NCBI GenBank assembly: GCA_964393095.1
Contig: CAYMSL010000001.1
Location: 1 to 53,190, forward strand
Length of the DNA: 53,190 bases
Direction of reading: 5' to 3'
DNA from: an uncultured Oscillospiraceae bacterium
Lineage (GTDB): Bacteria > Bacillota > Clostridia > Christensenellales > CAG-138
Under the pieces are notes generated by a model. The model saw only the letters and a program-made list of their open reading frames with translations, searched no databases and had not been told where the DNA came from. Below, one piece after another: positions 1-53,190 of the stretch. How positions within the stretch are numbered: position 1 is the stretch's first letter; every line of letters begins with the position of its first letter. A program made the position numbers and the translations under genes.

Positions 1-52
1 AGTCTACTCCCTTAGCAGGGGAGCCCCTTATAGCCACTTGGGTACTTCTCCG
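1..52 (-). tRNA. tRNA-Ser(GCU), 5' portion only (cut by window edge)
   Basis: Reverse complement reads GGAGAAGTACCCAAGTGGCTATAAGGGGCTCCCCTGCTAAGGGAGTAGACT. This gives the acceptor start, a D-arm, and anticodon stem CTCCC/GGGAG around loop CT-GCT-AA. A long variable arm then begins. Confidence 0.8.
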
Positions 53-63
53 TATGCGTTTTT

Positions 64-152
64 TGGCGGAGAGAGAGGGATTTGAACCCCCGGTGCTTTG
101 CAGCATCACCGGTTTTCAAGACCGGCTCCATAAACCACTCGGACATCTCTCC
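64..152 (-). tRNA. tRNA-Ser(UGA) with encoded CCA
   Basis: Reverse complement reads GGAGAGATGTCCGAGTGGTTTATGGAGCCGGTCTTGAAAACCGGTGATGCTGCAAAGCACCGGGGGTTCAAATCCCTCTCTCTCCGCCA. The acceptor GGAGAGA pairs with TCTCTCC. The anticodon stem CCGGT/ACCGG flanks loop CT-TGA-AA. It has a long variable arm and a T-arm GGGTTCAAATCCC. Confidence 0.92.
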
Positions 153-168
153 CGGATGCGATGGTAGC

Positions 169-198
169 AGTATAGCAAATTTACAGGGCGATTGTCAA
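169..198 (-). promoter_or_regulatory. sigma-A-type promoter upstream of the tRNA-Ser pair
   Basis: Minus strand: TTGACA (198-193), 18 nt spacer, TATACT (174-169). It sits about 16 nt upstream of the tRNA 5' end. Confidence 0.6.
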
Positions 199-330
199 CG
201 ATGGAATGGCCCGCTGCCCGCACTCCCCCGCGCCCTGAAGCGACAGGCGTAACATTGCGCCGGCATGGCTATGCGCGCTATAATATGGATAGAATCCGCT
301 TGAGATGCCGATTGGAAGGAAGTGCTTTTG

Positions 331-729
331 ATGCGTCCGTTTGTCAAGGCGTGGGTTGCGCTCGCGGCCATTGTGATCGCGGCGCTCGCCCTTGGCTGCA
401 AGGAGCAGTCCACCACGATACTCAACAAGGAGACCACCATCTACTATGGTGACAGCCAGATCGAAGCCACCGCGCGCGAACTCACCGTAGATGGCGGCCA
501 AACCAGCGTACGCATACGCTTTGTCAACATCAGCGGCTCCCCGCTCGAGGAGCTCAAAGCGCATGTGGACTTTGTCGATGCCGACGGCGCCGTTCTCGCA
601 TCCGACGAAATCGAGCTGACGTTTCACGAACCGCTTACCGTGGGAGACAGCGTCAGCGGCACCGCCAGTTGCAAGAGCGACGAGCGTATCGTGGGTGTCG
701 CGCTCTCGAGCGCCGGCACGATCGGCTAA
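331..729 (+). CDS. small lipoprotein of unknown function
   Basis: ATG at 331 lies about 10 nt after GGAAGGA. The N-terminus MRPFVKAWVALAAIVIAALALGC has a signal peptide plus lipobox (LALGC). I recognise no family. Confidence 0.6.
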   Translation: MRPFVKAWVALAAIVIAALALGCKEQSTTILNKETTIYYGDSQIEATARELTVDGGQTSVRIRFVNISGSPLEELKAHVDFVDADGAVLASDEIELTFHEPLTVGDSVSGTASCKSDERIVGVALSSAGTIG

Positions 730-1448
730 GGAAGGTCGATGCCGGCCTTTCTCGCCTGCGCGTGCTGCAACGCGCGCGGGACATGGTAGCGCCGTCCGTC
801 TTTGACAAAATTCGCACCGGTCTGGCGAAAGCGAAACGGCACTTTGGCGGCCGCGCATTGCGCGCGGATTCCGAGCACCCAATCGTAGCTGCATGCGCGC
901 GCGCTTTCTCCCGATTCGCCGCCGACGGACACCGCCTCCACCCAGTTTCCCAAATAGGGCGATAAGTCGATCTCTTCGAGCAGCGGCTCGCATATGATGG
1001 TCTTGTGCCGAATCGGCGCGTCGCGATAGATCGGCAGGCGCGCGTTTGCCATCGCCTGGTTCTCCACCGTGCAGCAAATGTGCACGTTCGGGTAACCGCC
1101 TCCCCAGTCGGGCGGCAGGCAGCGCGCAAGCCGCGCGATGCGCTTTGTGATGAAGAGAAACCTGCAATCCGACCGTTCGCGGATCATGCGCCAGGCCTCC
1201 GGCCGCCACGCGTCCGCCTCTTCGAGCAAAAAGTCGGAGGTAAAGCACGTCCACACGAGCGACCCGTCCGGCACCTTGTAGGAACCGTCCCGTGCGTGCG
1301 CGATCGGCAGGTAAAACGCGCCCGTCCTGCGCACCGCGCCCGCGTCTTGCCCGTGCCTCGCGTCGATGCGGTAGACATAGCAGTTGAGGCACCCGGCGGA
1401 GACCCTGCGGCAGCCGTGCCACGGATTCCAACTGACCCCGCGTACCAT
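726..1448 (-). CDS. DUF5131 (phage Gp37/Gp68-like) family protein
   Basis: Trimmed to the ATG at 1448. The N-terminus MVRGVSWNPWHGCRRVSAGCLNCYV matches the WNPWxGCxxxSxGCxNCY signature of this family. The length (~240 aa) fits. Confidence 0.75.
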   Translation of the reverse strand: MVRGVSWNPWHGCRRVSAGCLNCYVYRIDARHGQDAGAVRRTGAFYLPIAHARDGSYKVPDGSLVWTCFTSDFLLEEADAWRPEAWRMIRERSDCRFLFITKRIARLARCLPPDWGGGYPNVHICCTVENQAMANARLPIYRDAPIRHKTIICEPLLEEIDLSPYLGNWVEAVSVGGESGESARACSYDWVLGIRAQCAAAKVPFRFRQTGANFVKDGRRYHVPRALQHAQARKAGIDLP

Positions 1449-1525
1449 GCGCTTCTCCCCTCCCCCATAGCAAAACCGCTGAATCTCCGGCTTATTTCCG
1501 CCACGATGGTTCACGTTTGCTTTCG

Positions 1526-1554
1526 TTGACAATCCTAACATGGTACAGTATAAT
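1526..1554 (+). promoter_or_regulatory. consensus sigma-A promoter for the UPF0316 gene
   Basis: TTGACA (1526-1531), 17 nt spacer, TATAAT (1549-1554). It lies 29 nt before the ATG at 1583, which has an AAGGAGG RBS. Confidence 0.7.
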
Positions 1555-1582
1555 CGGCAAGTTGCATAAAGGAGGTCACACC

Positions 1583-2173
1583 ATGAACGAATTGTTGCAG
1601 ACCATCTCGGACTTTGCGCTCGGCAATAGCATCTGGGTGTATCTGTTTATTTTCTTTGGCAAGATCCTCGAGGTCTCGTTCGGCACGCTGCGCATCGTTT
1701 TGATCAACCGCGGCGAGCGAACGGTCGGCTCGCTGATTGCCATCGTTGAAATCACGCTTTGGCTGATCATCGCAAGCGGCGTGCTCGCCGGCTTCCGCGA
1801 AGATTTTCTCAAGGGCGTCGTCTATGCGCTCGCGTTTGCCTGCGGCAACTACATCGGCTCCTGGCTCGACGAACTGCTCGCCTTTGGCCTAAGCTCCGTA
1901 CAGGTCGTGCTGCCCGACACGCAGGCGACCAAGGGTATTGTGGCAAGCCTGCGCGAGAAGGGTTTCGGCATCACGTCGCTTGACGTACACGGCCGCGACG
2001 ACGACCATTGCATGCTGCTTATGACCATGCAGCGAAAACGCCTGCCCGAGGTGCTCGCCTGGCTTGAGAAAAACTCCCACGGCGCCGTGGTTACCGTCAG
2101 CGACATCAAGGTCGCGCGCGGCGGCTACCTGGAAAAGTCGGTGCGCGGCGGTCAGCTCCGCATTGGAAAATAG
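1583..2173 (+). CDS. UPF0316 / DUF2179-domain membrane protein (YebE-like)
   Basis: RBS AAGGAGG precedes the ATG at 1583. It has N-terminal TM helices and a C-terminal DUF2179-like domain ending ...VSDIKVARGGYL. This resembles Bacillus UPF0316 proteins. Confidence 0.75.
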   Translation: MNELLQTISDFALGNSIWVYLFIFFGKILEVSFGTLRIVLINRGERTVGSLIAIVEITLWLIIASGVLAGFREDFLKGVVYALAFACGNYIGSWLDELLAFGLSSVQVVLPDTQATKGIVASLREKGFGITSLDVHGRDDDHCMLLMTMQRKRLPEVLAWLEKNSHGAVVTVSDIKVARGGYLEKSVRGGQLRIGK

Positions 2174-2192
2174 CCGCTATCCATACGATTTC

Positions 2193-2220
2193 GCGCCGCT
2201 CTTCGGAGCGGCTTTTACTT
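2193..2220 (+). terminator. rho-independent terminator after the UPF0316 gene
   Basis: Stem GCCGCTC, loop TTCG, stem GAGCGGC, followed by TTTTACTTT. Confidence 0.7.
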
Positions 2221-2379
2221 TGCCCGCCGCCGCAATTTCGCATGCGGATAAACCGCACGGGCAGCTTGGAAGGAGCACGTATCAAAACAAGCGCCACGCT
2301 CTGCCGCGGAGGCGCCGCCTTTTCTTTACGGCAAAGCGTGCGGGCGGCGGTTTTGTACGCCCAACCCTTCGTTGGCCGT

Positions 2380-3906
2380 TCAACCCTGTGGAGCGGCCTT
2401 CGCGGGCCTTTGCATATCGCCCATACACCGCTGCGCAAGCTCGAGAGACGCGATGAGGCGAAGAGACGGCCCCTGCGCGCCGTCGAGATCGAGGCCGAAC
2501 TGCGTCGTGATGCGTTCGAGCCGGTATAAAAACGTGCTGCGGTGGATGAAGAGTTCCGACGCCGTGCGCACGGCGTTGAAATGATTTGCCACGTAGCGCC
2601 GCGCGGTCTCGAGGTACGCCGTGCCGTGCGCCTGATCGTAAGCCATCATCTGCCGCACCGCGTCGAGGCATATGAGTTCAAACGGCAGCTGCGCAAGGCA
2701 GCAATCGAGCAGGTATTCCTCCGCGATCCCGGCAAACGCGCATACCTGCTCTGCGCTTGCCTTGCCGCGCTCAAGCGCGATCGTTGCCTGCCGCCAGCGC
2801 TGGGACAGGAGCAGGACGCCCTCGCGCGCCTCCCCGAGGCCGACGCGCAATCCCTCCGCTTCGGCAAGCGATGCAAGCGCCGCCTCGCCGCCTGTAAAAG
2901 CCGGGAAAACGAGCGCGATGAACGCGTCATGAAGAAACGCGCGCCCATGCAGCTCCCGCTCCGCCCGCTCGCAGACGGCATTGAGCCTGCTCTCACGGCG
3001 ATCGCCGGAGAGCGTTTCCGCCGCCGCGACATAATACCGCCCGGCGGTGTTCCAGGAGAGCGCCTCAAGCCCGTCTTGCACCGCCTGCTCCGGCTGCTTT
3101 TGCTCCAGCGCGTCGCGCAGCAGCCGTTCGCTGCGTTCCAGCGCGGGATCGCGCCGCCGTGCGTCCGCCGGCGCTCGACGCTCCGGCAGCATCTCCTGCA
3201 TATAGCCGCCCAAGCGCTCAAGAACGGTTTCGTCGCTGCCGTAAAAGGCGCGTTCCACACCCGCCGAGAGCAGCGCATACGCCGCATCGCCGGCGGAAAA
3301 ACGCACGCACAGCAGCTCCGGCAAGCCTGCCCCAAGGCTCGCGCGAAACGGCTGTGTCTCCGGAACGTGCGAACCGCCATCTTCCGCGCGGAAACGTTCC
3401 ATCATTTTGTATGATATCTCGCATTCCTCGCGTACGCGCTCCGCGCCGAAGCGCTCGGCACGCGCGAGCAGCCGCCCGGACGCGTCATTAAGCCACACGG
3501 GGTTTTGCAGCATGTCCGAAGCGCAGTCAAGCAGCGCCGTGACACCGCCCTCGGGCCCGGCCGCATGGCACAGCCGCAGATCCCACTCGTCGAAGCGGTC
3601 AAACACGCGCTGCACGAAGTTCATCAGCACCGACGTGTCCATATCCGCCGGAAACAGGCAATAGTCCGCCGCATCGAGTATGGCGCCGGACGGTTCCCCA
3701 AGGCAGAGTAGCAGCGCCTCCGCCGCCGCGGGCGGCGCGGAATCGAGTTGATTGGCATTGCAAAGATAGATGCGCCGCTCCGATGCCGCCTTACCGCGCT
3801 CAAGAAACAAGGGCCGCTCCACAAGCGCGTCGGGCCGCAGCACGCGCGCGCGCATGCCGGTATAGCGATAGCCAAGCTCCTGTGCGAGAAACCCTTTCTG
3901 AATCAT
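2380..3906 (-). CDS. PucR/CdaR-family transcriptional regulator
   Basis: 508 aa. The C-terminal HTH ...ELFIHRSTFLYRLERITTQFGLDLD is typical of the PucR C-terminal domain. It is divergent from the corrinoid operon. Confidence 0.8.
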   Translation of the reverse strand: MIQKGFLAQELGYRYTGMRARVLRPDALVERPLFLERGKAASERRIYLCNANQLDSAPPAAAEALLLCLGEPSGAILDAADYCLFPADMDTSVLMNFVQRVFDRFDEWDLRLCHAAGPEGGVTALLDCASDMLQNPVWLNDASGRLLARAERFGAERVREECEISYKMMERFRAEDGGSHVPETQPFRASLGAGLPELLCVRFSAGDAAYALLSAGVERAFYGSDETVLERLGGYMQEMLPERRAPADARRRDPALERSERLLRDALEQKQPEQAVQDGLEALSWNTAGRYYVAAAETLSGDRRESRLNAVCERAERELHGRAFLHDAFIALVFPAFTGGEAALASLAEAEGLRVGLGEAREGVLLLSQRWRQATIALERGKASAEQVCAFAGIAEEYLLDCCLAQLPFELICLDAVRQMMAYDQAHGTAYLETARRYVANHFNAVRTASELFIHRSTFLYRLERITTQFGLDLDGAQGPSLRLIASLELAQRCMGDMQRPAKAAPQG

Positions 3907-3976
3907 GCCGTCACTTCCCGTTCCTAATGCTACATAGTGTATGACGCAAACGGAAAAATGTCAATATTGTGTTGGA

Positions 3977-4005
3977 TTGGCCGAGCGGCGCAATTCTGTT
4001 ATGAT
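3977..4005 (+). promoter_or_regulatory. candidate promoter of the corrinoid/C1 operon
   Basis: TTGGCC (3977-3982), 17 nt spacer, TATGAT (4000-4005). It lies ~30 nt before the ATG at 4035. Confidence 0.35.
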
Positions 4006-4034
4006 GGATAAAATTTGCTTCGGAGGCATACGGC

Positions 4035-4868
4035 ATGATCCTCATCGGCGAAAAACTCAACGGGTTTATCCCGCCCGTCGGCCGGGCGATCCGCGCGCGC
4101 GACGAGGAAACGCTGCGCGCCCTTGCCCGCGCGCAGGCGGACGGCGGCGCGGACTACCTCGACCTTTGCACCGGCCCCGACTGCGAGCCTGAGGCGGAGA
4201 CGCTCGCCTGGCTCGTGCGCCTGATTGAAGAGACTGTCGATATCCCCGTCTGCCTCGACTCGGCAAACCCGGAGACGCTCGCCGCCGTACTGCCGCTGTG
4301 CAAGCGCCCCGGCATCGTCAACTCGGTCTCCCTCGAGCGCGACAAGATCAAGACGATCTTCCCACTCATTGCCGATACGCCCTGGCGGTGCGTGGCGTTG
4401 CTCTGCACCGACGAAGGCGTGCCGGAAACCGCCGAGGGGCGCGTGGAGATCTTCGAACACATCCGAAAGCAGGCGGATGACTACGGCATCGCGCACGAGC
4501 GGCTGTTTATCGACCCCGTCGTGCACGCGCTCGCCACCGACGGCGCCGCGGCGACGACCTTGATTGCCTGCACGCGCGAAATCCGCCGCCGCTCTGCGCA
4601 GGTGCACATCGTCTGCGGGCTGCCGAACATCTCGTTTGGTCTGCCGGCAAGCGCGCTGATCAACCGTGCGTTTCTTGTGCTTGCCATGGAGGCGGGGCTC
4701 GACGCCGCGATCATGAACGCCGCCGACCGCGAGCTTGTCGGGCTTGCGTATGCCGCCGAGGCGCTGCTCGGGCGCGACGAATACTGTCTTGACTTTATCA
4801 CCGCCTACCGCGAGGGCCGTGTCGGCCCGGTCAAGACGCCAAACACGCGCAGGGAGGAATCCGTATGA
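4035..4868 (+). CDS. methyltetrahydrofolate:corrinoid methyltransferase (pterin-binding, MT-II / MtrH-AcsE-like)
   Basis: The N-terminus MILIGEKLNGFIPPVGRAIRARDEETLRALARAQADGGADYLDL is typical of pterin-binding-domain MT-II proteins of ~270 aa. Its stop overlaps the next start (ATGA at 4865). Confidence 0.8.
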   Translation: MILIGEKLNGFIPPVGRAIRARDEETLRALARAQADGGADYLDLCTGPDCEPEAETLAWLVRLIEETVDIPVCLDSANPETLAAVLPLCKRPGIVNSVSLERDKIKTIFPLIADTPWRCVALLCTDEGVPETAEGRVEIFEHIRKQADDYGIAHERLFIDPVVHALATDGAAATTLIACTREIRRRSAQVHIVCGLPNISFGLPASALINRAFLVLAMEAGLDAAIMNAADRELVGLAYAAEALLGRDEYCLDFITAYREGRVGPVKTPNTRREESV

Positions 4869-5509
4869 CCACCATCGAGGATATCGCGGCCGCAATCGCG
4901 GCGGGCCGGTTTAAAACCATCGCGGACCTCGTCGCCGACGCGCTCGCGGGCGGCCTCGATCCGCTCGAGGTGCTCAACCGCGGCATGATCGACGCGATGT
5001 CGCTCGTTGGCGAGCGCTTCAGCCACGGCGAGGCGTTCGTGCCCGAAATGCTCGTCTCCGCGCGCACGATGAAGCGCGGCGTCGAGGCGCTCAAGCCCCA
5101 TCTTGCGGCGGGCGCCGCGGGCATGAACGGCAAGGTCGTGATCGGCACGGTACAGGGAGATATGCACGACATCGGCAAAAACCTTGTGGCGATGATGCTT
5201 GAAAGCGCCGGCTTTGAGGTTGTTGACCTTGGCGCGGACGTACCGGCAAACCGCTTTATCGAGGCGCTGCAAGCAAACGGCGACGTGCGGCTCGTGGCGC
5301 TTTCCACGCTGCTGACCACGACGATGCCCTCGATGCAGCAGATCGTAACCGAGCTGAACCAACTCGAAACCCGCGATTCGTTTCGCGTGATGGTCGGCGG
5401 CGCGCCCGTAACGGCGGAGTTTGCCGCCCGCATCGGCGCGGACGCGTATGCCGACGACGCGGCGAGCGCCGCTTCAAGCGCAAAGGCGCTGCTCGCCCGG
5501 GCGCACTGA
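4865..5509 (+). CDS. corrinoid (B12-binding) methyl-carrier protein
   Basis: B12-binding cap plus Rossmann domain with the DxHxxG motif (GDMHDIGKN). 214 aa, like MtaC/MtbC/OdmA-type proteins. Confidence 0.85.
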   Translation: MTTIEDIAAAIAAGRFKTIADLVADALAGGLDPLEVLNRGMIDAMSLVGERFSHGEAFVPEMLVSARTMKRGVEALKPHLAAGAAGMNGKVVIGTVQGDMHDIGKNLVAMMLESAGFEVVDLGADVPANRFIEALQANGDVRLVALSTLLTTTMPSMQQIVTELNQLETRDSFRVMVGGAPVTAEFAARIGADAYADDAASAASSAKALLARAH

Positions 5510-5529
5510 TTTTTTGGGGGTACGCCGCT

Positions 5530-7089
5530 ATGCACCGCGTACGGTTTGAACCCGGCTCGATCGAGATTGACGTGCCGGAGGAAACGACGATATCCGCGGC
5601 GGCAAGGAGCGCCGGCATTTGGCTCGACGCGCCCTGCGGCGGTAACGGCACGTGCAAAAAGTGCTTTGTTATGCTGACGCGCGACGGCATAAGCGAGCGC
5701 GTTCTCGCCTGCCAAACGCGTATTTTTACGGATTGCGTTGTGCACACGCCGCTCGAATCAACGCTTGCGGCGCTCGATCGCGGCGTACATCGCGCGGTCG
5801 CGTTTTCTCCCTTCCCCGAGGCAAATCGGACGCCGGGCGCGTGTTTTGCCGCCTTCGACCTTGGCACGACGACGATCGTTTGTTATCTGCTCGACGCGAA
5901 CACGGGCGCGCAGCTCGCCGCGCGCGGAACGCAGAACCCGCAGGCGGCCTATGGCGCGGACGTCATTTCGCGCGCCGCCTATGCGCTCGAGCACGGCTAC
6001 GAGCCATTGCGCCTTGCCGCCGCCGGCGCGCTCGACGCGCTGCTCGCCGAGGCCTGCTATGCGGCCGGGCGTTCGATGGAACAGGTCACGCTTTGCTCGA
6101 TCGTCGGCAACAGCGTCATGCTGCATCTTTTGCTCGGCTATCCCGTCGATTCGCTTGTACGCGCGCCGTATCAGCCGTATCGCGTAGCACCGCTTGTGCT
6201 CCCGGCTTCCGAGCTCGGGCTGCGTACGCATGCGTCCTGCCGGGTGCTGATCCCGCCCGCCGTCGGCGGGTTCGTCGGCGCGGACACCGTCGCGTGCCTT
6301 ACCGCGGCGTCGTTCGGCGAACAAACCGAAGCGGTCCTGCTGCTCGACATCGGCACAAACGGCGAGCTTGCGCTCACGGACGGCAGGCGCCGCGTATGCT
6401 GCTCAACCGCCGCCGGGCCGGCCTTCGAGGGCGCGAACATCTCCTGCGGCATGCGCGCCCGTCCGGGCGCAATCGACCATGCCTGGCTCGAAAATGGGGC
6501 GTTGCGGCTCTCGAGCATAGACGGCGCGCCGATTATCGGCATCTGCGGCAGCGGACTCGTCGAACTTGCGGCGCTGCTCGCGCAAGAGGGCATCATCGAC
6601 GAAAGCGGCCGACTCCGCCCCATGGGGAGCTTGGCCGCGCGCATCGTCGGAAGCGGCGCGCAGACGGCGTTTCTCCTAACCGAGCATGGCGCGGACGGAA
6701 CGCCGCTATACCTGACCCAACGCGACGTGCGCGAGCTGCAGCTTGGCAAGGCCGCCCTGCGCGCCGGCATCGAGCTGCTCTGCCAGACGCTCTCGCTCAC
6801 CCCGGAACAAATCGCGCGCGTGCTGATCGCGGGTGCGTTCGGCAGCCGCCTTGCACCCGACGCGCTTTGCAGCATCGGCCTGCTGCCCGCGTCGATGCGC
6901 GATCGTCTGGAGAGCATCGGCAACGCCGCGGGCGAGGGCGCAAAGCTCTACCTGCGCAGCTATGAACTCTTTTTGCAGGCGGAATCCCTTGCGCATGAGA
7001 TCGCGTATCTCGAATTGACCACGAGCGCGGACTTTACCGAGCGCTATGTCGACGCCCTGACGTTTCCGCCGCCGTCCGGCCCCGGCTAA
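5530..7089 (+). CDS. RACo-type reductive activator of corrinoid proteins (2Fe-2S ferredoxin + ASKHA/DUF4445)
   Basis: N-terminal plant-type ferredoxin motif CGGNGTCKKC. It is followed by a long ASKHA-like domain (FDLGTTTIV, LLLDIGTNGELAL, ICGSGL). Confidence 0.8.
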   Translation: MHRVRFEPGSIEIDVPEETTISAAARSAGIWLDAPCGGNGTCKKCFVMLTRDGISERVLACQTRIFTDCVVHTPLESTLAALDRGVHRAVAFSPFPEANRTPGACFAAFDLGTTTIVCYLLDANTGAQLAARGTQNPQAAYGADVISRAAYALEHGYEPLRLAAAGALDALLAEACYAAGRSMEQVTLCSIVGNSVMLHLLLGYPVDSLVRAPYQPYRVAPLVLPASELGLRTHASCRVLIPPAVGGFVGADTVACLTAASFGEQTEAVLLLDIGTNGELALTDGRRRVCCSTAAGPAFEGANISCGMRARPGAIDHAWLENGALRLSSIDGAPIIGICGSGLVELAALLAQEGIIDESGRLRPMGSLAARIVGSGAQTAFLLTEHGADGTPLYLTQRDVRELQLGKAALRAGIELLCQTLSLTPEQIARVLIAGAFGSRLAPDALCSIGLLPASMRDRLESIGNAAGEGAKLYLRSYELFLQAESLAHEIAYLELTTSADFTERYVDALTFPPPSGPG

Positions 7090-7237
7090 GCAGCCCGCTA
7101 TCTCCGGCGCGCATGCGCTGTACGCGGCCCGATCCGTCTTTGCCCCGATTGAATCGGCATGCCGCGATCGTATTCCATAAACAAAAAGCAACGCCCATTT
7201 TGCCTAAAAAACGCCGAATCGGCGAGCGGAGGACACC

Positions 7238-8077
7238 ATGCAGATCATCGAGCGCCTGAAAAACCACACGACGCTTTCCTTCGAGGTATTCCCGCCGAAG
7301 CTGGAGCGCCCGATCGAGCCGCTGCTCGGCACGCTCTCGCAGCTCTACCGGCACCGGCCGGACTTTATCAGCTGCACCTACGGCGCGGGCGGCACCAATA
7401 AGGGCCGAAACCTCGAGGTTGTTCAAAGCATTCAGCAAAGCGGCGTGTGCGAGGCGCTCTCGCACTACACCTGCGTCGGCAGTTCGCTTGCGGATGTGGA
7501 TATGGCCGTCGACGCCTACGCCGAGGCGGGCGTCGATAACGTGCTCGCGTTGCGCGGCGATTTTCCGCCGGGCGCAAGCGCGACCCAAGGCTTCTTTTCC
7601 CACGCAAACGAGCTTATCGCCCACATTCGCGCGCGAAAGCCCGCCCTGTGCGTTGCCGCCGGCTGCTACCCGGAAAAGCATCTGCTTGCGGACTCGCTCG
7701 CGCAGGACATCGAGCATCTTAGGCGCAAGCAGGATGCGGGCGCGTCGTTTTTGATTACGCAGCTCTGCCACAGCGTGGAGAATTTCCTGCGCTTTCGCGA
7801 CGCCGCAAGGGCGCGCGGCGTGACGCTGCCGATCGTCGTCGGCGTGATGCCCATCATCAAGCGCGATGGGCTCGTACGCATGACGCTTTCGAACGGCTGC
7901 TCGATCCCCGCCGAACTTGCCGCGCTGATCGGCCGCTACGGCGAGAACGAAACCGACTTTCGCGCGGCGGGACGCGACTTTACAGCGGAGCTGATTCGCC
8001 GTTACCGCGCCGAGGCGGTCGACGGCATTCACCTCTACACGCTCAATCGCTACGAGGACGTCGCCGCGCTGCTGTAG
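7238..8077 (+). CDS. metF: 5,10-methylenetetrahydrofolate reductase
   Basis: MTHFR signatures SFEVFPPK, TYGAGGT, LALRGDFPPG, YPEKH and GIHLYTLN. RBS GCGGAGG. Confidence 0.85.
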   Translation: MQIIERLKNHTTLSFEVFPPKLERPIEPLLGTLSQLYRHRPDFISCTYGAGGTNKGRNLEVVQSIQQSGVCEALSHYTCVGSSLADVDMAVDAYAEAGVDNVLALRGDFPPGASATQGFFSHANELIAHIRARKPALCVAAGCYPEKHLLADSLAQDIEHLRRKQDAGASFLITQLCHSVENFLRFRDAARARGVTLPIVVGVMPIIKRDGLVRMTLSNGCSIPAELAALIGRYGENETDFRAAGRDFTAELIRRYRAEAVDGIHLYTLNRYEDVAALL

Positions 8078-8179
8078 GCGCGGACGGTATGCCGCATAGG
8101 CGCCGAGGCCCGTCGGCCGCCGTCGCGCGCGCCCCATCCCTTTGCCTGGATTTCGCGGGAAATATTCGTTCGCATCGGT

Positions 8180-8208
8180 TTGGCGTTTCCCGCGTTTCGC
8201 AGTATAAT
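8180..8208 (+). promoter_or_regulatory. candidate promoter of the folT-folC fusion gene
   Basis: TTGGCG (8180-8185), 17 nt spacer, TATAAT (8203-8208). It lies ~78 nt before the ATG at 8287. Confidence 0.5.
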
Positions 8209-8286
8209 TGCTTTGCGACGGCGCTTTGCCGCTTTGGCGCCGGTTTTCTCCGGGCGCGGCACAAACCGTTTGCATGAGGAGGTTTC

Positions 8287-10119
8287 ATGAAACGTATTAC
8301 GCCCGTGCGACTTTCTTTGATGGCCATGTTCATCGCGCTGCAGGTGGTGCTTTCGAAGTTTCTCATGCTGCAGGCGGCCCCTTCGGTACGCTTGAGCATC
8401 GACAGCGTGCCGATCCTGCTTGCGGGCATCTGGCTCGGCCCCGTCGCGGGCGGCATCGTCGGCGTGCTCGGAGACGTGCTCGGTACGCTGCTTTTCCCAA
8501 CGGCAGGCGCCTACTATCCGCCGCTTACAATCGCCTTTCTGCTCATCGGCGTCGTCGCCGGTTTAATGGCCACGCTTGTTAAGGGCAGGAACGCTGTTTT
8601 GCGCGCCGTCTGCTGCGTGCTGCCCGCGGAACTCATCGGCTCGCTGATCTGGAAAAGCTACGCCCTTTCGATGCTCCTCGGCATGTCGTTCCTGACCATG
8701 ATCGCCGCGCGCGTGCTGCCCGTACTCTGCGTCGCCGCCGCAAACACGCTGCTTATCGGCGTGCTCGACCGCCTGCTCGGTACGCGTGTTTTATACCGCG
8801 CCGACGTTGCCCGCGCAGATCTGGACGGCGGCGATTCTGTGCGCGCCGAAATGAGCTACGCCGAAACGCTTGACTACATCCACCATGTGACCTGGCGCGG
8901 CAGCCGCCTTGGGCTTGAACGCACAAGGGAACTGCTTTCCCGCATCGGCAATCCCGAACGGCAGCTTCGCTTCATCCACTTTGCCGGCACAAACGGCAAG
9001 GGCTCGACAAGCGCCATGCTTGAGCGCATTCTGCGCTGCGCCGGTTATAAAACGGGTCTCTATACCTCGCCTTTTATCAACCGCTTCAACGAGCGCATGC
9101 AGGTCAACGGCGAGCCCATTGCCGACGATGAGCTCTCAAAGCTCACCTCTTTGATCCGGCCGCATGCCGACGCGCTGCCCGACCACCCGACCGAGTTCGA
9201 ACTCATCACCGCCATTGCGATGGAATATTTCTCCCGCCACCATGTCGATATCGTCGTGCTCGAAGTCGGCATGGGCGGCGCGCTCGATTCAACGAACGTT
9301 ATCGATACGCCCGAGCTTGCGATCATCACGCGCATGGGCCTCGACCATACGCGCGAGCTTGGCCCGACCATGCGCGACATCGCCGTTGCCAAGGCCGGCA
9401 TCATCAAGCAAGGCGGCGACGTGCTCATCTACGGCCAGAACCCGGAGGCCGACGCGGTGTTTGAGGAAACCTGCGCTGCGCGCGGCGCAACGCTGCACGT
9501 TACCGACCACACGCGTATCCGTAGCGTCTCCCCCGCGCTCGACGCTTTGACCTTCAACTTTTCGCCTTACGGCCAGCTCTCCTGCGGGCTTGTGGGCACC
9601 TATCAGGCATACAACGCGGCCCTTGCGATCACCGCTGTGGAACTGCTGCGCGGCAAGGGCTGGAACATCTCCGACGACGCGCTGCGACTGGGACTTACGA
9701 GCGTACGCTGGCCCGCGCGCTTCGAAATTCTGCGCCGCAAGCCCATCTTCATCGCCGACGGCGGGCACAACCCGCAGGGGATTGCGGCGGCGGTGGACAG
9801 CTTGCAGGCACATTTCCCGGGAAAGCGCATCACGTTTCTGCTCGGCATTATGGCGGATAAGGATATCCCCCACATGCTCGACCTGCTCACGCCGCTTGCA
9901 AAGGAGTTTATCGCCGTTACGCCGAACAACCCGCGCGCGATCAGCGCCGAGGCGCTTGCCGCCATGATCGGTGAGCGCGGCTTTGCCGCGACCGCCTGCG
10001 CCACCATCGCCGAGGGCGTGCACACGGCCATCGAGCGCGCCGGCGAGGACGGCATCGTCTGCACGCTCGGTTCGCTCTACATGCTTGGCGACGTGCGCGC
10101 CGTGCTTGGCGTAGCCTAG
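8287..10119 (+). CDS. folC: fusion protein: FolT-like ECF S-component (aa 1-~170) + folylpolyglutamate/dihydrofolate synthase FolC (aa ~189-610)
   Basis: RBS GAGGAGG. The N-terminal ~170 aa are polytopic membrane sequence resembling folate ECF S components. From MSYAETLDYIH... onward it is canonical FolC (FAGTNGKGSTSAMLERIL P-loop, Mur-ligase fold). There is no stop codon between the two halves. Confidence 0.75.
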   Translation: MKRITPVRLSLMAMFIALQVVLSKFLMLQAAPSVRLSIDSVPILLAGIWLGPVAGGIVGVLGDVLGTLLFPTAGAYYPPLTIAFLLIGVVAGLMATLVKGRNAVLRAVCCVLPAELIGSLIWKSYALSMLLGMSFLTMIAARVLPVLCVAAANTLLIGVLDRLLGTRVLYRADVARADLDGGDSVRAEMSYAETLDYIHHVTWRGSRLGLERTRELLSRIGNPERQLRFIHFAGTNGKGSTSAMLERILRCAGYKTGLYTSPFINRFNERMQVNGEPIADDELSKLTSLIRPHADALPDHPTEFELITAIAMEYFSRHHVDIVVLEVGMGGALDSTNVIDTPELAIITRMGLDHTRELGPTMRDIAVAKAGIIKQGGDVLIYGQNPEADAVFEETCAARGATLHVTDHTRIRSVSPALDALTFNFSPYGQLSCGLVGTYQAYNAALAITAVELLRGKGWNISDDALRLGLTSVRWPARFEILRRKPIFIADGGHNPQGIAAAVDSLQAHFPGKRITFLLGIMADKDIPHMLDLLTPLAKEFIAVTPNNPRAISAEALAAMIGERGFAATACATIAEGVHTAIERAGEDGIVCTLGSLYMLGDVRAVLGVA

Positions 10120-10178
10120 ACAAAAACACGCTTTGCGCTGTTAGCGCAACGAAAAATCGTCATCGGGAGGAAAATCGC

Positions 10179-10820
10179 ATGCCCTTTTCCGAACAGACTC
10201 TCGACGCGTTCCTTGGACTTCTCTCCTCAAAGGCCCCCGTTCCCGGCGGCGGAGCCGCAAGCGCGCTTGCCGGCGCTGCAGCCGCGGCGCTTACGGGAAT
10301 GGTGGCCGCGCTGACCGTTGGCAAACCGAAATACGCCGCCGCCGAAGCGGAAATGCGCGCCGTGCTGGAGCAGGCGGAGGAACTGCGGCTGCGCTTCCTC
10401 GCGCTCATGGATGAGGATGCCGAAGCGTTTGGCCCGCTCACGGCCGTATACCGCATGCCGAAGGACAGCGAAGCCGAGCGGACGGCGCGCGCAAACGCCA
10501 TGGAAACCGCGTTGCGCGCGGCTGTGGAACCGCCGCTGCGGATTCTTGAAATCTGCGGTCCGCTGCTTGAGCTCACGGCCGTCTGCGCGGAAAAAGGCTC
10601 CCCGCTTGCCGTCAGCGACGCGGGCGTTTCCGCCTCGCTCTGCCGCGCCGCGCTTGACGGGGCACAGCTCAACGTGTTCATCAACACGCAGTCCATGCGG
10701 GATCGCGCCTACGCATCCATACTTGAACAGCGGGCGGCGGCACTCGCGGCGGAATACGGCGCACGCGCCGACGCGATCGCCAATCGAGTCGCCATGGCGC
10801 TTGGTATCGCGCGCCCTTAG
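10179..10820 (+). CDS. cyclodeaminase/cyclohydrolase family protein (FTCD C-terminal-like, methenyl-THF cyclohydrolase type)
   Basis: LSSKAPVPGGGAASALAGAAAAALTGMVAALTVGKPKY is the hallmark N-terminal motif of the FTCD_C/FchA family. 213 aa. Confidence 0.8.
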   Translation: MPFSEQTLDAFLGLLSSKAPVPGGGAASALAGAAAAALTGMVAALTVGKPKYAAAEAEMRAVLEQAEELRLRFLALMDEDAEAFGPLTAVYRMPKDSEAERTARANAMETALRAAVEPPLRILEICGPLLELTAVCAEKGSPLAVSDAGVSASLCRAALDGAQLNVFINTQSMRDRAYASILEQRAAALAAEYGARADAIANRVAMALGIARP

Positions 10821-10904
10821 GCGCCTACCCATCCGAGGCAAGTATCGTTCCCCCGCGTATTGTTGATCTCAACCTTCCGCATTCATCCGACACAACACAA
10901 ACCA

Positions 10905-10936
10905 GCCCCCGCATCACGCGGGGGCGCTGTTTGTTT
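10905..10936. terminator. bidirectional-looking terminator between convergent genes
   Basis: Stem GCCCCCGC, loop ATCAC, stem GCGGGGGC, followed by GCTGTTTGTTT on +. It is preceded by ACACAACACAAACCA, which gives a T/G-rich run on the minus strand. Confidence 0.6.
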
Positions 10937-10960
10937 CGCGCTGGAGCGCCGGGTCGCTTG

Positions 10961-11668
10961 TCAGTCAAACCAATGCCATACGTGCCAAAATTCGAGCGCG
11001 CCTGCTTTCAGCGCAAACGCCGCATACGCGCCGGCAAAAAACACCACGAACACGATCGCGGATACGATAGCCGCCGTGCGCAACGCACGCTTCGGCTTGC
11101 CGCCGAACAAGGGAAATATCGCGTAAGGGACGGCCTTGCGCTTGCCGCTTACAGTGCGCTGCCAGCGCAAAAAGGCGGCGGCCGACTTTTTTGTCAGCAA
11201 AAAGCTATAGATTGCAAGCAGCGCAAGAAGCGTTGCGAACGCGAAGATGGCGACGCCGAGCGCCGCGCCGGGCAGGTACGGCATCGCCGGAACCAACACG
11301 CCCGCCGGCAGCAGCGGCGCGGCGAGCAGGCACAATCCCCCAAACGCCATCGTGATCGCACAGACGGCCAAGGCTGCTGCCCAAGCCAGTGCTACGAGGT
11401 ATAACAGCGCGAGGCATAAATCCACAAAGCCCAGCGCGAGTAGCAGCGGCAGCCGCAGCGCCTTTTTTACGCCCGTATCACCCTCGCCGTACTCAAGCGC
11501 CAAATCCGCAGGTACGCCAAGCTTTGCCGCGATCTCTTCCTCCGAGTAGCCGTCCATGCCTTTGCGTGCAAAATGCTCCGCATATTCCGACACGATCTCG
11601 TCCACGTCGGACACGCCGCGCGCCTCGAGCCGCCGCGTCAATTCATCCAAATAAGCCTGCTTTTTCAT
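10961..11668 (-). CDS. DUF1700-type membrane protein (PadR-associated sensor-like)
   Basis: Trimmed to MKKQAYLDELTRRLEARGVSDVDEIVSEYAEHF, a typical DUF1700 N-terminus. Several TM helices follow. Its start overlaps the PadR stop by 4 nt. Confidence 0.7.
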   Translation of the reverse strand: MKKQAYLDELTRRLEARGVSDVDEIVSEYAEHFARKGMDGYSEEEIAAKLGVPADLALEYGEGDTGVKKALRLPLLLALGFVDLCLALLYLVALAWAAALAVCAITMAFGGLCLLAAPLLPAGVLVPAMPYLPGAALGVAIFAFATLLALLAIYSFLLTKKSAAAFLRWQRTVSGKRKAVPYAIFPLFGGKPKRALRTAAIVSAIVFVVFFAGAYAAFALKAGALEFWHVWHWFD

Positions 11669-11961
11669 TCGCTTTCCTCCGTCGACAAGAGTTGCTCCAC
11701 CGTCCGAATAAACGCAAGCCATTCGCCGCGTTCATGCTCGTAGCGCGCCCGGCCGGTTTTGGTAATCGAGTAGTACTTTCTCGGCGGGCCGCCGCTCTCC
11801 TCGGAAAGGTAGGTTGTTACGTACCCTTCGCCCTTGAGCTTGCGCAGTAACGGGTAGACCGTTCCATCGGCAATCTCGATGTGCCGCGAGAGGTATTCCG
11901 AGATGTCGTATCCATAGCGATCGCCCCTGTTGAGCATGGACAGCACGCATAGATCGAGCAC
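11665..11961 (-). CDS. PadR-family transcriptional regulator
   Basis: (V)LDLCVLSMLNRGDRYGYDISEYL...GTVYPLLRKLKGEGYV is a canonical PadR winged helix. The start appears to be GTG at 11961, because no in-frame ATG lies between it and the upstream TAG. Confidence 0.8.
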   Translation of the reverse strand: MLDLCVLSMLNRGDRYGYDISEYLSRHIEIADGTVYPLLRKLKGEGYVTTYLSEESGGPPRKYYSITKTGRARYEHERGEWLAFIRTVEQLLSTEESE

Positions 11962-12063
11962 GCCCTTCTTATACTGCGTATTGATGCCGTTCGCCTCCCA
12001 CTGATTAAATTCATACTACTATATTATATCTACTACTCGCCGATGTCAATCCCTGTTTTTGCA

Positions 12064-12088
12064 CCAAAAAGGAGCCCGCGCGGGCTCC
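12064..12088 (-). terminator. rho-independent terminator downstream of the small ACT-like gene
   Basis: Minus strand: GGAGCCCGCGCGGGCTCC hairpin followed by TTTTTGGTGC. Confidence 0.7.
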
Positions 12089-12118
12089 CGAAAATCATGC
12101 GATGTGGTTATGCGGCAT

Positions 12119-12373
12119 TTAGTTTAGGTCGATATACTTTGCGGTGATCCCGTCAAGCCCGTTGAGGTCCGCGACCAGCTGTTCGACCACGGCCAACTCG
12201 CCGCAGGGTTGCAGCACGATCAGTCCGTCGTTGGCGCAAACATCCTCGCTGGCTTCGTGCAGGCCGAGGCGCGCCCGAATCTGGCAGCCGTTCCTCGTAA
12301 GCACTTCTTGCAATTTGAGCGAGTTGCTCACCCGGTTATCCATGCGAATACCGATGACATAGTAGCAAGACAT
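12119..12373 (-). CDS. small ACT/NikR-C-like protein, resembles the TM1266 'iron-only hydrogenase system regulator' family
   Basis: 84 aa. The pattern YVIGIRMDNR...LQEVLTRNGCQIRARLGL...IVL...LVADLNGLDGITAKYI resembles TM1266-like proteins. This is recalled from memory only. RBS AAAGGAGG. Confidence 0.45.
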   Translation of the reverse strand: MSCYYVIGIRMDNRVSNSLKLQEVLTRNGCQIRARLGLHEASEDVCANDGLIVLQPCGELAVVEQLVADLNGLDGITAKYIDLN

Positions 12374-12833
12374 CGTTTTATCCTCCTTTGCTTTTGCGCA
12401 AATTGCGCAGTTAACCTTAGACTGCTAAACCCGTTGCGCCGTCACATGGGGAACACAGCGCCTGATCCATGGTTTATTCATTATTTTACCATAACCCGTT
12501 TGCGTATACCATAGCTTCCCCCCGGCGCGCAATCGGGCGCTTGCTCTTCGCGGAATTCCGCCCCAAAGGGCGGCTACCGCATTCCCGCCGTAAAAGCGGC
12601 AAGACGCAAAGGCAAGGATGCATGCCGCCCAAAGCAACGCAATGCCTGAAGAAACCGCAAGATTCCTTGACCTTCCCTTGTTGCGGAATGCCATGCGGTT
12701 TTTGCTTTCACAGGAGATGAACCGGGCGCAGGCCGCACATAATAAGAGGGGATTGGCATAGGCAGCTTATCCTCTCTTGTTTCCGCTGTCGATCGATTTC
12801 AAATTGGCGATTGCCGTGTCTGATCGTTCGGGG

Positions 12834-14357
<1,524 letters not shown>

Positions 14358-14360
14358 AAA

Positions 14361-14936
14361 TTATTCCTCCCGAAAGACGATGCCGTGCTCGTCCGCCCGC
14401 TCGATGATGACCAGAGAAACGAGGTTCGCACCCGCCGCACGCAGGCGCTGTCCGCCCGGCTGGAAGCCCTTCTCAATGGCCACGCCGATACCCAGAAGCT
14501 CCGCCCCGGCCTTTTCGACGATCTCCACAAGACCGCGCAGTGCCTCGCCGTTTGCAAGAAAATCGTCGATGATGAGCACTTTATCGTTCGATCCGAGCCA
14601 CTGGCTGGAAACAAGCAGCGTGACGTGTTTTTTATACGTGTAGGAATAGATATCGCTCTTGTAAAGGCCGCCCTCGATGTTGTCGGACTTGGCTTTCTTG
14701 GCAAAGACCAGCGGCACGCCGAACTCGTCGGCGCAGATGGCCGCAAGCGCGATGCCGGAGGCCTCCACGGTCAGCACGGCGGTAAGCCCGGTCAAATCAA
14801 AACGGCCCTTGAACTCCTTCGCAATCTCGCGCATCAGCGCCATGTCCACGCGATGGTTCAAAAAGCCGTCCACCTTGATGATATTGCCCGGAAGAACGCG
14901 CCCCTCGGCGCGAATTCGATCCTGTAAGCGTTTCAT
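14361..14936 (-). CDS. xpt: xanthine phosphoribosyltransferase
   Basis: Trimmed to MKRLQDRIRAEGRVLPGNIIKVDGFLNHRVD..., a typical Xpt N-terminus. PRPP-binding motif VLIIDDFLANG. It ends 3 nt before the guaA start. Confidence 0.9.
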   Translation of the reverse strand: MKRLQDRIRAEGRVLPGNIIKVDGFLNHRVDMALMREIAKEFKGRFDLTGLTAVLTVEASGIALAAICADEFGVPLVFAKKAKSDNIEGGLYKSDIYSYTYKKHVTLLVSSQWLGSNDKVLIIDDFLANGEALRGLVEIVEKAGAELLGIGVAIEKGFQPGGQRLRAAGANLVSLVIIERADEHGIVFREE

Positions 14937-14973
14937 GCCGCACCATCTCCGATCATCACGAAATAATGCGTTT

Positions 14974-15002
14974 ATTATGACGCAAATCGGCAAATGAATC
15001 AA
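14974..15002 (-). promoter_or_regulatory. candidate xpt-guaA promoter
   Basis: Minus strand: TTGATT (15002-14997), 17 nt spacer, CATAAT (14979-14974). It lies ~38 nt before the xpt ATG, which has a GGAGATGG RBS. Confidence 0.4.
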
Positions 15003-15410
15003 GACCCGGCGCGCAATTTGTCCGGATTCCCGCAAAAGGCCGGAAAAATGGCCCCGCGCGAGGCGCTCTGGCAATGGGAAGCTCTGTTTTTGCACATACC
15101 TTCCCCCCAGGAATTTATAAATCGTAGAAAAACGTTCGCGCATGACGTCATGATTTCTTTGTTCCCCATCCTGACGGAGAAAGAGCGGCTGCACGAAACG
15201 CCAAACGGATTTTGCCCGCAAACGTCCCGGCGATCGATGAGACGGAAAGAACAAATCCGCAGCGTCGGAAATCGCCCGCCGCCCATGGCAAAGCGTTTCG
15301 CCCGACCGTATCCCCGAAAGGGAAACCGGGGTTCGGGCGCTAACGCGGCACGTGCTTAGGCCCGGGGCCGGCAGTGCGATCGCGCGGCGTTTTTCCGCCT
15401 TCCCGCGCAC

Positions 15411-15440
15411 ATAAAAGCGCCGCGCGTTGCCGCGCGGCGC
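15411..15440 (-). terminator. rho-independent terminator of hup
   Basis: Minus strand: perfect 10-bp stem GCGCCGCGCG, loop GCAA, stem CGCGCGGCGC, followed by TTTTAT. It lies 20 nt after the hup stop. Confidence 0.85.
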
Positions 15441-15459
15441 CAATATTGCAGGATTCGTC

Positions 15460-15732
15460 TTAGTTGAGCGAATCCTTGAGCGCCTTACCTGCCTTGAAGG
15501 TGGGCAGCGTAGACTCCGGAATGTCGATCTCCTTGCGGGTCTGCGGGTTGTGGCCCTTGCGAGCCGGGCGAACCTTGGCTTCAAACGTGCCGAAGCCAAC
15601 GATAGAGACCTTTTCTCCGGCCTTCAGCGCATCCGTGATCGCGTCAATCAGCGCGCATACGGCCTTATCGGCGTCCTTCTTGGAAAGTTCGCTCTTTGCC
15701 GCGACAGCCGCGATCAAATCCGCTTTATTCAT
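15460..15732 (-). CDS. hup: HU-family DNA-binding protein
   Basis: MNKADLIAAVAAKSELSKKDADKAV...GFGTFEAKVRPARKGHNPQTRKEIDIPES is a canonical HU sequence of 90 aa. RBS GGAGGAG. Confidence 0.95.
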   Translation of the reverse strand: MNKADLIAAVAAKSELSKKDADKAVCALIDAITDALKAGEKVSIVGFGTFEAKVRPARKGHNPQTRKEIDIPESTLPTFKAGKALKDSLN

Positions 15733-15802
15733 TGTATACTCCTCCGTCAATTAATTTGATTGCTCGAACATTGTATCAATGTTCCGTGCGCTTGGCAAGC
15801 CT

Positions 15803-17236
15803 TTATTTGTGAATTTCTTCCCAATTTAGGGACTTTTTGACCCGTTCCCAAAGCTCGTTCTGTTCGGGAAAAGAAAGCTCGGAAAGCGTGTGTCCACCCC
15901 GCGTTGCCAGCGTCTCCATGGCCTCGAACCGGTCGATAAACTTCTCCGTAGCCTTGGCAAGCAGCAGTTCCGGTTCGAGCTTTAGAAGACGCGCGACGTT
16001 GACCACCGCAAAGAGCAGATCCCCCATCTCCTCGCCCACGCCGCTGTCGGCTGCCATCGCCTCACGAAGCTCTTCCGTCTCCTCGGCAATCTTGCCGAAA
16101 GCCTCCGAAGCGCTGTCCCAGTCGAAGCCGACGTCCGCCGCTTTCTTCTGCACCTTGCGGCTGCGCAGCAGCGCTGGAAAACTGCGCGGTACGCCCCGCA
16201 GCACCTCGGTCTGCGTCGTCTGTCTGCGCTGCGCCTTCTTGAGCGCATCCCAGTTGCGCAGCACCTCCTCGGAGCCGTTCACCCGCGTCGCGCCGAACAC
16301 ATGCGGATGGCGGTAGATCAGCTTTTCGACGAGCTCCGTCGCCGCGTCGCGTTCGGTAAACGACGCCTGTTCCTCCGCGATCACCGTGTGCAGCGCGTAT
16401 TGCAACAGCACGTCGCCGAGTTCCTCGCACATATGGGCGTCGTCGCCCTCGTCGATGGCGTCGAGCAGCTCGTAGCACTCCTCGAGCAGCGCGTTCTTGA
16501 GCGAGGCGTGCGTCTGCTCGCGATCCCACGGACAGCCGCCCGGCGCACGGAGCCTGCGCACAACGCGCATCACGTCGTCAAAACCGTAGCGCGACCTTGC
16601 CTCGAACGGCAGCGCCGGCACATAGGCGGCGCTCGCGGCGCCGTAACGCGCCTGGTGATCCAATTCGCAGAGCGGGACACCGCGCGTGACGAACGAGCCG
16701 TCCGCAACCATTTCCGCAAAAAGGATGTCCCAATATGCGGGATAATATTCCAGCAGCCGCAGCTTGATCTCCCCCGCGCGAAGCGCAGAATCGATCTCGG
16801 TGACAACATACGGCAGTTCGGGATGGAACGTTTCGGGCGGGGCCGCCGCCGGGACGCTTATGCCGCGCGCGCGTCCGCAAAACGCCACCTCGCCGACCTC
16901 GAGCCCGGGCAATACCCGCACCATGCCGCCATGCGCCCCGACCGCCGTGCAAATGACGGGAAGCTGGCTTGCCGCGATATCGCCCGTGGCGACATAGACG
17001 CAGCCGCCCGCCTCGGCGAGGCGCCGCGCGATGGCCGCGTTGAGCGCGTCAAAATCCTCCGCCTTTTCATAGAGCTCGTCCATCGTCGTAAAGGCGGGAC
17101 GAATGCGGCGCACCGCCTCGGCCGAGGGATGCAGCGCCGTCTGCACAAAGAGCCTGTCCGCGCGCTCAATGGCCTCGCGCCCCGCCTCGGTGAGCGCCTG
17201 GGGCGCGCAAAGCGGTACGATGATCGTTTCCTGCAT
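15803..17236 (-). CDS. mazG: MazG-family nucleoside triphosphate pyrophosphohydrolase with N-terminal methylase-like domain (YabN-type)
   Basis: The C-terminal half carries tandem MazG domains (CPWDREQTHASLKNALLEECYELLDAI..., EELGDVLLQ, EEMGDLLFAVVNVAR). The N-terminal ~220 aa resemble the tetrapyrrole-methylase-like domain of YabN. Confidence 0.85.
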   Translation of the reverse strand: MQETIIVPLCAPQALTEAGREAIERADRLFVQTALHPSAEAVRRIRPAFTTMDELYEKAEDFDALNAAIARRLAEAGGCVYVATGDIAASQLPVICTAVGAHGGMVRVLPGLEVGEVAFCGRARGISVPAAAPPETFHPELPYVVTEIDSALRAGEIKLRLLEYYPAYWDILFAEMVADGSFVTRGVPLCELDHQARYGAASAAYVPALPFEARSRYGFDDVMRVVRRLRAPGGCPWDREQTHASLKNALLEECYELLDAIDEGDDAHMCEELGDVLLQYALHTVIAEEQASFTERDAATELVEKLIYRHPHVFGATRVNGSEEVLRNWDALKKAQRRQTTQTEVLRGVPRSFPALLRSRKVQKKAADVGFDWDSASEAFGKIAEETEELREAMAADSGVGEEMGDLLFAVVNVARLLKLEPELLLAKATEKFIDRFEAMETLATRGGHTLSELSFPEQNELWERVKKSLNWEEIHK

Positions 17237-17270
17237 AAGCTGCCTTCCCATTCCTTTTAACCGGCCCGTT

Positions 17271-18875
17271 TTACGCCCTCGGGCGCAAGAGATGTTTCTT
17301 AATCCGCGCGCCGCCCGGTATCAGCTTGAAATCCTCCTCGGAAAACATGCGCATCCAGATGATCAATACCAGGTACAGCACGCCCGCAACGACGATGGCG
17401 CCAAGCGAGGAGATCGCGTTTGAAGCCGTTCGCGCAAAGAGAAAGCCGTACGAAAAATACGCCGCCGCGCCGATGACGGCGGACGCAACGAGAGGCTTTA
17501 CGAACGTATCGAGCACGTTGAGCTTCAGCTTTGTGTAACGCACAAGGTAAATCGCGTCGAGTACGCCCGCAATCATATAGCAGGCGACCGTCGAGATCGC
17601 CGCACCCTGAATTTCGATGGCCGGGTTTCGCATGAGGGTAAGCATCAGCGCAACCTTGACCACGCCGCCGATAAAGAGGTTGATCACGGGTATGTGCTGC
17701 TTGCCCGCGCCCTGCAGGATGCCCGTAAGCGTCTGCACAAGAGAGAGGAACACCACCCCGATGGCCGACGTGCGCATGAGCGCGCCGGCTATGGCGAGGC
17801 GTTCGGCGTCGATGTTGTAGAGCAGGTCGATGATCGGCTCCGCAAGCGCAAAAAGTCCGAACGCGCAGGGAATGCCGATGCACATGGCAAGCTTGATGCC
17901 CATGACGGAAACCGTGTGGACGCTTTTTGTATCGTTTGCCGTGCGCGCGGCGGAGATCGCGGGCACAAGGCTCATGGCAAGAGAAATCGTGAGCACCGCG
18001 GGCATGTTGATGATGTTCGTTACGTTGCTGCGCAGCGCGACATAGCGCATCGAGGCCGCCGCCTCGCTAAAGCCGATTGAAAGCAGCGTGCTTTTGATGA
18101 AAGACGCGTCGGCAATGCCGGTGATCGGCATGATCGAAGCGCCGATCGTCACGGGGATCGCAATGGCAAGCAGCCCGCCGATGACGCCGCTTTCGCGCCT
18201 ATCCACGGCACGCTCGGCAAGAAGGATATCTCGATCGGCCCGGCCGCGGAAGAGATAGAACAGCGCCACAGCAACGAGGGCGATCAGCTCCGAAAGCGTG
18301 ACGCCCACGACCGCGCCCATCGCGCCGTACTCGATTCCGCGCGGCAGCCAGCGCGACGCGAGAAACAGACCGATGCCGAGCTTGCCGGCCTGCTCGAGCA
18401 GTTGCGAAACCGCCGTACCCGTCATGCGCTGCAAGCCCTGCAGGTAGCCGCGGTAGGCGCACATCAGCGATACGATCAAAAGCGCCGGCGCCATCGCGCG
18501 AAACGAGGGTGCGGCCCCCATGCCCACCGTGGTGCGCGCAAGCGTATCCGCACCGAAGTACATCAGCGCGCTCGTAACAAACCCTATGCCAAGCAGGAGG
18601 ATCTGCGCCTTACGAAACACCTGTTTTGCCCCGGCGTAATTGCCCACCGCCGTACGCTCCGCAACCATGCGGGAGATGGCGGTCGGCAGCCCGGCGGAAC
18701 TGATGACAAGCAGCGTTGAGTAATAAGGGTAGACCGCCTCGTAATACTGCATGCCGTCGCCGAGCATGTTGTAGAGCGGGATGCGAAAAAAGGCGCCGAT
18801 GACCTTGCAGATCAATCCCGCGACGCCGAGTATGGCCGCACCCTTAACAAATGATTTTTTATCACTTCTTCCCAT
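17271..18875 (-). CDS. MOP-superfamily flippase (MurJ/SpoVB-like polysaccharide biosynthesis protein)
   Basis: 534 aa polytopic protein. The N-terminus KKSFVKGAAILGVAGLICKVIGAFFRIPLYNMLGDGMQYYEAVYPYYSTLLVISSAGLPTAISRMVAE is typical of SpoVB/MurJ-type proteins. It sits upstream of mazG, as in many Firmicutes. Confidence 0.8.
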   Translation of the reverse strand: MGRSDKKSFVKGAAILGVAGLICKVIGAFFRIPLYNMLGDGMQYYEAVYPYYSTLLVISSAGLPTAISRMVAERTAVGNYAGAKQVFRKAQILLLGIGFVTSALMYFGADTLARTTVGMGAAPSFRAMAPALLIVSLMCAYRGYLQGLQRMTGTAVSQLLEQAGKLGIGLFLASRWLPRGIEYGAMGAVVGVTLSELIALVAVALFYLFRGRADRDILLAERAVDRRESGVIGGLLAIAIPVTIGASIMPITGIADASFIKSTLLSIGFSEAAASMRYVALRSNVTNIINMPAVLTISLAMSLVPAISAARTANDTKSVHTVSVMGIKLAMCIGIPCAFGLFALAEPIIDLLYNIDAERLAIAGALMRTSAIGVVFLSLVQTLTGILQGAGKQHIPVINLFIGGVVKVALMLTLMRNPAIEIQGAAISTVACYMIAGVLDAIYLVRYTKLKLNVLDTFVKPLVASAVIGAAAYFSYGFLFARTASNAISSLGAIVVAGVLYLVLIIWMRMFSEEDFKLIPGGARIKKHLLRPRA

Positions 18876-19013
18876 GCCGATTAGTATACCATTTTTTCCA
18901 TGCGTATGCTACGCCGCGCGAGAAAAAGCGGCGAAGCGCTCCGGCACTTTCACCGCGCGCACGGAAGCCAGCCGCACAACCGCTGCGCAAAGGAAACCGC
19001 GCCGCTTTCCGCG

Positions 19014-20294
19014 CTAGGAAAGCGCCATGCCGAGCGTGAGGATGCCCTCGTTGTCGCGGTAGATGTCCGGAAGCTGCGACAGCGGCAGCGGATTTTCCCC
19101 AAGCCCGGCCTCGATCGTATAGCCGGGTTTCAGATACGTCTGGATAAACCAGTCCTTGTAGCCGGCAAAGCCGCTGCCATAGGGCGTCTCCTCGGCTACG
19201 TAGCCGCTTACGCGGGCAAATTCGTTCGCGATCTCCGCGGCGCGCGGCACCTCGTAATCGAGAAATTTCCAGTAGATCACCTCGCCCTGCGTGTGGTACG
19301 AGAGCGTGAGCAAAAAGGTATGCGCGCGCGTAAATTCGTAAAGCGCCTGATTCTCCGGTTCGGCGAGCGGCGCGCTGCCTACATAATCGCGCGGGCCGGG
19401 CCGGGTGTAGCCCTGCGCAAACTTGATCGTACGCGCCATATCCCAACCGGCCGGATAGCCGAGGTTGAGGTCTACGCCGACGATGTTGGCCTTCCAGCCG
19501 CTCGGGAATGGAATATCCGGGTAGTAGTCGGCAAGCGCCGCCGCCTGCCGGTAATAGCTGTCGCTCTGCGGCAGCGCGCCCGTGACAAGGTCTACGCCGT
19601 CGGGATTGACGAGCGGCAGCACATAGAGCGTCGTATCGGCGTAAAGCGTGCGCGCGTCGTAGCCCGCGATTGAGCCGCCCGCGGCGTAGGCGGCCGCGTA
19701 GCGCTCGAGATAGGTCAAAACCAGCGGCGAGGTGATCCACTCGTTGGCGTGGTGCGCCGCATTGTAGAAAACCTCCTTCGCGCCGGTTCCCATGCGTACA
19801 ACCTCCAGCGCGCGGCCCATCACGCTCGCGCCGACGCGTTCGCGCGTGAGGAACGGGTAGCGCGCCGCAAGGCCGTCGAGCACCAGCGTATTGATCGCAT
19901 ACGACCAGGATACGCTGCCCGGCACGACCTCGAACGAAAGCGGGATCACAAGCCGCGCGCCAAGCGGAATGTTCGCGGGATCGACCGAGGGATTCGCGGT
20001 CTGTATGCTCTCGACGCTCGTGCCATAGCGCCGCGCCAGGTCATAAAACGTGTCTCCCGCGCGTACGACACGCACGTCGTAACCCGAAAGGTACGGATAG
20101 AGCTTTGCCCAGGTCAGCCGCCCCGCCACGCCGTCGGGATCGAGTCCGCGCTCGCGCTGAAAGCGCGTGAGCGCATCGAGCGTGCGCGTGCCGAAGCGTC
20201 CGTCGATCGCGCCGGGGTCGTATCCCGCGCGCTTTAAAGCAAGCTGCAAATACTCCACCATCGGCCCGATGTCCCCGTATCGAATCGTCTCCAT
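19014..20294 (-). CDS. peptidoglycan-binding + LysM + M14 metallocarboxypeptidase (gamma-D-glutamyl-diamino-acid endopeptidase-like)
   Basis: PG_binding_1 motif (VEYLQLALKRAGYDPGAIDGRFGTRTLDALTRFQ). LysM (YDVRVVRAGDTFYDLARRYGTSVESIQTANP). M14 zinc motif region (YNAAHHANEWIT). Confidence 0.8.
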   Translation of the reverse strand: METIRYGDIGPMVEYLQLALKRAGYDPGAIDGRFGTRTLDALTRFQRERGLDPDGVAGRLTWAKLYPYLSGYDVRVVRAGDTFYDLARRYGTSVESIQTANPSVDPANIPLGARLVIPLSFEVVPGSVSWSYAINTLVLDGLAARYPFLTRERVGASVMGRALEVVRMGTGAKEVFYNAAHHANEWITSPLVLTYLERYAAAYAAGGSIAGYDARTLYADTTLYVLPLVNPDGVDLVTGALPQSDSYYRQAAALADYYPDIPFPSGWKANIVGVDLNLGYPAGWDMARTIKFAQGYTRPGPRDYVGSAPLAEPENQALYEFTRAHTFLLTLSYHTQGEVIYWKFLDYEVPRAAEIANEFARVSGYVAEETPYGSGFAGYKDWFIQTYLKPGYTIEAGLGENPLPLSQLPDIYRDNEGILTLGMALS

Positions 20295-20423
20295 ATGCGC
20301 TCCTTTCCTTTGCCGTATGTACCGTTATACGCCGCGCGGCGCAGTCACGCCGTTTCGTGGTTTTTCTCGACAAACCATAGCCGCGCTGGTATAATGTAGA
20401 TATCAAACACGGAGGTTAGAACG

Positions 20424-21707
20424 ATGGGTTTGCTACAAGCCGGAGTCGGCGCGCTCAGCGGCGTGCTGGCCGATCAGTGGAGAGAGTATTTCTACTGCGA
20501 GTCGCTGGGCAGCGATATCCTCGTAAGCAAGGGCGCAAAGCGCGTCAACGAGCGCCGCAGTTCCAACACCAAGGCTTCCGACAACATCATCAGCAACGGC
20601 TCGATTGTCGCCGTCAACGACGGACAGTTTATGATGATCGTCGAGCAGGGCAAGGTCGTGGATTTCTCCGCCGAGCCCGGCGAGTTTGTCTATGATACGT
20701 CCACAGAGCCCTCGCTCTTCTATGGCGGCTTCGGTAAGGGCTTGCTTGAGTCGCTGAAAATTCTCGGCAGACGCTTCACCTTCGGCGGCGACACGGCCAA
20801 GGATCAGCGCGTCTATTTCTTTAACACAAAAGAGATCATCGCAAACAAGTACGGCACGGCAAATCCCGTACCGTTTCGCGTGGTCGATCGCAACGTCGGC
20901 CTCGACATCGACATCGCGATTCGCTGCTTTGGCGAGTATTCCTACAGGCTCGTCGATCCGGTGCTGTTCTACAAGAACGTCTCCGGCAACGTCGAAAACC
21001 TCTATCGCCGCGAGGAGATCGACTCCCAGCTCAAAAGCGAACTGCTCACCGCGCTGCAGCCCGCGTTTGCCCGCATCTCAGAGATGGGCATCCGCTACAG
21101 CGCCCTGCCCGGCCACGCGCAGGAGATTGCCGAAGCGCTCAACGAAGTGCTTTCCACCCAGTGGAAGGAGCTGCGCGGCATCGCGATTGCCTCGTTCGGC
21201 GTAAGCTCCGTCACCGCCTCCGAAGAGGATGAAAACCGCATCAAGCAGCTTCAGCAGGCCGCGGCCCTCAAGGATCCGACGATGGCCGCCGCCGTGCTAG
21301 CAAGCGCACAGGCGCAGGCCATGCAGGACGCCGCAAAGAACGAGGGCGCCGGCGCGTTCGTCGCCTTTGCCGGCATGAACGCCGCCGCAAACGCGGGCGG
21401 CGCCAACCCTGCCTCGCTCTACGCCATGGGCCAGCAGAATCAGGCGGCGAACGCCGCCGCAACCTGGACCTGCCCTAAGTGCGGACACCCCGGCAACACC
21501 GGCAAGTTCTGCAGCAACTGCGGCGCGCCGCAGCCTGTCGCGGACGGCTGGACCTGCCCGAAATGCAGCCATGCGGGCAACAGCGGCAAGTTCTGCGCCG
21601 AATGCGGCCAGGCTAAGCCCGAGGGCGTACAATGCGCCAAGTGCGGCTACCGGGTCGACGACGGCCCCGCGCCCAAGTTCTGCCCCGAGTGCGGGGAGAA
21701 GTTCTAG
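20424..21707 (+). CDS. SPFH/Band-7-like protein (YdjI-type) with three C-terminal zinc-ribbons
   Basis: The N-terminal ~300 aa resemble the SPFH 'virion core protein-like' family (LADQWREYFYCESL...). The C-terminus has three CxxC-x(10-14)-CxxC units: WTCPKCGH..FCSNCG, WTCPKCSH..FCAECG, VQCAKCGY..FCPECG. Confidence 0.75.
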   Translation: MGLLQAGVGALSGVLADQWREYFYCESLGSDILVSKGAKRVNERRSSNTKASDNIISNGSIVAVNDGQFMMIVEQGKVVDFSAEPGEFVYDTSTEPSLFYGGFGKGLLESLKILGRRFTFGGDTAKDQRVYFFNTKEIIANKYGTANPVPFRVVDRNVGLDIDIAIRCFGEYSYRLVDPVLFYKNVSGNVENLYRREEIDSQLKSELLTALQPAFARISEMGIRYSALPGHAQEIAEALNEVLSTQWKELRGIAIASFGVSSVTASEEDENRIKQLQQAAALKDPTMAAAVLASAQAQAMQDAAKNEGAGAFVAFAGMNAAANAGGANPASLYAMGQQNQAANAAATWTCPKCGHPGNTGKFCSNCGAPQPVADGWTCPKCSHAGNSGKFCAECGQAKPEGVQCAKCGYRVDDGPAPKFCPECGEKF

Positions 21708-21734
21708 CCTTTTCCCTGTCCGTTCAAGAAGCAA

Positions 21735-21778
21735 ACGGGCGCTCCGCTTCAATGCGGGGCGCCCGTATTTTTGTTTTG
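21735..21778 (+). terminator. rho-independent terminator of the SPFH gene
   Basis: Long stem ACGGGCGC-TCCGC, loop TTCAAT, stem GCGG-G-GCGCCCGT, followed by ATTTTTGTTTT. Confidence 0.85.
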
Positions 21779-21811
21779 CACGTACGAGTAAAGCAAACAA
21801 AGATTAAGGCG

Positions 21812-21925
21812 ATGAAAACGGCAAAACGCCGTCGCGGCGCCGCCGCGAGGCCTTTTCGGGCGGGGTCTTTGCGACCCGGCCTGCCGCAAGGCCCGCTTGC
21901 ACCGCATGGGAGAGGTGCGCCGAAG
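21812..21925 (+). repeat. copy 1 of a ~114-nt structured intergenic repeat
   Basis: About 80% identical to 21966-22078, with a period of ~154 nt. It contains three hairpins: ACGGC/GCCGT, CGGGCGGGGTC/GACCCGGCCTG and TGCACC/GGTGCG. See findings. Confidence 0.8.
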
Positions 21926-21965
21926 TGCTCCATTACGCATGCCCGCGCAAAAGGGTTATGTGGCG

Positions 21966-22078
21966 GTGAAACGGCAAAGCGCCGTCCCGGTGCCGCTGCG
22001 GAGCCTTCTCGGGCGGGGCCTTTACGGCCCAACCTGCCGTCCGGCCCGCTTGCGCCGCATGGGAGAGGCGCACCGAAG
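21966..22078 (+). repeat. copy 2 of the structured intergenic repeat
   Basis: It has the same three hairpins as copy 1. Compensatory substitutions are GGGGCC/GGCCC and TGCGCC/GGCGCA. Confidence 0.8.
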
Positions 22079-22105
22079 CAGATGGACTGACGCTTGTGCC
22101 CGCCC

Positions 22106-22867
22106 TTACAATCGAATCGCAAACCCTTCAAACTGAGCGAACCCGCCGCCATGGCGCAGATTGCCTTCAGCTTGCAGCCGCCGCAAGGCATCCCTTACCC
22201 TTATGAGCAGATCCGCTTGTATGTTCAGGCTGTGATGCGCCGGAAAAACCCGCTTGACACGAAGCGCGGCGACGCGCTCGACAGACGCCAAGTAGGCTTC
22301 GGGATCGGTGGAGGGAAAATCGGCAAAGAGGGTTCCCTGATAGACCAGATCTCCGCTAAAGAGATAGCCGCGCTCCGCTTCATAAAAACACATATGGCCG
22401 GGCGAATGCCCCGGCGTATGCAACACGCTCAAAACGCGGCCGCCAAGGTCGATCATATCGTTATCCCGAAGCACGCGCGCGGGCGTTCCCTGAAAAATCG
22501 CGTAATCATTCGCATCGTACCCATCAGGCAGGGTGCAGCGATCCAGCAGCATCGTGCGAACCTGTTCTGTGGTCAGGGGGAATCCGCCGTTTAGCCAGCA
22601 TAGCTCCTGTTCATGGCAGTAAAACAGCGGGAAGTGCCGATGGCCGCCGATGTGATCCCAATGCGCATGGGTCGCCGCGGCAATGACCGGCCGATCGGTC
22701 CACTCGATCACCGCCTGCGAAATATCGCCGATTCCGAGGCCCGTATCGATCAATAGGCTCCGATCGGAACCGTTGAGCAGGTAGGCGTGCGTCTCCTCCC
22801 AATGGCGGTATTCGCTGATGATATGCGTATCGCCGTCGATGTGTTCTATCGTAAACCAGTCGTTCAT
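22106..22867 (-). CDS. MBL-fold metallo-hydrolase
   Basis: Trimmed to MNDWFTIEH.... HxHxDH motif (THAHWDHIGG) and a later HTPGHSPGH. ~253 aa. Confidence 0.8.
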   Translation of the reverse strand: MNDWFTIEHIDGDTHIISEYRHWEETHAYLLNGSDRSLLIDTGLGIGDISQAVIEWTDRPVIAAATHAHWDHIGGHRHFPLFYCHEQELCWLNGGFPLTTEQVRTMLLDRCTLPDGYDANDYAIFQGTPARVLRDNDMIDLGGRVLSVLHTPGHSPGHMCFYEAERGYLFSGDLVYQGTLFADFPSTDPEAYLASVERVAALRVKRVFPAHHSLNIQADLLIRVRDALRRLQAEGNLRHGGGFAQFEGFAIRL

Positions 22868-23235
22868 CCGTTTTATTCCATCCCTTGCGCGGACTTCCGC
22901 CGTACCCCGCGCAGCTTTGCGCCGGGCGCAATCCTTATTGTTCACTCTAGCATGATTTGCGGCCTTCCGCAACGGCGTTACGGCGCGAAAGGACGCGCTG
23001 CTTTACGGCGTATCAGCGCATAACCGAACACCCGCGGCGTTTTGACCGCTTCTTTAAACGCGAAGAGAACACAAGCCGGCATACGCCGCCTTTTTGAGGG
23101 CGCTACCGGCCGCATCGCATCGGATTTCATTGCTCTGTCAATGATTGGTTGAAAGCGGGATCGCGCCCGTTTTGACGGTTCCGGAGCGCCGATTCCGCTG
23201 ACGCAAAAAATACGCCGAACGCCGTTTCTCCGCGC

Positions 23236-23934
23236 CTATACCGCCAGATAATGCTTGGCGAGTTCCTCGGTCAAATCGCAGGTATTCCCGCGCGCGACGA
23301 TCTGGCCCTTCTGCATCATCAGGTAGGAGTCGGCGAGCCTCCGCGCAAATTTCAGGTTCTGCTCCACCACCAGGGTCGTGATGGAGAGTTCTTCGGAAAT
23401 AGAGAGCAGTATGTCCGCAATCTCGCTGACGATGTTGGGCTGTATCCCCTCGGTCGGCTCGTCGAGCAGCATGATCCGCGGCGAGGCCATGAGACACCGC
23501 GCGATGGCAAGCTGCTGCTGCAGCCCGCCCGAAAGAACGCCGCCCTTTCTCTCGAGATGCACGTTGAGCGAGGGAAAATACTCAAGCACCTTCTTCATCT
23601 GCTGCGCGCAGTTGATGTGCTTATGCCCGAGCATGCCAAGCTCCATGTTTTCCCGCACCGTCAGGTTGGAGATGATCTCCCTGCCCTGCGGCACATATCC
23701 CATCCCGGCGCGGGAACGCAAATAGGGAGAAAGCTTACTGATGTCTCTTCCCTCGAACTCGATCACGCCCGCCTCGAGCGGCAGCACGCCAATCAAACTT
23801 TTGAGCAGCGTCGTCTTGCCCACGCCGTTGCGCCCCAATATGGCGATGCGCGCCTTGGTGCCGGCCTCGAAGGAAACGCCGTTTATAATCTTGCTCTTGC
23901 CGTAGTTGGTCATCAGGTCTTTCGCGCTCAGCAT
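23236..23934 (-). CDS. ABC transporter ATP-binding protein (LivF/UrtE-like)
   Basis: Walker A GRNGVGKTT, signature LSGGLQQQLAIARCL, Walker B MLLDEPTEG. 232 aa. It is the last gene of the operon. Confidence 0.85.
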   Translation of the reverse strand: MLSAKDLMTNYGKSKIINGVSFEAGTKARIAILGRNGVGKTTLLKSLIGVLPLEAGVIEFEGRDISKLSPYLRSRAGMGYVPQGREIISNLTVRENMELGMLGHKHINCAQQMKKVLEYFPSLNVHLERKGGVLSGGLQQQLAIARCLMASPRIMLLDEPTEGIQPNIVSEIADILLSISEELSITTLVVEQNLKFARRLADSYLMMQKGQIVARGNTCDLTEELAKHYLAV

Positions 23935-24686
23935 GACTCACCCTCCTCGCCCTTGAGGTACACGCGCGCCACCTCGGCGTTTTGCTCCATCTCTTGGTAG
24001 GTTCCCTCGGCAAGCAGCGTTCCCTGGTGCATGACGGTGATGATGCTGCTGATCTGCTTGACAAACTCCATGTCGTGCTCGACCACGATCACCGTGTGAT
24101 CGGCCGCGAACGACTGGATCATGCGGCCGGTCTTTGCGGTCTCCTCGGCCGTCATGCCCGCCGTCGGCTCGTCGAGTATGATCAGCCTCGGGTCCTGCGC
24201 GATCACCATGCCCATCTCGAGCCACTGGCGCTGGCCGTGGGAGAGGAAGCACGCCATCGTCTTACGCTCCTCAAACAGGTCGACCTGCCGCAAAATCGCG
24301 TGCACACGCTCCTCGATCTGCCGCGTGCGCTTAAAGAACACCGTTTGCATAATGGAGGAATAGCCGTAAAGCGCAACCTCCACGTTCTGGTATGCCGTCA
24401 TGTTCTCAAAGAGGTTGGGGCCCTGGAACTTGCGGCCGATCCGGTACTTGAGGGAGATTTCGCTGGGGCTTTTACCGGTGATGTCGCACCCGTCGAATAC
24501 GATTCTGCCCTGGGTGGGCTTGGTCTTGCCGGTGATCATATCCATCAGCGTGGTCTTTCCCGCGCCGTTCGGGCCGATGACCACCCGAAGCTCACATTCC
24601 TTCACCGTCAGGTTCATGTTGCTGACGGCCTGAAATTTATTGAAATCCACGTACAGGCCGGTGACCTGCAAAATCGGTTCCGTCAT
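23928..24686 (-). CDS. ABC transporter ATP-binding protein (LivG/UrtD-like)
   Basis: Trimmed to MTEPILQVTGLYVDF (RBS AAAGGAGG). Walker A GPNGAGKTT. The UrtD-like signature LSHGQRQWLEMGMVIAQDPRLIILDEPTAGM is present. Confidence 0.85.
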   Translation of the reverse strand: MTEPILQVTGLYVDFNKFQAVSNMNLTVKECELRVVIGPNGAGKTTLMDMITGKTKPTQGRIVFDGCDITGKSPSEISLKYRIGRKFQGPNLFENMTAYQNVEVALYGYSSIMQTVFFKRTRQIEERVHAILRQVDLFEERKTMACFLSHGQRQWLEMGMVIAQDPRLIILDEPTAGMTAEETAKTGRMIQSFAADHTVIVVEHDMEFVKQISSIITVMHQGTLLAEGTYQEMEQNAEVARVYLKGEEGESC

Positions 24687-25759
24687 GAGCAAGCCTCCTT
24701 TTGATCGAACTCCGCGTTCTTGCGCTTGGCGCTGGCGCGGGCGTACTGGGAGGCGAGCAATTTGCCGATCAGCCCCGTGGGCAGGAAGAACACAAACACC
24801 AGCACCACGATGCCCATAATCAGCATCCAGTAATCCGATATCTGCTCGGAGAGCAGCGTCTGCGCCCAGTTGATGAGTATGGTTCCCACGATGGCGCCCG
24901 TGAGACTGCCCCTGCCGCCAATCGCCACCCATACAAGAAGAAGCGTCGACAGCGTCAGCCCCACCTCCGTGGGTGAAATAAAGCCGTTCGTGGGGATATA
25001 TAAAACACCCGCGAGTCCCGCCAGCACGCCGGAGATAATGTAGACCGCAATCTTGAAGCGGTTGGGCTTGTAGCCCAAAAACGTCAGCCGCGCTTCATTC
25101 TCCCGGATCGCCTGCAAAACCGTACCAAAACGGGTGCTGGTCAGCCAAATGCAGAAGAAGTAGGTCAGCAGCACCGTGCCAAGGAGTATATAGTACAGGC
25201 TGTTGAGTGAGATCGGCCCGCTGCCGAGCAGCGAACGCTCGAGCCCGCCGAGGCCGTTGCTGCCGTTGGTATATACGTGCTGGTTGGTTACGAACAGTTC
25301 GAATATCTGCGCGAGCGCCAGCGTAATCAGCGAGAAAAACACGCCGCTGATCTTGCTGTTAAATATGAACGTTCCTAAAAACGCCGCGATCAGCCCCGGT
25401 ATCAAAAGCGCCAGTACAAACGCCGCAGCGGGACTTAGCAGCGGCTGGAAGAGCGTGGGAATCCTCTCCAGGCCCGCTTGCTGCATGTACCATGGCAAAC
25501 CCTTGATGAACGTATAGGAAAGCGCGATGATGTAGCCCCCCGAGCCGAACAGCACGGCGTGGCCCATGCTCATCAGCCCCGTATAGCCCCACAGCAGATC
25601 GAGAGAAATGGCGAATATGATATACACCAAAACCTTGGACATCAGCTCTGTGCGAAACGGGTTAAACAGCATGGGGAATATGGCGAGAAACAGAAACGCC
25701 ACGAAATCGATATAGCGATTAACAGGCACGTTTTTCAGCTTTTGATGCAGCATAGGCAT
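24683..25759 (-). CDS. branched-chain/urea-type ABC permease (LivM/UrtC-like)
   Basis: 358-aa polytopic protein. ATGA overlap with the downstream ATPase gene. It has typical LivM-like hydrophobic repeats. Confidence 0.8.
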   Translation of the reverse strand: MPMLHQKLKNVPVNRYIDFVAFLFLAIFPMLFNPFRTELMSKVLVYIIFAISLDLLWGYTGLMSMGHAVLFGSGGYIIALSYTFIKGLPWYMQQAGLERIPTLFQPLLSPAAAFVLALLIPGLIAAFLGTFIFNSKISGVFFSLITLALAQIFELFVTNQHVYTNGSNGLGGLERSLLGSGPISLNSLYYILLGTVLLTYFFCIWLTSTRFGTVLQAIRENEARLTFLGYKPNRFKIAVYIISGVLAGLAGVLYIPTNGFISPTEVGLTLSTLLLVWVAIGGRGSLTGAIVGTILINWAQTLLSEQISDYWMLIMGIVVLVFVFFLPTGLIGKLLASQYARASAKRKNAEFDQKEACS

Positions 25760-25794
25760 CCCGCCCCCTATTCATTGCGCAAATGCGCGCAGCG

Positions 25795-26649
25795 TTACCT
25801 TTTTTCCTTGGAGAACAGCCCCTCGGGCTTAAAGCGAATCAGAATGATGATGATGACGAATATCAGTATCTTCGCGCCGACGTCGTTCCAAAATCCGCCG
25901 AGCACGGTCACGGATTCGCCGATGAGCGCCGCCGAGAATGCGGTGCCGAAGAGGGAATCCACGCCGCCGATGACCACGTTTAAAAACGCGTCGGTGAGAT
26001 ACTGCACGCCCATAAACGGTGACACCGTGCGAATCGGCGCGAGCATGGCGCCGGCAAGGCCGGCAAGCGCCGTGCCGTACGTGAACGTCACGGTATCGAT
26101 GCGCTGCGTGTTGATGCCAAGGCAGCCCGTCATGCTCCTGTTTTCCGTAATGGCGCGGATTTGTTTGCCGAGCGTGGTCTTATGGATGAGCAGCCAAGTG
26201 GAAAGCAGCGCAAGCGCGGCAACCAGCAGGATCACAAGGTTATAATACGGTATCGGCACGTCGCCGAGCTTGAGCGTCCCGGTGAGCGGGATGTTGACGT
26301 ATTTGAGTTCGGGGCCGCTGATAAAGCGCACCGCCTGCTGTATCACAAGCGAAAGCGCGTAGGTGGCAAGCAGCGTTTCGGCCGTCTTGCCGTAAAGCCG
26401 GCGGATTACGAGCCGCTCGATGGCCGCGCCCAGCAAGCCCGTGATCAGAAAAGCGCCGATGATCGAGAAGACATACGGCAGCTTCAATACCGTGCTGGTA
26501 TAGTACGTCACATACGCGCCAACCATAATCAGCTCGCCGTGCGCAAGGTTAACCACCTTCATATGCCCCATGATGATGACAAGGCCGAGCGCGGTCAGCA
26601 ACAGCAGCGCTGCGGAGTTGACGCCATTGGCAAGCAAGAGTCCAAGCAT
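25795..26649 (-). CDS. branched-chain/urea-type ABC permease (LivH/UrtB-like)
   Basis: 284 aa. LGLVIIMGHMKVVNLAHGELIMVGAY is a typical LivH N-terminal motif. Confidence 0.8.
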   Translation of the reverse strand: MLGLLLANGVNSAALLLLTALGLVIIMGHMKVVNLAHGELIMVGAYVTYYTSTVLKLPYVFSIIGAFLITGLLGAAIERLVIRRLYGKTAETLLATYALSLVIQQAVRFISGPELKYVNIPLTGTLKLGDVPIPYYNLVILLVAALALLSTWLLIHKTTLGKQIRAITENRSMTGCLGINTQRIDTVTFTYGTALAGLAGAMLAPIRTVSPFMGVQYLTDAFLNVVIGGVDSLFGTAFSAALIGESVTVLGGFWNDVGAKILIFVIIIILIRFKPEGLFSKEKR

Positions 26650-26684
26650 ACCCGAAGACCCCTTCTTTCTTCAGAACAATAGGG

Positions 26685-26718
26685 GTTCAGAGCACGGCGG
26701 CGACGCCGTGCTCTGAAC
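26685..26718 (-). other. perfect 15-bp intercistronic hairpin after the binding-protein gene
   Basis: GTTCAGAGCACGGCG, 4-nt loop, CGCCGTGCTCTGAAC. It lies between the SBP stop (26734) and the permease start (26649). No U-run follows. Confidence 0.7.
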
Positions 26719-26733
26719 AAGGGCCGTAACTTC

Positions 26734-27903
26734 TTACGGTTTGGGTTCGATCATCTCGGGGGATTCGAAGACGACCTTAAACGAAAGGTCGGACGCGACC
26801 TGCGCGATGCGGCCGCGGCACCAGAGATGATGGGTGGTCGGGTCGATCTTGATGCGGCCCTGCGGCGCGTCCATCTCAAGGCCCGCGAACGCCGCGAGTA
26901 TCGTCTCCGGCTTAAAGTCGGCGGCCTTCTCGAGCGCCATGGCCAGGAGCTTGACCGAATCGTAGCTCGCTTCGCCGACGCAGGTGACGTTGCGGTTGCC
27001 AAACTTCGCTTCGTAGTTATCTACGAACGTCTTGTTGGCCTCGCTCTCAACGGTGTTGAAGTAGTTGAAGCAGGAATAGTGTCCGACTGCCGCCTCGCCG
27101 ATCGCCGCGACCGAGGCTTCGTCCGTAATGGTGCTTGCGATGGGCATCGTGGCGGGATCGAACCCGTAGCTCTGGTACTGCTTGTAGAAGGCTACGGCGC
27201 TGTCGCCGTTGAGGTTCGCGTAGATCACGTCCGGATTGGCCTCCTTGATCTTTGCGATAACGGATGCGAAGTCCGCATTGCCCGAGGGGACGATCTCATT
27301 GCCGACGATCTCGCCGCCGTTGGCCTGCACCACCTCGACGGCCTGCGCGTGGATCAGAGAAACGTACACCGTCTCGGAACCCAGGAAGAAGAACTTCTTG
27401 CCCACGTTCTCAAGCAGCCACGGTACGAACAGATCGTTCTGCTGGTTGAGCACGCTGCCGGTGTAGATGAGGTTGGGGGAGGGATCTTCGCCTTCATAGT
27501 AGGTGGGGTAAACGAGTACGCCGTTGTTCTGCTCCACGACCGGCCGGGCCGCCACGCGGCTTGCCGAGGTGTACAGGCCAACCGTCGCCACAACCTGATC
27601 CTGCATGATCAGCTTTTTCATCTTGTCGGCAGCCTTGGCCGGATCGGTGGAGTAATCCTCAAATACCGGCACCAGCTTTTTGCCCTTGACGCCGCCCGCG
27701 GCGTTCACCTCATCGATCGCCATCATGGCCGCGTTGTACATGCACTCTTCGGAGATGGCCGTAGCGCCGGTCTTTGAGAAAATCAGACCGATCTTGATCT
27801 CATCCGACGCTTCCGTGCTTGCGGTCTTGGCGCACCCCACAAGCCCGACAACCATAATTGCGCACAACAACAACGCCAAACCGATCTTTGTCCTCTGTTT
27901 CAT
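26734..27903 (-). CDS. lipoprotein substrate-binding protein of the AmiC/UrtA (Peripla_BP_5) type
   Basis: Trimmed to MKQRTKIGLALLLCAIMVVGLVGC (lipobox). The body resembles AmiC/UrtA: IGLIFSKTGATA, YPTYYEGEDPSPNLIYTG, DAPQGRIKIDPTTHH, ESPEMIEPKP. Confidence 0.8.
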   Translation of the reverse strand: MKQRTKIGLALLLCAIMVVGLVGCAKTASTEASDEIKIGLIFSKTGATAISEECMYNAAMMAIDEVNAAGGVKGKKLVPVFEDYSTDPAKAADKMKKLIMQDQVVATVGLYTSASRVAARPVVEQNNGVLVYPTYYEGEDPSPNLIYTGSVLNQQNDLFVPWLLENVGKKFFFLGSETVYVSLIHAQAVEVVQANGGEIVGNEIVPSGNADFASVIAKIKEANPDVIYANLNGDSAVAFYKQYQSYGFDPATMPIASTITDEASVAAIGEAAVGHYSCFNYFNTVESEANKTFVDNYEAKFGNRNVTCVGEASYDSVKLLAMALEKAADFKPETILAAFAGLEMDAPQGRIKIDPTTHHLWCRGRIAQVASDLSFKVVFESPEMIEPKP

Positions 27904-27994
27904 GCCCACTGCCCCTTTCTTTTTCCTCTTTGTTATGTCGGCTTCCAGTTCCAGCTTTGGGTATTTCCAACGCAGCCCTGCGTTTGGAACGTGT

Positions 27995-28492
27995 TCAGTC
28001 CTTGGCCTCAATCGTCCGCGGCGCGGCCATTGCCGCGGCGGCCGTCGAAACCGCCTCGCTCATGGCCCGGTAACCGCCGCAGCGGCACAGATGTCCGCCC
28101 AGCGCCTCTACGATCTCTTCCTTCGACGGGTTGGGATGCCGCTCCAGCAGCGCTTTGGCCGCCACCAGCACGCCCGGGGTGCAGAACCCGCACTGTACCG
28201 CGCTGCGCTCGACAAACGCCTGCTGCAGCGGGTGCAGCGCTTCGTCGCTTGCAAGCCCCTCCACGGTCACGATTTGCGCGCCGTCGGCCTCAGCCGCGAG
28301 TATGATGCAGGAGCGCACGGGCTTGCCGTCCATCAGCACCGCGCACGCGCCGCACTCGCCGTTTTCACAGCCGGATTTCGTGCCGGTCAGCCCCAGCTCG
28401 TCCCGCAAAAAATGCAGCAGCGTCTGCGCGGGGTCCACCTCGGCAAAGATTCGCTCGCCGTTTACGATCATGCTAACCGGAATCCTGCTCAT
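27995..28492 (-). CDS. (2Fe-2S)-binding small subunit of an Xdh/Cox-family molybdoenzyme
   Basis: GCENGECGACAV and CGFCTPG...LCRCGGY cluster motifs. 165 aa. ATGA overlap with the upstream FAD subunit gene. Confidence 0.9.
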   Translation of the reverse strand: MSRIPVSMIVNGERIFAEVDPAQTLLHFLRDELGLTGTKSGCENGECGACAVLMDGKPVRSCIILAAEADGAQIVTVEGLASDEALHPLQQAFVERSAVQCGFCTPGVLVAAKALLERHPNPSKEEIVEALGGHLCRCGGYRAMSEAVSTAAAAMAAPRTIEAKD

Positions 28493-29340
28493 AGCCGCAC
28501 ACCTCGGTTCAGTTCCTCGACCGCCATTTGAATCAGCACGGGCACCATCGCCTTTTTATACTCCGGAGAGGCGCGCATGCTGCTGCGCCGGGGGCTGATA
28601 TCGCCCACGATCGCGGCCGCAGCTTCCTCGAGCAGCCGCTGCGAATACGGAGCGCTGTTGAGGATCTCCTCCGCCCGATGCGCGCGCGCCACGGTGGGCC
28701 ACGCCGCGCCCAGGGCGATGCGGAAGTTTTGGTATCCCTCGCAGTACACCGCCGCGCTGATGCCCGAAAGATCCATGCCCTTGACGCGGCTCCGGCGGTA
28801 ATATTTGCTCTTGCCGCCCGGGCCCGGCGCCTTGAGCGTTACGCCCCTTAGCACCTCGCCAGGCCGCAAATCCACCTTGCCCGGCCCGAGCAAGAACGCT
28901 TCGAGCGGCAGCTCCCGTTCCTCCGCCAGACTCACGAGCCGCACCTTTGCGTCGTAGAGCAGCAGGCCGGGAACGGAATCCGCGGACGGCGAGCCGTTGC
29001 AGATGTTGCCGCCGATGGTCGCGCGGTTGCGGATCTCGTAGCAGCCGATGTGGCCCGCGCCCTCTACGAGCGCGTGGTAGTCCTGCGCCAGCGGATGCTC
29101 GACCACCGCCTGCACGCTCTCCGCCGCGCCGATAAAGATGCCGCCCTCCACGCAATAGATGCCGCGCAACTCCGCAACGCCCTTGAGATCCAGCACGAGG
29201 TTGGGCGTGATCCTGTTTTCCCTGAGCAGCAGCAGAAGATCCGTGCCGCCCGCAAGCAGCTTTGCGCCCTCCGCGGCACTGTATTCGAGCAGTTCGCTTA
29301 ACGTGGCGGGCTTTTCATACCGATAGGAGCCTGTGATCAT
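28489..29340 (-). CDS. FAD-binding medium subunit of an Xdh/Cox-family molybdoenzyme
   Basis: 283 aa. LLAGGTDLLLLL FAD-binding motif, CoxM/XdhB-like. It overlaps both neighbouring genes by 4 nt. Confidence 0.85.
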   Translation of the reverse strand: MITGSYRYEKPATLSELLEYSAAEGAKLLAGGTDLLLLLRENRITPNLVLDLKGVAELRGIYCVEGGIFIGAAESVQAVVEHPLAQDYHALVEGAGHIGCYEIRNRATIGGNICNGSPSADSVPGLLLYDAKVRLVSLAEERELPLEAFLLGPGKVDLRPGEVLRGVTLKAPGPGGKSKYYRRSRVKGMDLSGISAAVYCEGYQNFRIALGAAWPTVARAHRAEEILNSAPYSQRLLEEAAAAIVGDISPRRSSMRASPEYKKAMVPVLIQMAVEELNRGVRL

Positions 29341-31655
29341 ACCTCTTCACCTCCGACGCGCGCAGAGATGATCCGATCCGCCGAAGCGGGGAGCGAATGG
29401 AAGCGCAGGCCCGTTGCGTCATAGATCGCGTTGAGCAGCGCCGGGGCCGTGCCGACCGCGCCGTGTTCGCCGATTCCCTTCGCGCCGTACGGGCCGGTTT
29501 CCTCGGGCGTCTGCACGAAGATCACCTCGCTTTGGCAGGGGATGTCCTCGATGCCCGGTATCTTGTAATCCACGAGCGTGTCGTTGCGCACCTTTCCCGT
29601 CTTGGGGTCGAACACCACCGTCTCGCAAAGCGCGCTACCCGCCGCCATGAGCATCGCGCCGCACACCTGCTCTCTTGCAAGCCCCGGGTTGATGATGGTT
29701 CCGGCGTCGATGGCGTTGAGCAGCCTTAGCACCGTGACCTCGCCCGTGCGCTGGTCCACGGCCACCTCCGCCCCCACGCAGCCGAACGTCCAGTCCGCGG
29801 CGGCGCTGCCCTGCCCCGTCTCGGCGTCGTGGTTCTGCACGCCCTGCGGCACAAAGCTGCCGATCCCCGACACGGGCCGCGTGATGGCCGTGCCGTCCGG
29901 ATTGCATAAACCGGTGGCAAACCTGCCCCAGTCGATGGAGCGATCGCCGCAGCGCACCTCGCCCGCGTGCGCCGTTACCTGATCGGCCGGCACGCCGAAC
30001 ACCTTAGCGCCCTCTTGACACAGCTTGCGCTTGAGATCCTCGGCCGCAAGCAGCACGGCGTTGCCCGAGCCCCATGTCGAACGGCTGGCCACCGTTTGCC
30101 AATCGTAGGGGGAGGTCAGCGTGTCCACGCAGTATTGGAAATGCACCTTTTCAAATGGAATACCCAGGGCCTCCGCGCCGATCTGCGCAAGCGCCGTATG
30201 CAGGCCCTGCCCCATATCCACCGCCCCCGTGCTCATGCTGACGCTGCCGTCGGCGTTGAGCTTGATCAGGGCACCAGACTGCGCGTTGCTCGGCATGCAC
30301 GGCGTCTTCATATAGGCGGCCATGCCGCGGCCAACGGTGATATGCGCGGGAAGTTCCGGCTTTACCGCGCCGAAAAGCTTTTCGGATATGATGCGCGTGC
30401 ACGCAACGACATCGCCGTTGGAAATATGCATGGTCTGACCGATGCCGTTTTGATCCCCCGCGCGCAGCAGGTTTTTAAGCCGCAGTTCCTGCGGCGGTAT
30501 GCCGAGCTTCTCCGCCGCCACGTCCATGAGGCTTTCCACCGCGAGGTGCACCTCCGGGTGCCCGTAGCCGCGCGCGGCGCCGATGGGCGGCGTATTCGTG
30601 TACACGCCGTATACGTCGAGCCGCAGATCGTCCACGCGGTAAGGCCCCGTTCCGGCCGATGCCATGCCGGTGATGATGTTTATGGCATAGTCCGCGTTTC
30701 CGCCGCTGCCCATAACGGATTCGCCCGTCATGGCGAGCAGACGGCCGGTTTTGTCGAACCCGAGCCGGTAACGGCAGTTGCTGTTACGTCCGTGGGTGGT
30801 TCCGCAGAACAACTCCTCGCGGCTAAGCAGCAGCCGCACGAAGCGGCCCGGCACCTGCCTTGCGACGCAGGCCACGAGCGCCTCGATCGTAATATCCGAT
30901 TTGCCGCCGAACCCGCCGCCGAGAAACGGCGCAACGACGCGGATGCGGTTGTAGGGAATCTCCAGCAGTTCCGCAATGGTCGTCTGCACGATAAACGGCG
31001 CCTGCGTCGTGGCGTACATCAGCATCGAATCGTCGCGCCCGTAGCAGGCAACCGCGCAGTGCGGTTCCATCTGGGCGTGGACGATGGAGGGGAAACGGTA
31101 TTCCCCCTCCACCACGCAATCCGCCTCGCCGAGCGCACGTTCGGCATCGCCCTTGCGGATTTTAAAATGCTGGTAGGTGTTGTGCCCCTCCCGGTGGACA
31201 TAGGGCAGCACCGGGTACTCCATGAGCTTTTCGTGCAATACGGGAGAGGACGTCTCTTTCGCCTCCCAGGCGTCGAGCACAAACGGCAGCGGCTCGTAAT
31301 CGACCTTGATGGCCTTGAGCGCACGCTCGGCCTCGCGCTCGCTGCGCGCCACAACCGCCGCCACCGGCTCGCCGATATAGCGGACTTTTTCCCTGGCGAT
31401 CGGATGCTGATCCTTTATGGCAACGCCGAAGGGGCCGGGCACGTCATGCCCCGTGACCACCTTGACGACGCCGGGCATATCGGCAGCCTCCGCCGTATCC
31501 ACGCCGCGTATGTTCGCGTGCGCGTATGTCGAGCGCAGCACCTTGATGTGCAGCAGGTTCGGAAAACGCATGTCGGCGGTGTAGAGCGTAGCGCCGGTCA
31601 CCTTTTCCACGCCGTCCATCCTGCTTGGGCTGGCGCCCACGGTTTGAAAAGCCAT
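29337..31655 (-). CDS. molybdopterin-binding large subunit of an Xdh/Cox-family hydroxylase
   Basis: 772 aa. N-terminus RMDGVEKVTGATLYTADM. GGGFGGK, GQGLHTALAQIGAEALGIP and GIGEHGAVGTAPALLNAIYDATG are hallmark motifs of aldehyde oxidase/xanthine dehydrogenase large subunits. Confidence 0.9.
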   Translation of the reverse strand: MAFQTVGASPSRMDGVEKVTGATLYTADMRFPNLLHIKVLRSTYAHANIRGVDTAEAADMPGVVKVVTGHDVPGPFGVAIKDQHPIAREKVRYIGEPVAAVVARSEREAERALKAIKVDYEPLPFVLDAWEAKETSSPVLHEKLMEYPVLPYVHREGHNTYQHFKIRKGDAERALGEADCVVEGEYRFPSIVHAQMEPHCAVACYGRDDSMLMYATTQAPFIVQTTIAELLEIPYNRIRVVAPFLGGGFGGKSDITIEALVACVARQVPGRFVRLLLSREELFCGTTHGRNSNCRYRLGFDKTGRLLAMTGESVMGSGGNADYAINIITGMASAGTGPYRVDDLRLDVYGVYTNTPPIGAARGYGHPEVHLAVESLMDVAAEKLGIPPQELRLKNLLRAGDQNGIGQTMHISNGDVVACTRIISEKLFGAVKPELPAHITVGRGMAAYMKTPCMPSNAQSGALIKLNADGSVSMSTGAVDMGQGLHTALAQIGAEALGIPFEKVHFQYCVDTLTSPYDWQTVASRSTWGSGNAVLLAAEDLKRKLCQEGAKVFGVPADQVTAHAGEVRCGDRSIDWGRFATGLCNPDGTAITRPVSGIGSFVPQGVQNHDAETGQGSAAADWTFGCVGAEVAVDQRTGEVTVLRLLNAIDAGTIINPGLAREQVCGAMLMAAGSALCETVVFDPKTGKVRNDTLVDYKIPGIEDIPCQSEVIFVQTPEETGPYGAKGIGEHGAVGTAPALLNAIYDATGLRFHSLPASADRIISARVGGEEV

Positions 31656-31689
31656 ATCCTTCTCCTTGGGTATGCGCCTAAGCTTCGCG

Positions 31690-32898
31690 TCAGCGGGGAA
31701 TCGTAACTTCCTTGCCGTTCTTGATCACGTGCAGCGGCGGCTCATGCTCCCAGATTGCATGGTAGACGTCCTCGGCCTGCAGCACCACAAGATCGGCGTT
31801 GCCGCCTACCTCGAGCACGTGTCCGCGGATGCCCAGCACCTTGGCGGCCGAAGTCGTGATCATATCGTAGAGAAGCTCCATGTCCGCAAACGACGTCATC
31901 CACATCAGATGGACGGCGAGGAAGGCGATCTCGAGCATGTTGCAGCGTCCGAAGGGATAGTACGCGTCCGCGATATCGTCCTGCCCAAGCGCCACCGGGA
32001 TGCCGGCCGCCGCAAGATCCCGCACGCGCGCGTACAGCGGGCCGGTGTGCGGATCGGCCACGAGACCGATGCCCGCCTTTTTGAGCAGCGCCACGAGCTT
32101 GCGGAAATAGTTCTCGCCATAGAGCGCCATGGCGCGGCAGTGCTGGGCGGTTACGCGGCCCTGCCAGCCCTCCTTGATGGTGCGAAGGGCTGCCATTTCG
32201 AGCGTCCGCTCCTCGGCGTCGCCCACGTCGTCGAGCAGCATGGAGACGTTGCGGTTGTGCTTGACTGCAATGTCGAACATCCGATCGACATGCGCCTGCT
32301 CGTCGGCCTTCGTAAATTCGATCCACGGGATGCCGCCCACCACCTCCGCGCCCATCTCCAGCGCCTTGAGCACATAGCCCTCGGCCTCCGGCTCGCGAAC
32401 CACGCCGTCCTGCGGGAAGGCAACCACCTGGAGTTCTACTTTATCCTTGTATTCCTCGCGCGCCTTGAGCAGCGCCTTGATGCCCTCGAGCCTGGCCTTG
32501 GAATCCACGTCCGCAAAGGCGCGGATGTGCGTGTTGCCGTAGCGCAGCGCAAGGTCGCAAACCCGCCGCACATTCGGCAGTATCCACGATTCGTCGTAGG
32601 CGGCCTTGAAATCCGCCGCGCGCTCAATCGCCGTCATCGCGCCGCCCATGCCGCCCTGGTGATATTCTCCAAGCGCCGCCTGGCCGGCCATTTCCAGCGT
32701 GTATACCTTGCACAGATGCAGATGGCCGTTGATAAAGGACTCGGTCACAAGCCGGCCGCCGGCGTCGATCACCTTTTCCGCCTCTTTGGGGAGATTGGGC
32801 GCGATCGCGATGATCTTGCCGTCCTGTATGCCAATCGAGAGCAGTTCCGCGTTTCCGCGGCGCGTACGCGCGTTGGTGATTAACAAATCGTAAGCCAT
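31690..32898 (-). CDS. CodA-like amidohydrolase (cytosine deaminase / AtzC / creatinine deaminase subfamily)
   Basis: 402 aa. It appears colinear with E. coli CodA, recalled from memory: DGKIIAI, HxH metal motif (NGHLHL), QVVAFPQDG, VVGGIPWIEF, VTAQHCRAM, ALGQDD. It is the first gene of the operon, with RBS GGGAGGAAAG. Confidence 0.75.
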   Translation of the reverse strand: MAYDLLITNARTRRGNAELLSIGIQDGKIIAIAPNLPKEAEKVIDAGGRLVTESFINGHLHLCKVYTLEMAGQAALGEYHQGGMGGAMTAIERAADFKAAYDESWILPNVRRVCDLALRYGNTHIRAFADVDSKARLEGIKALLKAREEYKDKVELQVVAFPQDGVVREPEAEGYVLKALEMGAEVVGGIPWIEFTKADEQAHVDRMFDIAVKHNRNVSMLLDDVGDAEERTLEMAALRTIKEGWQGRVTAQHCRAMALYGENYFRKLVALLKKAGIGLVADPHTGPLYARVRDLAAAGIPVALGQDDIADAYYPFGRCNMLEIAFLAVHLMWMTSFADMELLYDMITTSAAKVLGIRGHVLEVGGNADLVVLQAEDVYHAIWEHEPPLHVIKNGKEVTIPR

Positions 32899-33245
32899 GT
32901 GTCTTTCCTCCCGTTTGCTTATTGCTTATATTGAAGGTCCCTCGCGCCGCGGGGGATGCCCGCCCTGTTGCGGAGGCCTCAAAAGCCGCTCTTTGCGATG
33001 GCCTTTTCCCGCGCTTTACAGCGTATCGTCGCGTCCTAAATGCGTTTGTCCTGCGTAACGCCTAAACCCGTTCTCGGTGCTCACAAAGAAAACGGGCCGC
33101 AAACATCGGGAAACGCCAAGACGCTCTTCCTTTGACATCACTTTTCCTCGCCGCCGGGGAGTTTTTCAGATTTTCGTTGTAACGCGTAAAAAGCAGATCG
33201 CTGTCGGGTTGTATACGTGAAGAATTTCGAAGGAACGAATGGTCG

Positions 33246-33257
33246 GTAACCGGTTAC
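33246..33257. promoter_or_regulatory. candidate LacI-family operator (perfect 12-bp palindrome GTAACCGGTTAC)
   Basis: The palindrome lies immediately downstream of the -10 of the minus-strand operon promoter. It has LacI/PurR-type half-site character (GTAAC-CG-GTTAC). Confidence 0.45.
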
Positions 33258-33270
33258 ATTACGTTTTCAA

Positions 33271-33297
33271 TTTATATCACGAACGTGCGCTTGTCAA
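33271..33297 (-). promoter_or_regulatory. candidate promoter of the amidohydrolase-molybdoenzyme-ABC operon
   Basis: Minus strand: TTGACA (33297-33292), 15-16 nt spacer, TATAAA/ATAAAT (33276-33270). This would leave a ~360-nt leader before the ATG at 32898. Confidence 0.45.
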
Positions 33298-33421
33298 GAG
33301 TGCAGCAAGAAAAAATTGCATGGTTTGCGATCCGATCCTTCATTTTCGACATCCGAACCCGCCGGGACGGGCCGAGCGGGCAAAGCGGTGCGCCCTTCTT
33401 CGCGCCTGTTTCTGCATGCGC

Positions 33422-33450
33422 TTGTAAGCGCGATGAGCACATGATATACT
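33422..33450 (+). promoter_or_regulatory. candidate promoter of the LacI-family regulator gene
   Basis: TTGTAA (33422-33427), 17 nt spacer, TATACT (33445-33450). Confidence 0.4.
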
Positions 33451-33557
33451 GCCCTCAAGGGTTTGGGCTGCTTGTATCTATTTATGCCGAATCCCGCCGC
33501 CATCGAATCGCCGGCGGCGGTCTGTGCGGCCGCGTCAAAGCCTTGCGGCGGGGGGAT

Positions 33558-34586
33558 ATGACGGTGAATATCAGGGAGATTGCAAAAGAAGCCAGCGTTT
33601 CCGTTGCAACCATATCCCGCGTGCTGAATCACCCGGAGGTCGTCCAGGCCGATACGCGCGAGCGCGTGCTGGATATTATGAAGCGCAACAACTATACCCC
33701 GAATTGGTGCGCACGGGGCCTGAGCCTAGGCAAAACCCGCACGATCGCTCTGTTTATCCCCAATATCGAGATGGAAAAATATCAGATGGTGATGTCCGGC
33801 GCGGAGACCGTGGCGATGAACAAGGGCTATAACCTGTTTATCTGCAGCACGCGCTATGACCCGCAGATGGAGAACAATCATCTGGATATGATCATTCAGC
33901 GGAAGGTGGACGGCGTGATGCTGGCCGGCTCCAGGCTTTCGGAGCGGCGTTACGACGAACTTCTCGATCTCTCGCTCCCCTTCGTTTGCGTCGGCGTACA
34001 GCAGGAGCACAGGCGCTACGACTGCTGCAGCATCAACTACAGCGACGGCGTATACCGTCTCGCGACCCATATGATCAAGATGGGGCACTTTTCCATCGAC
34101 CTGCTGCTCAACGATATGCTACCCGAGGAATCCCGCATGATCTACGACGGCTTCTGCCAGGCCGTCGAGGATTCGGGCGAGGATATACAAAGCCGTACCT
34201 TCGAGGTGGACCTTGGCATGCAGGGGGGCTATTTCTTCGCCCAGCGCATGATGCAATCCACAAGCCTGCCCCGCGCCGTCATCACCTACAACGACGCGCA
34301 GGCGTTCGGCATCATGAAATCCGCCCAGGCTTCGGATATCAAGATACCCTCCGAGCTCGCGCTGGCGGCGCTGTCGGAATCCCCGGTGGCCGCCCTGATC
34401 ACGCCGGCGCTGACCACGCTCGAACTGCCCGATAAAAAGCTCGGCATGGTGGCCGCACGCATGCTGATCGACCGGATTGAGGGCACCTCCGCAGAAGATA
34501 CCGGCCAGGAGATCATTCTCCAGCCCAAGCTCAAGGTGCGCCACTCCTGCGGCAACACGAAATTTATCTACGAGCTTTTCGACTAA
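33558..34586 (+). CDS. LacI/PurR-family transcriptional regulator
   Basis: Trimmed to MTVNIREIAKEASVSVATISRVLNHPEVV..., a canonical LacI HTH. A periplasmic-binding-protein-like effector domain follows. Confidence 0.9.
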   Translation: MTVNIREIAKEASVSVATISRVLNHPEVVQADTRERVLDIMKRNNYTPNWCARGLSLGKTRTIALFIPNIEMEKYQMVMSGAETVAMNKGYNLFICSTRYDPQMENNHLDMIIQRKVDGVMLAGSRLSERRYDELLDLSLPFVCVGVQQEHRRYDCCSINYSDGVYRLATHMIKMGHFSIDLLLNDMLPEESRMIYDGFCQAVEDSGEDIQSRTFEVDLGMQGGYFFAQRMMQSTSLPRAVITYNDAQAFGIMKSAQASDIKIPSELALAALSESPVAALITPALTTLELPDKKLGMVAARMLIDRIEGTSAEDTGQEIILQPKLKVRHSCGNTKFIYELFD

Positions 34587-34600
34587 GGGGGCGTAAGGAA

Positions 34601-35713
34601 ATGAACCTGTCCGTCGAACTGGGAGGACTGACGCTGAAGAATCCGGTCATGGTCGCCGCCGGACCCTGGTCTGGCAGCGTGGAGGGCGTGCGCAGATGCA
34701 TCGAGATGGGCGCGGGCGCCGTGGTGACCGAAACCATCGCGATGGAAACGCAGCCGTCGCTGCACCCTTACTTCCACGTGAGCGGAAACCAGGTGTTCAA
34801 CATCAAGCTTTATTCGAGCATATACCTCGAGCAGTGGGAGAAGAACCTTGCCGATCTCGATAAATGCGGGGCCAAGCTCATCTGTAGTATCTGGGGCGAT
34901 ACGACGTCCGAAATCCGCTATCTGGCCGCCTGCGTTGAGCGGATGGGGGCCGACGCCATCGAGCTGAGCCTATCCGCTCCGATCGGAACGCGCTACCGTT
35001 CGTTTTTCACGCACCTCGACCATACCGCACGTCTCGTAGAAGCCGCGGTCAAGGCCGTCGATCTGCCGGTTCTTGTCAAGCTTCCCTATGAGGCGAGCTA
35101 TTTCCCCGAAATGCTGCAAACGGCCTATGACGCCGGGGCGAAGATCGTAACCGCGATCGACGCGCTCAAGGGTCTCAGCGGCGTGGATGTGGAAAACCGC
35201 CAGACCTGGATGCCCGCTTTCGGCGGGTATTCCGCAGAAAACATACGGCCGATCTCGCTTGCGACCACGGCGATGCTCAAGCAGTATACGCCGTTTCACA
35301 TCTGCAGCTGCGGCGGCATCTTCACCGACGAACACGCGCTGGAGTTCATCATGCTCGGCGCAAGCGCCATACAGCTCGCCTCGGCGATCCACATCGAAGG
35401 CTACGAGGTCATCGGGCGCGTCCTCCAGGGGCTTGAAACATGGATGGGCAAACACGGCTATTCCGACCCCTCCGAGATCCGCGGCGCGGCGCTCTCCTCC
35501 CTGCGGCCCTTCGAGGATATCCCGCCGAAGCCCGTGCGGGCACAGCTGACCGAGCCTTGCGCCACGGAGTGCGATATCTGCCGCCGCGGTTGCATCTACC
35601 AGGCCATCTCCCGGCAGGGCGGCGGCATCGCGCTTGACCAGAAGGCCTGCACCGGCTGCGGATACTGCCTCGCCCGCTGTCCCGAGGAGAAGTTTGTCTG
35701 GGATTGGATTTGA
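34601..35713 (+). CDS. dihydroorotate/dihydropyrimidine dehydrogenase-like TIM-barrel flavoprotein with C-terminal 2x[4Fe-4S] ferredoxin domain (PreA-like architecture, atypical active-site loop)
   Basis: N-terminus LGGLTLKNPVMVAAGPW is DHOD/DPD-like. C-terminal CxxCxxCxxxCP-type motifs (CDICRRGCIYQA, CTGCGYCLARCP). The canonical loop N-x-S-C-P-N reads S-L-S-A-P-I here. Confidence 0.7.
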   Translation: MNLSVELGGLTLKNPVMVAAGPWSGSVEGVRRCIEMGAGAVVTETIAMETQPSLHPYFHVSGNQVFNIKLYSSIYLEQWEKNLADLDKCGAKLICSIWGDTTSEIRYLAACVERMGADAIELSLSAPIGTRYRSFFTHLDHTARLVEAAVKAVDLPVLVKLPYEASYFPEMLQTAYDAGAKIVTAIDALKGLSGVDVENRQTWMPAFGGYSAENIRPISLATTAMLKQYTPFHICSCGGIFTDEHALEFIMLGASAIQLASAIHIEGYEVIGRVLQGLETWMGKHGYSDPSEIRGAALSSLRPFEDIPPKPVRAQLTEPCATECDICRRGCIYQAISRQGGGIALDQKACTGCGYCLARCPEEKFVWDWI

Positions 35714-35818
35714 CTCTTGCGCGGCTTGTTATACGCAAATTCTCTCCTTGAAATTGCGCATTCGAAAACCGCCAGGCTTTGTTTTTTGTGTTCCGGCGCG
35801 CTTTGAAGCACAGCGGCG

Positions 35819-37864
35819 CTATTCCATCCGCTTGACGCCAAGCCTTCCACGCAGCGCGTCCGCGTCATAGATCGGCGCTTCGCAGCGGCCGCCCTCGCAC
35901 AGATACGCGCCGGGCCGGGTTCCCGCTTCGAGAAAGTTTTGATAAAAACCGAACGCCTCCGCGAGTTTGCCGTCGGCAAAACAGAGCGTGCCAAAGGGTT
36001 GATAGGCGGCATTTACGATGTCAGCCAGCTTTGCGCCATCCTCGCCCGCGATCACAATCTGCCGCGACGCGCCGTTTAGGAGCATCATGCCGCACAGCGC
36101 AAAGCCAAACTGAAACGGCGCCGTCTCGATATCCGCGCCAAAGAAGGAGACGATCCCCTCCGCCTTCTCCATGAGCTGCGGCGCATCGCAAAGCTGCGCC
36201 AGCCGCACAAAATTGCCGATGCTGACGCTGTTGTAGGAGGGCAATGCGCCGTCGTGCAATTCCCGCGGCCGCGAAATCAGTTTCTCGCCCTCCTTTGCGG
36301 TTTGGTAGAGCGCGCCATTCTCGTAGAAATCATCGATGAGTATCCCGTTAAGCCGGTACGCTTGGCTTAGATATCTTACCTCGAATCCCGCCTGGTAAAG
36401 TTCGATCAAGCCCATGATGACAAACGCATAGTCCTCGGCCACGCCGCAAAAGCGCGCCTCGCCGTCGCGATAGCGCGTTAGGAGCTTTCCATCCGCGTCG
36501 AGCATATTCCTCAGGATAAAATCGGCGGCCGAGCGCGCCATAGTAAGATACGCGGCGCTGCCAAAGGCCCTCGCGGCATACGAGAGCGCGTAAATCATCA
36601 GGCCGTTCCAGCCGGCAAGTATTTTGTCGTCGCGCAGCGGACGAACCCGCTTTTGCCGATAAGCAAAGAGCGTTTTACGGCAATCGGCATAAAAGCCGTC
36701 GTATAGAATTTCTTCATAGCGCTTGTTTTCAATGAGGTTGAGTATGTTGCCGCCTTCGAAATTGCCCGCTTCGGATATGTCGTACGCCTGGCAAAACCGC
36801 TCGCCGTCCTCCGCGCCCAGCAGTTCCAGCACCTCCCGCTTGGTAAAGGTGTAAAACTTCCCTTCGCTGCCTTCGGAATCCGCATCCTCCGCGCTGAAAA
36901 ACGCGCCTTCCGCGGAGAGCATATCGCGCGCCGCGTATTGAAAGATCTCCTCGGCGACCCGCCGGTAAAAGACGTTTTTCGTAACGAGAAATGCCTCGAT
37001 ATAGGCCGCGGCGAGCAGGGCGTTGTCGTAGAGCATCTTTTCAAAGTGCGGCGCGAGCCACCGTTCATCGGTGGAATAGCGGCTAAATCCCCCGCCCACA
37101 TGGTCATAGATGCCACCGAGCGCCATTGAAGTCAGCGTTTTCTCCGCCATTTGCAGGGCCTGCTCGTCGTGATGGACATGATAATAGCGCATCAGCAGCA
37201 TCAGGTTGTGCGGCGAGGGAAACTTCGGCGCATGGCCAAAGCCGCCATATTTGTGGTCGAATCTTTGCCGAAGCTGCCGGAAGCCCTTTTGGATTGCCCC
37301 GGCATAATCGACGTTCTTTTTCCGCTCGCGCTCGCCGAGCGCCGAGAGAATTTCGCCGGACGCGGCGACAAGCCGCCGCCGGTCGCCCTGCCAGAGGTTG
37401 ATAAGCCGTGTCAGCAGCGTGACAAATCCCGGCCCGTATACGCCGTCGTGCCTTGGAAAATATGTTCCGGCAAGGAAGGGATGCTTTTGCCAATCCATAA
37501 ACACCGACATGGGCCAGCCGCCGCTGCCGGTGAGCAGCTCCGTAACGTTCATGTACACCGCGTCGATGTCCGCACGCTCCTCGCGATCGACCTTGACGCT
37601 GATAAAGTGCCGGTTCAACATATCGGCGACCTCCGCGTCTTCAAAGGATTCACGCTCCATGACGTGGCACCAATGGCAAGTCGGTAAAGTACACACTCGT
37701 CACGAATACCCAATAGAAAGGAAAACCGGCTTATCTTCGGCTTTGGCTTTCGTAAAAGCTTCGTCCCCCCACGGAAACCAATCCACGGGATTATATGCGT
37801 GTTGAAGCAGATAAGGAGATTTTTCATTTATCAATCTATTGGGTATTCTTGTCGAATTTGTCAT
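35819..37864 (-). pseudogene. thioredoxin-domain / DUF255 (YyaL-like) gene interrupted by an in-frame TGA at a GC-content junction
   Basis: 35819-37696 encodes ...TCHWCHVMERESFED... plus a six-hairpin glycosidase-like body in high-GC sequence. 37703-37864 encodes the missing N-terminus ([54 protein letters not shown]) in low-GC sequence, in the same frame. The two parts are separated by TGA (37702-37700) inside a 7-codon insertion. Confidence 0.7.
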
Positions 37865-38135
37865 AGGGCATCACCTGCCTTTCATCAATACATTTAAGCA
37901 TTATTATGCACAAAGATGGGAATACTTATTCATGTCCGCAAAGCCGACAGCATTGATCATTATCATTTTTTTACGAACAGAAAGCTATACGTGATTGGTA
38001 ATTGTGTTTTAAGAAACTGTATCAAGTTTGGCCAGAGCAAGTAATTTGTTAATTTTATGTTTTAAGCAAATGCAAACATCGCTATCACTGCCAAAACGAA
38101 TCGAGAAACGGGAATTTAGCCCTTTCATGTTATGC

Positions 38136-38648
38136 TTATACCATTCTATAAAAGATAATATAAATAATTGTGCAATTTAAAAATAAAATTCCGATACACA
38201 ATATGACCGAAAGCCATTTTGGTATTTTGCATATTTCTCTAAATCCTATAATATCCCCAAAGTCAAAAATACTTCCGAGAACAAAATAAATGCTGTCGCC
38301 CGCTAAAAATACCATTGATAAAAAGCATAATCCAACCTTGATCCAACTACTTTCAACCGCGAGATACACGAACAGAAACAAAAATCCTAATGTTGTTGTT
38401 GCAATAAAACCGCCTATTGCTATAAAAGCCCACTTTTTATCCGTTTGTGAAGATTGATAATCTGTTGGCTCATTCTCCCAAAATACTCTTGTTCCACCGT
38501 AGTAAGTAAGCCATTGAATATGTGTCGCCTTTACTCCGAGTATTGACGCTACAAGAACATGCGAGCATTCATGAACTAAATGCTGCAAGCAAACAGCTAT
38601 TAAAAAACCCGTTATCGCTATTATAGGTTGGACAAGCTCACCCCTCAT
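38136..38648 (-). CDS. membrane protein with HExxH motif (putative DUF3267-like zincin)
   Basis: AT-rich gene. HLVHECSHVLV contains HExxH within or next to a TM helix, and about 5 TM segments are present. The start is uncertain (ATG 38648 or TTG 38717). Confidence 0.5.
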   Translation of the reverse strand: MRGELVQPIIAITGFLIAVCLQHLVHECSHVLVASILGVKATHIQWLTYYGGTRVFWENEPTDYQSSQTDKKWAFIAIGGFIATTTLGFLFLFVYLAVESSWIKVGLCFLSMVFLAGDSIYFVLGSIFDFGDIIGFREICKIPKWLSVILCIGILFLNCTIIYIIFYRMV

Positions 38649-38720
38649 GCATGTAATAAATAGTCGGCATCTCAATCGATCTGATAAATTCCAGTTTGCC
38701 AATTTCGAAGGACTCAAGGT

Positions 38721-39710
38721 TTATGACGAAGACGACGCCGCCGCTGCGTTGGAGGCGGAAATCGCCGCGATCATGGCGGCTTGCTGCGCGATAATAATAT
38801 TGGTGATACTGGTGGAAAGCGTTGCCGTCAACACCCCGTCTTTGACGCGCTCGGCATAATTGCCCGCGACAATGGACGCCGCATACAAAAGCAGCTCCTG
38901 TGTTGGGACGGACAACGGGCCAAATCCTTTTTGCGCTCGCAAGGTTTCCCGCGCCGCGCCGATATCGCGGACAATCGCGTCAGGCGCCACCGGCAGCAGG
39001 GCGAGGATTCCCAAAATCGGCAGGATATAGGCTTTATCCAGCTTAATTTTTTGCGCCCGCAGCGTATCTCGTAAGGTAAGAACACGATCAGCAGCGTCGT
39101 CAGCCGAACCGCCGAGCACCAGCACCTGCGCCAAAGCCTGAACGCTGTTTTTATCCCAAAACTCGCCTTTCAACCGGCTGTAAAGCTGTTCAATGCGCTC
39201 TGTTCCCACCGCGGGATCTAAATCCGTCAGCCCCAGCATCGCCGCGAAGATATAATCATCCTGCCCGGTATGGAAGAAATGGTGCGCTTTCATGCCATCG
39301 TAAAAACGCCGTGTGCGGGCTACGGTGTGCGCATACGCTGGAGCGTCAGACTGTGCCGCGATCTGATAGGCGGCAATCGCCAGAAAGTCGGAAGCATGGA
39401 GCCTCGCTTCTTTCAATAAGTCATAGACCGCCAGCGTTTCGCTGAATCGCGCCTGAGGATCGGGGGACAGCGAGAGCAGGGCCGCTATGCATAGTACCAT
39501 ATTCCCCCGAAAGGCGGAGAACCCGCCGGTGTTCTGCTTAATCAAACTGTGGCACTGCCGGATGGCTTCGCAATCAACCGTCTTGCCCTCCTGGGCGTAC
39601 AGAAGCGCCGCAAGCCGCTTTGTTAGGGTGTTTTGCCAAGCGAATCCTTTTTTGATGATTTGTGCGTTATCCGCAAAGAGCTCCAGCTTGTTTTGTATGG
39701 TGTATTTCAT
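38721..39710 (-). CDS. DUF4003-like protein
   Basis: 329 aa. The N-terminal pattern (KLELFADNAQIIKKGFAWQNTL...GGFSAFRGNMVLCIAALLS) resembles Firmicutes DUF4003 proteins as I recall them. RBS TAAGGAGG. Confidence 0.5.
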   Translation of the reverse strand: MKYTIQNKLELFADNAQIIKKGFAWQNTLTKRLAALLYAQEGKTVDCEAIRQCHSLIKQNTGGFSAFRGNMVLCIAALLSLSPDPQARFSETLAVYDLLKEARLHASDFLAIAAYQIAAQSDAPAYAHTVARTRRFYDGMKAHHFFHTGQDDYIFAAMLGLTDLDPAVGTERIEQLYSRLKGEFWDKNSVQALAQVLVLGGSADDAADRVLTLRDTLRAQKIKLDKAYILPILGILALLPVAPDAIVRDIGAARETLRAQKGFGPLSVPTQELLLYAASIVAGNYAERVKDGVLTATLSTSITNIIIAQQAAMIAAISASNAAAASSSS

Positions 39711-39737
39711 GTAAATATGGCCTCCTTAAATTCCCAC

Positions 39738-40159
39738 TTATCTGCTCACTATGTCCACGATCTTTAGCGCAAAATCGCTTGCTTCCTTTAAATCCTTAGA
39801 ATTTGGATGATTGAACGATACAAATAATATCGCTCCTTTACAAACAAACTCGTCGATTACTTTTATCCCCTTTTCTTCGAGTAAACTACACACTGCGGTC
39901 TGTCGTTGCTTACCTAAAGCACAGTTGGTTACAAGCGCAGCATGCTTGAGCGCGGGGGTATCCATTCCCTTAATATACGCCAATAATTCCGGCATGCTGA
40001 CGCCGCCATAGATACCGCCAACTATGAAAAGTAATTCGCTATCCTGTAAGATCGGATTTTCTGTTATCTCTTTGGCTTTGACATTCAAAGCCGAACCGAT
40101 CGCTTCAGCCAATTTTTTGAGTGTTTGGTTTTAGTTGCATAAATAACTGCGGTCTTCAA
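39738..40159 (-). pseudogene. flavodoxin-like gene with a -1 frameshift in an A6 run
   Basis: The downstream frame gives (L)AEAIGSALNV...LFIVGGIYGG... (flavodoxin-like). The expected N-terminus KTAVIYATKTKHSK is in another frame starting at TTG 40159. The frames meet at CTCAAAAAATTGG (~40103-40112). Confidence 0.6.
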
Positions 40160-40236
40160 TATTTTGTTGCCTCATGCGGTTTCCGGTGCGTATTTTTGTG
40201 TGCCATGCGCGGAGAAAGTCACTTAGGTATGGCCAT

Positions 40237-40854
40237 TCATTGCTTTAAAGACTTTCGCACGACAAAATATCTTAAGTCGTATTTGCCTTTATACTTATCA
40301 TTCACCTCTTGAAAAACCACAAAACCGTTTCTTTTATATAGGTCCAGCGGCCCGCTAAAAGCGCTGAACTCATCTGCAAAATGCTGTTCCGGGTATGCTT
40401 CGATCATATGAAATCCTTCGTTTTGCGCATCCTGGCAAGCACGTTCTAATAACTTTGAGGCAATCCCTTTTCGTCTGAATTTTGGTGAAATCGTGAAACA
40501 ATAAATGGATTTAACCTTATCATCCGATTCTGTTGGGTTCACAGCAGTTTTAAATCGCAACCACCCGTCACAATTCAAGCAACTAGACTTTGTATTTGTG
40601 TTGCACCAACCTACAACCTTTTCATTTGCATACGCCAAATATCCTTGAATCATGTCATTATTGATATATTGGATTGCCGCTTCTCGTCTTTTTCCCGGAG
40701 AAGAAAAATCCACATCGCTATGATGGTCGGCGCTGCACCAGCCAACACAATAGCATCTATCCTCATTCGGATTATCCGCATGGGCATCCGTTTCAAAAAA
40801 ACGTAAATAATCTTCTAACAGGTCGGGTGTCAATTTGCGAATTTCAATATTCAT
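40237..40854 (-). CDS. GNAT-family N-acetyltransferase
   Basis: 205 aa, AT-rich. The acetyl-CoA binding region is ISPKFRRKGIASKLLERA (Q/RxxGxG/A-type motif). RBS GGAGG. Confidence 0.75.
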   Translation of the reverse strand: MNIEIRKLTPDLLEDYLRFFETDAHADNPNEDRCYCVGWCSADHHSDVDFSSPGKRREAAIQYINNDMIQGYLAYANEKVVGWCNTNTKSSCLNCDGWLRFKTAVNPTESDDKVKSIYCFTISPKFRRKGIASKLLERACQDAQNEGFHMIEAYPEQHFADEFSAFSGPLDLYKRNGFVVFQEVNDKYKGKYDLRYFVVRKSLKQ

Positions 40855-40888
40855 TTACAGCCTCCGTAAATATCAATACTCCGCTTTT

Positions 40889-42598
40889 TTATCTCATCCG
40901 CCGCACAAGCGCGCGCACTTCTTCTTCGGTGCCGCAGCGAAGCGCCTGCGCCGCAAGCGTTTTGAGTTCCCCGCTGCTGTGCGCGGCCAGCGCCGCCTTC
41001 ACCTCGGCGATGGCCGAGCCGCTCATGCTGAGTTTTTTTAGTCCCATGCCCGCAAGCAGCAGCACCGCGTCCGGATCACCGCCCATCTCTCCGCAGATCG
41101 AGAGCGGCTTACCCGCCGCATCAAACGCGTCGATCACATGCCGGAGCGTGCGCAGCATAGCCGGAGAAAAGCTCTGATAATAGCGGGCGGCCGCGGCGTT
41201 CATACGGTCCGCCGCGCAGAGATACTGGCAGAGGTCGTTCGTACCGATGGATGCAAAATCCACCGCCTCCGCGGCAAGGTCCGCGATCACGGCGATGGCC
41301 GGAATTTCGATCATGATGCCGATCGGCACCTCGCCCATCGCCACGCCTTCCGCCGCCAGCTCCTCGCGCGCCGACAGCGCGGCGGCCTTGGCCCGCGCGA
41401 TGTCGTCGAGACTCCCCACCATGGGGAACATAATCTGCAGCCTGCCGAACACGGAGGCGCGGTACGCCGCGCGCAGCTGGCTGCGGAAGATGTCCTCCTC
41501 GTCGAGGCAGAGCCGGAGCGCGCGCCTGCCGAGGAAGGGGTTTTCCTCCTCCGGAAGCGCGAGATAGGGCAGTTTTTTATCGCCGCCGATATCCAGCGTG
41601 CGAAGCGTTACGGGCTTGCCCTCCGCAAGCAGCAGGACACGGCGGTAGGCTTCAAACTGTTCCTGCTCGGACGGCAGATGATCGCTCTCCATATAGAGAA
41701 ATTCCGTGCGGAACAGCCCGACAAAATCCGCGTGGCGATAGTGCTCGTCCGGCGCGTCGGACCCGATGTTGAGCCCGATCTCCAGCCGCACGCCATCGCT
41801 TGTACGGGCCTCCAGGTTCAGATAGCGCGCCGCCAGCGTACGCTGGGCGCGAAACTCCTCCGCACGGGCGCGGTACGACGCGAGCGTTGCTTCGTTTGGC
41901 GAACGCAGTACGCGACCCTCCACAGCGTCGAGGATCAACGCTTCGCCGTCTTGCACAAGTTCGAGCGCGTCGGCAACGCCAAGCACTGCGGGGATGTTCA
42001 TGCTCTTTGCGATGATGGCGGAATGCGAGGCCGCGGCGCCGACCTCGGTGATGATGCCGAGCACGTTTTCACGATCCATCGTCGCCGTGTCGCTCGGCAG
42101 CAGATCGTGGGCGACGATGATCACCGGCCCGGGCAGGCGGCTCAGATTTTTCTCCTCCCCGCCGCTAAGCAGCCGCAGCAGGCGGTTGCGCACGTCCCAC
42201 AGATCCGCCGTACGGCTTGCGATGGTAGCGTCCTGCACGCCCGAAAGCAGCGCGATAAACGCCTCGAAGGCCTCGCTCACGGCATATTCCGCGTTGCGGT
42301 GCTCCACGTCGACGCCCTCGTAAATCGCCTCGAGCACCTCTTCGTCGTTGAGCAGTTCCTCGTGCGCCGCAAAAATCATCGCCTGCCCGGCAGCCGATTC
42401 GGGAAAGGACGCGCGTGTGCGCTTAAGCTCCGCGATCGCGGCCTGCCGCGCTAGCTCAAAGCGCGCGCGCTCCGCCGCAGCACCTCCGGCCGCGCAATCG
42501 CCCTGCCGCACCACATAGACGGCCGGCCGGTATCGATAGGCCGCGCCGATGGCGATGCCGCGCGAGACCGGTGTGCCGCGATATAGCGTCTCCTTCAC
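40889..42598 (-). CDS. ptsI: phosphoenolpyruvate-protein phosphotransferase (PTS Enzyme I)
   Basis: Motifs GTPVSRGIAIG, active-site region GGAASHSAIIAKSMNIPAV, TIM-barrel motifs LRTLDIGGDK and GTNDLCQY. The start is chosen as GTG 42598 (RBS GGGGAGG, 17 nt after the ptsH stop). A TTG at 42637 is an alternative. Confidence 0.9.
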   Translation of the reverse strand: MKETLYRGTPVSRGIAIGAAYRYRPAVYVVRQGDCAAGGAAAERARFELARQAAIAELKRTRASFPESAAGQAMIFAAHEELLNDEEVLEAIYEGVDVEHRNAEYAVSEAFEAFIALLSGVQDATIASRTADLWDVRNRLLRLLSGGEEKNLSRLPGPVIIVAHDLLPSDTATMDRENVLGIITEVGAAASHSAIIAKSMNIPAVLGVADALELVQDGEALILDAVEGRVLRSPNEATLASYRARAEEFRAQRTLAARYLNLEARTSDGVRLEIGLNIGSDAPDEHYRHADFVGLFRTEFLYMESDHLPSEQEQFEAYRRVLLLAEGKPVTLRTLDIGGDKKLPYLALPEEENPFLGRRALRLCLDEEDIFRSQLRAAYRASVFGRLQIMFPMVGSLDDIARAKAAALSAREELAAEGVAMGEVPIGIMIEIPAIAVIADLAAEAVDFASIGTNDLCQYLCAADRMNAAAARYYQSFSPAMLRTLRHVIDAFDAAGKPLSICGEMGGDPDAVLLLAGMGLKKLSMSGSAIAEVKAALAAHSSGELKTLAAQALRCGTEEEVRALVRRMR

Positions 42599-42614
42599 GA
42601 TATCCTCCCCGCGC

Positions 42615-42890
42615 TCATTCGCCAAAGCCGGTTCCAATCAGCGCCGCAAGTGCGTCGGCGGCCTGCTGTTCGTCGACGCCGTCCGCGGCGATCTCCGCCT
42701 CGCTGCCCTGGGAAAGGCCGGCTGACAATACGCGAAGCAAAGACTTGGCGTTGACCGGCGCGCTCCCCTCGACGCTGAGGTTTTGCACGGTAATGGCGGC
42801 GGCATACTTCTTGGCCTGCGTTACAAACTCCGTCGCGGGTCTTGCGTGCAAGCCGGTTGCGTTGATGATTACGGCGCGTCTTGTCACCAT
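42615..42890 (-). CDS. ptsH: phosphocarrier protein HPr
   Basis: 91 aa. It has the His15 motif GLHARPA and a Ser46-like NAKSLL region. Confidence 0.85.
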   Translation of the reverse strand: MVTRRAVIINATGLHARPATEFVTQAKKYAAAITVQNLSVEGSAPVNAKSLLRVLSAGLSQGSEAEIAADGVDEQQAADALAALIGTGFGE

Positions 42891-42913
42891 GAGTATGCCT
42901 CCCGGATCATTTT

Positions 42914-43699
42914 CTATATCAGGCCGCAGTGGAGAAAGGCATGATACACGCCGTCGTCCTCGCAGGCCGCCGTTACATAATCCGCCGCGGCAAGAACCGC
43001 GGGCGTTCCGTTTGCCATGGCAACGGAAAAACCGGCGTTTTGCAGCATTGAAACATCGTTGTCGCTGTCCCCTACGGCCATGGTTTCCTCGGCGGCGATA
43101 GCAAAATGCCGCAGCATGGCCATAATACCCGCCTGCTTTCCGCCGCTTTCCGCAGCGATGTCATAGATGCCGGGCACCCAGCCTACCGTTGTGCTGTGCA
43201 ACAGCCGCGGGCGCAGGAGCTCCGCCTCGCGCTTTGCGTCGAGGTAAAGCGTGATTCCATATACGTCGCGCGCCGGCTCCATCTCCCGAATCTCGGGAAG
43301 GGGCAAACCAAGGTCTTTGTTGTGCCGCCGCACGGTTTCGTCGATGCGGCTGATGAAGATTGCGTCCTCATAGCAATAGGAATAGGGAATGCGGTGCGTT
43401 TCGCCAAGCGCCTTGACCGCGCGCACATCCTCGGGATTCAGCGGCGCCTTTAAAACGACCGTTCCGTCTACAGTATAGCAGTATTGGCCGGTCAGGGCCA
43501 CGTAACCGTCGAAGCAATCCGGCAGTTCCTCGAGCACATAGCTTTCCTCACGCACCCGCAGGTGGCGGCCCGTCGCAAGGAAGAGGCGCACACCGCGCGC
43601 CTTTGCCCCCAGCAATGCTTTCCGCGTACGCGGGGCGGCGCGATGCGTTTTGATGCTCACGAGCGTGCCGTCGACGTCGAGAAAGACCGCGCGGATCAT
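42914..43699 (-). CDS. Cof-type HAD-IIB sugar phosphatase
   Basis: Trimmed to MIRAVFLDVDGTL (DxDGT). GDSDNDVSML and AMANG motifs are present. Confidence 0.85.
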   Translation of the reverse strand: MIRAVFLDVDGTLVSIKTHRAAPRTRKALLGAKARGVRLFLATGRHLRVREESYVLEELPDCFDGYVALTGQYCYTVDGTVVLKAPLNPEDVRAVKALGETHRIPYSYCYEDAIFISRIDETVRRHNKDLGLPLPEIREMEPARDVYGITLYLDAKREAELLRPRLLHSTTVGWVPGIYDIAAESGGKQAGIMAMLRHFAIAAEETMAVGDSDNDVSMLQNAGFSVAMANGTPAVLAAADYVTAACEDDGVYHAFLHCGLI

Positions 43700-43799
43700 C
43701 GTTTTATCGGCGCCGGACGCCCGGCACATCCCCTTGTGCGCACGCCGCGCCGTGTTCCCGTCAAAAGCTTCACCCTATTCCCTGTTCCATCCGGCGGCG

Positions 43800-44555
43800 T
43801 CACGGCCGGCCATAGTCGCCGCGCTCGATTTGCGCAAAGAGCGCTTTGTTCCATTCGTCCCCGCCGTCGACGTTCGAACTCAGAAACACCGGCGGCTCCA
43901 ACCCATCCGCGCGGAAAAGCCCGGCAATCTCCATGCCAAGCTTCTGCGCAACATAGCACCCGGCAATCGACGACGTTGCGCCCATCATCGCCTTGCAGCC
44001 TTCGATATGGCAGGAGACGTCCCCATCGTCGCCGCAATTGTCGATGACCACATCCGCGCAGTCGCCGAGCTTTTTCCCCGACGGGTGCCGGGAAGCCTGC
44101 AGCGCGCCGCCCGCAAGCGACGTCAGCGCGACGATGAAAACGCCGCGCGCCCTCGCGCGTATCGCGAGTTCAACCATCATCGCGTTGCGGCCGGAGTTGG
44201 AGGCGAGCAGCAGCGTATCGCCTTTTGTAAGCGGATACATGGCAAGCAGCACCCCGGCGTAGGAGGCCTCGCGCTCAAGCAATGTGCTCTTATGCGGATG
44301 CTCGTGCAGCATCAGTTCCGGCGGCAGCATCGGAGAAACGCAGCCAAGCCCGCCGGCGCGCGTATACATCTCCTCGGCGATCATATGCGAATGACCGCTT
44401 CCGAGCAGGTAGAAACGCCGCCCGGCGCGAATCGAGCGGTAGGCCGCCTTTGCCGCGCTTTGGATCGCCGCGGCCTGCGTTGTTTCGATAAGCCCGAGTT
44501 TCTCCTGCACAATCCGCAAAAACGACTCCGGCCCAAAGCCTTGTTCACCAGCCAT
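43800..44555 (-). CDS. SIS-domain protein (UPF0309-like sugar-phosphate isomerase/binding protein)
   Basis: Trimmed to MAGEQGFGPESFL.... RRFYLLGSGHSHMIAEE and LLLASNSGRNAMMVE are typical of the UPF0309/SIS family. Confidence 0.7.
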   Translation of the reverse strand: MAGEQGFGPESFLRIVQEKLGLIETTQAAAIQSAAKAAYRSIRAGRRFYLLGSGHSHMIAEEMYTRAGGLGCVSPMLPPELMLHEHPHKSTLLEREASYAGVLLAMYPLTKGDTLLLASNSGRNAMMVELAIRARARGVFIVALTSLAGGALQASRHPSGKKLGDCADVVIDNCGDDGDVSCHIEGCKAMMGATSSIAGCYVAQKLGMEIAGLFRADGLEPPVFLSSNVDGGDEWNKALFAQIERGDYGRP

Positions 44556-45912
44556 AACGTTCCGGCCCCCATTCGGAATAGGATAGCGTTTGTTCGAGCT
44601 TGACCGCCGTGTTGTGCGGCACGTCCTGCGTGATGATCGCGCCGGGCGCGATGACGCTGTACGCGCCGATCTTGACGCCCGGCTGCAAAATGACCCCGGC
44701 TCCTGTGCGGCAGTAGTCGCCGATGTAGGAGCAGTTGTCAAACAGGGTGGCAACGCGCTCGCGCCGCCCCTTGACGCGCTGGATTGTCCGGTCGTCATCA
44801 AAGCGCAGCGTGCCGCAAAGCGTTCCGACGCCGATGTCGGTATACGAGCCGATAAGGCCGTATAGTTCCGCGGTGTGGTAGAGATATACCTTGTCGAGAA
44901 TCATTCCGCCGAGAAACTCCGCGCCATGGTCGATGATGCAGTCGCTGCCGATCGTGCTGTACCCGTATACCTGGGCGTAGTTGCGAATGCTCGTTCGCGC
45001 GCCGATTAGCGCTTCGCCGAGTATCATCGCGCCGTTGTCGATCGCGCTGCCGTCGCCGAGTATCACGTTGCCCTGAATCAGAACATTTCTGCCGATGCGC
45101 GCGTTTTCGCCGAGCGATACAAAGCCCTCGATCTGTGCCGACGCATCGATGCCGGAGCCCCTGCCAAGCCGGTTCTCTGTCAACGCGCGGCAAGCCTCGT
45201 GCCTAAAGTAGGCGTCCGCCTCCATGAGCTGCCAGGGCTTGTCGATATCGAAGCAATAGCCCTTGCCTTCGATCGCCGCGATGGGCTGCTCCGCCAGCGC
45301 GTCGAACAGCGCCGCTTCGAGATACCGTTCGCAGGGCGCGCCCTCCCCCACCTTCATGCCCGGAAAGTACTCGGGCGTCGCGGGAAGCCGCGCGCTCAAC
45401 GCGCGGTTGAGCCGGAAGGCCGCCATGCGCTCTTGCAGGCCGTCTCCGCGCTGATGCGCGCCAATGGCCGCGATTCGCCCTTGCTCGGTACGGCAGCAGA
45501 TCCATGCCGATGGATCCCCGATCTCAGAATAGACGAGCGCCGCCGGTGTTTTCGCCGCGAGCAGCGCGTTAAGATCCGCCGGGTCGAGCAGCGTATCGCC
45601 GTAGAGCACGAGATACTCCTCCGGCTCGTATCTCTTTACGAGCGCCAGCAGCGTATCCGCCGTCCCCATGGTCTCCTCCACGCAGCATACCTCGGCGGCG
45701 GAAATCTCCATGCAGCACTTTGTCACCGCGCCGCGAAACGACGGCTTGATTGCCACATAGATGGGCGCGTCCGTACAGGCGCGCACCGCCTCCATGCTCC
45801 TTAGCAGCAGCGGTTTGTTGGCCACCGGACGAAGGCACTTCGGCCCGACCTTATCAAACGGAAACAGCTTTGTCCCGCTGCCCGCCGCGAGAATAAACAC
45901 CGGCATACTCAT
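44545..45912 (-). CDS. GlmU-like sugar-1-phosphate nucleotidyltransferase with C-terminal left-handed beta-helix
   Basis: N-terminal NTP-transferase motif FILAAGSGTKLFPF. The C-terminal half is rich in hexapeptide repeats (IGRNVLIQGNVILGDGSAIDNGAMILGEALIGARTSI...). RBS GAGGAAG. Confidence 0.7.
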   Translation of the reverse strand: MSMPVFILAAGSGTKLFPFDKVGPKCLRPVANKPLLLRSMEAVRACTDAPIYVAIKPSFRGAVTKCCMEISAAEVCCVEETMGTADTLLALVKRYEPEEYLVLYGDTLLDPADLNALLAAKTPAALVYSEIGDPSAWICCRTEQGRIAAIGAHQRGDGLQERMAAFRLNRALSARLPATPEYFPGMKVGEGAPCERYLEAALFDALAEQPIAAIEGKGYCFDIDKPWQLMEADAYFRHEACRALTENRLGRGSGIDASAQIEGFVSLGENARIGRNVLIQGNVILGDGSAIDNGAMILGEALIGARTSIRNYAQVYGYSTIGSDCIIDHGAEFLGGMILDKVYLYHTAELYGLIGSYTDIGVGTLCGTLRFDDDRTIQRVKGRRERVATLFDNCSYIGDYCRTGAGVILQPGVKIGAYSVIAPGAIITQDVPHNTAVKLEQTLSYSEWGPERYGW

Positions 45913-45973
45913 AACGGCACTTCCTCGTTTGCACACTTGTCTACGTACTTCCCGCGATTTTTCGCGCCTTGCT

Positions 45974-46300
45974 TCAGGGCGCTACGCAAAGCTCCCTGCG
46001 CAGCAAAACGATCTCCGCGATCAGTTCCCTGGCAAGCGCCGCGCACATCAAATGATCCTGCGCGTGGGAAAGCAGGATATCGCCGCCGTCGAGCTCGCCC
46101 GAGGCGTAGCGCCGCAATAGCTCCGAATGCGCCTTGTGCGCTTCGAGCGCATAGTCGTCCGCATCCTGCATGAGCGTGTCCGCCCTCGCAAAATCCTGCT
46201 TCTTTGCTTCGCCGAGCGCTTCAAAGGCCGCGCCGCGCGCCGCGCCCGCGCTTGCGATGATGCACATTGCGATCTCTTCCATGCCTTCATCCAACGCCAT
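45974..46300 (-). CDS. PTS lactose/cellobiose-family EIIA component
   Basis: 108 aa helical protein. IIASAGAARGAAFEAL...AHKAHSELL...LLSHAQDHLM is typical of EIIA-Lac/Cel. RBS AAGGAGG. Confidence 0.85.
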   Translation of the reverse strand: MALDEGMEEIAMCIIASAGAARGAAFEALGEAKKQDFARADTLMQDADDYALEAHKAHSELLRRYASGELDGGDILLSHAQDHLMCAALARELIAEIVLLRRELCVAP

Positions 46301-46336
46301 GGCATATCCTCCTTGGTTTTACGCCGCTTCAGCGGC

Positions 46337-46389
46337 GGTATCGGGCCGCATGCCCGGCTTTTAATACAGGCTCACGGTTCCTGTTCCAT
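46337..46389. repeat. copy A of a 62-nt-period tandem duplication
   Basis: GGTATCGGGCCGCATGCCCGGCTTTTAATACAGGCTCACGGTTCCTGTTCCAT closely matches 46399-46452. Confidence 0.85.
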
Positions 46390-46398
46390 TTCAGCTGG

Positions 46399-46452
46399 GG
46401 TATCAAGCCGCATGCGCCGGTTTTTAATACAGGTTTACGGTTCCTGTTCCAT
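46399..46452. repeat. copy B of the tandem duplication (includes last 6 codons of the small ORF)
   Basis: GGTATCAAGCCGCATGCGCCGGTTTTTAATACAGGTTTACGGTTCCTGTTCCAT. It overlaps the stop region of CDS 46435-46665. Confidence 0.85.
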
Positions 46453-46665
46453 GGTGACGGAAAAGTAGAGGGTGTTGCCCCAGTCGTAGCTTCTCACGAT
46501 ACGCTTAGCAAGGCTGACGGCGTTGTAGCCGCCAACGCCCGTGATATCGAACTCCAGGCGCATCCCCTCCTGACGGCGAAAGCGGATGAATATCCCGTCC
46601 TTGTCGTAGCCGTCCAAAACCTCCCGTACCTTATGCGTCAAAAGCGGTGCCCTGACCACCAGCAT
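46435..46665 (-). CDS. small hypothetical protein (76 aa)
   Basis: The ATG at 46665 is preceded by AAGGAG. It sits between the DUF871-like and EIIA genes. I recognise no family. Confidence 0.55.
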   Translation of the reverse strand: MLVVRAPLLTHKVREVLDGYDKDGIFIRFRRQEGMRLEFDITGVGGYNAVSLAKRIVRSYDWGNTLYFSVTMEQEP

Positions 46666-46669
46666 GCTC

Positions 46670-47797
46670 TCACTCCTTACAATCCGTTTCAATCATATAC
46701 GATCGCAAAGCGTCGCGCAAATACGCGAGCAGCGGCTCGTCGTCTTCGCATACCCGCCCGACGACGTTGGCAAACGGCTGCGCCGGCAGGTCGGATAGCA
46801 AAATTTGCAGTTCGCCGGCGTACTGCGCGCTCAGGGTATTGTCCATCGTCACCTCGCCGCGCTTTCCCGGCCGCGTTTGACACGGTTCGAGAAGAATGCC
46901 GCGCGCCGCCGTGCCGCGCAACAGATCAACCGGCTCGTCTTCGCGGTTGCAAAACACGATTTGCCCAAGCGCCCGGATCACGTCTTTGGGCACCCAGTCG
47001 AAGAAGCGCACCCGCAGCCTTGTCGGCGCGCCCGAAAGCGCAACGACGAGCTCCGCGAGTTCCTCCTCCGACGCGAAGCCGTCCCCGAAGAGAACGTCGT
47101 CCACCCCGAGAAAGGTCAGGATGCGCGCCGCCGTATAAGGCGCGGCATACCTTAGCTTCTCCACCGTCGGCACGCCGCGGCTCGGCGCATGCAGCATCGA
47201 CGGCGCGGCGCGCGAGGCGACAAACGCGCTCACCCGAACGCCCCGCGCGCGCAGCCAGCCGCATGCGGCAGCCACCGCCTGCTCCGAAATACCCGTGCCG
47301 CAGCGCGGGTAAAAGTTAAAGCAGGCCTCGACCCGCTTTGGGTCGCCCTCGCGTTCGATGCGCTCGAACAGCTTCTGCGCCAGGGATACCGTTTGGGGGC
47401 GATCCGGACGCAAAGACGCACAGTTAAGCTGCAGCCCGAGCCCGCTTTCGTGTCTCGAAACCGCCGCGAGCGCTTCGATCGAGAGACCGCTGTCGATGCG
47501 CACGCCGCACACCCCCATATCCGCAAGGCGGTTTAGCGCCGCGTCGAGGCCCCCGAAGGTTTCGATTGCCGCGTCGTTGAGATCGCACCAGACGGAGAGA
47601 TTCCGCGCCGCGCAGGCGTGAACCGCCCGCGTAAACACCGGCGCATCGGGCCGCTGCGCGCCGGCAAAATGCAGGCTCTCGAGAATCATGGAAAGGAACG
47701 CGCGCTGACAGCCGGCCGCCGCCGAACGTTCGATATACGCCTCGAGCGCCGCTTCCTCCGCCAGATCCGGATAGAGACTGATTCCCGCCTGATGCAT
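46670..47797 (-). CDS. DUF871 / MupG-like 6-phospho-glycosidase family protein
   Basis: 375 aa. N-terminus GISLYPD..., FYPRCGTGIS, and C-terminal VTMDNTLSAQYAGELQIL resemble DUF871 proteins. The S. aureus member MupG is a 6-phospho-N-acetylmuramidase. Confidence 0.7.
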   Translation of the reverse strand: MHQAGISLYPDLAEEAALEAYIERSAAAGCQRAFLSMILESLHFAGAQRPDAPVFTRAVHACAARNLSVWCDLNDAAIETFGGLDAALNRLADMGVCGVRIDSGLSIEALAAVSRHESGLGLQLNCASLRPDRPQTVSLAQKLFERIEREGDPKRVEACFNFYPRCGTGISEQAVAAACGWLRARGVRVSAFVASRAAPSMLHAPSRGVPTVEKLRYAAPYTAARILTFLGVDDVLFGDGFASEEELAELVVALSGAPTRLRVRFFDWVPKDVIRALGQIVFCNREDEPVDLLRGTAARGILLEPCQTRPGKRGEVTMDNTLSAQYAGELQILLSDLPAQPFANVVGRVCEDDEPLLAYLRDALRSYMIETDCKE

Positions 47798-47808
47798 ACA
47801 AAACCCCG

Positions 47809-49119
47809 CTATTTCAGGTACGCAAGATGTTCGCCGTGGGCCGTGATCATCTCATCGAGCATCGCCTTGGCCACGTCGATGTCGTTGACAAAGGGGTTGG
47901 CGAGCAATGCGCTAAGCGCCGCCGCGTAGCTGCCCGTCGCCGCCGCCCTTACGCTCAGGCGTTCGTAGGCCTTCACCTGCTGGATCAGCCCCGTGACCAG
48001 CTCGGGTATCGCGCGGCGAATCGGAACGGGTTTTGCGCCGTCGCGGCCGATCACGGCGTTGACCTCGATCACCGCGTCGTCCGGCAAGACGGCCAAGGCG
48101 CCGCCGTTTTTGACGTTTACGGTGTGAATCTCGCGCTTGTCGTTATAGATGGCGTCGACGAGCGATATCGCGGCTTCGGAATAGTAGGCGCCGCCGCGCA
48201 GCTCAAGCTCCTTCGGCTTGACGTCGAGCGTCAAATCGCGATACTGCGCGAAGAGCTTTTTTTCGATCTCCATCACCTGCCGCGCGCGCGAGCCGTTCTT
48301 CGCAAAATCCGCCTTTTCCTGCGCGAGCATCGTACGGTTTCCGAAATAGTAACGGTGATAGGGATTCGGCAGCATGCCAAGCTCGCGGATGAAGGAAAGA
48401 TCCCACGCGCGGTCGGACAGCTTCCCGAGCGCCTCCGTTAAAAGCGCGTCGTCCTGCAGCAGCGCCGGCAACAGGTCGTCGCCGTCGAGCGTGATCTTCG
48501 ATACGAAGCTCATGTGGTTAAGGCCGATAAACTCGGCGTCCACGCGCGACGCTTCCACGTCGAGGCGCTTGGCAAAGTCGCGCTTGATGCAGATGGGAAT
48601 GTTGCATAGTCCCATCGCGCGCACGCCGCCATACTCGAGCACGGCCTCGGTGACGATACCGGACGGGTTCGTAAAGTTGATGAGCCATGCGTCGTCCGAA
48701 TATGCCTGAATGTCCCGGCAGATGTCGAGTATCACCGGCACGGTGCGCAGCGCCTTGCAATAACCGCCAGGGCCCGTCGTCTCTTGGCCGATGACGTCAT
48801 AGCCGAGCGGAATACTCTCGTCCTTTGCTCGCGCCTCAAGCCCGCCGACGCGAAACTGCGTGAGCACGAAATCCGCGTGTTCAAGCGCTTCGCGGCGATC
48901 GAACGTCACGTGTACGTCGATGTCCACGCCGGCTTTTTTCAGCATGCGGCGCGTCAGTTCCCCAATGATATGAACCTTCTCCCGGCCCATCGGCACGTCG
49001 AAAAGCCACAGCTCGGAAACGGGCAGCGAGTCGCGCCGCCGGATGATCCCCTCGATCAGTTCGGGCGTATAGCTGCTGCCGCCGCCGATCACCGCGATTT
49101 TCAGTTTTCCCTTGACCAT
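47809..49119 (-). CDS. GH4 6-phospho-beta-glucosidase (CelF/ChbF/LicH-like)
   Basis: Trimmed to MVKGKLKIAVIGGGSSYTPELIEG. QFRVGGLEARAKDESIPL, GQETTGPGG, NFTNPSG and GLCNIP are GH4 hallmarks. Confidence 0.9.
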   Translation of the reverse strand: MVKGKLKIAVIGGGSSYTPELIEGIIRRRDSLPVSELWLFDVPMGREKVHIIGELTRRMLKKAGVDIDVHVTFDRREALEHADFVLTQFRVGGLEARAKDESIPLGYDVIGQETTGPGGYCKALRTVPVILDICRDIQAYSDDAWLINFTNPSGIVTEAVLEYGGVRAMGLCNIPICIKRDFAKRLDVEASRVDAEFIGLNHMSFVSKITLDGDDLLPALLQDDALLTEALGKLSDRAWDLSFIRELGMLPNPYHRYYFGNRTMLAQEKADFAKNGSRARQVMEIEKKLFAQYRDLTLDVKPKELELRGGAYYSEAAISLVDAIYNDKREIHTVNVKNGGALAVLPDDAVIEVNAVIGRDGAKPVPIRRAIPELVTGLIQQVKAYERLSVRAAATGSYAAALSALLANPFVNDIDVAKAMLDEMITAHGEHLAYLK

Positions 49120-49121
49120 GT

Positions 49122-49664
49122 TTACCCTTCTTTCTCTGCGCTTGACCCGACAAGTTCCGGCGCAAGCCCGCTGAGCCGATCGTATCCGGTGCGGTCGGTT
49201 CGATCGGCGAAGATGAGAATCACCGCGATCATAAACGGAAACCCGCGAAAAAACAGCACAAGCACCGGTTTGATTGCGGCGCGCAGCAGGAGCTTGAGCG
49301 CCGTGAGCCAGCGCTTTTCGGCCTGCTTCACGGCAACGAGCCGAAGCCCGGCGATTAATTTCCCGACCGTGCGGCCGCCGGTAAGAACGGTGACGGCCGC
49401 TTCCCAACCGCCCCAAATTAAAAGCGACTGCAGATAGGCGGTGTTGAACGTTTCGTTGAAGGAGGCGTACGCCGCGGCGAACGCCTCCTCCGTGCCGCCC
49501 ATGCCGTTGAGCGCTTTGAGCGCTTGGATTGACGCGACAATCCGCGGTGCGCCAAAGACCCGCTCGCATAGCAGCAGGATCCCGGCAAGTATCGCGGCGT
49601 CAATCAAAAAGCTCAAAAGGCGCATTAAACGCCGCTTTGTCAGTAAATGCGTCTCAAGGTGCAT
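49122..49664 (-). CDS. RDD-family membrane protein
   Basis: 180 aa. RRLMRLLSFLIDAAILAGILL and GRTVGKLIAGLRLV are typical of the RDD domain. Its stop lies 2 nt before the GH4 start. Confidence 0.6.
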   Translation of the reverse strand: MHLETHLLTKRRLMRLLSFLIDAAILAGILLLCERVFGAPRIVASIQALKALNGMGGTEEAFAAAYASFNETFNTAYLQSLLIWGGWEAAVTVLTGGRTVGKLIAGLRLVAVKQAEKRWLTALKLLLRAAIKPVLVLFFRGFPFMIAVILIFADRTDRTGYDRLSGLAPELVGSSAEKEG

Positions 49665-49867
49665 CGTCTCTTCCTTCCGATAGCCCCGTGGAATTGGTTC
49701 GGCGTCCGTCGCGCGTAGTCGAACCGCCCGCCGAAGCGATGCGCGCGCCGCCCTTGGCGCGCTTTGGGCGGCGTGTCCGGCAAACGGCGTGATTCTTCCA
49801 TATGCGTTGAGAGCGTGCCGTTAACATACTCTAAAAGATCATAGGATACAAGCCGCTTGCGAGAGGT

Positions 49868-49897
49868 CCCGCCGGCAAACCGCGATTTGCCGGCGGG
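49868..49897 (-). other. perfect 12-bp hairpin in the IIC-RDD spacer
   Basis: CCCGCCGGCAAA, 6-nt loop, TTTGCCGGCGGG. It begins 18 nt after the IIC stop. No U-run follows on either strand. Confidence 0.7.
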
Positions 49898-49914
49898 CCG
49901 TGCGGCAGAATCGG

Positions 49915-51213
49915 TTACGCCGCCGCTTCCGCGGCGAGCTCTTTTTCCGCCTGTTCCTTCTTCACCTCGTTTTTATCCCACGCCCGAATGAACGGGTACC
50001 AGATAAAGAACGCGATCAGGAAGTTGATCACCTGCAGAATCAAGCCTCCGACCTTTCCGCCCGTGGCAAGATAGCCGCAGATAAAGTATGGCGTCGTCCA
50101 GGTGATCGTAAGTCCGGACGGCGCCGGGAATATGCCCGCACGCATGGTCAGGTAGGTAAAGATTGCGATGATGACCGGCGCGCAGATGTAGGGAATCATC
50201 AGGAATGGGTTCAGCACGATAGGCAGGCCGAACACGACCGGTTCGTTGATGTTGAAGAGGCCGGGCGCGAGCGAAAGCCGGCCAATGTCCTTGCCAACCT
50301 TGCTGCGGGCAAAGCAGACGAGCCAGAACACGAGCGGAAGCGTTGCCCCGGAGCCGCCGATCCACAGGAAGTTTTCTACGAAGGACTGCGTCACGATGTG
50401 CGGCAGCGCCGCGCCGACGCGGTAGGCCGCGAGGTTTTCCAGCGTCGCGTTGGCCCAGATCGGCTCCATGACGGAGGAGACGATGTTGGAACCGTGGATG
50501 CCGAACGACCAGAGGATCTGCTCGACGAGCGTCGTAAACGTGACGCCGCCAAGCGACGTGCCGACCTTCGTCAGCGGCGCGCTGACCGCCCAGCCGATAA
50601 ACGTCGCAATGTTGCCAAACGGCGTAATCGAGAAGAGGAGCTTAATTAACAGCGCGAGCACGATGATGATCACGCCCGGAATGAGCGCGATAAACGAGCC
50701 GGAAATCGACGGCGGCACGCTGTCCGGCAGCTTGATGACCCAGTTGCGCCGCACGATGAACTGGTAAACCCAGCCGACGAGCAGCGCGATGATCAGCGCG
50801 ACAAAGAGGTAGCTCGTGCCGAAGTAGTCCGCGTTCCAGGACCAGGTTTCGGCGTCGAACTGACTCACGATCAGATAGGTGGAAACAGACAGGACGCCGG
50901 CCGGCATGCCGTCGACGCCGTAGCTGTCCGCAAGCGATTTTGCCACGCCGAAACCGGAGATGATGCTGATGATCGACATCGTCGCCGGAAACACCGTGTT
51001 CCACACAAGCGTATCGCCCCAGCCCTCGCCGAACAAGCGCATCATCAGGTTTTGATATGCCTGAATCGGGAAATCGCTGATGATAATAAACATAGAACCA
51101 ATGATCATCAACGGCATCGCAAGAATGATGCCGTCGCGCAGCGCGAGCAGAACGCGGAAATTCGCGATTCTGGTCGCAATCGGTATGAATTTTTCTTCAA
51201 ACCACCTTTTCAC
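49915..51213 (-). CDS. PTS lactose/cellobiose-family EIIC permease
   Basis: 432-aa polytopic protein. FIPIATRIANFRVLLALRDGIILAMPLMIIGSMF is a typical CelB/ChbC N-terminus. GTG start with RBS GAGGGAGGG. Confidence 0.9.
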   Translation of the reverse strand: MKRWFEEKFIPIATRIANFRVLLALRDGIILAMPLMIIGSMFIIISDFPIQAYQNLMMRLFGEGWGDTLVWNTVFPATMSIISIISGFGVAKSLADSYGVDGMPAGVLSVSTYLIVSQFDAETWSWNADYFGTSYLFVALIIALLVGWVYQFIVRRNWVIKLPDSVPPSISGSFIALIPGVIIIVLALLIKLLFSITPFGNIATFIGWAVSAPLTKVGTSLGGVTFTTLVEQILWSFGIHGSNIVSSVMEPIWANATLENLAAYRVGAALPHIVTQSFVENFLWIGGSGATLPLVFWLVCFARSKVGKDIGRLSLAPGLFNINEPVVFGLPIVLNPFLMIPYICAPVIIAIFTYLTMRAGIFPAPSGLTITWTTPYFICGYLATGGKVGGLILQVINFLIAFFIWYPFIRAWDKNEVKKEQAEKELAAEAAA

Positions 51214-51243
51214 GTCTATCCCTCCCTCATCGATCCAACACGT

Positions 51244-51558
51244 TCAGTTCTTCTGCTCAAGCAGTGCCAACGCTTCTTCGAGTATCTTTTTACCGTTCAT
51301 CATGCCGTAATCGCGCATTTCGATTACGCTCACGAGCGTCCCGAGCGGTTCGTACTTTGCCTTGAGCTTGCCAAGCAGATACCGCACCTGCGGGCCGAGC
51401 ATGAGCACATCGGGCGTTTCCGGAAGCCCCTTCTGCACGATCGGCTCGCCGAACGCCTTGATCTCCGCCTCGACGCCGCGTTCCTTCGCCGCTTTCTGCA
51501 TGCGATCGACAAGCAGGCTCGTGGACATCCCCGCTGCGCAGCACAGCACAATTTTCAT
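51244..51558 (-). CDS. PTS lactose/cellobiose-family EIIB component
   Basis: Trimmed to MKIVLCCAAGMSTSLLV, which carries the active-site Cys motif. 104 aa. RBS AAAGGAGG. Confidence 0.9.
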   Translation of the reverse strand: MKIVLCCAAGMSTSLLVDRMQKAAKERGVEAEIKAFGEPIVQKGLPETPDVLMLGPQVRYLLGKLKAKYEPLGTLVSVIEMRDYGMMNGKKILEEALALLEQKN

Positions 51559-51628
51559 AGGCGATTTCCTCCTTTCCCGAGAATTGCCGCCCACACGGCG
51601 GAGAATCCGAAAGCGTATTTCTTCCGGC

Positions 51629-52165
51629 TTAACCCTCGTAGCGCCGCCTGCTCTCTTCGGCAAGCCGCGCGTCAAGTTCGGCGCAAACCTGTTGTTCCAT
51701 CTCGCGCAGGCGCTTGCAATAGTCGCCCACCCTGCCGCTTAGCGCGATACTGATGCCGACGATCAAGAGCGATATCTGCGGCAGCAGCAGCGCCGTCATC
51801 AGAATTTTGTACCATCCCGCGCTTGCGGCGCCAAACAGCGGGCGAATCAAAACAAGCAGCGAATACCCGCTGCCAAGAATCATCATGAGCGCCGCCGAAC
51901 GCGAACCGTTGACAACGAGAAAGTAAGCAAACGTCGCCACGACGAGAAGAACCGAAAAGGAAGCCAGCCTAAGCAGAATCGATGTGCCGGGAACAAACAG
52001 ATTTGCAAGCCGGTCGAGCGCCACGATGCAGCCCCAGTAGACCATGGCGCGCGTTAAATTCCGATTTGTCGCGGCAAACGCAGGATTTTCGGCACACTCT
52101 TTTGTCCGCGCCGCCGCGAGGAGCCGGTTTCGTTCCTGCTGCTGTTGCCTTGTGTTCTCGGTCAT
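51629..52165 (-). CDS. hypothetical membrane protein
   Basis: 178 aa with four predicted TM helices. RBS AGGAG. I recognise no family. Confidence 0.5.
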   Translation of the reverse strand: MTENTRQQQQERNRLLAAARTKECAENPAFAATNRNLTRAMVYWGCIVALDRLANLFVPGTSILLRLASFSVLLVVATFAYFLVVNGSRSAALMMILGSGYSLLVLIRPLFGAASAGWYKILMTALLLPQISLLIVGISIALSGRVGDYCKRLREMEQQVCAELDARLAEESRRRYEG

Positions 52166-52320
52166 TTTTCCTGACTCCTATGGGATGCCGAACGGGTGAT
52201 TCTGCTATTCCTTACGCGACGGGCCGCGGCTCTATGGGCACGCGGTAAGAGGCGGCGCGATGTGATAACGCTGCGTTACGCGCCGACGGCCGAAGTTTTT
52301 GATCCTGTTCCGGCCACATT

Positions 52321-52349
52321 TTGACACATATTATTTAATCTGGTATAAT
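52321..52349 (+). promoter_or_regulatory. perfect-consensus sigma-A promoter on the + strand (antisense to the ROK-like gene)
   Basis: TTGACA (52321-52326), 17 nt spacer, TATAAT (52344-52349). Confidence 0.45.
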
Positions 52350-52376
52350 AATATTCGTCAATATGTGAATTGTCAA
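52348..52376 (-). promoter_or_regulatory. near-consensus promoter on the - strand for the membrane-protein/PTS genes
   Basis: Minus strand: TTGACA (52376-52371), 17 nt spacer, TATTAT (52353-52348). Its -10 overlaps the -10 of the + strand promoter. Confidence 0.5.
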
Positions 52377-52453
52377 TACGCACGCGCGAAGATCGCCGCG
52401 CGTCCGGCGTCGAATTCCCTCTTTTTTCGTTAAAAAGCGCCTGGGCGAAATCG

Positions 52454-53190
52454 CTAAACCGCGCGCAGGTAACGGTCGATGAGCTTTTGCAAAATGCCTG
52501 TCTGCGAGGCGTCGCAATTATCTGAGAGGACAAACTTCGTGCTCAGCGGCAGATCCCCTTCGCCCGCGAGGCTCGCAAACTTTACCGCGCCGTCGCAGAG
52601 GCGCCGCGCCGTGGCAAGATCGTTTGCGGCGATCACAAAATAGTCGGGATCGAGCAGCCAGAGCACGTTATAGATCGCCGTAAACAGCGGACGCATACGC
52701 TCGGCAAAACCCTCCTCGCGCTGCCATTCCCCCGAGACGACCTGCTCGACGCGCGCAAGCCGGTTCCCCCAGGTAACAAGCATCTTGCCCGGGTTTTTGG
52801 CAAGGCCGTCCACGCCCTCGTGCATCCGTCCATTTTTGATGAATACGCCGCTGATGCCGTCGCCAACGTAGAGGTAATACAGGCTTTGCTCGGGCTTCAT
52901 GGAAAAGTCGCGGCTCTGCGCCAGCGCGGCAAACGAAATATCCTGTCCGATCAGGATGTTGTGCGTTAAAAAGCGTTCGCGCAGCACGCTCGAGAACCCG
53001 ACGTCGTGATACCAGTCGAACAGCACCGAAGCCGCGCGGTCGCGCGTTTTATCATAGACGCCCGCGGTCGACAAGCCGACACCCAGCACGTTCCGGCCGC
53101 GGCAGCTTGCGTTCACCTCGTCCGCCAGCGCGCAGAACTGCGCGAAATAATCCCCGCCGGCGGAACCGCGCTCGAAGCTTGCGAGCCGGT
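52454..53190 (-). CDS. ROK-family-like protein, 5' end outside the window
   Basis: The reading frame stays open to the window edge. LGVGLSTAGV and YLYVGDGISGVFIKNG resemble ROK repeats. I could not see the usual CxCGxxGC zinc motif. Confidence 0.45.
   Translation of the reverse strand, partial: RLASFERGSAGGDYFAQFCALADEVNASCRGRNVLGVGLSTAGVYDKTRDRAASVLFDWYHDVGFSSVLRERFLTHNILIGQDISFAALAQSRDFSMKPEQSLYYLYVGDGISGVFIKNGRMHEGVDGLAKNPGKMLVTWGNRLARVEQVVSGEWQREEGFAERMRPLFTAIYNVLWLLDPDYFVIAANDLATARRLCDGAVKFASLAGEGDLPLSTKFVLSDNCDASQTGILQKLIDRYLRAV

Follow-up and report, generated by a model that had tools for sequence, protein, structure and literature searches.

A conserved amidohydrolase, molybdenum hydroxylase and ABC importer operon from an anaerobic Clostridia bacterium, possibly serving oxidative breakdown of a pyrimidine-type base

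The window analysed here, a stretch of 53,190 nucleotides of DNA, belongs to a strictly anaerobic Clostridia bacterium of gut or digester, a relative of Candidatus Pelethousia. The locus under study comprises eleven open reading frames carrying the expected domains. Nine co-directional genes run on the minus strand from 32898 to 23236, in the order amidohydrolase (AH), Mo subunit, FAD subunit, 2x[2Fe-2S] subunit, substrate-binding lipoprotein (SBP), two BPD_transp_2 permeases and two ABC ATPases. The plus strand carries the gene for a LacI regulator and, after it, the gene for a DHO_dh protein whose C-terminus forms a 2x[4Fe-4S] domain. The features are as follows.

23236-23934, minus strand: UrtE-like ABC ATPase (profile match; junction sequence)
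23928-24686, minus strand: UrtD-like ABC ATPase (profile match; ATG start at 24686)
24683-25759, minus strand: UrtC-like ABC permease (293.8 bits; cut-off 296.2)
25795-26649, minus strand: UrtB-like ABC permease (280 bits, over the cut-off of 250)
26685-26718, minus strand: G+C-rich hairpin of 15 bp separating the SBP gene from the permease genes (sequence inspection)
26734-27903, minus strand: lipoprotein SBP of UrtA/AmiC type, Peripla_BP_5/6 (profile matches; signal peptide and lipobox LVGC)
27995-28492, minus strand: 2x[2Fe-2S] small subunit (profile matches; ATGA overlap with the FAD gene)
28489-29340, minus strand: FAD medium subunit, 283 aa (profile matches; ATGA overlap with the Mo gene)
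29337-31655, minus strand: Mo large subunit of the xanthine-oxidase family, Ald_Xan_dh_C plus MoCoBD_1/2 (profile matches)
31690-32898, minus strand: AH, Amidohydro_3, AtzC/CodA clade, 'R-type' with Arg318/Glu323 (matches to Pfam and NCBIfam profiles, none of which reach their cut-offs)
33246-33257, no strand: 12-bp perfect palindrome GTAACCGGTTAC, shortly after the promoter-like site in the direction of the AH genes
33269-33297, minus strand: promoter-like site TTGACA-17-TAAATT directed toward the AH operon (consensus match only)
33558-34586, plus strand: LacI-family repressor, HTH plus periplasmic-binding-protein fold (profile matches)
34601-35713, plus strand: FMN protein of the DHOD/DPD superfamily, ending in a single 2x[4Fe-4S] domain (PreA profile, 165 bits; cut-off 335)

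An earlier note on this DNA had identified the genes, proposed an operon and described a divergent pair of LacI and DHOD/DPD-like genes, and the reading frames, domains and junctions bear out all three. Its coordinates and overlaps also held, the ATGA overlaps between the Mo and FAD genes (29337-29340), the FAD and FeS genes (28489-28492) and the permease and ATPase genes (24683-24686) being genuine and the two ATPase genes overlapping by 7 nt (23928-23934), but three starts had to be moved: that of the first ATPase to an ATG at 24686 that shares nucleotides with the stop codon of the permease gene, that of LacI to 33558, and that of the SBP, most likely, to 27903 (lipoprotein signal MKQRTK...LVGC) rather than the TTG at 28011. 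With this last start, the SBP gene lies 91 nt past the FeS gene without overlap. The hairpin suggests a single transcript with internal attenuation or processing, and is likely an attenuator or processing site that sets the SBP to permease ratio. The LacI and flavoprotein genes, separated by a 14-nt gap, probably share a transcript.

The nine-gene order is repeated in five other loci (L004/L005, L011, L012 and L014) with 75-91% protein identity; the arrangement is therefore not a product of chance, and the adjacency of these genes, now found conserved in related genomes, is not fortuitous. A metallo-beta-lactamase gene downstream (22106-22972) has no counterpart in any related locus compared, and we therefore place it outside the unit. 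The operon is real and under regulator control. The AH family has ~580 matches among species-representative genomes, and related clusters are present in hundreds of anaerobe species. As the earlier note had proposed, the locus is uncharacterised: NCBIfam profile matches fall below the family cut-off for all proteins except UrtB and UrtD, which barely reach theirs, the closest solved relatives are ~30% identical, and sequence, structure and literature searches found no characterised homologue or pathway for the cluster or its relatives, including any close homologue from a xanthine/guanine pathway.

The importer is UrtA-derived. Its SBP, with 332 bits on the UrtA profile against a cut-off of 492.75, is not a canonical urea binder; the closest solved structure is 8tg1, followed by UrtA proteins and AmiC. 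The Mo subunit scores best with XdhA, reaching 538.7 where the cut-off is 780; it attains none of the XDH equivalog cut-offs and is ~31% identical to E. coli XdhA/XdhD. It retains the catalytic Glu730 (bovine E1261) and the motifs GGKSD and RGYGH; G(G/Y)KSD, RGYGH and MK(S/T)P are common to AH-adjacent Mo subunits, even at ~40% identity.

The AH family divides into R-type members, bearing Arg318, and E-type members. Counted over 80 species genomes (62 R-type, 18 E-type), a Mo subunit lies in the same locus in 45 of the 62 R-type genomes (30 of 35 where the locus is at least 15 kb) and in none of the 18 E-type genomes, and Arg318 is specific to the Mo-linked subfamily. In Anaerolineae, AH and a Mo hydroxylase form a minimal two-enzyme operon. 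In L012 (Ca. Pelethousia), with an AH 87% identical to that of the window, and in L091, the genes AllH-AllF-AllG-cyclase stand directly before AH; L012 continues downstream with Mo-FAD-FeS-SBP-UrtBCDE, and L091 ends inside AH. L026 and L076 have a Bmp-type operon joined to AllFG-cyclase. AllF and AllG of the sister loci are 40-47% identical to the subunits of E. coli oxamic transcarbamylase (PMC11326118), and the L012 AllF scores above the FdrA cut-off. Carbamate kinase near AH was seen only in E-type loci, and some loci have amidase-signature genes. The sister loci bring energy-yielding genes, namely AllFGH (oxamate-carbamoyltransferase-like), a cyclase-family hydrolase and carbamate kinase. 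Because these, and in one lineage malonate decarboxylase, occur there, we regard the window locus as a reduced version of a broader system for ureide/pyrimidine catabolism, not as a curiosity standing alone. The missing downstream enzymes remarked on earlier are indeed absent from the window, which holds no AllFGH, cyclase-family, carbamate kinase or malonate decarboxylase gene, but not from the sister loci.

The AH had been taken for a CodA-family deaminase, and this assignment did not survive. In the alignment with CodA, Leu221 replaces the metal ligand His214 and Asp224 replaces Glu217; Leu occupies the His214 position in 88 of 88 AH family sequences, and the HxxE motif was found in none of the 88. 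The AlphaFold2 model (pLDDT 84; Foldseek top match AtzC, TM 0.86) places Leu221 at the end of strand 5, where other deaminases of the AtzC/CodA clade keep the metal His. Pocket residues reading a cyclic -NH-CO- edge (Gln163, Phe161 and Lys64) are retained. The AH is nearer to AtzC than to CodA and is not a canonical CodA-type deaminase, a ring-opening hydrolase being the more likely assignment. Bona fide CodA or HxxE-type CodA-like genes adjoin AH in Aminivibrio and Lachnospiraceae loci, so the AH is not redundant with them. One may nevertheless imagine the deaminase chemistry, with AH acting on cytosine, isoguanine, ammelide/ammeline, creatinine or similar, the Mo enzyme hydroxylating product or substrate, and nitrogen leaving as ammonia. 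The fold and nearest solved relatives (CodA, 5-methylcytosine deaminase and AtzC) are deaminases or aminohydrolases, AtzC likewise carries Asp where CodA has Glu217, and the Anaerolineae operon would fit a nitrogen-scavenging deaminase with a hydroxylase. We regard this as very unlikely, given the invariant Leu, the canonical deaminases encoded next door, and the close linkage of AH with AllFGH and a second hydrolase, which implies that the product is a ureide, not just ammonia.

What, then, might the substrate be? GTAACCGGTTAC, which occurs as a single exact copy within the window, recurs, exact or with 1-2 mismatches, between the divergent genes of L012, L013, L091, L092/93, L094, L098 and L099-101, and is a probable LacI operator; the window LacI is 77% identical to its L012 counterpart and 43-49% identical to those of L092/L095. 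In five lineages the pair of LacI and flavoprotein (43-54% identity, same operator) adjoins a CodA-like gene and a cytosine permease that scores above its equivalog cut-off (474 bits, cut-off 326), which reinforces the base-like LacI effector suggested before. A canonical cytosine deaminase (497 bits, cut-off 483) is divergent from a Bmp-Mo-FeS-AH operon, the AH-Mo-FAD-FeS genes of the window-type locus L015 are paired with a CodB-like permease, and a UraA/RutG-like permease gene ends 11 nt upstream of an E-type AH. In L095-97, a LacI-flavoprotein cluster with its own Mo-FAD-FeS enzyme continues directly into the genes for malonate decarboxylase (MdcA scoring 796.7 bits, cut-off 789.15). Most likely, then, LacI represses here a module that degrades a small 2-oxo N-heterocyclic base of cytosine/uracil type or scavenges nitrogen from it: the operon probably imports such a ring compound, the Mo enzyme oxidises it and the remodelled AH splits the ring.

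Because related clusters lie near genes for cytosine permease and deaminase, a UraA/RutG-like permease and malonate decarboxylase, we favour, at about even chances, an anaerobic route that oxidises and breaks down a pyrimidine-type base (uracil to barbiturate to ureidomalonate), the substrate being what we infer from the neighbours. Uptake of the base would fall to the lipoprotein derived from UrtA and its UrtBCDE-like ABC partners. The Mo/FAD/2Fe-2S enzyme would hydroxylate the ring C-H beside nitrogen (uracil C6, giving barbiturate), with electrons perhaps leaving via the FAD subunit. AH might then attack a ring carbonyl, with Arg318 binding the new oxo/enolate group, and open the ring to an acyl-ureide (ureidomalonate for uracil). 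In sister genomes only, the AllFGH-type carbamoyltransferase, the cyclase-family amidohydrolase and carbamate kinase would process the ureide to carbamoyl phosphate (then ATP + NH3 + CO2) and an amide acid (malonamate, then malonate). LacI would sit on GTAACCGGTTAC between the divergent promoters until the base or an intermediate releases it. Against the pyrimidine route stand the absence of these sister-locus genes from the window and the origin of the malonate-decarboxylase link in one lineage, of L095-97 type, the amidohydrolase (HxxE type, 34-38% identical) and Mo subunit (31%) of which belong to other subfamilies than those of the window. AllFGH is, moreover, characterised for oxalurate alone and not for ureidomalonate, and the CoA-transferase of oxalate type that adjoins AH in L058 also counts against this route.

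Some neighbours are purine-flavoured. E-type loci have regulators of the PucR family, an NCS2 permease resembling pbuX and an amidohydrolase resembling 8-oxoguanine deaminase. In the commonest R-type operon, the nearest matches of the Bmp SBPs are AtzT and a Brucella Bmp structure, which we take to be binders of purine bases. These speak against the pyrimidine route and for import of a purine base, its hydroxylation by the Mo enzyme (e.g., xanthine or a related oxopurine to urate), opening of the pyrimidine ring by AH in the manner of a 'xanthine amidohydrolase' to 4-ureido-imidazol(on)e-5-carboxylate, and harvest of the ureido group by AllFGH and carbamate kinase in sister genomes. The richest loci encode two different Mo hydroxylases, and the CodA pocket takes the purine isoguanine too. 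For the classical xanthine amidohydrolase route of clostridia, the literature consulted names only genome-based candidate genes (PMC3519856). We nonetheless think purines unlikely: the Mo subunit falls short of XDH as described, an aryl-ureido product is unlike the acyl-urea substrate known for AllFGH, candidates for the decarboxylase, aminoimidazole deaminase and imidazolonase were not seen in the conserved core, and the permease, deaminase and malonate decarboxylase neighbours listed above favour pyrimidines.

The likeness of AllF and AllG to the characterised oxalurate enzyme, with L012 AllF passing the FdrA cut-off, brings up another scheme, in which oxalurate arises from a ureide that is five-membered or oxidised (of the hydantoin, parabanate or creatinine-derived class) through the Mo enzyme(s), the cyclase-family hydrolase and AH, and is split by AllFGH as in E. 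coli to oxamate and then oxalate. The cyclase family includes isatin hydrolase, an opener of a cyclic alpha-keto amide. The amidase-signature genes, and in L058 a CoA-transferase adjoining AH that scores best against CoA:oxalate transferase, would fit, as would the induction of a Streptococcus oxamate transcarbamylase by parabanic acid, according to a reference cited in PMC11326118. The transporters and deaminases of related loci are, however, of cytosine/uracil/purine and not hydantoin/allantoin type, and AllB/C/D/E-type genes are absent save one allantoinase-like gene in Aminivibrio. We also know of no Mo hydroxylase that oxidises the sp3 C5 of hydantoins, and find this scheme highly improbable.

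Lastly, the flavoprotein belongs to the system, yet a uracil-to-malonate route without a reductase step leaves it no place, which counts against the pyrimidine reading. It might act as an electron sink reducing a second base molecule, or oxidise a hydrated intermediate. Its superfamily was correctly named as DHOD/DPD-like, but a DPD-type active site is lacking: the catalytic proton donor Cys671 of DPD is missing and two uracil-binding Asn are changed (N668S and N736D), placing it, as far as its residues indicate, in an atypical DHOD/DPD subfamily. One way to employ it is a reductive route like the 2,8-dioxopurine pathway, in which the Mo enzyme dehydroxylates or prepares the ring, the flavoprotein dearomatises it and AH cleaves the reduced ring, the three being functional analogues of XdhD-YgfM, UacX/YgfK and SsnA. 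All three enzyme classes are present and co-regulated via one divergent control region, that pathway required coupling of reduction to hydrolysis, and C. difficile UacX is, as is the window flavoprotein, a PF01180 protein without an FAD domain (PMC7332683). Among solved structures the Mo subunit is closest to 4-hydroxybenzoyl-CoA reductase, which removes a hydroxyl group reductively, but the FAD subunit lacks the Fe-S insertion of that enzyme. We judge the route quite unlikely, considering also the missing flavoprotein residues, the absence of the DHOD-like gene from most AH + Mo loci (Anaerolineae, Synergistaceae, Spirochaetes), the lack of SsnA, HyuA, YgeW/X/Y and YgfK homologues in any locus except for an allantoinase/hydantoinase-like gene in Aminivibrio-type loci, and the origin of acyl-urea substrates of AllFGH from oxidised, not reduced, rings. 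Returning to the favoured oxidative pyrimidine route, its proposed ring-opening enzyme, AH, differs from both AtzC and CodA, which retain the strand-5 metal His; with AtzC, the substrate of which is a 2,4-dioxo ring, it shares the Lys that is Lys65 in AtzC, the Asp at the CodA-Glu217 position and the lack of the CodA insertion.

All eleven genes described in the earlier note were reproduced by a mechanical ORF list, with a Pfam domain set exactly as given there:

31690-32898, minus strand: AH, an Amidohydro_3 amidohydrolase
29337-31655, minus strand: xanthine-oxidase-family Mo subunit
28489-29340, minus strand: FAD subunit, 283 aa
27995-28492, minus strand: 2x[2Fe-2S] subunit
Rest of the operon, minus strand: Peripla_BP_5/6 binding protein (SBP), two BPD_transp_2 permeases and two ABC ATPases
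Plus strand: LacI regulator and, after 14 nt, a DHO_dh protein with a C-terminal ferredoxin domain

The overlaps proposed for the operon are present in the sequence, with ATGA at 29337-29340, 28489-28492 and 24683-24686 and 7 nt at 23928-23934. Two gene starts were corrected: the binding-protein gene most likely begins at 27903 with the lipoprotein signal MKQRTK…LVGC, 91 nt past the Fe-S gene, and the LacI gene begins at 33558. A 15-bp hairpin (26685-26718) lies between the binding-protein gene and the permease genes. Barbiturase, allantoinase and XdhC are, as had been claimed, absent from the entire 53-kb window, which also contains no hydantoinase, AllF, AllG, AllH or carbamate kinase gene; the organism either carries these last four elsewhere in its genome or lacks them. 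In an NCBIfam profile search every catalytic protein fell well under the curated cut-off, and none of the enzymes counts as a recognised orthologue.

The remainder of the window is housekeeping (GMP synthase, MazG, MurJ-like, PTS and MupG genes). Positions 2380-7089 look like a corrinoid methyltransferase system, with a PucR-like regulator (2380-3906), an ORF without Pfam match (3999-4895), a B12-binding corrinoid protein (4865-5509) and a RACo-type reductive activator (5530-7089). At 8287-10119 an ECF-transporter S component is fused to a folylpolyglutamate-synthase-like Mur ligase, the next gene (10179-10820) encoding a formiminotransferase-cyclodeaminase C-domain protein, and the stretch 38001-40000, which carries DUF4003 and M50-like peptidase genes at a G+C of 0.465 against ~0.6 elsewhere, may be acquired DNA.

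The earlier note had taken AH for a CodA-type deaminase, and this claim is not supported. AH does keep the HxH motif, the strand-6 His, the strand-8 Asp-Asp and the equivalents of Gln156/Phe154 of CodA, the Gln/Phe pair being the one with which CodA recognises cytosine by its cyclic -NH-CO- edge; H59, H61, H253, D307, D308 and Q163 (CodA HxH, His246, Asp313/Asp314 and Gln156) are invariant in the family. The strand-5 metal ligand position (CodA His214, AtzC His217), however, is Leu in 88 of 88 AH sequences, and the HxxE site of CodA is L(L/I/V/M)DD throughout the family (Leu221-Leu-Asp-Asp224 in the window). The NCBIfam cut-offs are missed by a wide span, at 279 against 438 for the cytosine deaminase subfamily model PRK07572 and 227 against 483 for PRK09230. 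Canonical deaminases are, moreover, encoded beside AH in some loci: Aminivibrio has a true cytosine deaminase (497 bits against a cut-off of 483) and Lachnospiraceae an HxxE-type CodA-like gene. That AH is nevertheless a deaminase, as first read, thus strikes us as highly improbable with the His and HxxE missing. Creatinine deaminase was set aside, AH having no deaminase signature and the transporters being of the nucleobase type. Because the strand-5 His and HxxE are missing and canonical deaminases are encoded beside it, we read AH as a non-deaminase hydrolase; its different job would most simply be to open a ring amide bond where CodA strips an amino group.

The closest solved relatives of AH are E. 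coli CodA and AtzC, at ~30% identity. In an AlphaFold model (pLDDT 84) strand 5 ends at Leu221, and the best structural matches are AtzC (TM 0.86, 28% identity), then CodA and 5-methylcytosine deaminase, with TM values of 0.86-0.88. AH and AtzC have in common the Lys after HxH (AH Lys64, AtzC Lys65) and an Asp at the Glu217 position, and both are without the 13-residue insertion of CodA. A search among 5.8 billion proteins found a tight AH family (at least 70% identity) in Clostridia, Synergistales, Coriobacteriales, Lachnospiraceae and others, with no characterised member among them; no plasmid-borne copy above 60% identity was found. The family extends over several hundred anaerobe species from gut, rumen, digester and sediment, among Clostridia, Lachnospiraceae, Synergistaceae, Anaerolineae, Spirochaetes and Coriobacteriales, and with so wide a distribution its function therefore bears on microbiome nitrogen and nucleobase turnover and on drug metabolism, e.g., of fluoropyrimidines. 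It also offers a test case of how a deaminase scaffold may be rebuilt for another hydrolysis, by loss of a metal ligand and an Arg/Glu specificity switch.

A scan of species-representative genomes gave ~580 AH matches, of which 80 loci were fetched. To compare neighbourhoods, the ORFs of 88 loci, each spanning at most ±10 kb, were clustered; greedy ORF calling produced some antisense artefacts (clusters 17, 20 and 24), and the counts were cross-checked by tblastn. AH occurs in three recurrent settings. In the first, found in Anaerolineae, Synergistaceae and Spirochaetes, a Bmp-type ABC importer is followed by Mo, FeS and AH genes. The second is that of the window, AH, Mo, FAD, FeS, UrtA-like SBP and UrtBCDE, and recurs in loci L004/5, L011, L012 and L014 of other genomes; locus L015 is of this type with a CodB-like permease replacing the ABC system. 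The third, the Lachnospiraceae type, has no Mo enzyme and runs from a PucR regulator through AllH-AllF-AllG, a cyclase-family hydrolase, an optional 8-oxoguanine-deaminase-like gene and a UraA/RutG-like permease to AH, and on to an SCFA-type transporter, carbamate kinase and a second permease. L004, an 88%-identical relative, has neither LacI nor the flavoprotein; its nine-gene operon is preceded by a DUF362 Fe-S protein and an HTH_3 regulator (8191-9333), and regulation therefore differs between close relatives.

Presence of the Mo enzyme follows a signature within AH. The R-type, Gly-Arg318-x-Asn-Met-Leu-Glu323, is found in 62 of the 80 species genomes, 45 of which encode a Mo subunit within the locus (30 of 35 where the locus reaches at least 15 kb); the E-type, Glu318/Gln323, accounts for the other 18, and none of these has one. 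This charge reversal, ten residues past the metal-binding Asp, would fit a specificity switch tied to the oxygen added by the Mo enzyme; in CodA this loop lines the C5-C6 ring edge. The E-type loci L006-L008, L018-L022, L024 and L028-L031 are from Lachnospiraceae, including Schaedlerella arabinosiphila and Lacrimispora indolis, and also hold a nitroreductase-family protein. We considered this protein as a RutE homologue of an 'anaerobic Rut pathway' and rejected it, since it has no BLAST similarity to any Rut enzyme; among the Rut proteins RutG alone resembles anything there, namely the E-type permease (37-40%).

The hydroxylase of the window has the general features of the xanthine oxidase family, with an a/b-hammerhead plus MoCoBD_1/2 Mo subunit, a FAD_binding_5 subunit and a 2x[2Fe-2S] subunit, and the catalytic Glu (bovine E1261) is kept as Glu730 in the motif IGEHG. 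An ordinary xanthine dehydrogenase/guanine pathway was rejected: the best NCBIfam model of the Mo subunit, XdhA, scores 538.7 against a cut-off of 780, identity to E. coli XdhA/XdhD is ~31%, and XdhC chaperone, uricase and allantoin genes are not present. The substrate residues of the bovine/Rhodobacter type, bovine E802/R880, are Ser253/Gly330 here, which is a weak test of xanthine specificity because E. coli XdhA and XdhD differ at the same columns. The best solved relative, ahead of bovine xanthine oxidase, is 4-hydroxybenzoyl-CoA reductase (4-HBCR; 4e-108), whose alpha model gives 504.7 against a cut-off of 994.55 and whose beta model gives 84 against 404.55, matching residues 6-115 alone; the 283-aa FAD subunit does not have the Fe-S-binding insertion of the 4-HBCR beta subunit. 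AH-adjacent Mo subunits of the Bmp and window settings are ~40% identical, yet share G(G/Y)KSD, RGYGH and MK(S/T)P, motifs without which the second Mo enzymes of the richest loci are built.

The importer has the same five-component architecture as the Urt system. UrtB (280 against 250) and UrtD (304.2 against 304.1) pass the NCBIfam cut-offs, UrtC (293.8 against 296.2) and UrtE (279.6 against 285.8) just miss them, and the SBP stays below the UrtA equivalog (332.2 against 492.75). Among the solved relatives of the SBP, 8tg1 ranks first and has no named ligand; the nearest named ones are UrtA proteins and AmiC. Related loci swap the importer type for Bmp-type ABC, CodB-type NCS1 or NCS2 permeases.

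What might become of the product of AH is suggested by fuller sister loci. The closest, L012 from Candidatus Pelethousia, is 87% identical to the window in AH, 81% in Mo, 86% in SBP, and 77% and 79% in LacI and the flavoprotein. Facing the latter two, its longer operon starts with a PNPOx-like gene, an unknown gene, a thiolase-like gene and a DUF35 gene and continues with AllH, AllF, AllG, a cyclase-family gene, AH, Mo, FAD, FeS, SBP and UrtBCDE, the locus ending within a second hydroxylase set (FAD and FeS as its first genes). Locus L091 repeats the LacI side of this layout up to AH, where it ends. The stretch between LacI and AllH (L012 2167-5151, L091 5798-8066) encodes a 224-268-aa protein without family match, a thiolase-like protein and a DUF35/zinc-ribbon protein, and in L012 alone a PNPOx-like flavoprotein; none of these four genes is found in the window. 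In L026 ('Bacterium M3-1', a complete genome) and L076, Bmp-Mo-FeS-AH is joined to AllF-AllG-cyclase and a second FAD-FeS-Mo set. Genes of the AllFGH/carbamate kinase branch adjoin AH in L012, L091, L026, L076, L058 and the E-type loci, and the window locus is a trimmed version of this larger system.

AllF and AllG of the sister loci are 40-47% identical to the E. coli proteins, which were shown in 2024 to be the oxamic transcarbamylase (PMC11326118). AllF of L012 passes the NCBI FdrA cut-off, the carbamate kinase of the E-type loci is 60% identical to YqeA, and BLAST of the locus ORFs found no AllC, AllD or AllE homologue. The likeness of AllF/G, the FdrA pass and the lack of AllC/D/E together argue that, in these relatives, AH and its partners supply an AllFGH-type step that forms carbamoyl phosphate; AllFGH with carbamate kinase would imply a gain of ATP from the carbamoyl group. 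Taking AllFGH at its identity, one might propose an oxalurate/parabanate-type substrate, which an oxalate-type CoA-transferase-like gene in L058 would also suit; of the readings considered here we find this one the least probable.

The regulator and flavoprotein contexts point to pyrimidines. The regulator has the N-terminal LacI HTH and periplasmic-binding-protein fold (Pfam) of the LacI/PurR family and, as putative operator, a palindrome with central CG. This 12-bp sequence, GTAACCGGTTAC, has one copy in the window (33246-33257), just downstream of a site that resembles a promoter and is oriented towards the AH operon, and recurs, exactly or with 1-2 mismatches, in the divergent control regions of L012, L013, L091, L092/93, L094, L098 and L099-101. 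It is plausibly a shared operator, so that the window operon probably responds to an effector of the same kind. The divergent intergenic region itself (32899-33557, ~660 nt) is unusually long; it holds no known riboswitch and no Rfam match, and resembles the upstream regions of related loci nowhere except at the palindrome.

The flavoprotein belongs to a large family, with homologues at 45-98% identity. In five further lineages, Christensenella (L092/93), Alkalispirochaeta americana (L094), L095-97, L098 and L099-101, LacI and flavoprotein genes are divergent from those of an HxxE CodA-like amidohydrolase and a CodB-type permease. The permease scores 474 against a cytosine-permease equivalog cut-off of 326 and shares 47% identity with CodB of E. 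coli. Three of the five lineages also have a Mo-FAD-FeS enzyme, of another subfamily than that of the window. In L095-97 the operon of this enzyme is directly followed by malonate decarboxylase (a carboxyltransferase and MdcA, the latter at 796.7 against a cut-off of 789.15); the known oxidative uracil route ends in malonate. This link comes from one lineage of a related, non-identical cluster, malonate decarboxylase being present in none of the 88 AH-family loci. In L095 (13608-16142; likewise L096 and L097) the MdcA and carboxyltransferase genes stand after a LacI/DHOD-like/Mo-FAD-FeS/CodA-like operon with the cytosine permease divergent, and the whole looks like an anaerobic cytosine/uracil-to-malonate cluster without an obvious ring-opening enzyme.

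A purine version of the scheme, in which AH would be the long-sought xanthine/urate amidohydrolase, is in our estimate unlikely. It would account for the PucR regulators, a pbuX-like permease and the 8-oxoguanine-deaminase-like neighbour, as well as for the Bmp proteins, whose nearest relatives are AtzT and a Brucella Bmp structure, both of which bind purine bases.

The flavoprotein itself is, as judged from its motifs, a non-canonical DPD/DHOD. It reaches 165 against a PreA cut-off of 335 (NCBIfam) and consists of a PF01180 FMN barrel and one 2x[4Fe-4S] domain (eight C-terminal Cys) with no FAD/NADPH domain. The DPD acid/base Cys671 and the pyrimidine-binding Asn668/Asn736 are gone, its motifs ELSLSAPIG (N668S, C671A) and VTAIDALKG (N736D, T737A) being conserved in 120 family members. 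This subfamily (window 34601-35713 and family members P0121-P0240, at least 120 clusters), with no catalytic Cys/Ser and Asp for the pyrimidine-binding Asn, follows a LacI gene in every context inspected (six lineages), and is an uncharacterised enzyme class tied to a LacI regulator and cytosine-type genes. One could also think of a reductive scheme modelled on the 2,8-dioxopurine pathway, which would suit all three classes of enzyme and a Mo subunit that resembles 4-HBCR; since, however, the flavoprotein is missing from most AH-Mo loci and AllFGH requires an acyl-urea, we consider it quite unlikely.

The most likely reading is oxidative breakdown of a pyrimidine-type base. The base would be imported and hydroxylated next to a ring nitrogen by the Mo enzyme, AH would open the ring to an acyl-ureide, and in the fuller loci AllFGH would phosphorolyse the ureide, with ATP then formed via carbamate kinase. 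In concrete terms, uracil (or cytosine once deaminated) might be converted to barbiturate, ureidomalonate, and malonamate/malonate plus carbamoyl phosphate; such chemistry would use each conserved part with none missing, the flavoprotein standing outside the scheme. What is directly observed is the gene content and its conservation, the patterns of motifs, the statistics of co-occurrence and the conserved operator; the substrate and every reaction are inferred, and we give the general scheme with a pyrimidine-type substrate about even weight. A more specific proposal, which we regard as possible though somewhat doubtful, is that of an undescribed anaerobic oxidative pyrimidine pathway in which the Mo hydroxylase makes barbiturate or an analogue, a metal-site-remodelled AtzC/CodA-like enzyme serves as a non-homologous replacement of barbiturase, and AllFGH-type phosphorolysis of ureidomalonate in the fuller loci lets fermenters draw ATP from the uracil ring. 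Were the chemistry right, it would add an anoxic nucleobase route beside the reductive Pyd, oxygen-dependent Rut and aerobic oxidative ones, and a new means for fermenters to gain ATP from a ureide. No published description of this system was found in the literature on the cluster, xanthine amidohydrolase, oxalurate/parabanate, barbiturase/uracil dehydrogenase, 8TG1 or anaerobic barbiturate.

The resemblance of AH to AtzC may have a historical side. On plasmid pADP-1 (our locus L104, NC_004956.1; 20219-22447 and 42490-48737) atzC directly adjoins an arcC carbamate kinase gene, and the AtzT (BMP-family) ABC system adjoins another amidohydrolase. This layout and the AtzC-AH resemblance hint that AtzC was recruited from an ureide cluster of AH plus carbamate kinase. 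The AH family is a plausible natural origin of AtzC and, if the more specific proposal above is true, would be the ancestor pool for its recruitment to atrazine degradation.

By their defining features the locus is not a member of the CodA, AtzC, XDH, 4-HBCR, Urt, DPD/DHOD or 2,8-dioxopurine families. AH matches AtzC in HxH, the Asp303 equivalent and the Lys65 equivalent, with Leu221 for His217; unlike AtzC and CodA, its genomic role is that of a partner of a Mo hydroxylase and AllFGH. Unlike the urea transporter UrtABCDE and the AmiC/FmdD amide-binding proteins, the importer of the window sits within a heterocycle-catabolic operon. The reductive uric acid (2,8-dioxopurine) pathway, with XdhD-YgfM, YgfK/UacX and SsnA (Liu et al., 2025; Li et al., 2025), likewise brings together a xanthine-oxidase-family Mo enzyme, a PydA/DHOD Fe-S flavoprotein and an amidohydrolase in an anaerobe nucleobase cluster, and the architecture of the flavoprotein resembles that of C. 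difficile UacX and of the ferredoxin-dependent clostridial PydAc. Here, in contrast, AH is AtzC/CodA-like rather than SsnA, and the flavoprotein is without the DPD catalytic Cys; BLAST of E. coli proteins against all locus ORFs found no YgeW/X/Y, YgfK or HyuA match, and SsnA matched the AH466 genes alone, at 23%. The anaerobic allantoin/oxalurate branch of E. coli and Enterococcus (AllFGH plus carbamate kinase) has its homologues in the sister loci, where the feed is not AllB/C/D/E but AH, a cyclase-family hydrolase and Mo hydroxylases.

The oxidative pyrimidine pathway of Rhodococcus/Mycobacterium (uracil/thymine dehydrogenase, barbiturase, ureidomalonase) would share its logic with the scheme proposed here: a heterotrimeric Mo/FAD/Fe-S hydroxylase adds a ring carbonyl, an amidohydrolase opens the ring, and the ureide yields malonate. 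Malonate decarboxylase adjoins a related cluster. In contrast to that pathway, the hosts here are strict anaerobes, no barbiturase-like gene (cyanuric-acid-hydrolase fold) was seen in the window and there is no ureidomalonase, an AtzC/CodA-clade TIM barrel would open the ring in their stead, and the sister loci would use AllFGH-type phosphorolysis to carbamoyl phosphate rather than hydrolytic release of urea. What makes the locus of interest is its spread over hundreds of anaerobe species, the remodelled active site, the ATP-yielding twist and the possible link to the origin of AtzC. Its logic would be that of the aerobic oxidative pyrimidine pathway, with the ring opened by a non-homologous hydrolase, and its relatives would add the energy-conserving ureide cleavage of the anaerobic allantoin branch.

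Follow-up and report, generated by a model that had tools for sequence, protein, structure and literature searches.

The region 40889-52165 of the analysed DNA (a stretch of 53,190 nucleotides, hereafter the window) appears to form one operon, in which an uncharacterised and widespread amino-sugar module is present in a rearranged form specific to the lineage. On balance, we regard it as probable that this module serves the utilisation and salvage of GlcNAc/GlcN-type disaccharides, a function for which we infer the substrate and two key reactions.

Gene content and layout of the cluster

All genes listed in the initial annotation were recovered by Pfam and NCBIfam scans or through homologues, in the same order and on the minus strand (Table 1), and the small open reading frame among them proved to be a real gene of 76 aa. 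The genes are tightly packed, with intergenic gaps of -11 to 134 nt, except for a spacer of 250 nt between the EIIC and RDD genes. This spacer contains the hairpin reported earlier, here confirmed as a perfect 12-bp stem (region MFE -51.6 kcal/mol, z = -3.98), and equally strong hairpins of unrelated sequence occupy the same post-EIIC position in three related loci (L095, L005 and L090). The stem-loop probably marks a 3' end within the operon, stabilises the transcript or terminates transcription partially. A weak promoter-like site was also found inside the cluster.

Table 1. Features of the cluster and its upstream flank, in order of transcription (all on the minus strand).
Feature	Position	Evidence and remarks
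ROK-family transcriptional regulator, C-terminal (sugar-binding) part	52454..53190	weak Pfam ROK match; gene extends beyond window end
Putative promoter-like site, sigma-70 type, TTGACA-17-TATTAT	52376-52348	directed into cluster; 11/12 consensus matches, from consensus comparison alone
Predicted membrane protein, 178 aa, first gene of cluster	51629..52165	no match in Pfam/NCBIfam
PTS EIIB, lactose/cellobiose family	51244..51558	PF02302 (PTS_IIB) 74.6 bits; TIGR00853
PTS EIIC, lactose/cellobiose family	49915..51213	PF02378 201.6 bits; TIGR00359 454 bits (cut-off 434)
Stem-loop, perfect 12 bp, directly 3' of EIIC	49868..49897	without U-tract
RDD-family membrane protein	49122..49664	PF06271; stop overlaps GH4 start
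GH4 NAD-dependent 6-phospho-beta-glycosidase, LicH/CelF/ChbF type	47809..49119	PF02056 and PF11975
GH170 (MupG/ChbE family), putative 6-phospho-beta-N-acetylhexosaminidase	46670..47797	MupG_N 143 bits; MupG_C 63 bits
Conserved soluble protein, 76 aa, ferredoxin-like fold predicted	46435..46665	conserved in 15 or more loci, invariably next to MupG
PTS EIIA, lactose/cellobiose family	45974..46300	PF02255 90.9 bits
NT-LbH, ST0452/GlmU-like bifunctional nucleotidyltransferase and left-handed beta-helix acyltransferase, acceptor site remodelled	44545..45912	profile/structure comparison
UPF0309/SIS_2 sugar-phosphate enzyme, NagS-like	43800..44555	PRK02947 259 bits; 11-nt overlap with NT-LbH stop
Cof-type HAD-IIB sugar-phosphate phosphatase	42914..43729	TIGR00099 150 bits, above cut-off
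HPr	42615..42890	PF00381 91 bits
Enzyme I	40889..42637	TIGR01417 545 bits; start uncertain, alternative GTG at ~42598

The GH4 protein matched 5c3m (Geobacillus 6-phospho-beta-glucosidase) with 500 bits and 1s6y with 492 bits, and it carries the GGGS dinucleotide motif at its N-terminus. The PDB matches of the GH170 protein were 1x7f and 2p0o. GH170 is required for chitobiose use via a Lac-type PTS in Lacticaseibacillus paracasei, while the GH4 enzyme of Escherichia coli cuts the deacetylated phospho-disaccharide (PMC12791066). The 76-aa protein gave no match in the Pfam scan; its AlphaFold model (pLDDT 94.7) has a beta-alpha-beta-beta-alpha-beta arrangement, and the best Foldseek match was no better than E = 0.04.

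The presence of ptsH-ptsI in a sugar-specific cluster had been called unusual. Instead, own EI and HPr genes within such clusters are a habit of this lineage: same-genus genomes hold 0-4 EI genes and the related Lawsonibacter holds 8, the distance from EI to EIIC genes is 1-6 kb in genomes of the lineage, and the Clostridia form of the module has its own EI and HPr. The Enzyme I of the cluster is the sole one detected in this genome, which is 72% complete.

The ROK regulator gene is frameshifted near contig position 53190-53200, at the window edge: against the intact 349-aa homologue in L095, residues 1-103 align in frame -2, the alignment resumes in frame -3 for residues 107-349, and the upstream piece holds a MarR-type HTH. 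A divergent hexokinase-family sugar kinase gene lies just outside the window (contig 53594-54823). In this copy, these two genes take the place that a BadF-type kinase and a PRD regulator usually occupy. The earlier remark on kinases is thus upheld in that no anomeric (AmgK-type) kinase is present, but the ROK-like gene at 52454, then considered as a possible source of one, is a regulator with an HTH N-terminus.

Recurrence of the module across genomes

The NT-LbH protein belongs to a family of ~455-aa proteins for which a survey of species-representative genomes gave about 525 relatives. The genes around it form a recurrent module in Oscillospiraceae, Ruminiclostridium and Treponema, with a shorter form in Bacillaceae and an ABC/GH84 version in Paenibacillus and Spirochaetes. 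The fullest form comprises a Lac/Cel PTS, an RDD protein, a sugar kinase, GH4, GH170 (MupG-like), the 76-aa protein, NT-LbH and the UPF0309 SIS protein. Across 84 related loci, the partners were SIS_2 (51), BadF-type kinase (46), MupG (44), EIIC (38), RDD (35), GH4 (20), EI (15) and GH84 (13), and the RDD gene adjoins EIIC in 35 of the 38 loci that hold the latter. After dereplication into clusters of 70% NT-LbH identity and restriction to loci flanked by 6 kb or more on each side (n=20), SIS_2 was found in 11/20, MupG and the kinase each in 9/20, and EIIC in 8/20. About one third of the distant NT-LbH loci had no partner gene at all.

The regular companions of NT-LbH are a UPF0309 SIS protein, a sugar kinase of the ASKHA type and a beta-N-acetylhexosaminidase, the last being GH170 where uptake is by a PTS and GH84 where it is by an ABC system. 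The transporter is either the Lac/Cel PTS with the RDD protein or the ABC system, a second NAD-dependent glycosidase (GH4 or GH109-like) is frequent, and the kinase role is taken by BadF-type, ROK or hexokinase-family members, varying by lineage. Gene order is common to Ruminiclostridium and Oscillospiraceae, and the window's own arrangement is common to near relatives. The NT-LbH and SIS genes thus belong with the PTS/GH4/MupG unit and are not passengers.

Neighbourhood conservation, suggested earlier as a check, bears differently on the genes whose attachment had been described as not typical. NT-LbH and SIS recur with PTS, GH170 and kinase genes across phyla, while the HAD phosphatase occurs, besides the window, only in a near relative, the 95%-identical L096. 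It was absent from 84 other loci and from each of the 80 related genome loci; seven distinct Pfam-annotated loci outside that relative likewise lacked any gene of the HAD family. The HAD gene is a lineage-specific local addition; therefore, its proposed analogy with MupP is not supported. The 178-aa membrane protein, which has a 44%-identical homologue at the same position in L095 and was not found in 84 other loci, is likewise a lineage-specific local addition.

Proposed function and alternative readings

The closest structure to NT-LbH is ST0452, and the GxGxK, YGD and DIDKPW motifs of sugar-1-P nucleotidyltransferases are conserved, although the protein falls far below GlmU cut-offs. In a profile-profile alignment with bacterial GlmU, the GlmU His and Glu align with the invariant H346 and E332, so that the catalytic pair is probably retained. 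In the same alignment, three basic GlmU residues correspond to Tyr, Leu and Thr columns, and the basic residues binding the phosphate of the acceptor (GlcN-1-P) in GlmU are not conserved. The loop Arg is replaced by Lys. The activity of the LbH domain is not secure, because a plain HMMER alignment to ST0452 places Asp, not His, at the acetyltransferase base; the predicted model is of low confidence over the LbH half.

The SIS protein matched 3cvj, a Bacillus protein, with 204 bits and NagS (9eol) with 118 bits. The catalytic His, Arg, Glu, Asp and Asn of NagS, with roles taken from PMC12680351, are invariant in 11 module SIS proteins. Tested Firmicute UPF0309 homologues did not dehydrate GlcNAc-6P, which excludes GlcNAc-6P dehydration as one candidate reaction (PMC12680351). 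UPF0309 genes also lie directly 3' of a ceramidase-like amidase gene in mannose-family PTS operons.

We propose that the PTS would import two or a few beta-linked sugars of GlcNAc/GlcN type, as a disaccharide or short oligomer, phosphorylating O6 of the non-reducing unit. GH170 would cleave substrates with an N-acetylated phospho-sugar, and those with a non-acetylated one would go to GH4, as with ChbF in E. coli. The freed sugar would be phosphorylated by a kinase, here the divergent hexokinase-family gene product; BadF-type, ROK and hexokinase-family kinases are known to act on O6. The NagS-like SIS protein may take the C2 proton from a 6-phospho-hexosamine derivative, leading to deamination or isomerisation, or to C3 elimination. 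NT-LbH might N-acylate an amino sugar without the anomeric phosphate that GlmU requires, and may also nucleotidylate a sugar phosphate, diverting part of the sugar to a nucleotide sugar.

The initial annotation had inferred salvage to a nucleotide sugar. This remains plausible since NT-LbH keeps its nucleotidyltransferase motifs, although the MurNAc/MupP form of the idea is not supported. The module holds no mutase, no anomeric kinase and nothing else producing a sugar-1-phosphate, and the nucleotidyltransferase step therefore relies on a housekeeping mutase. Carriers possess a separate GlmU besides NagA and NagB, which makes the benefit of the module less obvious.

A purely catabolic hexosamine-glycoside module is an unlikely but credible alternative. 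Here, the SIS protein would be a hexosamine-6-phosphate deaminase/isomerase (an AgaS/NagB-II analogue), and NT-LbH would serve breakdown instead of salvage, for example by converting the sugar to a nucleotide-sugar intermediate that is then epimerised or transaminated, as happens in the LNB/GNB pathway of bifidobacteria. The conserved C2-enolisation residues of the SIS protein are consistent with this, the amidase-UPF0309 arrangement resembles a deacylase and deaminase pairing, and some variants, among them those of Spirochaetes, combine an ABC transporter and GH84 with an NT-LbH gene whose neighbours encode DegT-type aminotransferases, GFO/IDH/MocA oxidoreductases and PIG-L deacetylases. On the other hand, the PTS form has neither an epimerase nor a second nucleotidyltransferase, carriers already have NagB, and no assay of UPF0309 on hexosamine-6-phosphates was found in the searchable literature.

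Peptidoglycan-sugar salvage, in which MupG would cut MurNAc-6P-GlcNAc and the HAD (MupP-like), a C1 kinase and the nucleotidyltransferase (AmgK/MurU-like) would lead to UDP-MurNAc, seems improbable to us. The sole GH170 known to be biochemically characterised is the 6-phospho-N-acetylmuramidase MupG (PMC6262408). The intact nucleotidyltransferase motifs would fit, the HAD, NT-LbH and MurQ-related SIS genes are adjacent in the window and its 95% relative, and MurQ was not above cut-off in the MAG or in Paenibacillus silvisoli. Against it stand the restricted distribution of the HAD gene and module kinases of other families than AmgK. Lawsonibacter and Bacillus sp. AL-1R hold both the module and MurQ, in Lawsonibacter within a separate EIIC-EI cluster, and the ABC variant employs GH84, a beta-GlcNAc-ase. 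Of the chitobiose or MurNAc-GlcNAc-type uptake and cleavage unit recognised earlier, the PTS, GH4 and GH170 components stand, but MurNAc is not specifically indicated, the EIIC being Lac/Cel-type and not MurP-type.

An ordinary cellobiose/chitobiose PTS operon with housekeeping genes beside it by chance (ptsHI, a phosphatase, a GlmU paralogue and a protein like phosphoheptose isomerase) would agree with an EIIC above the cellobiose IIC equivalog cut-off, a GH4 near the LicH/CelF type and the hairpin-bearing spacer and internal promoter-like site, but this highly improbable reading is already contradicted by neighbourhood conservation in many unrelated lineages and two transporter formats, and the NT-LbH scores far below the GlmU cut-offs, the separate GlmU of carriers and the conserved post-EIIC hairpin also oppose it.

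Comparison with known systems

The module resembles the L. paracasei chb system (ChbR, PTS ChbABC, DUF3284 ChbD and GH170 ChbE) in combining a Lac/Cel-family PTS with GH170, in having a small accessory protein beside the transporter, and in that NagA and NagB are encoded elsewhere (PMC12791066). The accessory protein is DUF3284 there versus the RDD or 76-aa protein in the window, and the L. paracasei system lacks GH4, NT-LbH, the UPF0309 SIS protein, the kinase, RDD and its own EI/HPr (PMC12791066). E. coli chbBCARFG shares a Lac/Cel-family PTS and a GH4 phospho-beta-glycosidase needing a non-acetylated phospho-sugar; it has the ChbG deacetylase, lacks GH170, NT-LbH, SIS and kinase, and the general PTS proteins are encoded elsewhere (in part from PMC12791066).

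The MurP-MupG-MurQ system of Staphylococcus aureus (PMC6262408) likewise combines PTS uptake of an amino-sugar disaccharide, GH170 cleavage and a SIS-fold enzyme acting on a 6-phospho amino sugar. Its transporter is the Glc-type MurP, in contrast to the Lac/Cel type of the window, its SIS enzyme is MurQ (PF01380 type) and not UPF0309/SIS_2, and it has neither GH4 nor NT-LbH. The SIS protein is of the same UPF0309/SIS_2 family as NagS (SCO4393), the GlcNAc-6P dehydratase of Streptomycetaceae, with all catalytic residues kept, although NagS adjoins dmdR1 (PMC12680351) and is the weaker match compared with 3cvj.

NT-LbH shares with ST0452 of Sulfolobus tokodaii and bacterial GlmU (2ggo, 5z09, 1hv9) the two domains, the nucleotidyltransferase motifs, the C-terminal LbH motifs and probably the His/Glu pair. 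It differs in its low GlmU scores, in the loss of the basic residues holding the GlcN-1-P phosphate, in the loop substitution, and in that its gene lies in an accessory uptake cluster, unlike the housekeeping GlmU gene.

In the MupP-AmgK-MurU shunt of Pseudomonas and Tannerella, a recycled amino sugar (MurNAc) is converted to a nucleotide sugar via a nucleotidyltransferase. The window shares with it the idea of nucleotide-sugar routing and the presence of a HAD phosphatase; it differs in lacking an AmgK-family kinase, in a HAD that is not conserved, in showing no indication of MurNAc specificity, and in a nucleotidyltransferase that bears an extra LbH domain.

Conservation and layouts of the module

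NT-LbH, the GlmU/ST0452-like nucleotidyltransferase with a left-handed beta-helix (LbH) acyltransferase-like part, belongs to a sharply bounded family of about 455 aa, with 64 invariant columns among 21 diverse members; a scan with one genome per species yielded 525 relatives. All proteins of the window were compared with 84 loci encoding an NT-LbH relative, and partners were counted within 10 kb. A SIS_2 protein was present in 51 of the 84 loci, a BadF/BcrAD-type sugar kinase in 46, MupG in 44, EIIC in 38, the RDD protein in 35, EIIB in 33, EIIA in 24, GH4 in 20, the small protein and EI in 15 each, a PRD regulator in 14 and GH84 in 13, and within the same 10 kb the HAD phosphatase (searched with tblastn), the 178-aa membrane protein and the GNAT acetyltransferase were found in none; the annotated neighbourhoods likewise show the HAD gene only in the 95%-identical relative. 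Keeping one locus per 70% NT-LbH identity cluster, with at least 6 kb on both sides, left 20 loci, with SIS_2 in 11, MupG and the kinase in nine each and EIIC in eight. This conservation across loci supports that the gene combination is no accident. The initial annotation had proposed such a neighbourhood analysis and had considered the attachment of nucleotidyltransferase, SIS and HAD genes atypical. This holds for the HAD gene, present in near relatives only, but not for NT-LbH and SIS_2, whose combination with the PTS and MupG recurs among the 84 loci. A literature search gave no match for the gene combination or for an RDD protein with a PTS.

In annotated neighbourhoods the module recurs in three layouts. 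In Ruminiclostridium and the Oscillospiraceae, 13 genes follow each other in constant order (PRD regulator, EI, HPr, EIIA, EIIB, EIIC, RDD, BadF-type kinase, GH4, MupG, 74-aa protein, NT-LbH, SIS_2). The layout of the Bacillaceae is shorter and without GH4 and EI, and that of Paenibacillus and others is an ABC-transporter form, with GH84 in place of GH170 and a GH109-like NAD-dependent glycosidase at the place of the GH4 of the PTS form. Among the 38 loci with this type of EIIC, the RDD protein follows it in 35, as it does in the window; it may serve the transporter as an accessory subunit so far overlooked.

Some loci have additional neighbours. In two Spirochaete-type loci (L093 and L094), NT-LbH has DegT-type aminotransferases and GFO/IDH/MocA oxidoreductases as its flanking genes, and the loci also encode GH84, an ABC transporter, ROK and a PIG-L deacetylase, a context that hints at amino-sugar remodelling via keto intermediates. 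A secreted unit of about 850 aa, single or duplicated and often adjoined by an SLH-domain gene, neighbours the module in Ruminiclostridium, Paenibacillus and Bacillaceae and is absent from the window's MAG. Pfam and PDB sequence searches gave no catalytic domain or Pfam family for it, and only a faint hint of a beta-propeller; a possibility is that this unit is a candidate depolymerase producing the module's substrate.

Organisation of the window's copy

The genes listed in the initial annotation, all on the minus strand, agree exactly with the ORF listing and profile scans (see table). Genes overlap at several junctions (4 nt between RDD and GH4, 11 nt between NT-LbH and SIS), the first gene is faced by a promoter-like site close to consensus, and the 250-nt spacer between EIIC and RDD is the sole long intergenic gap. 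A single operon is thus predicted from gene spacing and conservation.

Positions of the features discussed (window coordinates unless prefixed; C1, contig CAYMSL010000001.1; L, related loci)
Feature	Position	Strand	Remarks
Membrane protein, 178 aa	51629-52165	minus	without family match; transcribed first
EIIB	51244-51558	minus	PF02302
EIIC	49915-51213	minus	PF02378; TIGR00359 454 bits, above cut-off of 434
RDD membrane protein	49122-49664	minus	
GH4	47809-49119	minus	both GH4 domains
GH170/MupG-family protein	46670-47797	minus	MupG_N, MupG_C
Small protein, 76 aa	46435-46665	minus	
EIIA	45974-46300	minus	PF02255
NT-LbH, 455 aa	44545-45912	minus	nucleotidyltransferase + left-handed beta-helix
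UPF0309/SIS_2 protein	43800-44555	minus	
Cof-type HAD phosphatase	42914-43729	minus	
HPr	42615-42890	minus	
Enzyme I	40889-42637	minus	last in transcription order
Promoter-like site	52376-52348		consensus match
Post-EIIC stem-loops	49868-49897; L095:6350-6385; L005:5665-5715; L090:5632-5672		
Tandem duplication, 63 nt	46328-46452		2 copies, 87% match
GNAT acetyltransferase	40237-40854		
ROK-family regulator	C1:52457-53510 (window 52454-53190 and beyond)		HTH and sugar-binding parts out of frame with each other
Hexokinase-family sugar kinase	C1:53594-54823	plus	PF00349/PF03727; outside window, divergent to ROK regulator
Amidase-UPF0309 pairs	L098:6715-8732; L099:2784-4766		
Spirochaete-type loci	L093:1801-9368; L094:3852-9368		
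Secreted unit, about 850 aa	L005:13673-18886; L088:746-3331; L008:1-2039; L069:1-1989; L031:14659-18957; L074:11590-19578		

The hairpin noticed in the initial annotation is a perfect 12-bp stem at the start of the EIIC-RDD spacer. Perfect stems of 12-14 bp stand directly after EIIC in four loci, including the window (z = -2.8 to -5.1), and the spacers of these loci are unrelated in sequence, i.e., the position is conserved and the sequence is not. A clear U-tract was seen at none of the four stem-loops, and an Rfam scan of 40000-53190 gave two chance-level matches only, with the spacer matching no known RNA family. The kept position suggests a role in processing or stability, or in partial termination, and points to a candidate element that would set the ratios of transporter to enzymes. 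Elsewhere in the cluster, a 63-nt tandem duplication takes in the 3' end of the 76-aa gene together with the spacer that precedes EIIA. The GNAT gene begins just 34 nt past the EI stop, with no terminator-like site between the two, and forms the border of a stretch whose GC content is 0.47-0.54, lower than the operon's value of about 0.62.

The source MAG belongs to the Clostridia and is 1.87 Mb in size and 72% complete, a completeness at which the absence of a gene weighs little as evidence, and its contig runs 10 kb past the window. The module is accessory in this lineage: NT-LbH is encoded by two of 240 genomes of the family and by none of 39 other species of the genus. The metagenome contig with a 70%-identical NT-LbH (L095) carries a divergent hexokinase gene, an intact ROK regulator, a 179-aa membrane protein, EIIB, EIIC, RDD, GH4, MupG, a 74-aa protein, EIIA and NT-LbH, and that of a 95%-identical relative (L096) runs from GH4 through MupG, the 76-aa protein, EIIA, NT-LbH, SIS_2 and HAD to HPr and EI. 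The window's copy is a lineage-specific rearrangement, in which a hexokinase-family kinase and a ROK regulator replace the BadF-type kinase and the PRD regulator, and the HAD gene is added. The hexokinase-family gene, found at the matching place in L095 (54% identity), appears to take the place of the BadF-type kinase of the canonical module. The ROK-like gene at 52454, first considered a possible kinase, is instead a ROK-family regulator with HTH and sugar-binding parts. It is split by a frameshift near 53190-53200: the intact 349-aa homologue of L095 aligns to both pieces, its residues 1-103 matching frame -2 and its residues 107-349 matching frame -3. The frameshift could be a real pseudogene or an assembly error; if real, the operon would be de-repressed or constitutive in this organism.

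The only EI and the only HPr found in the 72%-complete MAG both lie inside the cluster. EI was found in 33 of 40 genomes of the same genus, with zero to four copies each, and the distance between EI and EIIC genes is 1-6 kb in the genomes checked; one Lawsonibacter case is a separate MurQ-EIIC-EI cluster. Lawsonibacter faecis (G003) has eight EI genes, the highest number seen, and genomes G214 and G219 are also multi-copy. Each PTS cluster of these Clostridia thus tends to have its own general PTS proteins, and the presence of ptsH-ptsI in a sugar-specific cluster, initially regarded as unusual, is not odd in this lineage.

Predicted functions of the encoded proteins

The nearest solved relative of NT-LbH is the archaeal dual enzyme ST0452 (104 bits by sequence, TM 0.63-0.73 by fold). 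Foldseek with the NT-LbH model returned ST0452, GlmU and GMPP only, adding nothing to the sequence result, and the protein scores far below the GlmU-family cut-offs (TIGR03992, 150 bits vs 292; TIGR01173, 74 bits vs 367). Its nucleotidyltransferase motifs are intact: the glycine-rich loop (G11, with K15 where the loop Arg is expected), a following Lys (K25), a metal site of the (Y)GD kind (G105-D106) and a motif of the DxGKPW type (D222...K225-P226-W227) are invariant or nearly so in 21 sequences and align to ST0452. The acetyltransferase catalytic pair of GlmU consists of a His and a Glu. With hhalign against two bacterial GlmUs, the invariant H346 and E332 fall on this pair; on the other hand, the phmmer alignment to ST0452 is shifted in this region and places D340 at the catalytic His. 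Considering this conflict and the modest confidence of the model (pLDDT 55-75 in the LbH part), the His/Glu pair is probable but not certain. The basic residues R333, K351 and K392 of E. coli GlmU, which bind the phosphate of GlcN-1-P, correspond by hhalign to columns holding Tyr, Leu and Thr in the NT-LbH family, and the Lys positions of ST0452 correspond to variable residues. We read NT-LbH as a putative bifunctional enzyme whose acyl acceptor would not be a sugar-1-phosphate. Its family is a bacterial branch of ST0452/GlmU with an altered acceptor site.

The SIS protein matches a Bacillus structure (3cvj, 204 bits) and Streptomyces NagS (118 bits), a GlcNAc-6P dehydratase and kin of MurQ in which H53, R64, E94 and D179 are essential and S91 and N228 important (PMC12680351). 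The window's protein has H55, R66, E94, D179 and N228, with Thr replacing S91, and the NagS-type residues are invariant in 11 SIS proteins of PTS-type and ABC-type modules. NagS orthologues have been delimited by at least 58.7% identity, occurrence in Streptomycetaceae only, a position beside dmdR1 and dehydratase activity (PMC12680351); the window's protein, with its 118-bit match and different genomic context, lies outside this group. Homologues from Clostridium and Paenibacillus were essentially inactive on GlcNAc-6P (PMC12680351), and these were not among the top matches of the SIS protein search. The enzyme probably still works by ring opening and abstraction of the C2 proton, on a different substrate. 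UPF0309/SIS_2 genes also directly follow a ceramidase-like (PF04734) amidase gene (L098, L099), and in L098 the pair is part of a mannose-family PTS operon that also has a GntR regulator. This second, different context fits action on a de-acylated hexosamine-6-phosphate.

All Lac-family EII domains are present (PF02255, PF02302, PF02378), and the EIIC reaches 229 bits against the chitobiose-specific model PRK10297 (cut-off 760); its sugar specificity is not readable from the sequence. The GH4 protein, which has both domains and the N-terminal NAD-binding glycine motif, scores far higher against Geobacillus 6-phospho-beta-glucosidases (5c3m, 500 bits; 1s6y, 492 bits) than against 6-phospho-alpha enzymes (about 186-205 bits), indicating the LicH/CelF/ChbF type. 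The GH170 protein matches the MupG_N TIM-barrel (143 bits) and MupG_C (63 bits), both above the cut-offs. Within the GH170 family, biochemical characterisation covers MupG only, and genetic evidence covers ChbE, without which L. paracasei does not grow on chitobiose imported by a Lac-type PTS; the E. coli GH4 enzyme acts only once its substrate is deacetylated (PMC12791066). Our literature search on GH170 found this L. paracasei study only. The 76-aa protein is conserved, with a confident ferredoxin-like fold in the model, and its structure search gave generic ferredoxin-like matches only (SPOR, PII-like; E >= 0.04), with no informative relative.

A proposed amino-sugar route and its alternatives

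The module families with known relatives (GH170, GH84, PIG-L, BadF-type (NAGK-like) kinases, NagS and GlmU/ST0452) all point to GlcNAc/GlcN-type sugars, and on this basis we propose a route of five steps. The sugar would be imported by the PTS and phosphorylated at O6, cut by GH170 or GH4, and the released sugar phosphorylated by the kinase. The SIS enzyme would then carry out a C2-enolising step, either deamination/isomerisation or elimination at C3, and NT-LbH would perform an acylation and a nucleotide activation that supply a nucleotide sugar. The first three steps draw on family knowledge and conservation; the last two, those of the SIS protein and NT-LbH, we infer. Both transporter formats pair a hexosaminidase (GH170 or GH84), which would need or tolerate an acetamido group, with a glycosidase of the NAD-dependent elimination type (GH4 or GH109-like). 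Such a pairing suggests substrates whose non-reducing sugar is N-acetylated in some cases and not in others; candidates are chitin oligomers that are partly deacetylated, or de-N-acetylated fragments of cell-wall glycan. One weak point of the proposal is that no gene of the module accounts for the formation of a sugar-1-phosphate.

The initial annotation likened the cluster to the MurNAc shunt of MupP, AmgK and MurU. Its general idea, the conversion of an imported amino sugar to a nucleotide sugar, is retained in our explanation, but the shunt itself is weakly supported. The HAD phosphatase is confined to near relatives, occurring besides the window only in the 95% relative, and no AmgK-type kinase is found in the window or the related loci, whose kinases are of the hexokinase family, BadF-type or ROK. 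Nor is the context that of MurP, a Glc-family EIIBC, and MurQ: the EIIC is of the Lac/Cel family, and no MurQ above cut-off was found in the 72%-complete MAG. As to the idea that the SIS protein replaces MurQ, MurQ is present in two carriers and was not found above cut-off in two others, and thus coexists with the module in some. The logic of NDP-heptose synthesis (GmhA, HddA, GmhB, HddC), which also combines SIS, kinase, HAD and nucleotidyltransferase, was dropped for want of a conserved HAD and because NagS-type residues mark the SIS protein; GmhA structures match it at E = 0.003-0.004 only, and no GHMP or HldE-type kinase lies near the module's SIS gene. A replacement of NagA, NagB or GlmU by the module was rejected, as carriers already encode all three, which is also a weak point of the five-step route.

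Within the amino-sugar route, we consider it possible, though rather doubtful, that NT-LbH and the UPF0309 protein form an undescribed reaction pair and a new salvage or catabolic branch of amino-sugar metabolism in at least 500 bacterial species. The candidate activity of NT-LbH would then be N-acylation of a hexosamine that is not anomerically phosphorylated, followed by nucleotide activation. If true, this would be a GlmU-independent, eukaryote-like path that turns a GlcN-type sugar, once imported, into a UDP-N-acetylhexosamine, and it would be linked to a C2-enolising enzyme of NagS type acting on a new substrate. The module may also explain the use of partly deacetylated chitin or cell-wall fragments by gut and soil Firmicutes. 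Tractable carriers are in culture (Ruminiclostridium papyrosolvens, Clostridium sp. BNL1100, Gottfriedia and Neobacillus, and further Paenibacillus, Lawsonibacter faecis and Pseudoflavonifractor capillosus), which makes its substrate and the two reactions accessible to ordinary assays. Overall, PTS operons for chitobiose-type and cell-wall disaccharides are already known, and to these the module contributes two conserved enzymes without known reaction, whose catalytic residues are intact or, for the His/Glu pair of NT-LbH, probably so; for one of them, of the Firmicute UPF0309 branch, the sole characterised relative is NagS, described in 2025 (PMC12680351).
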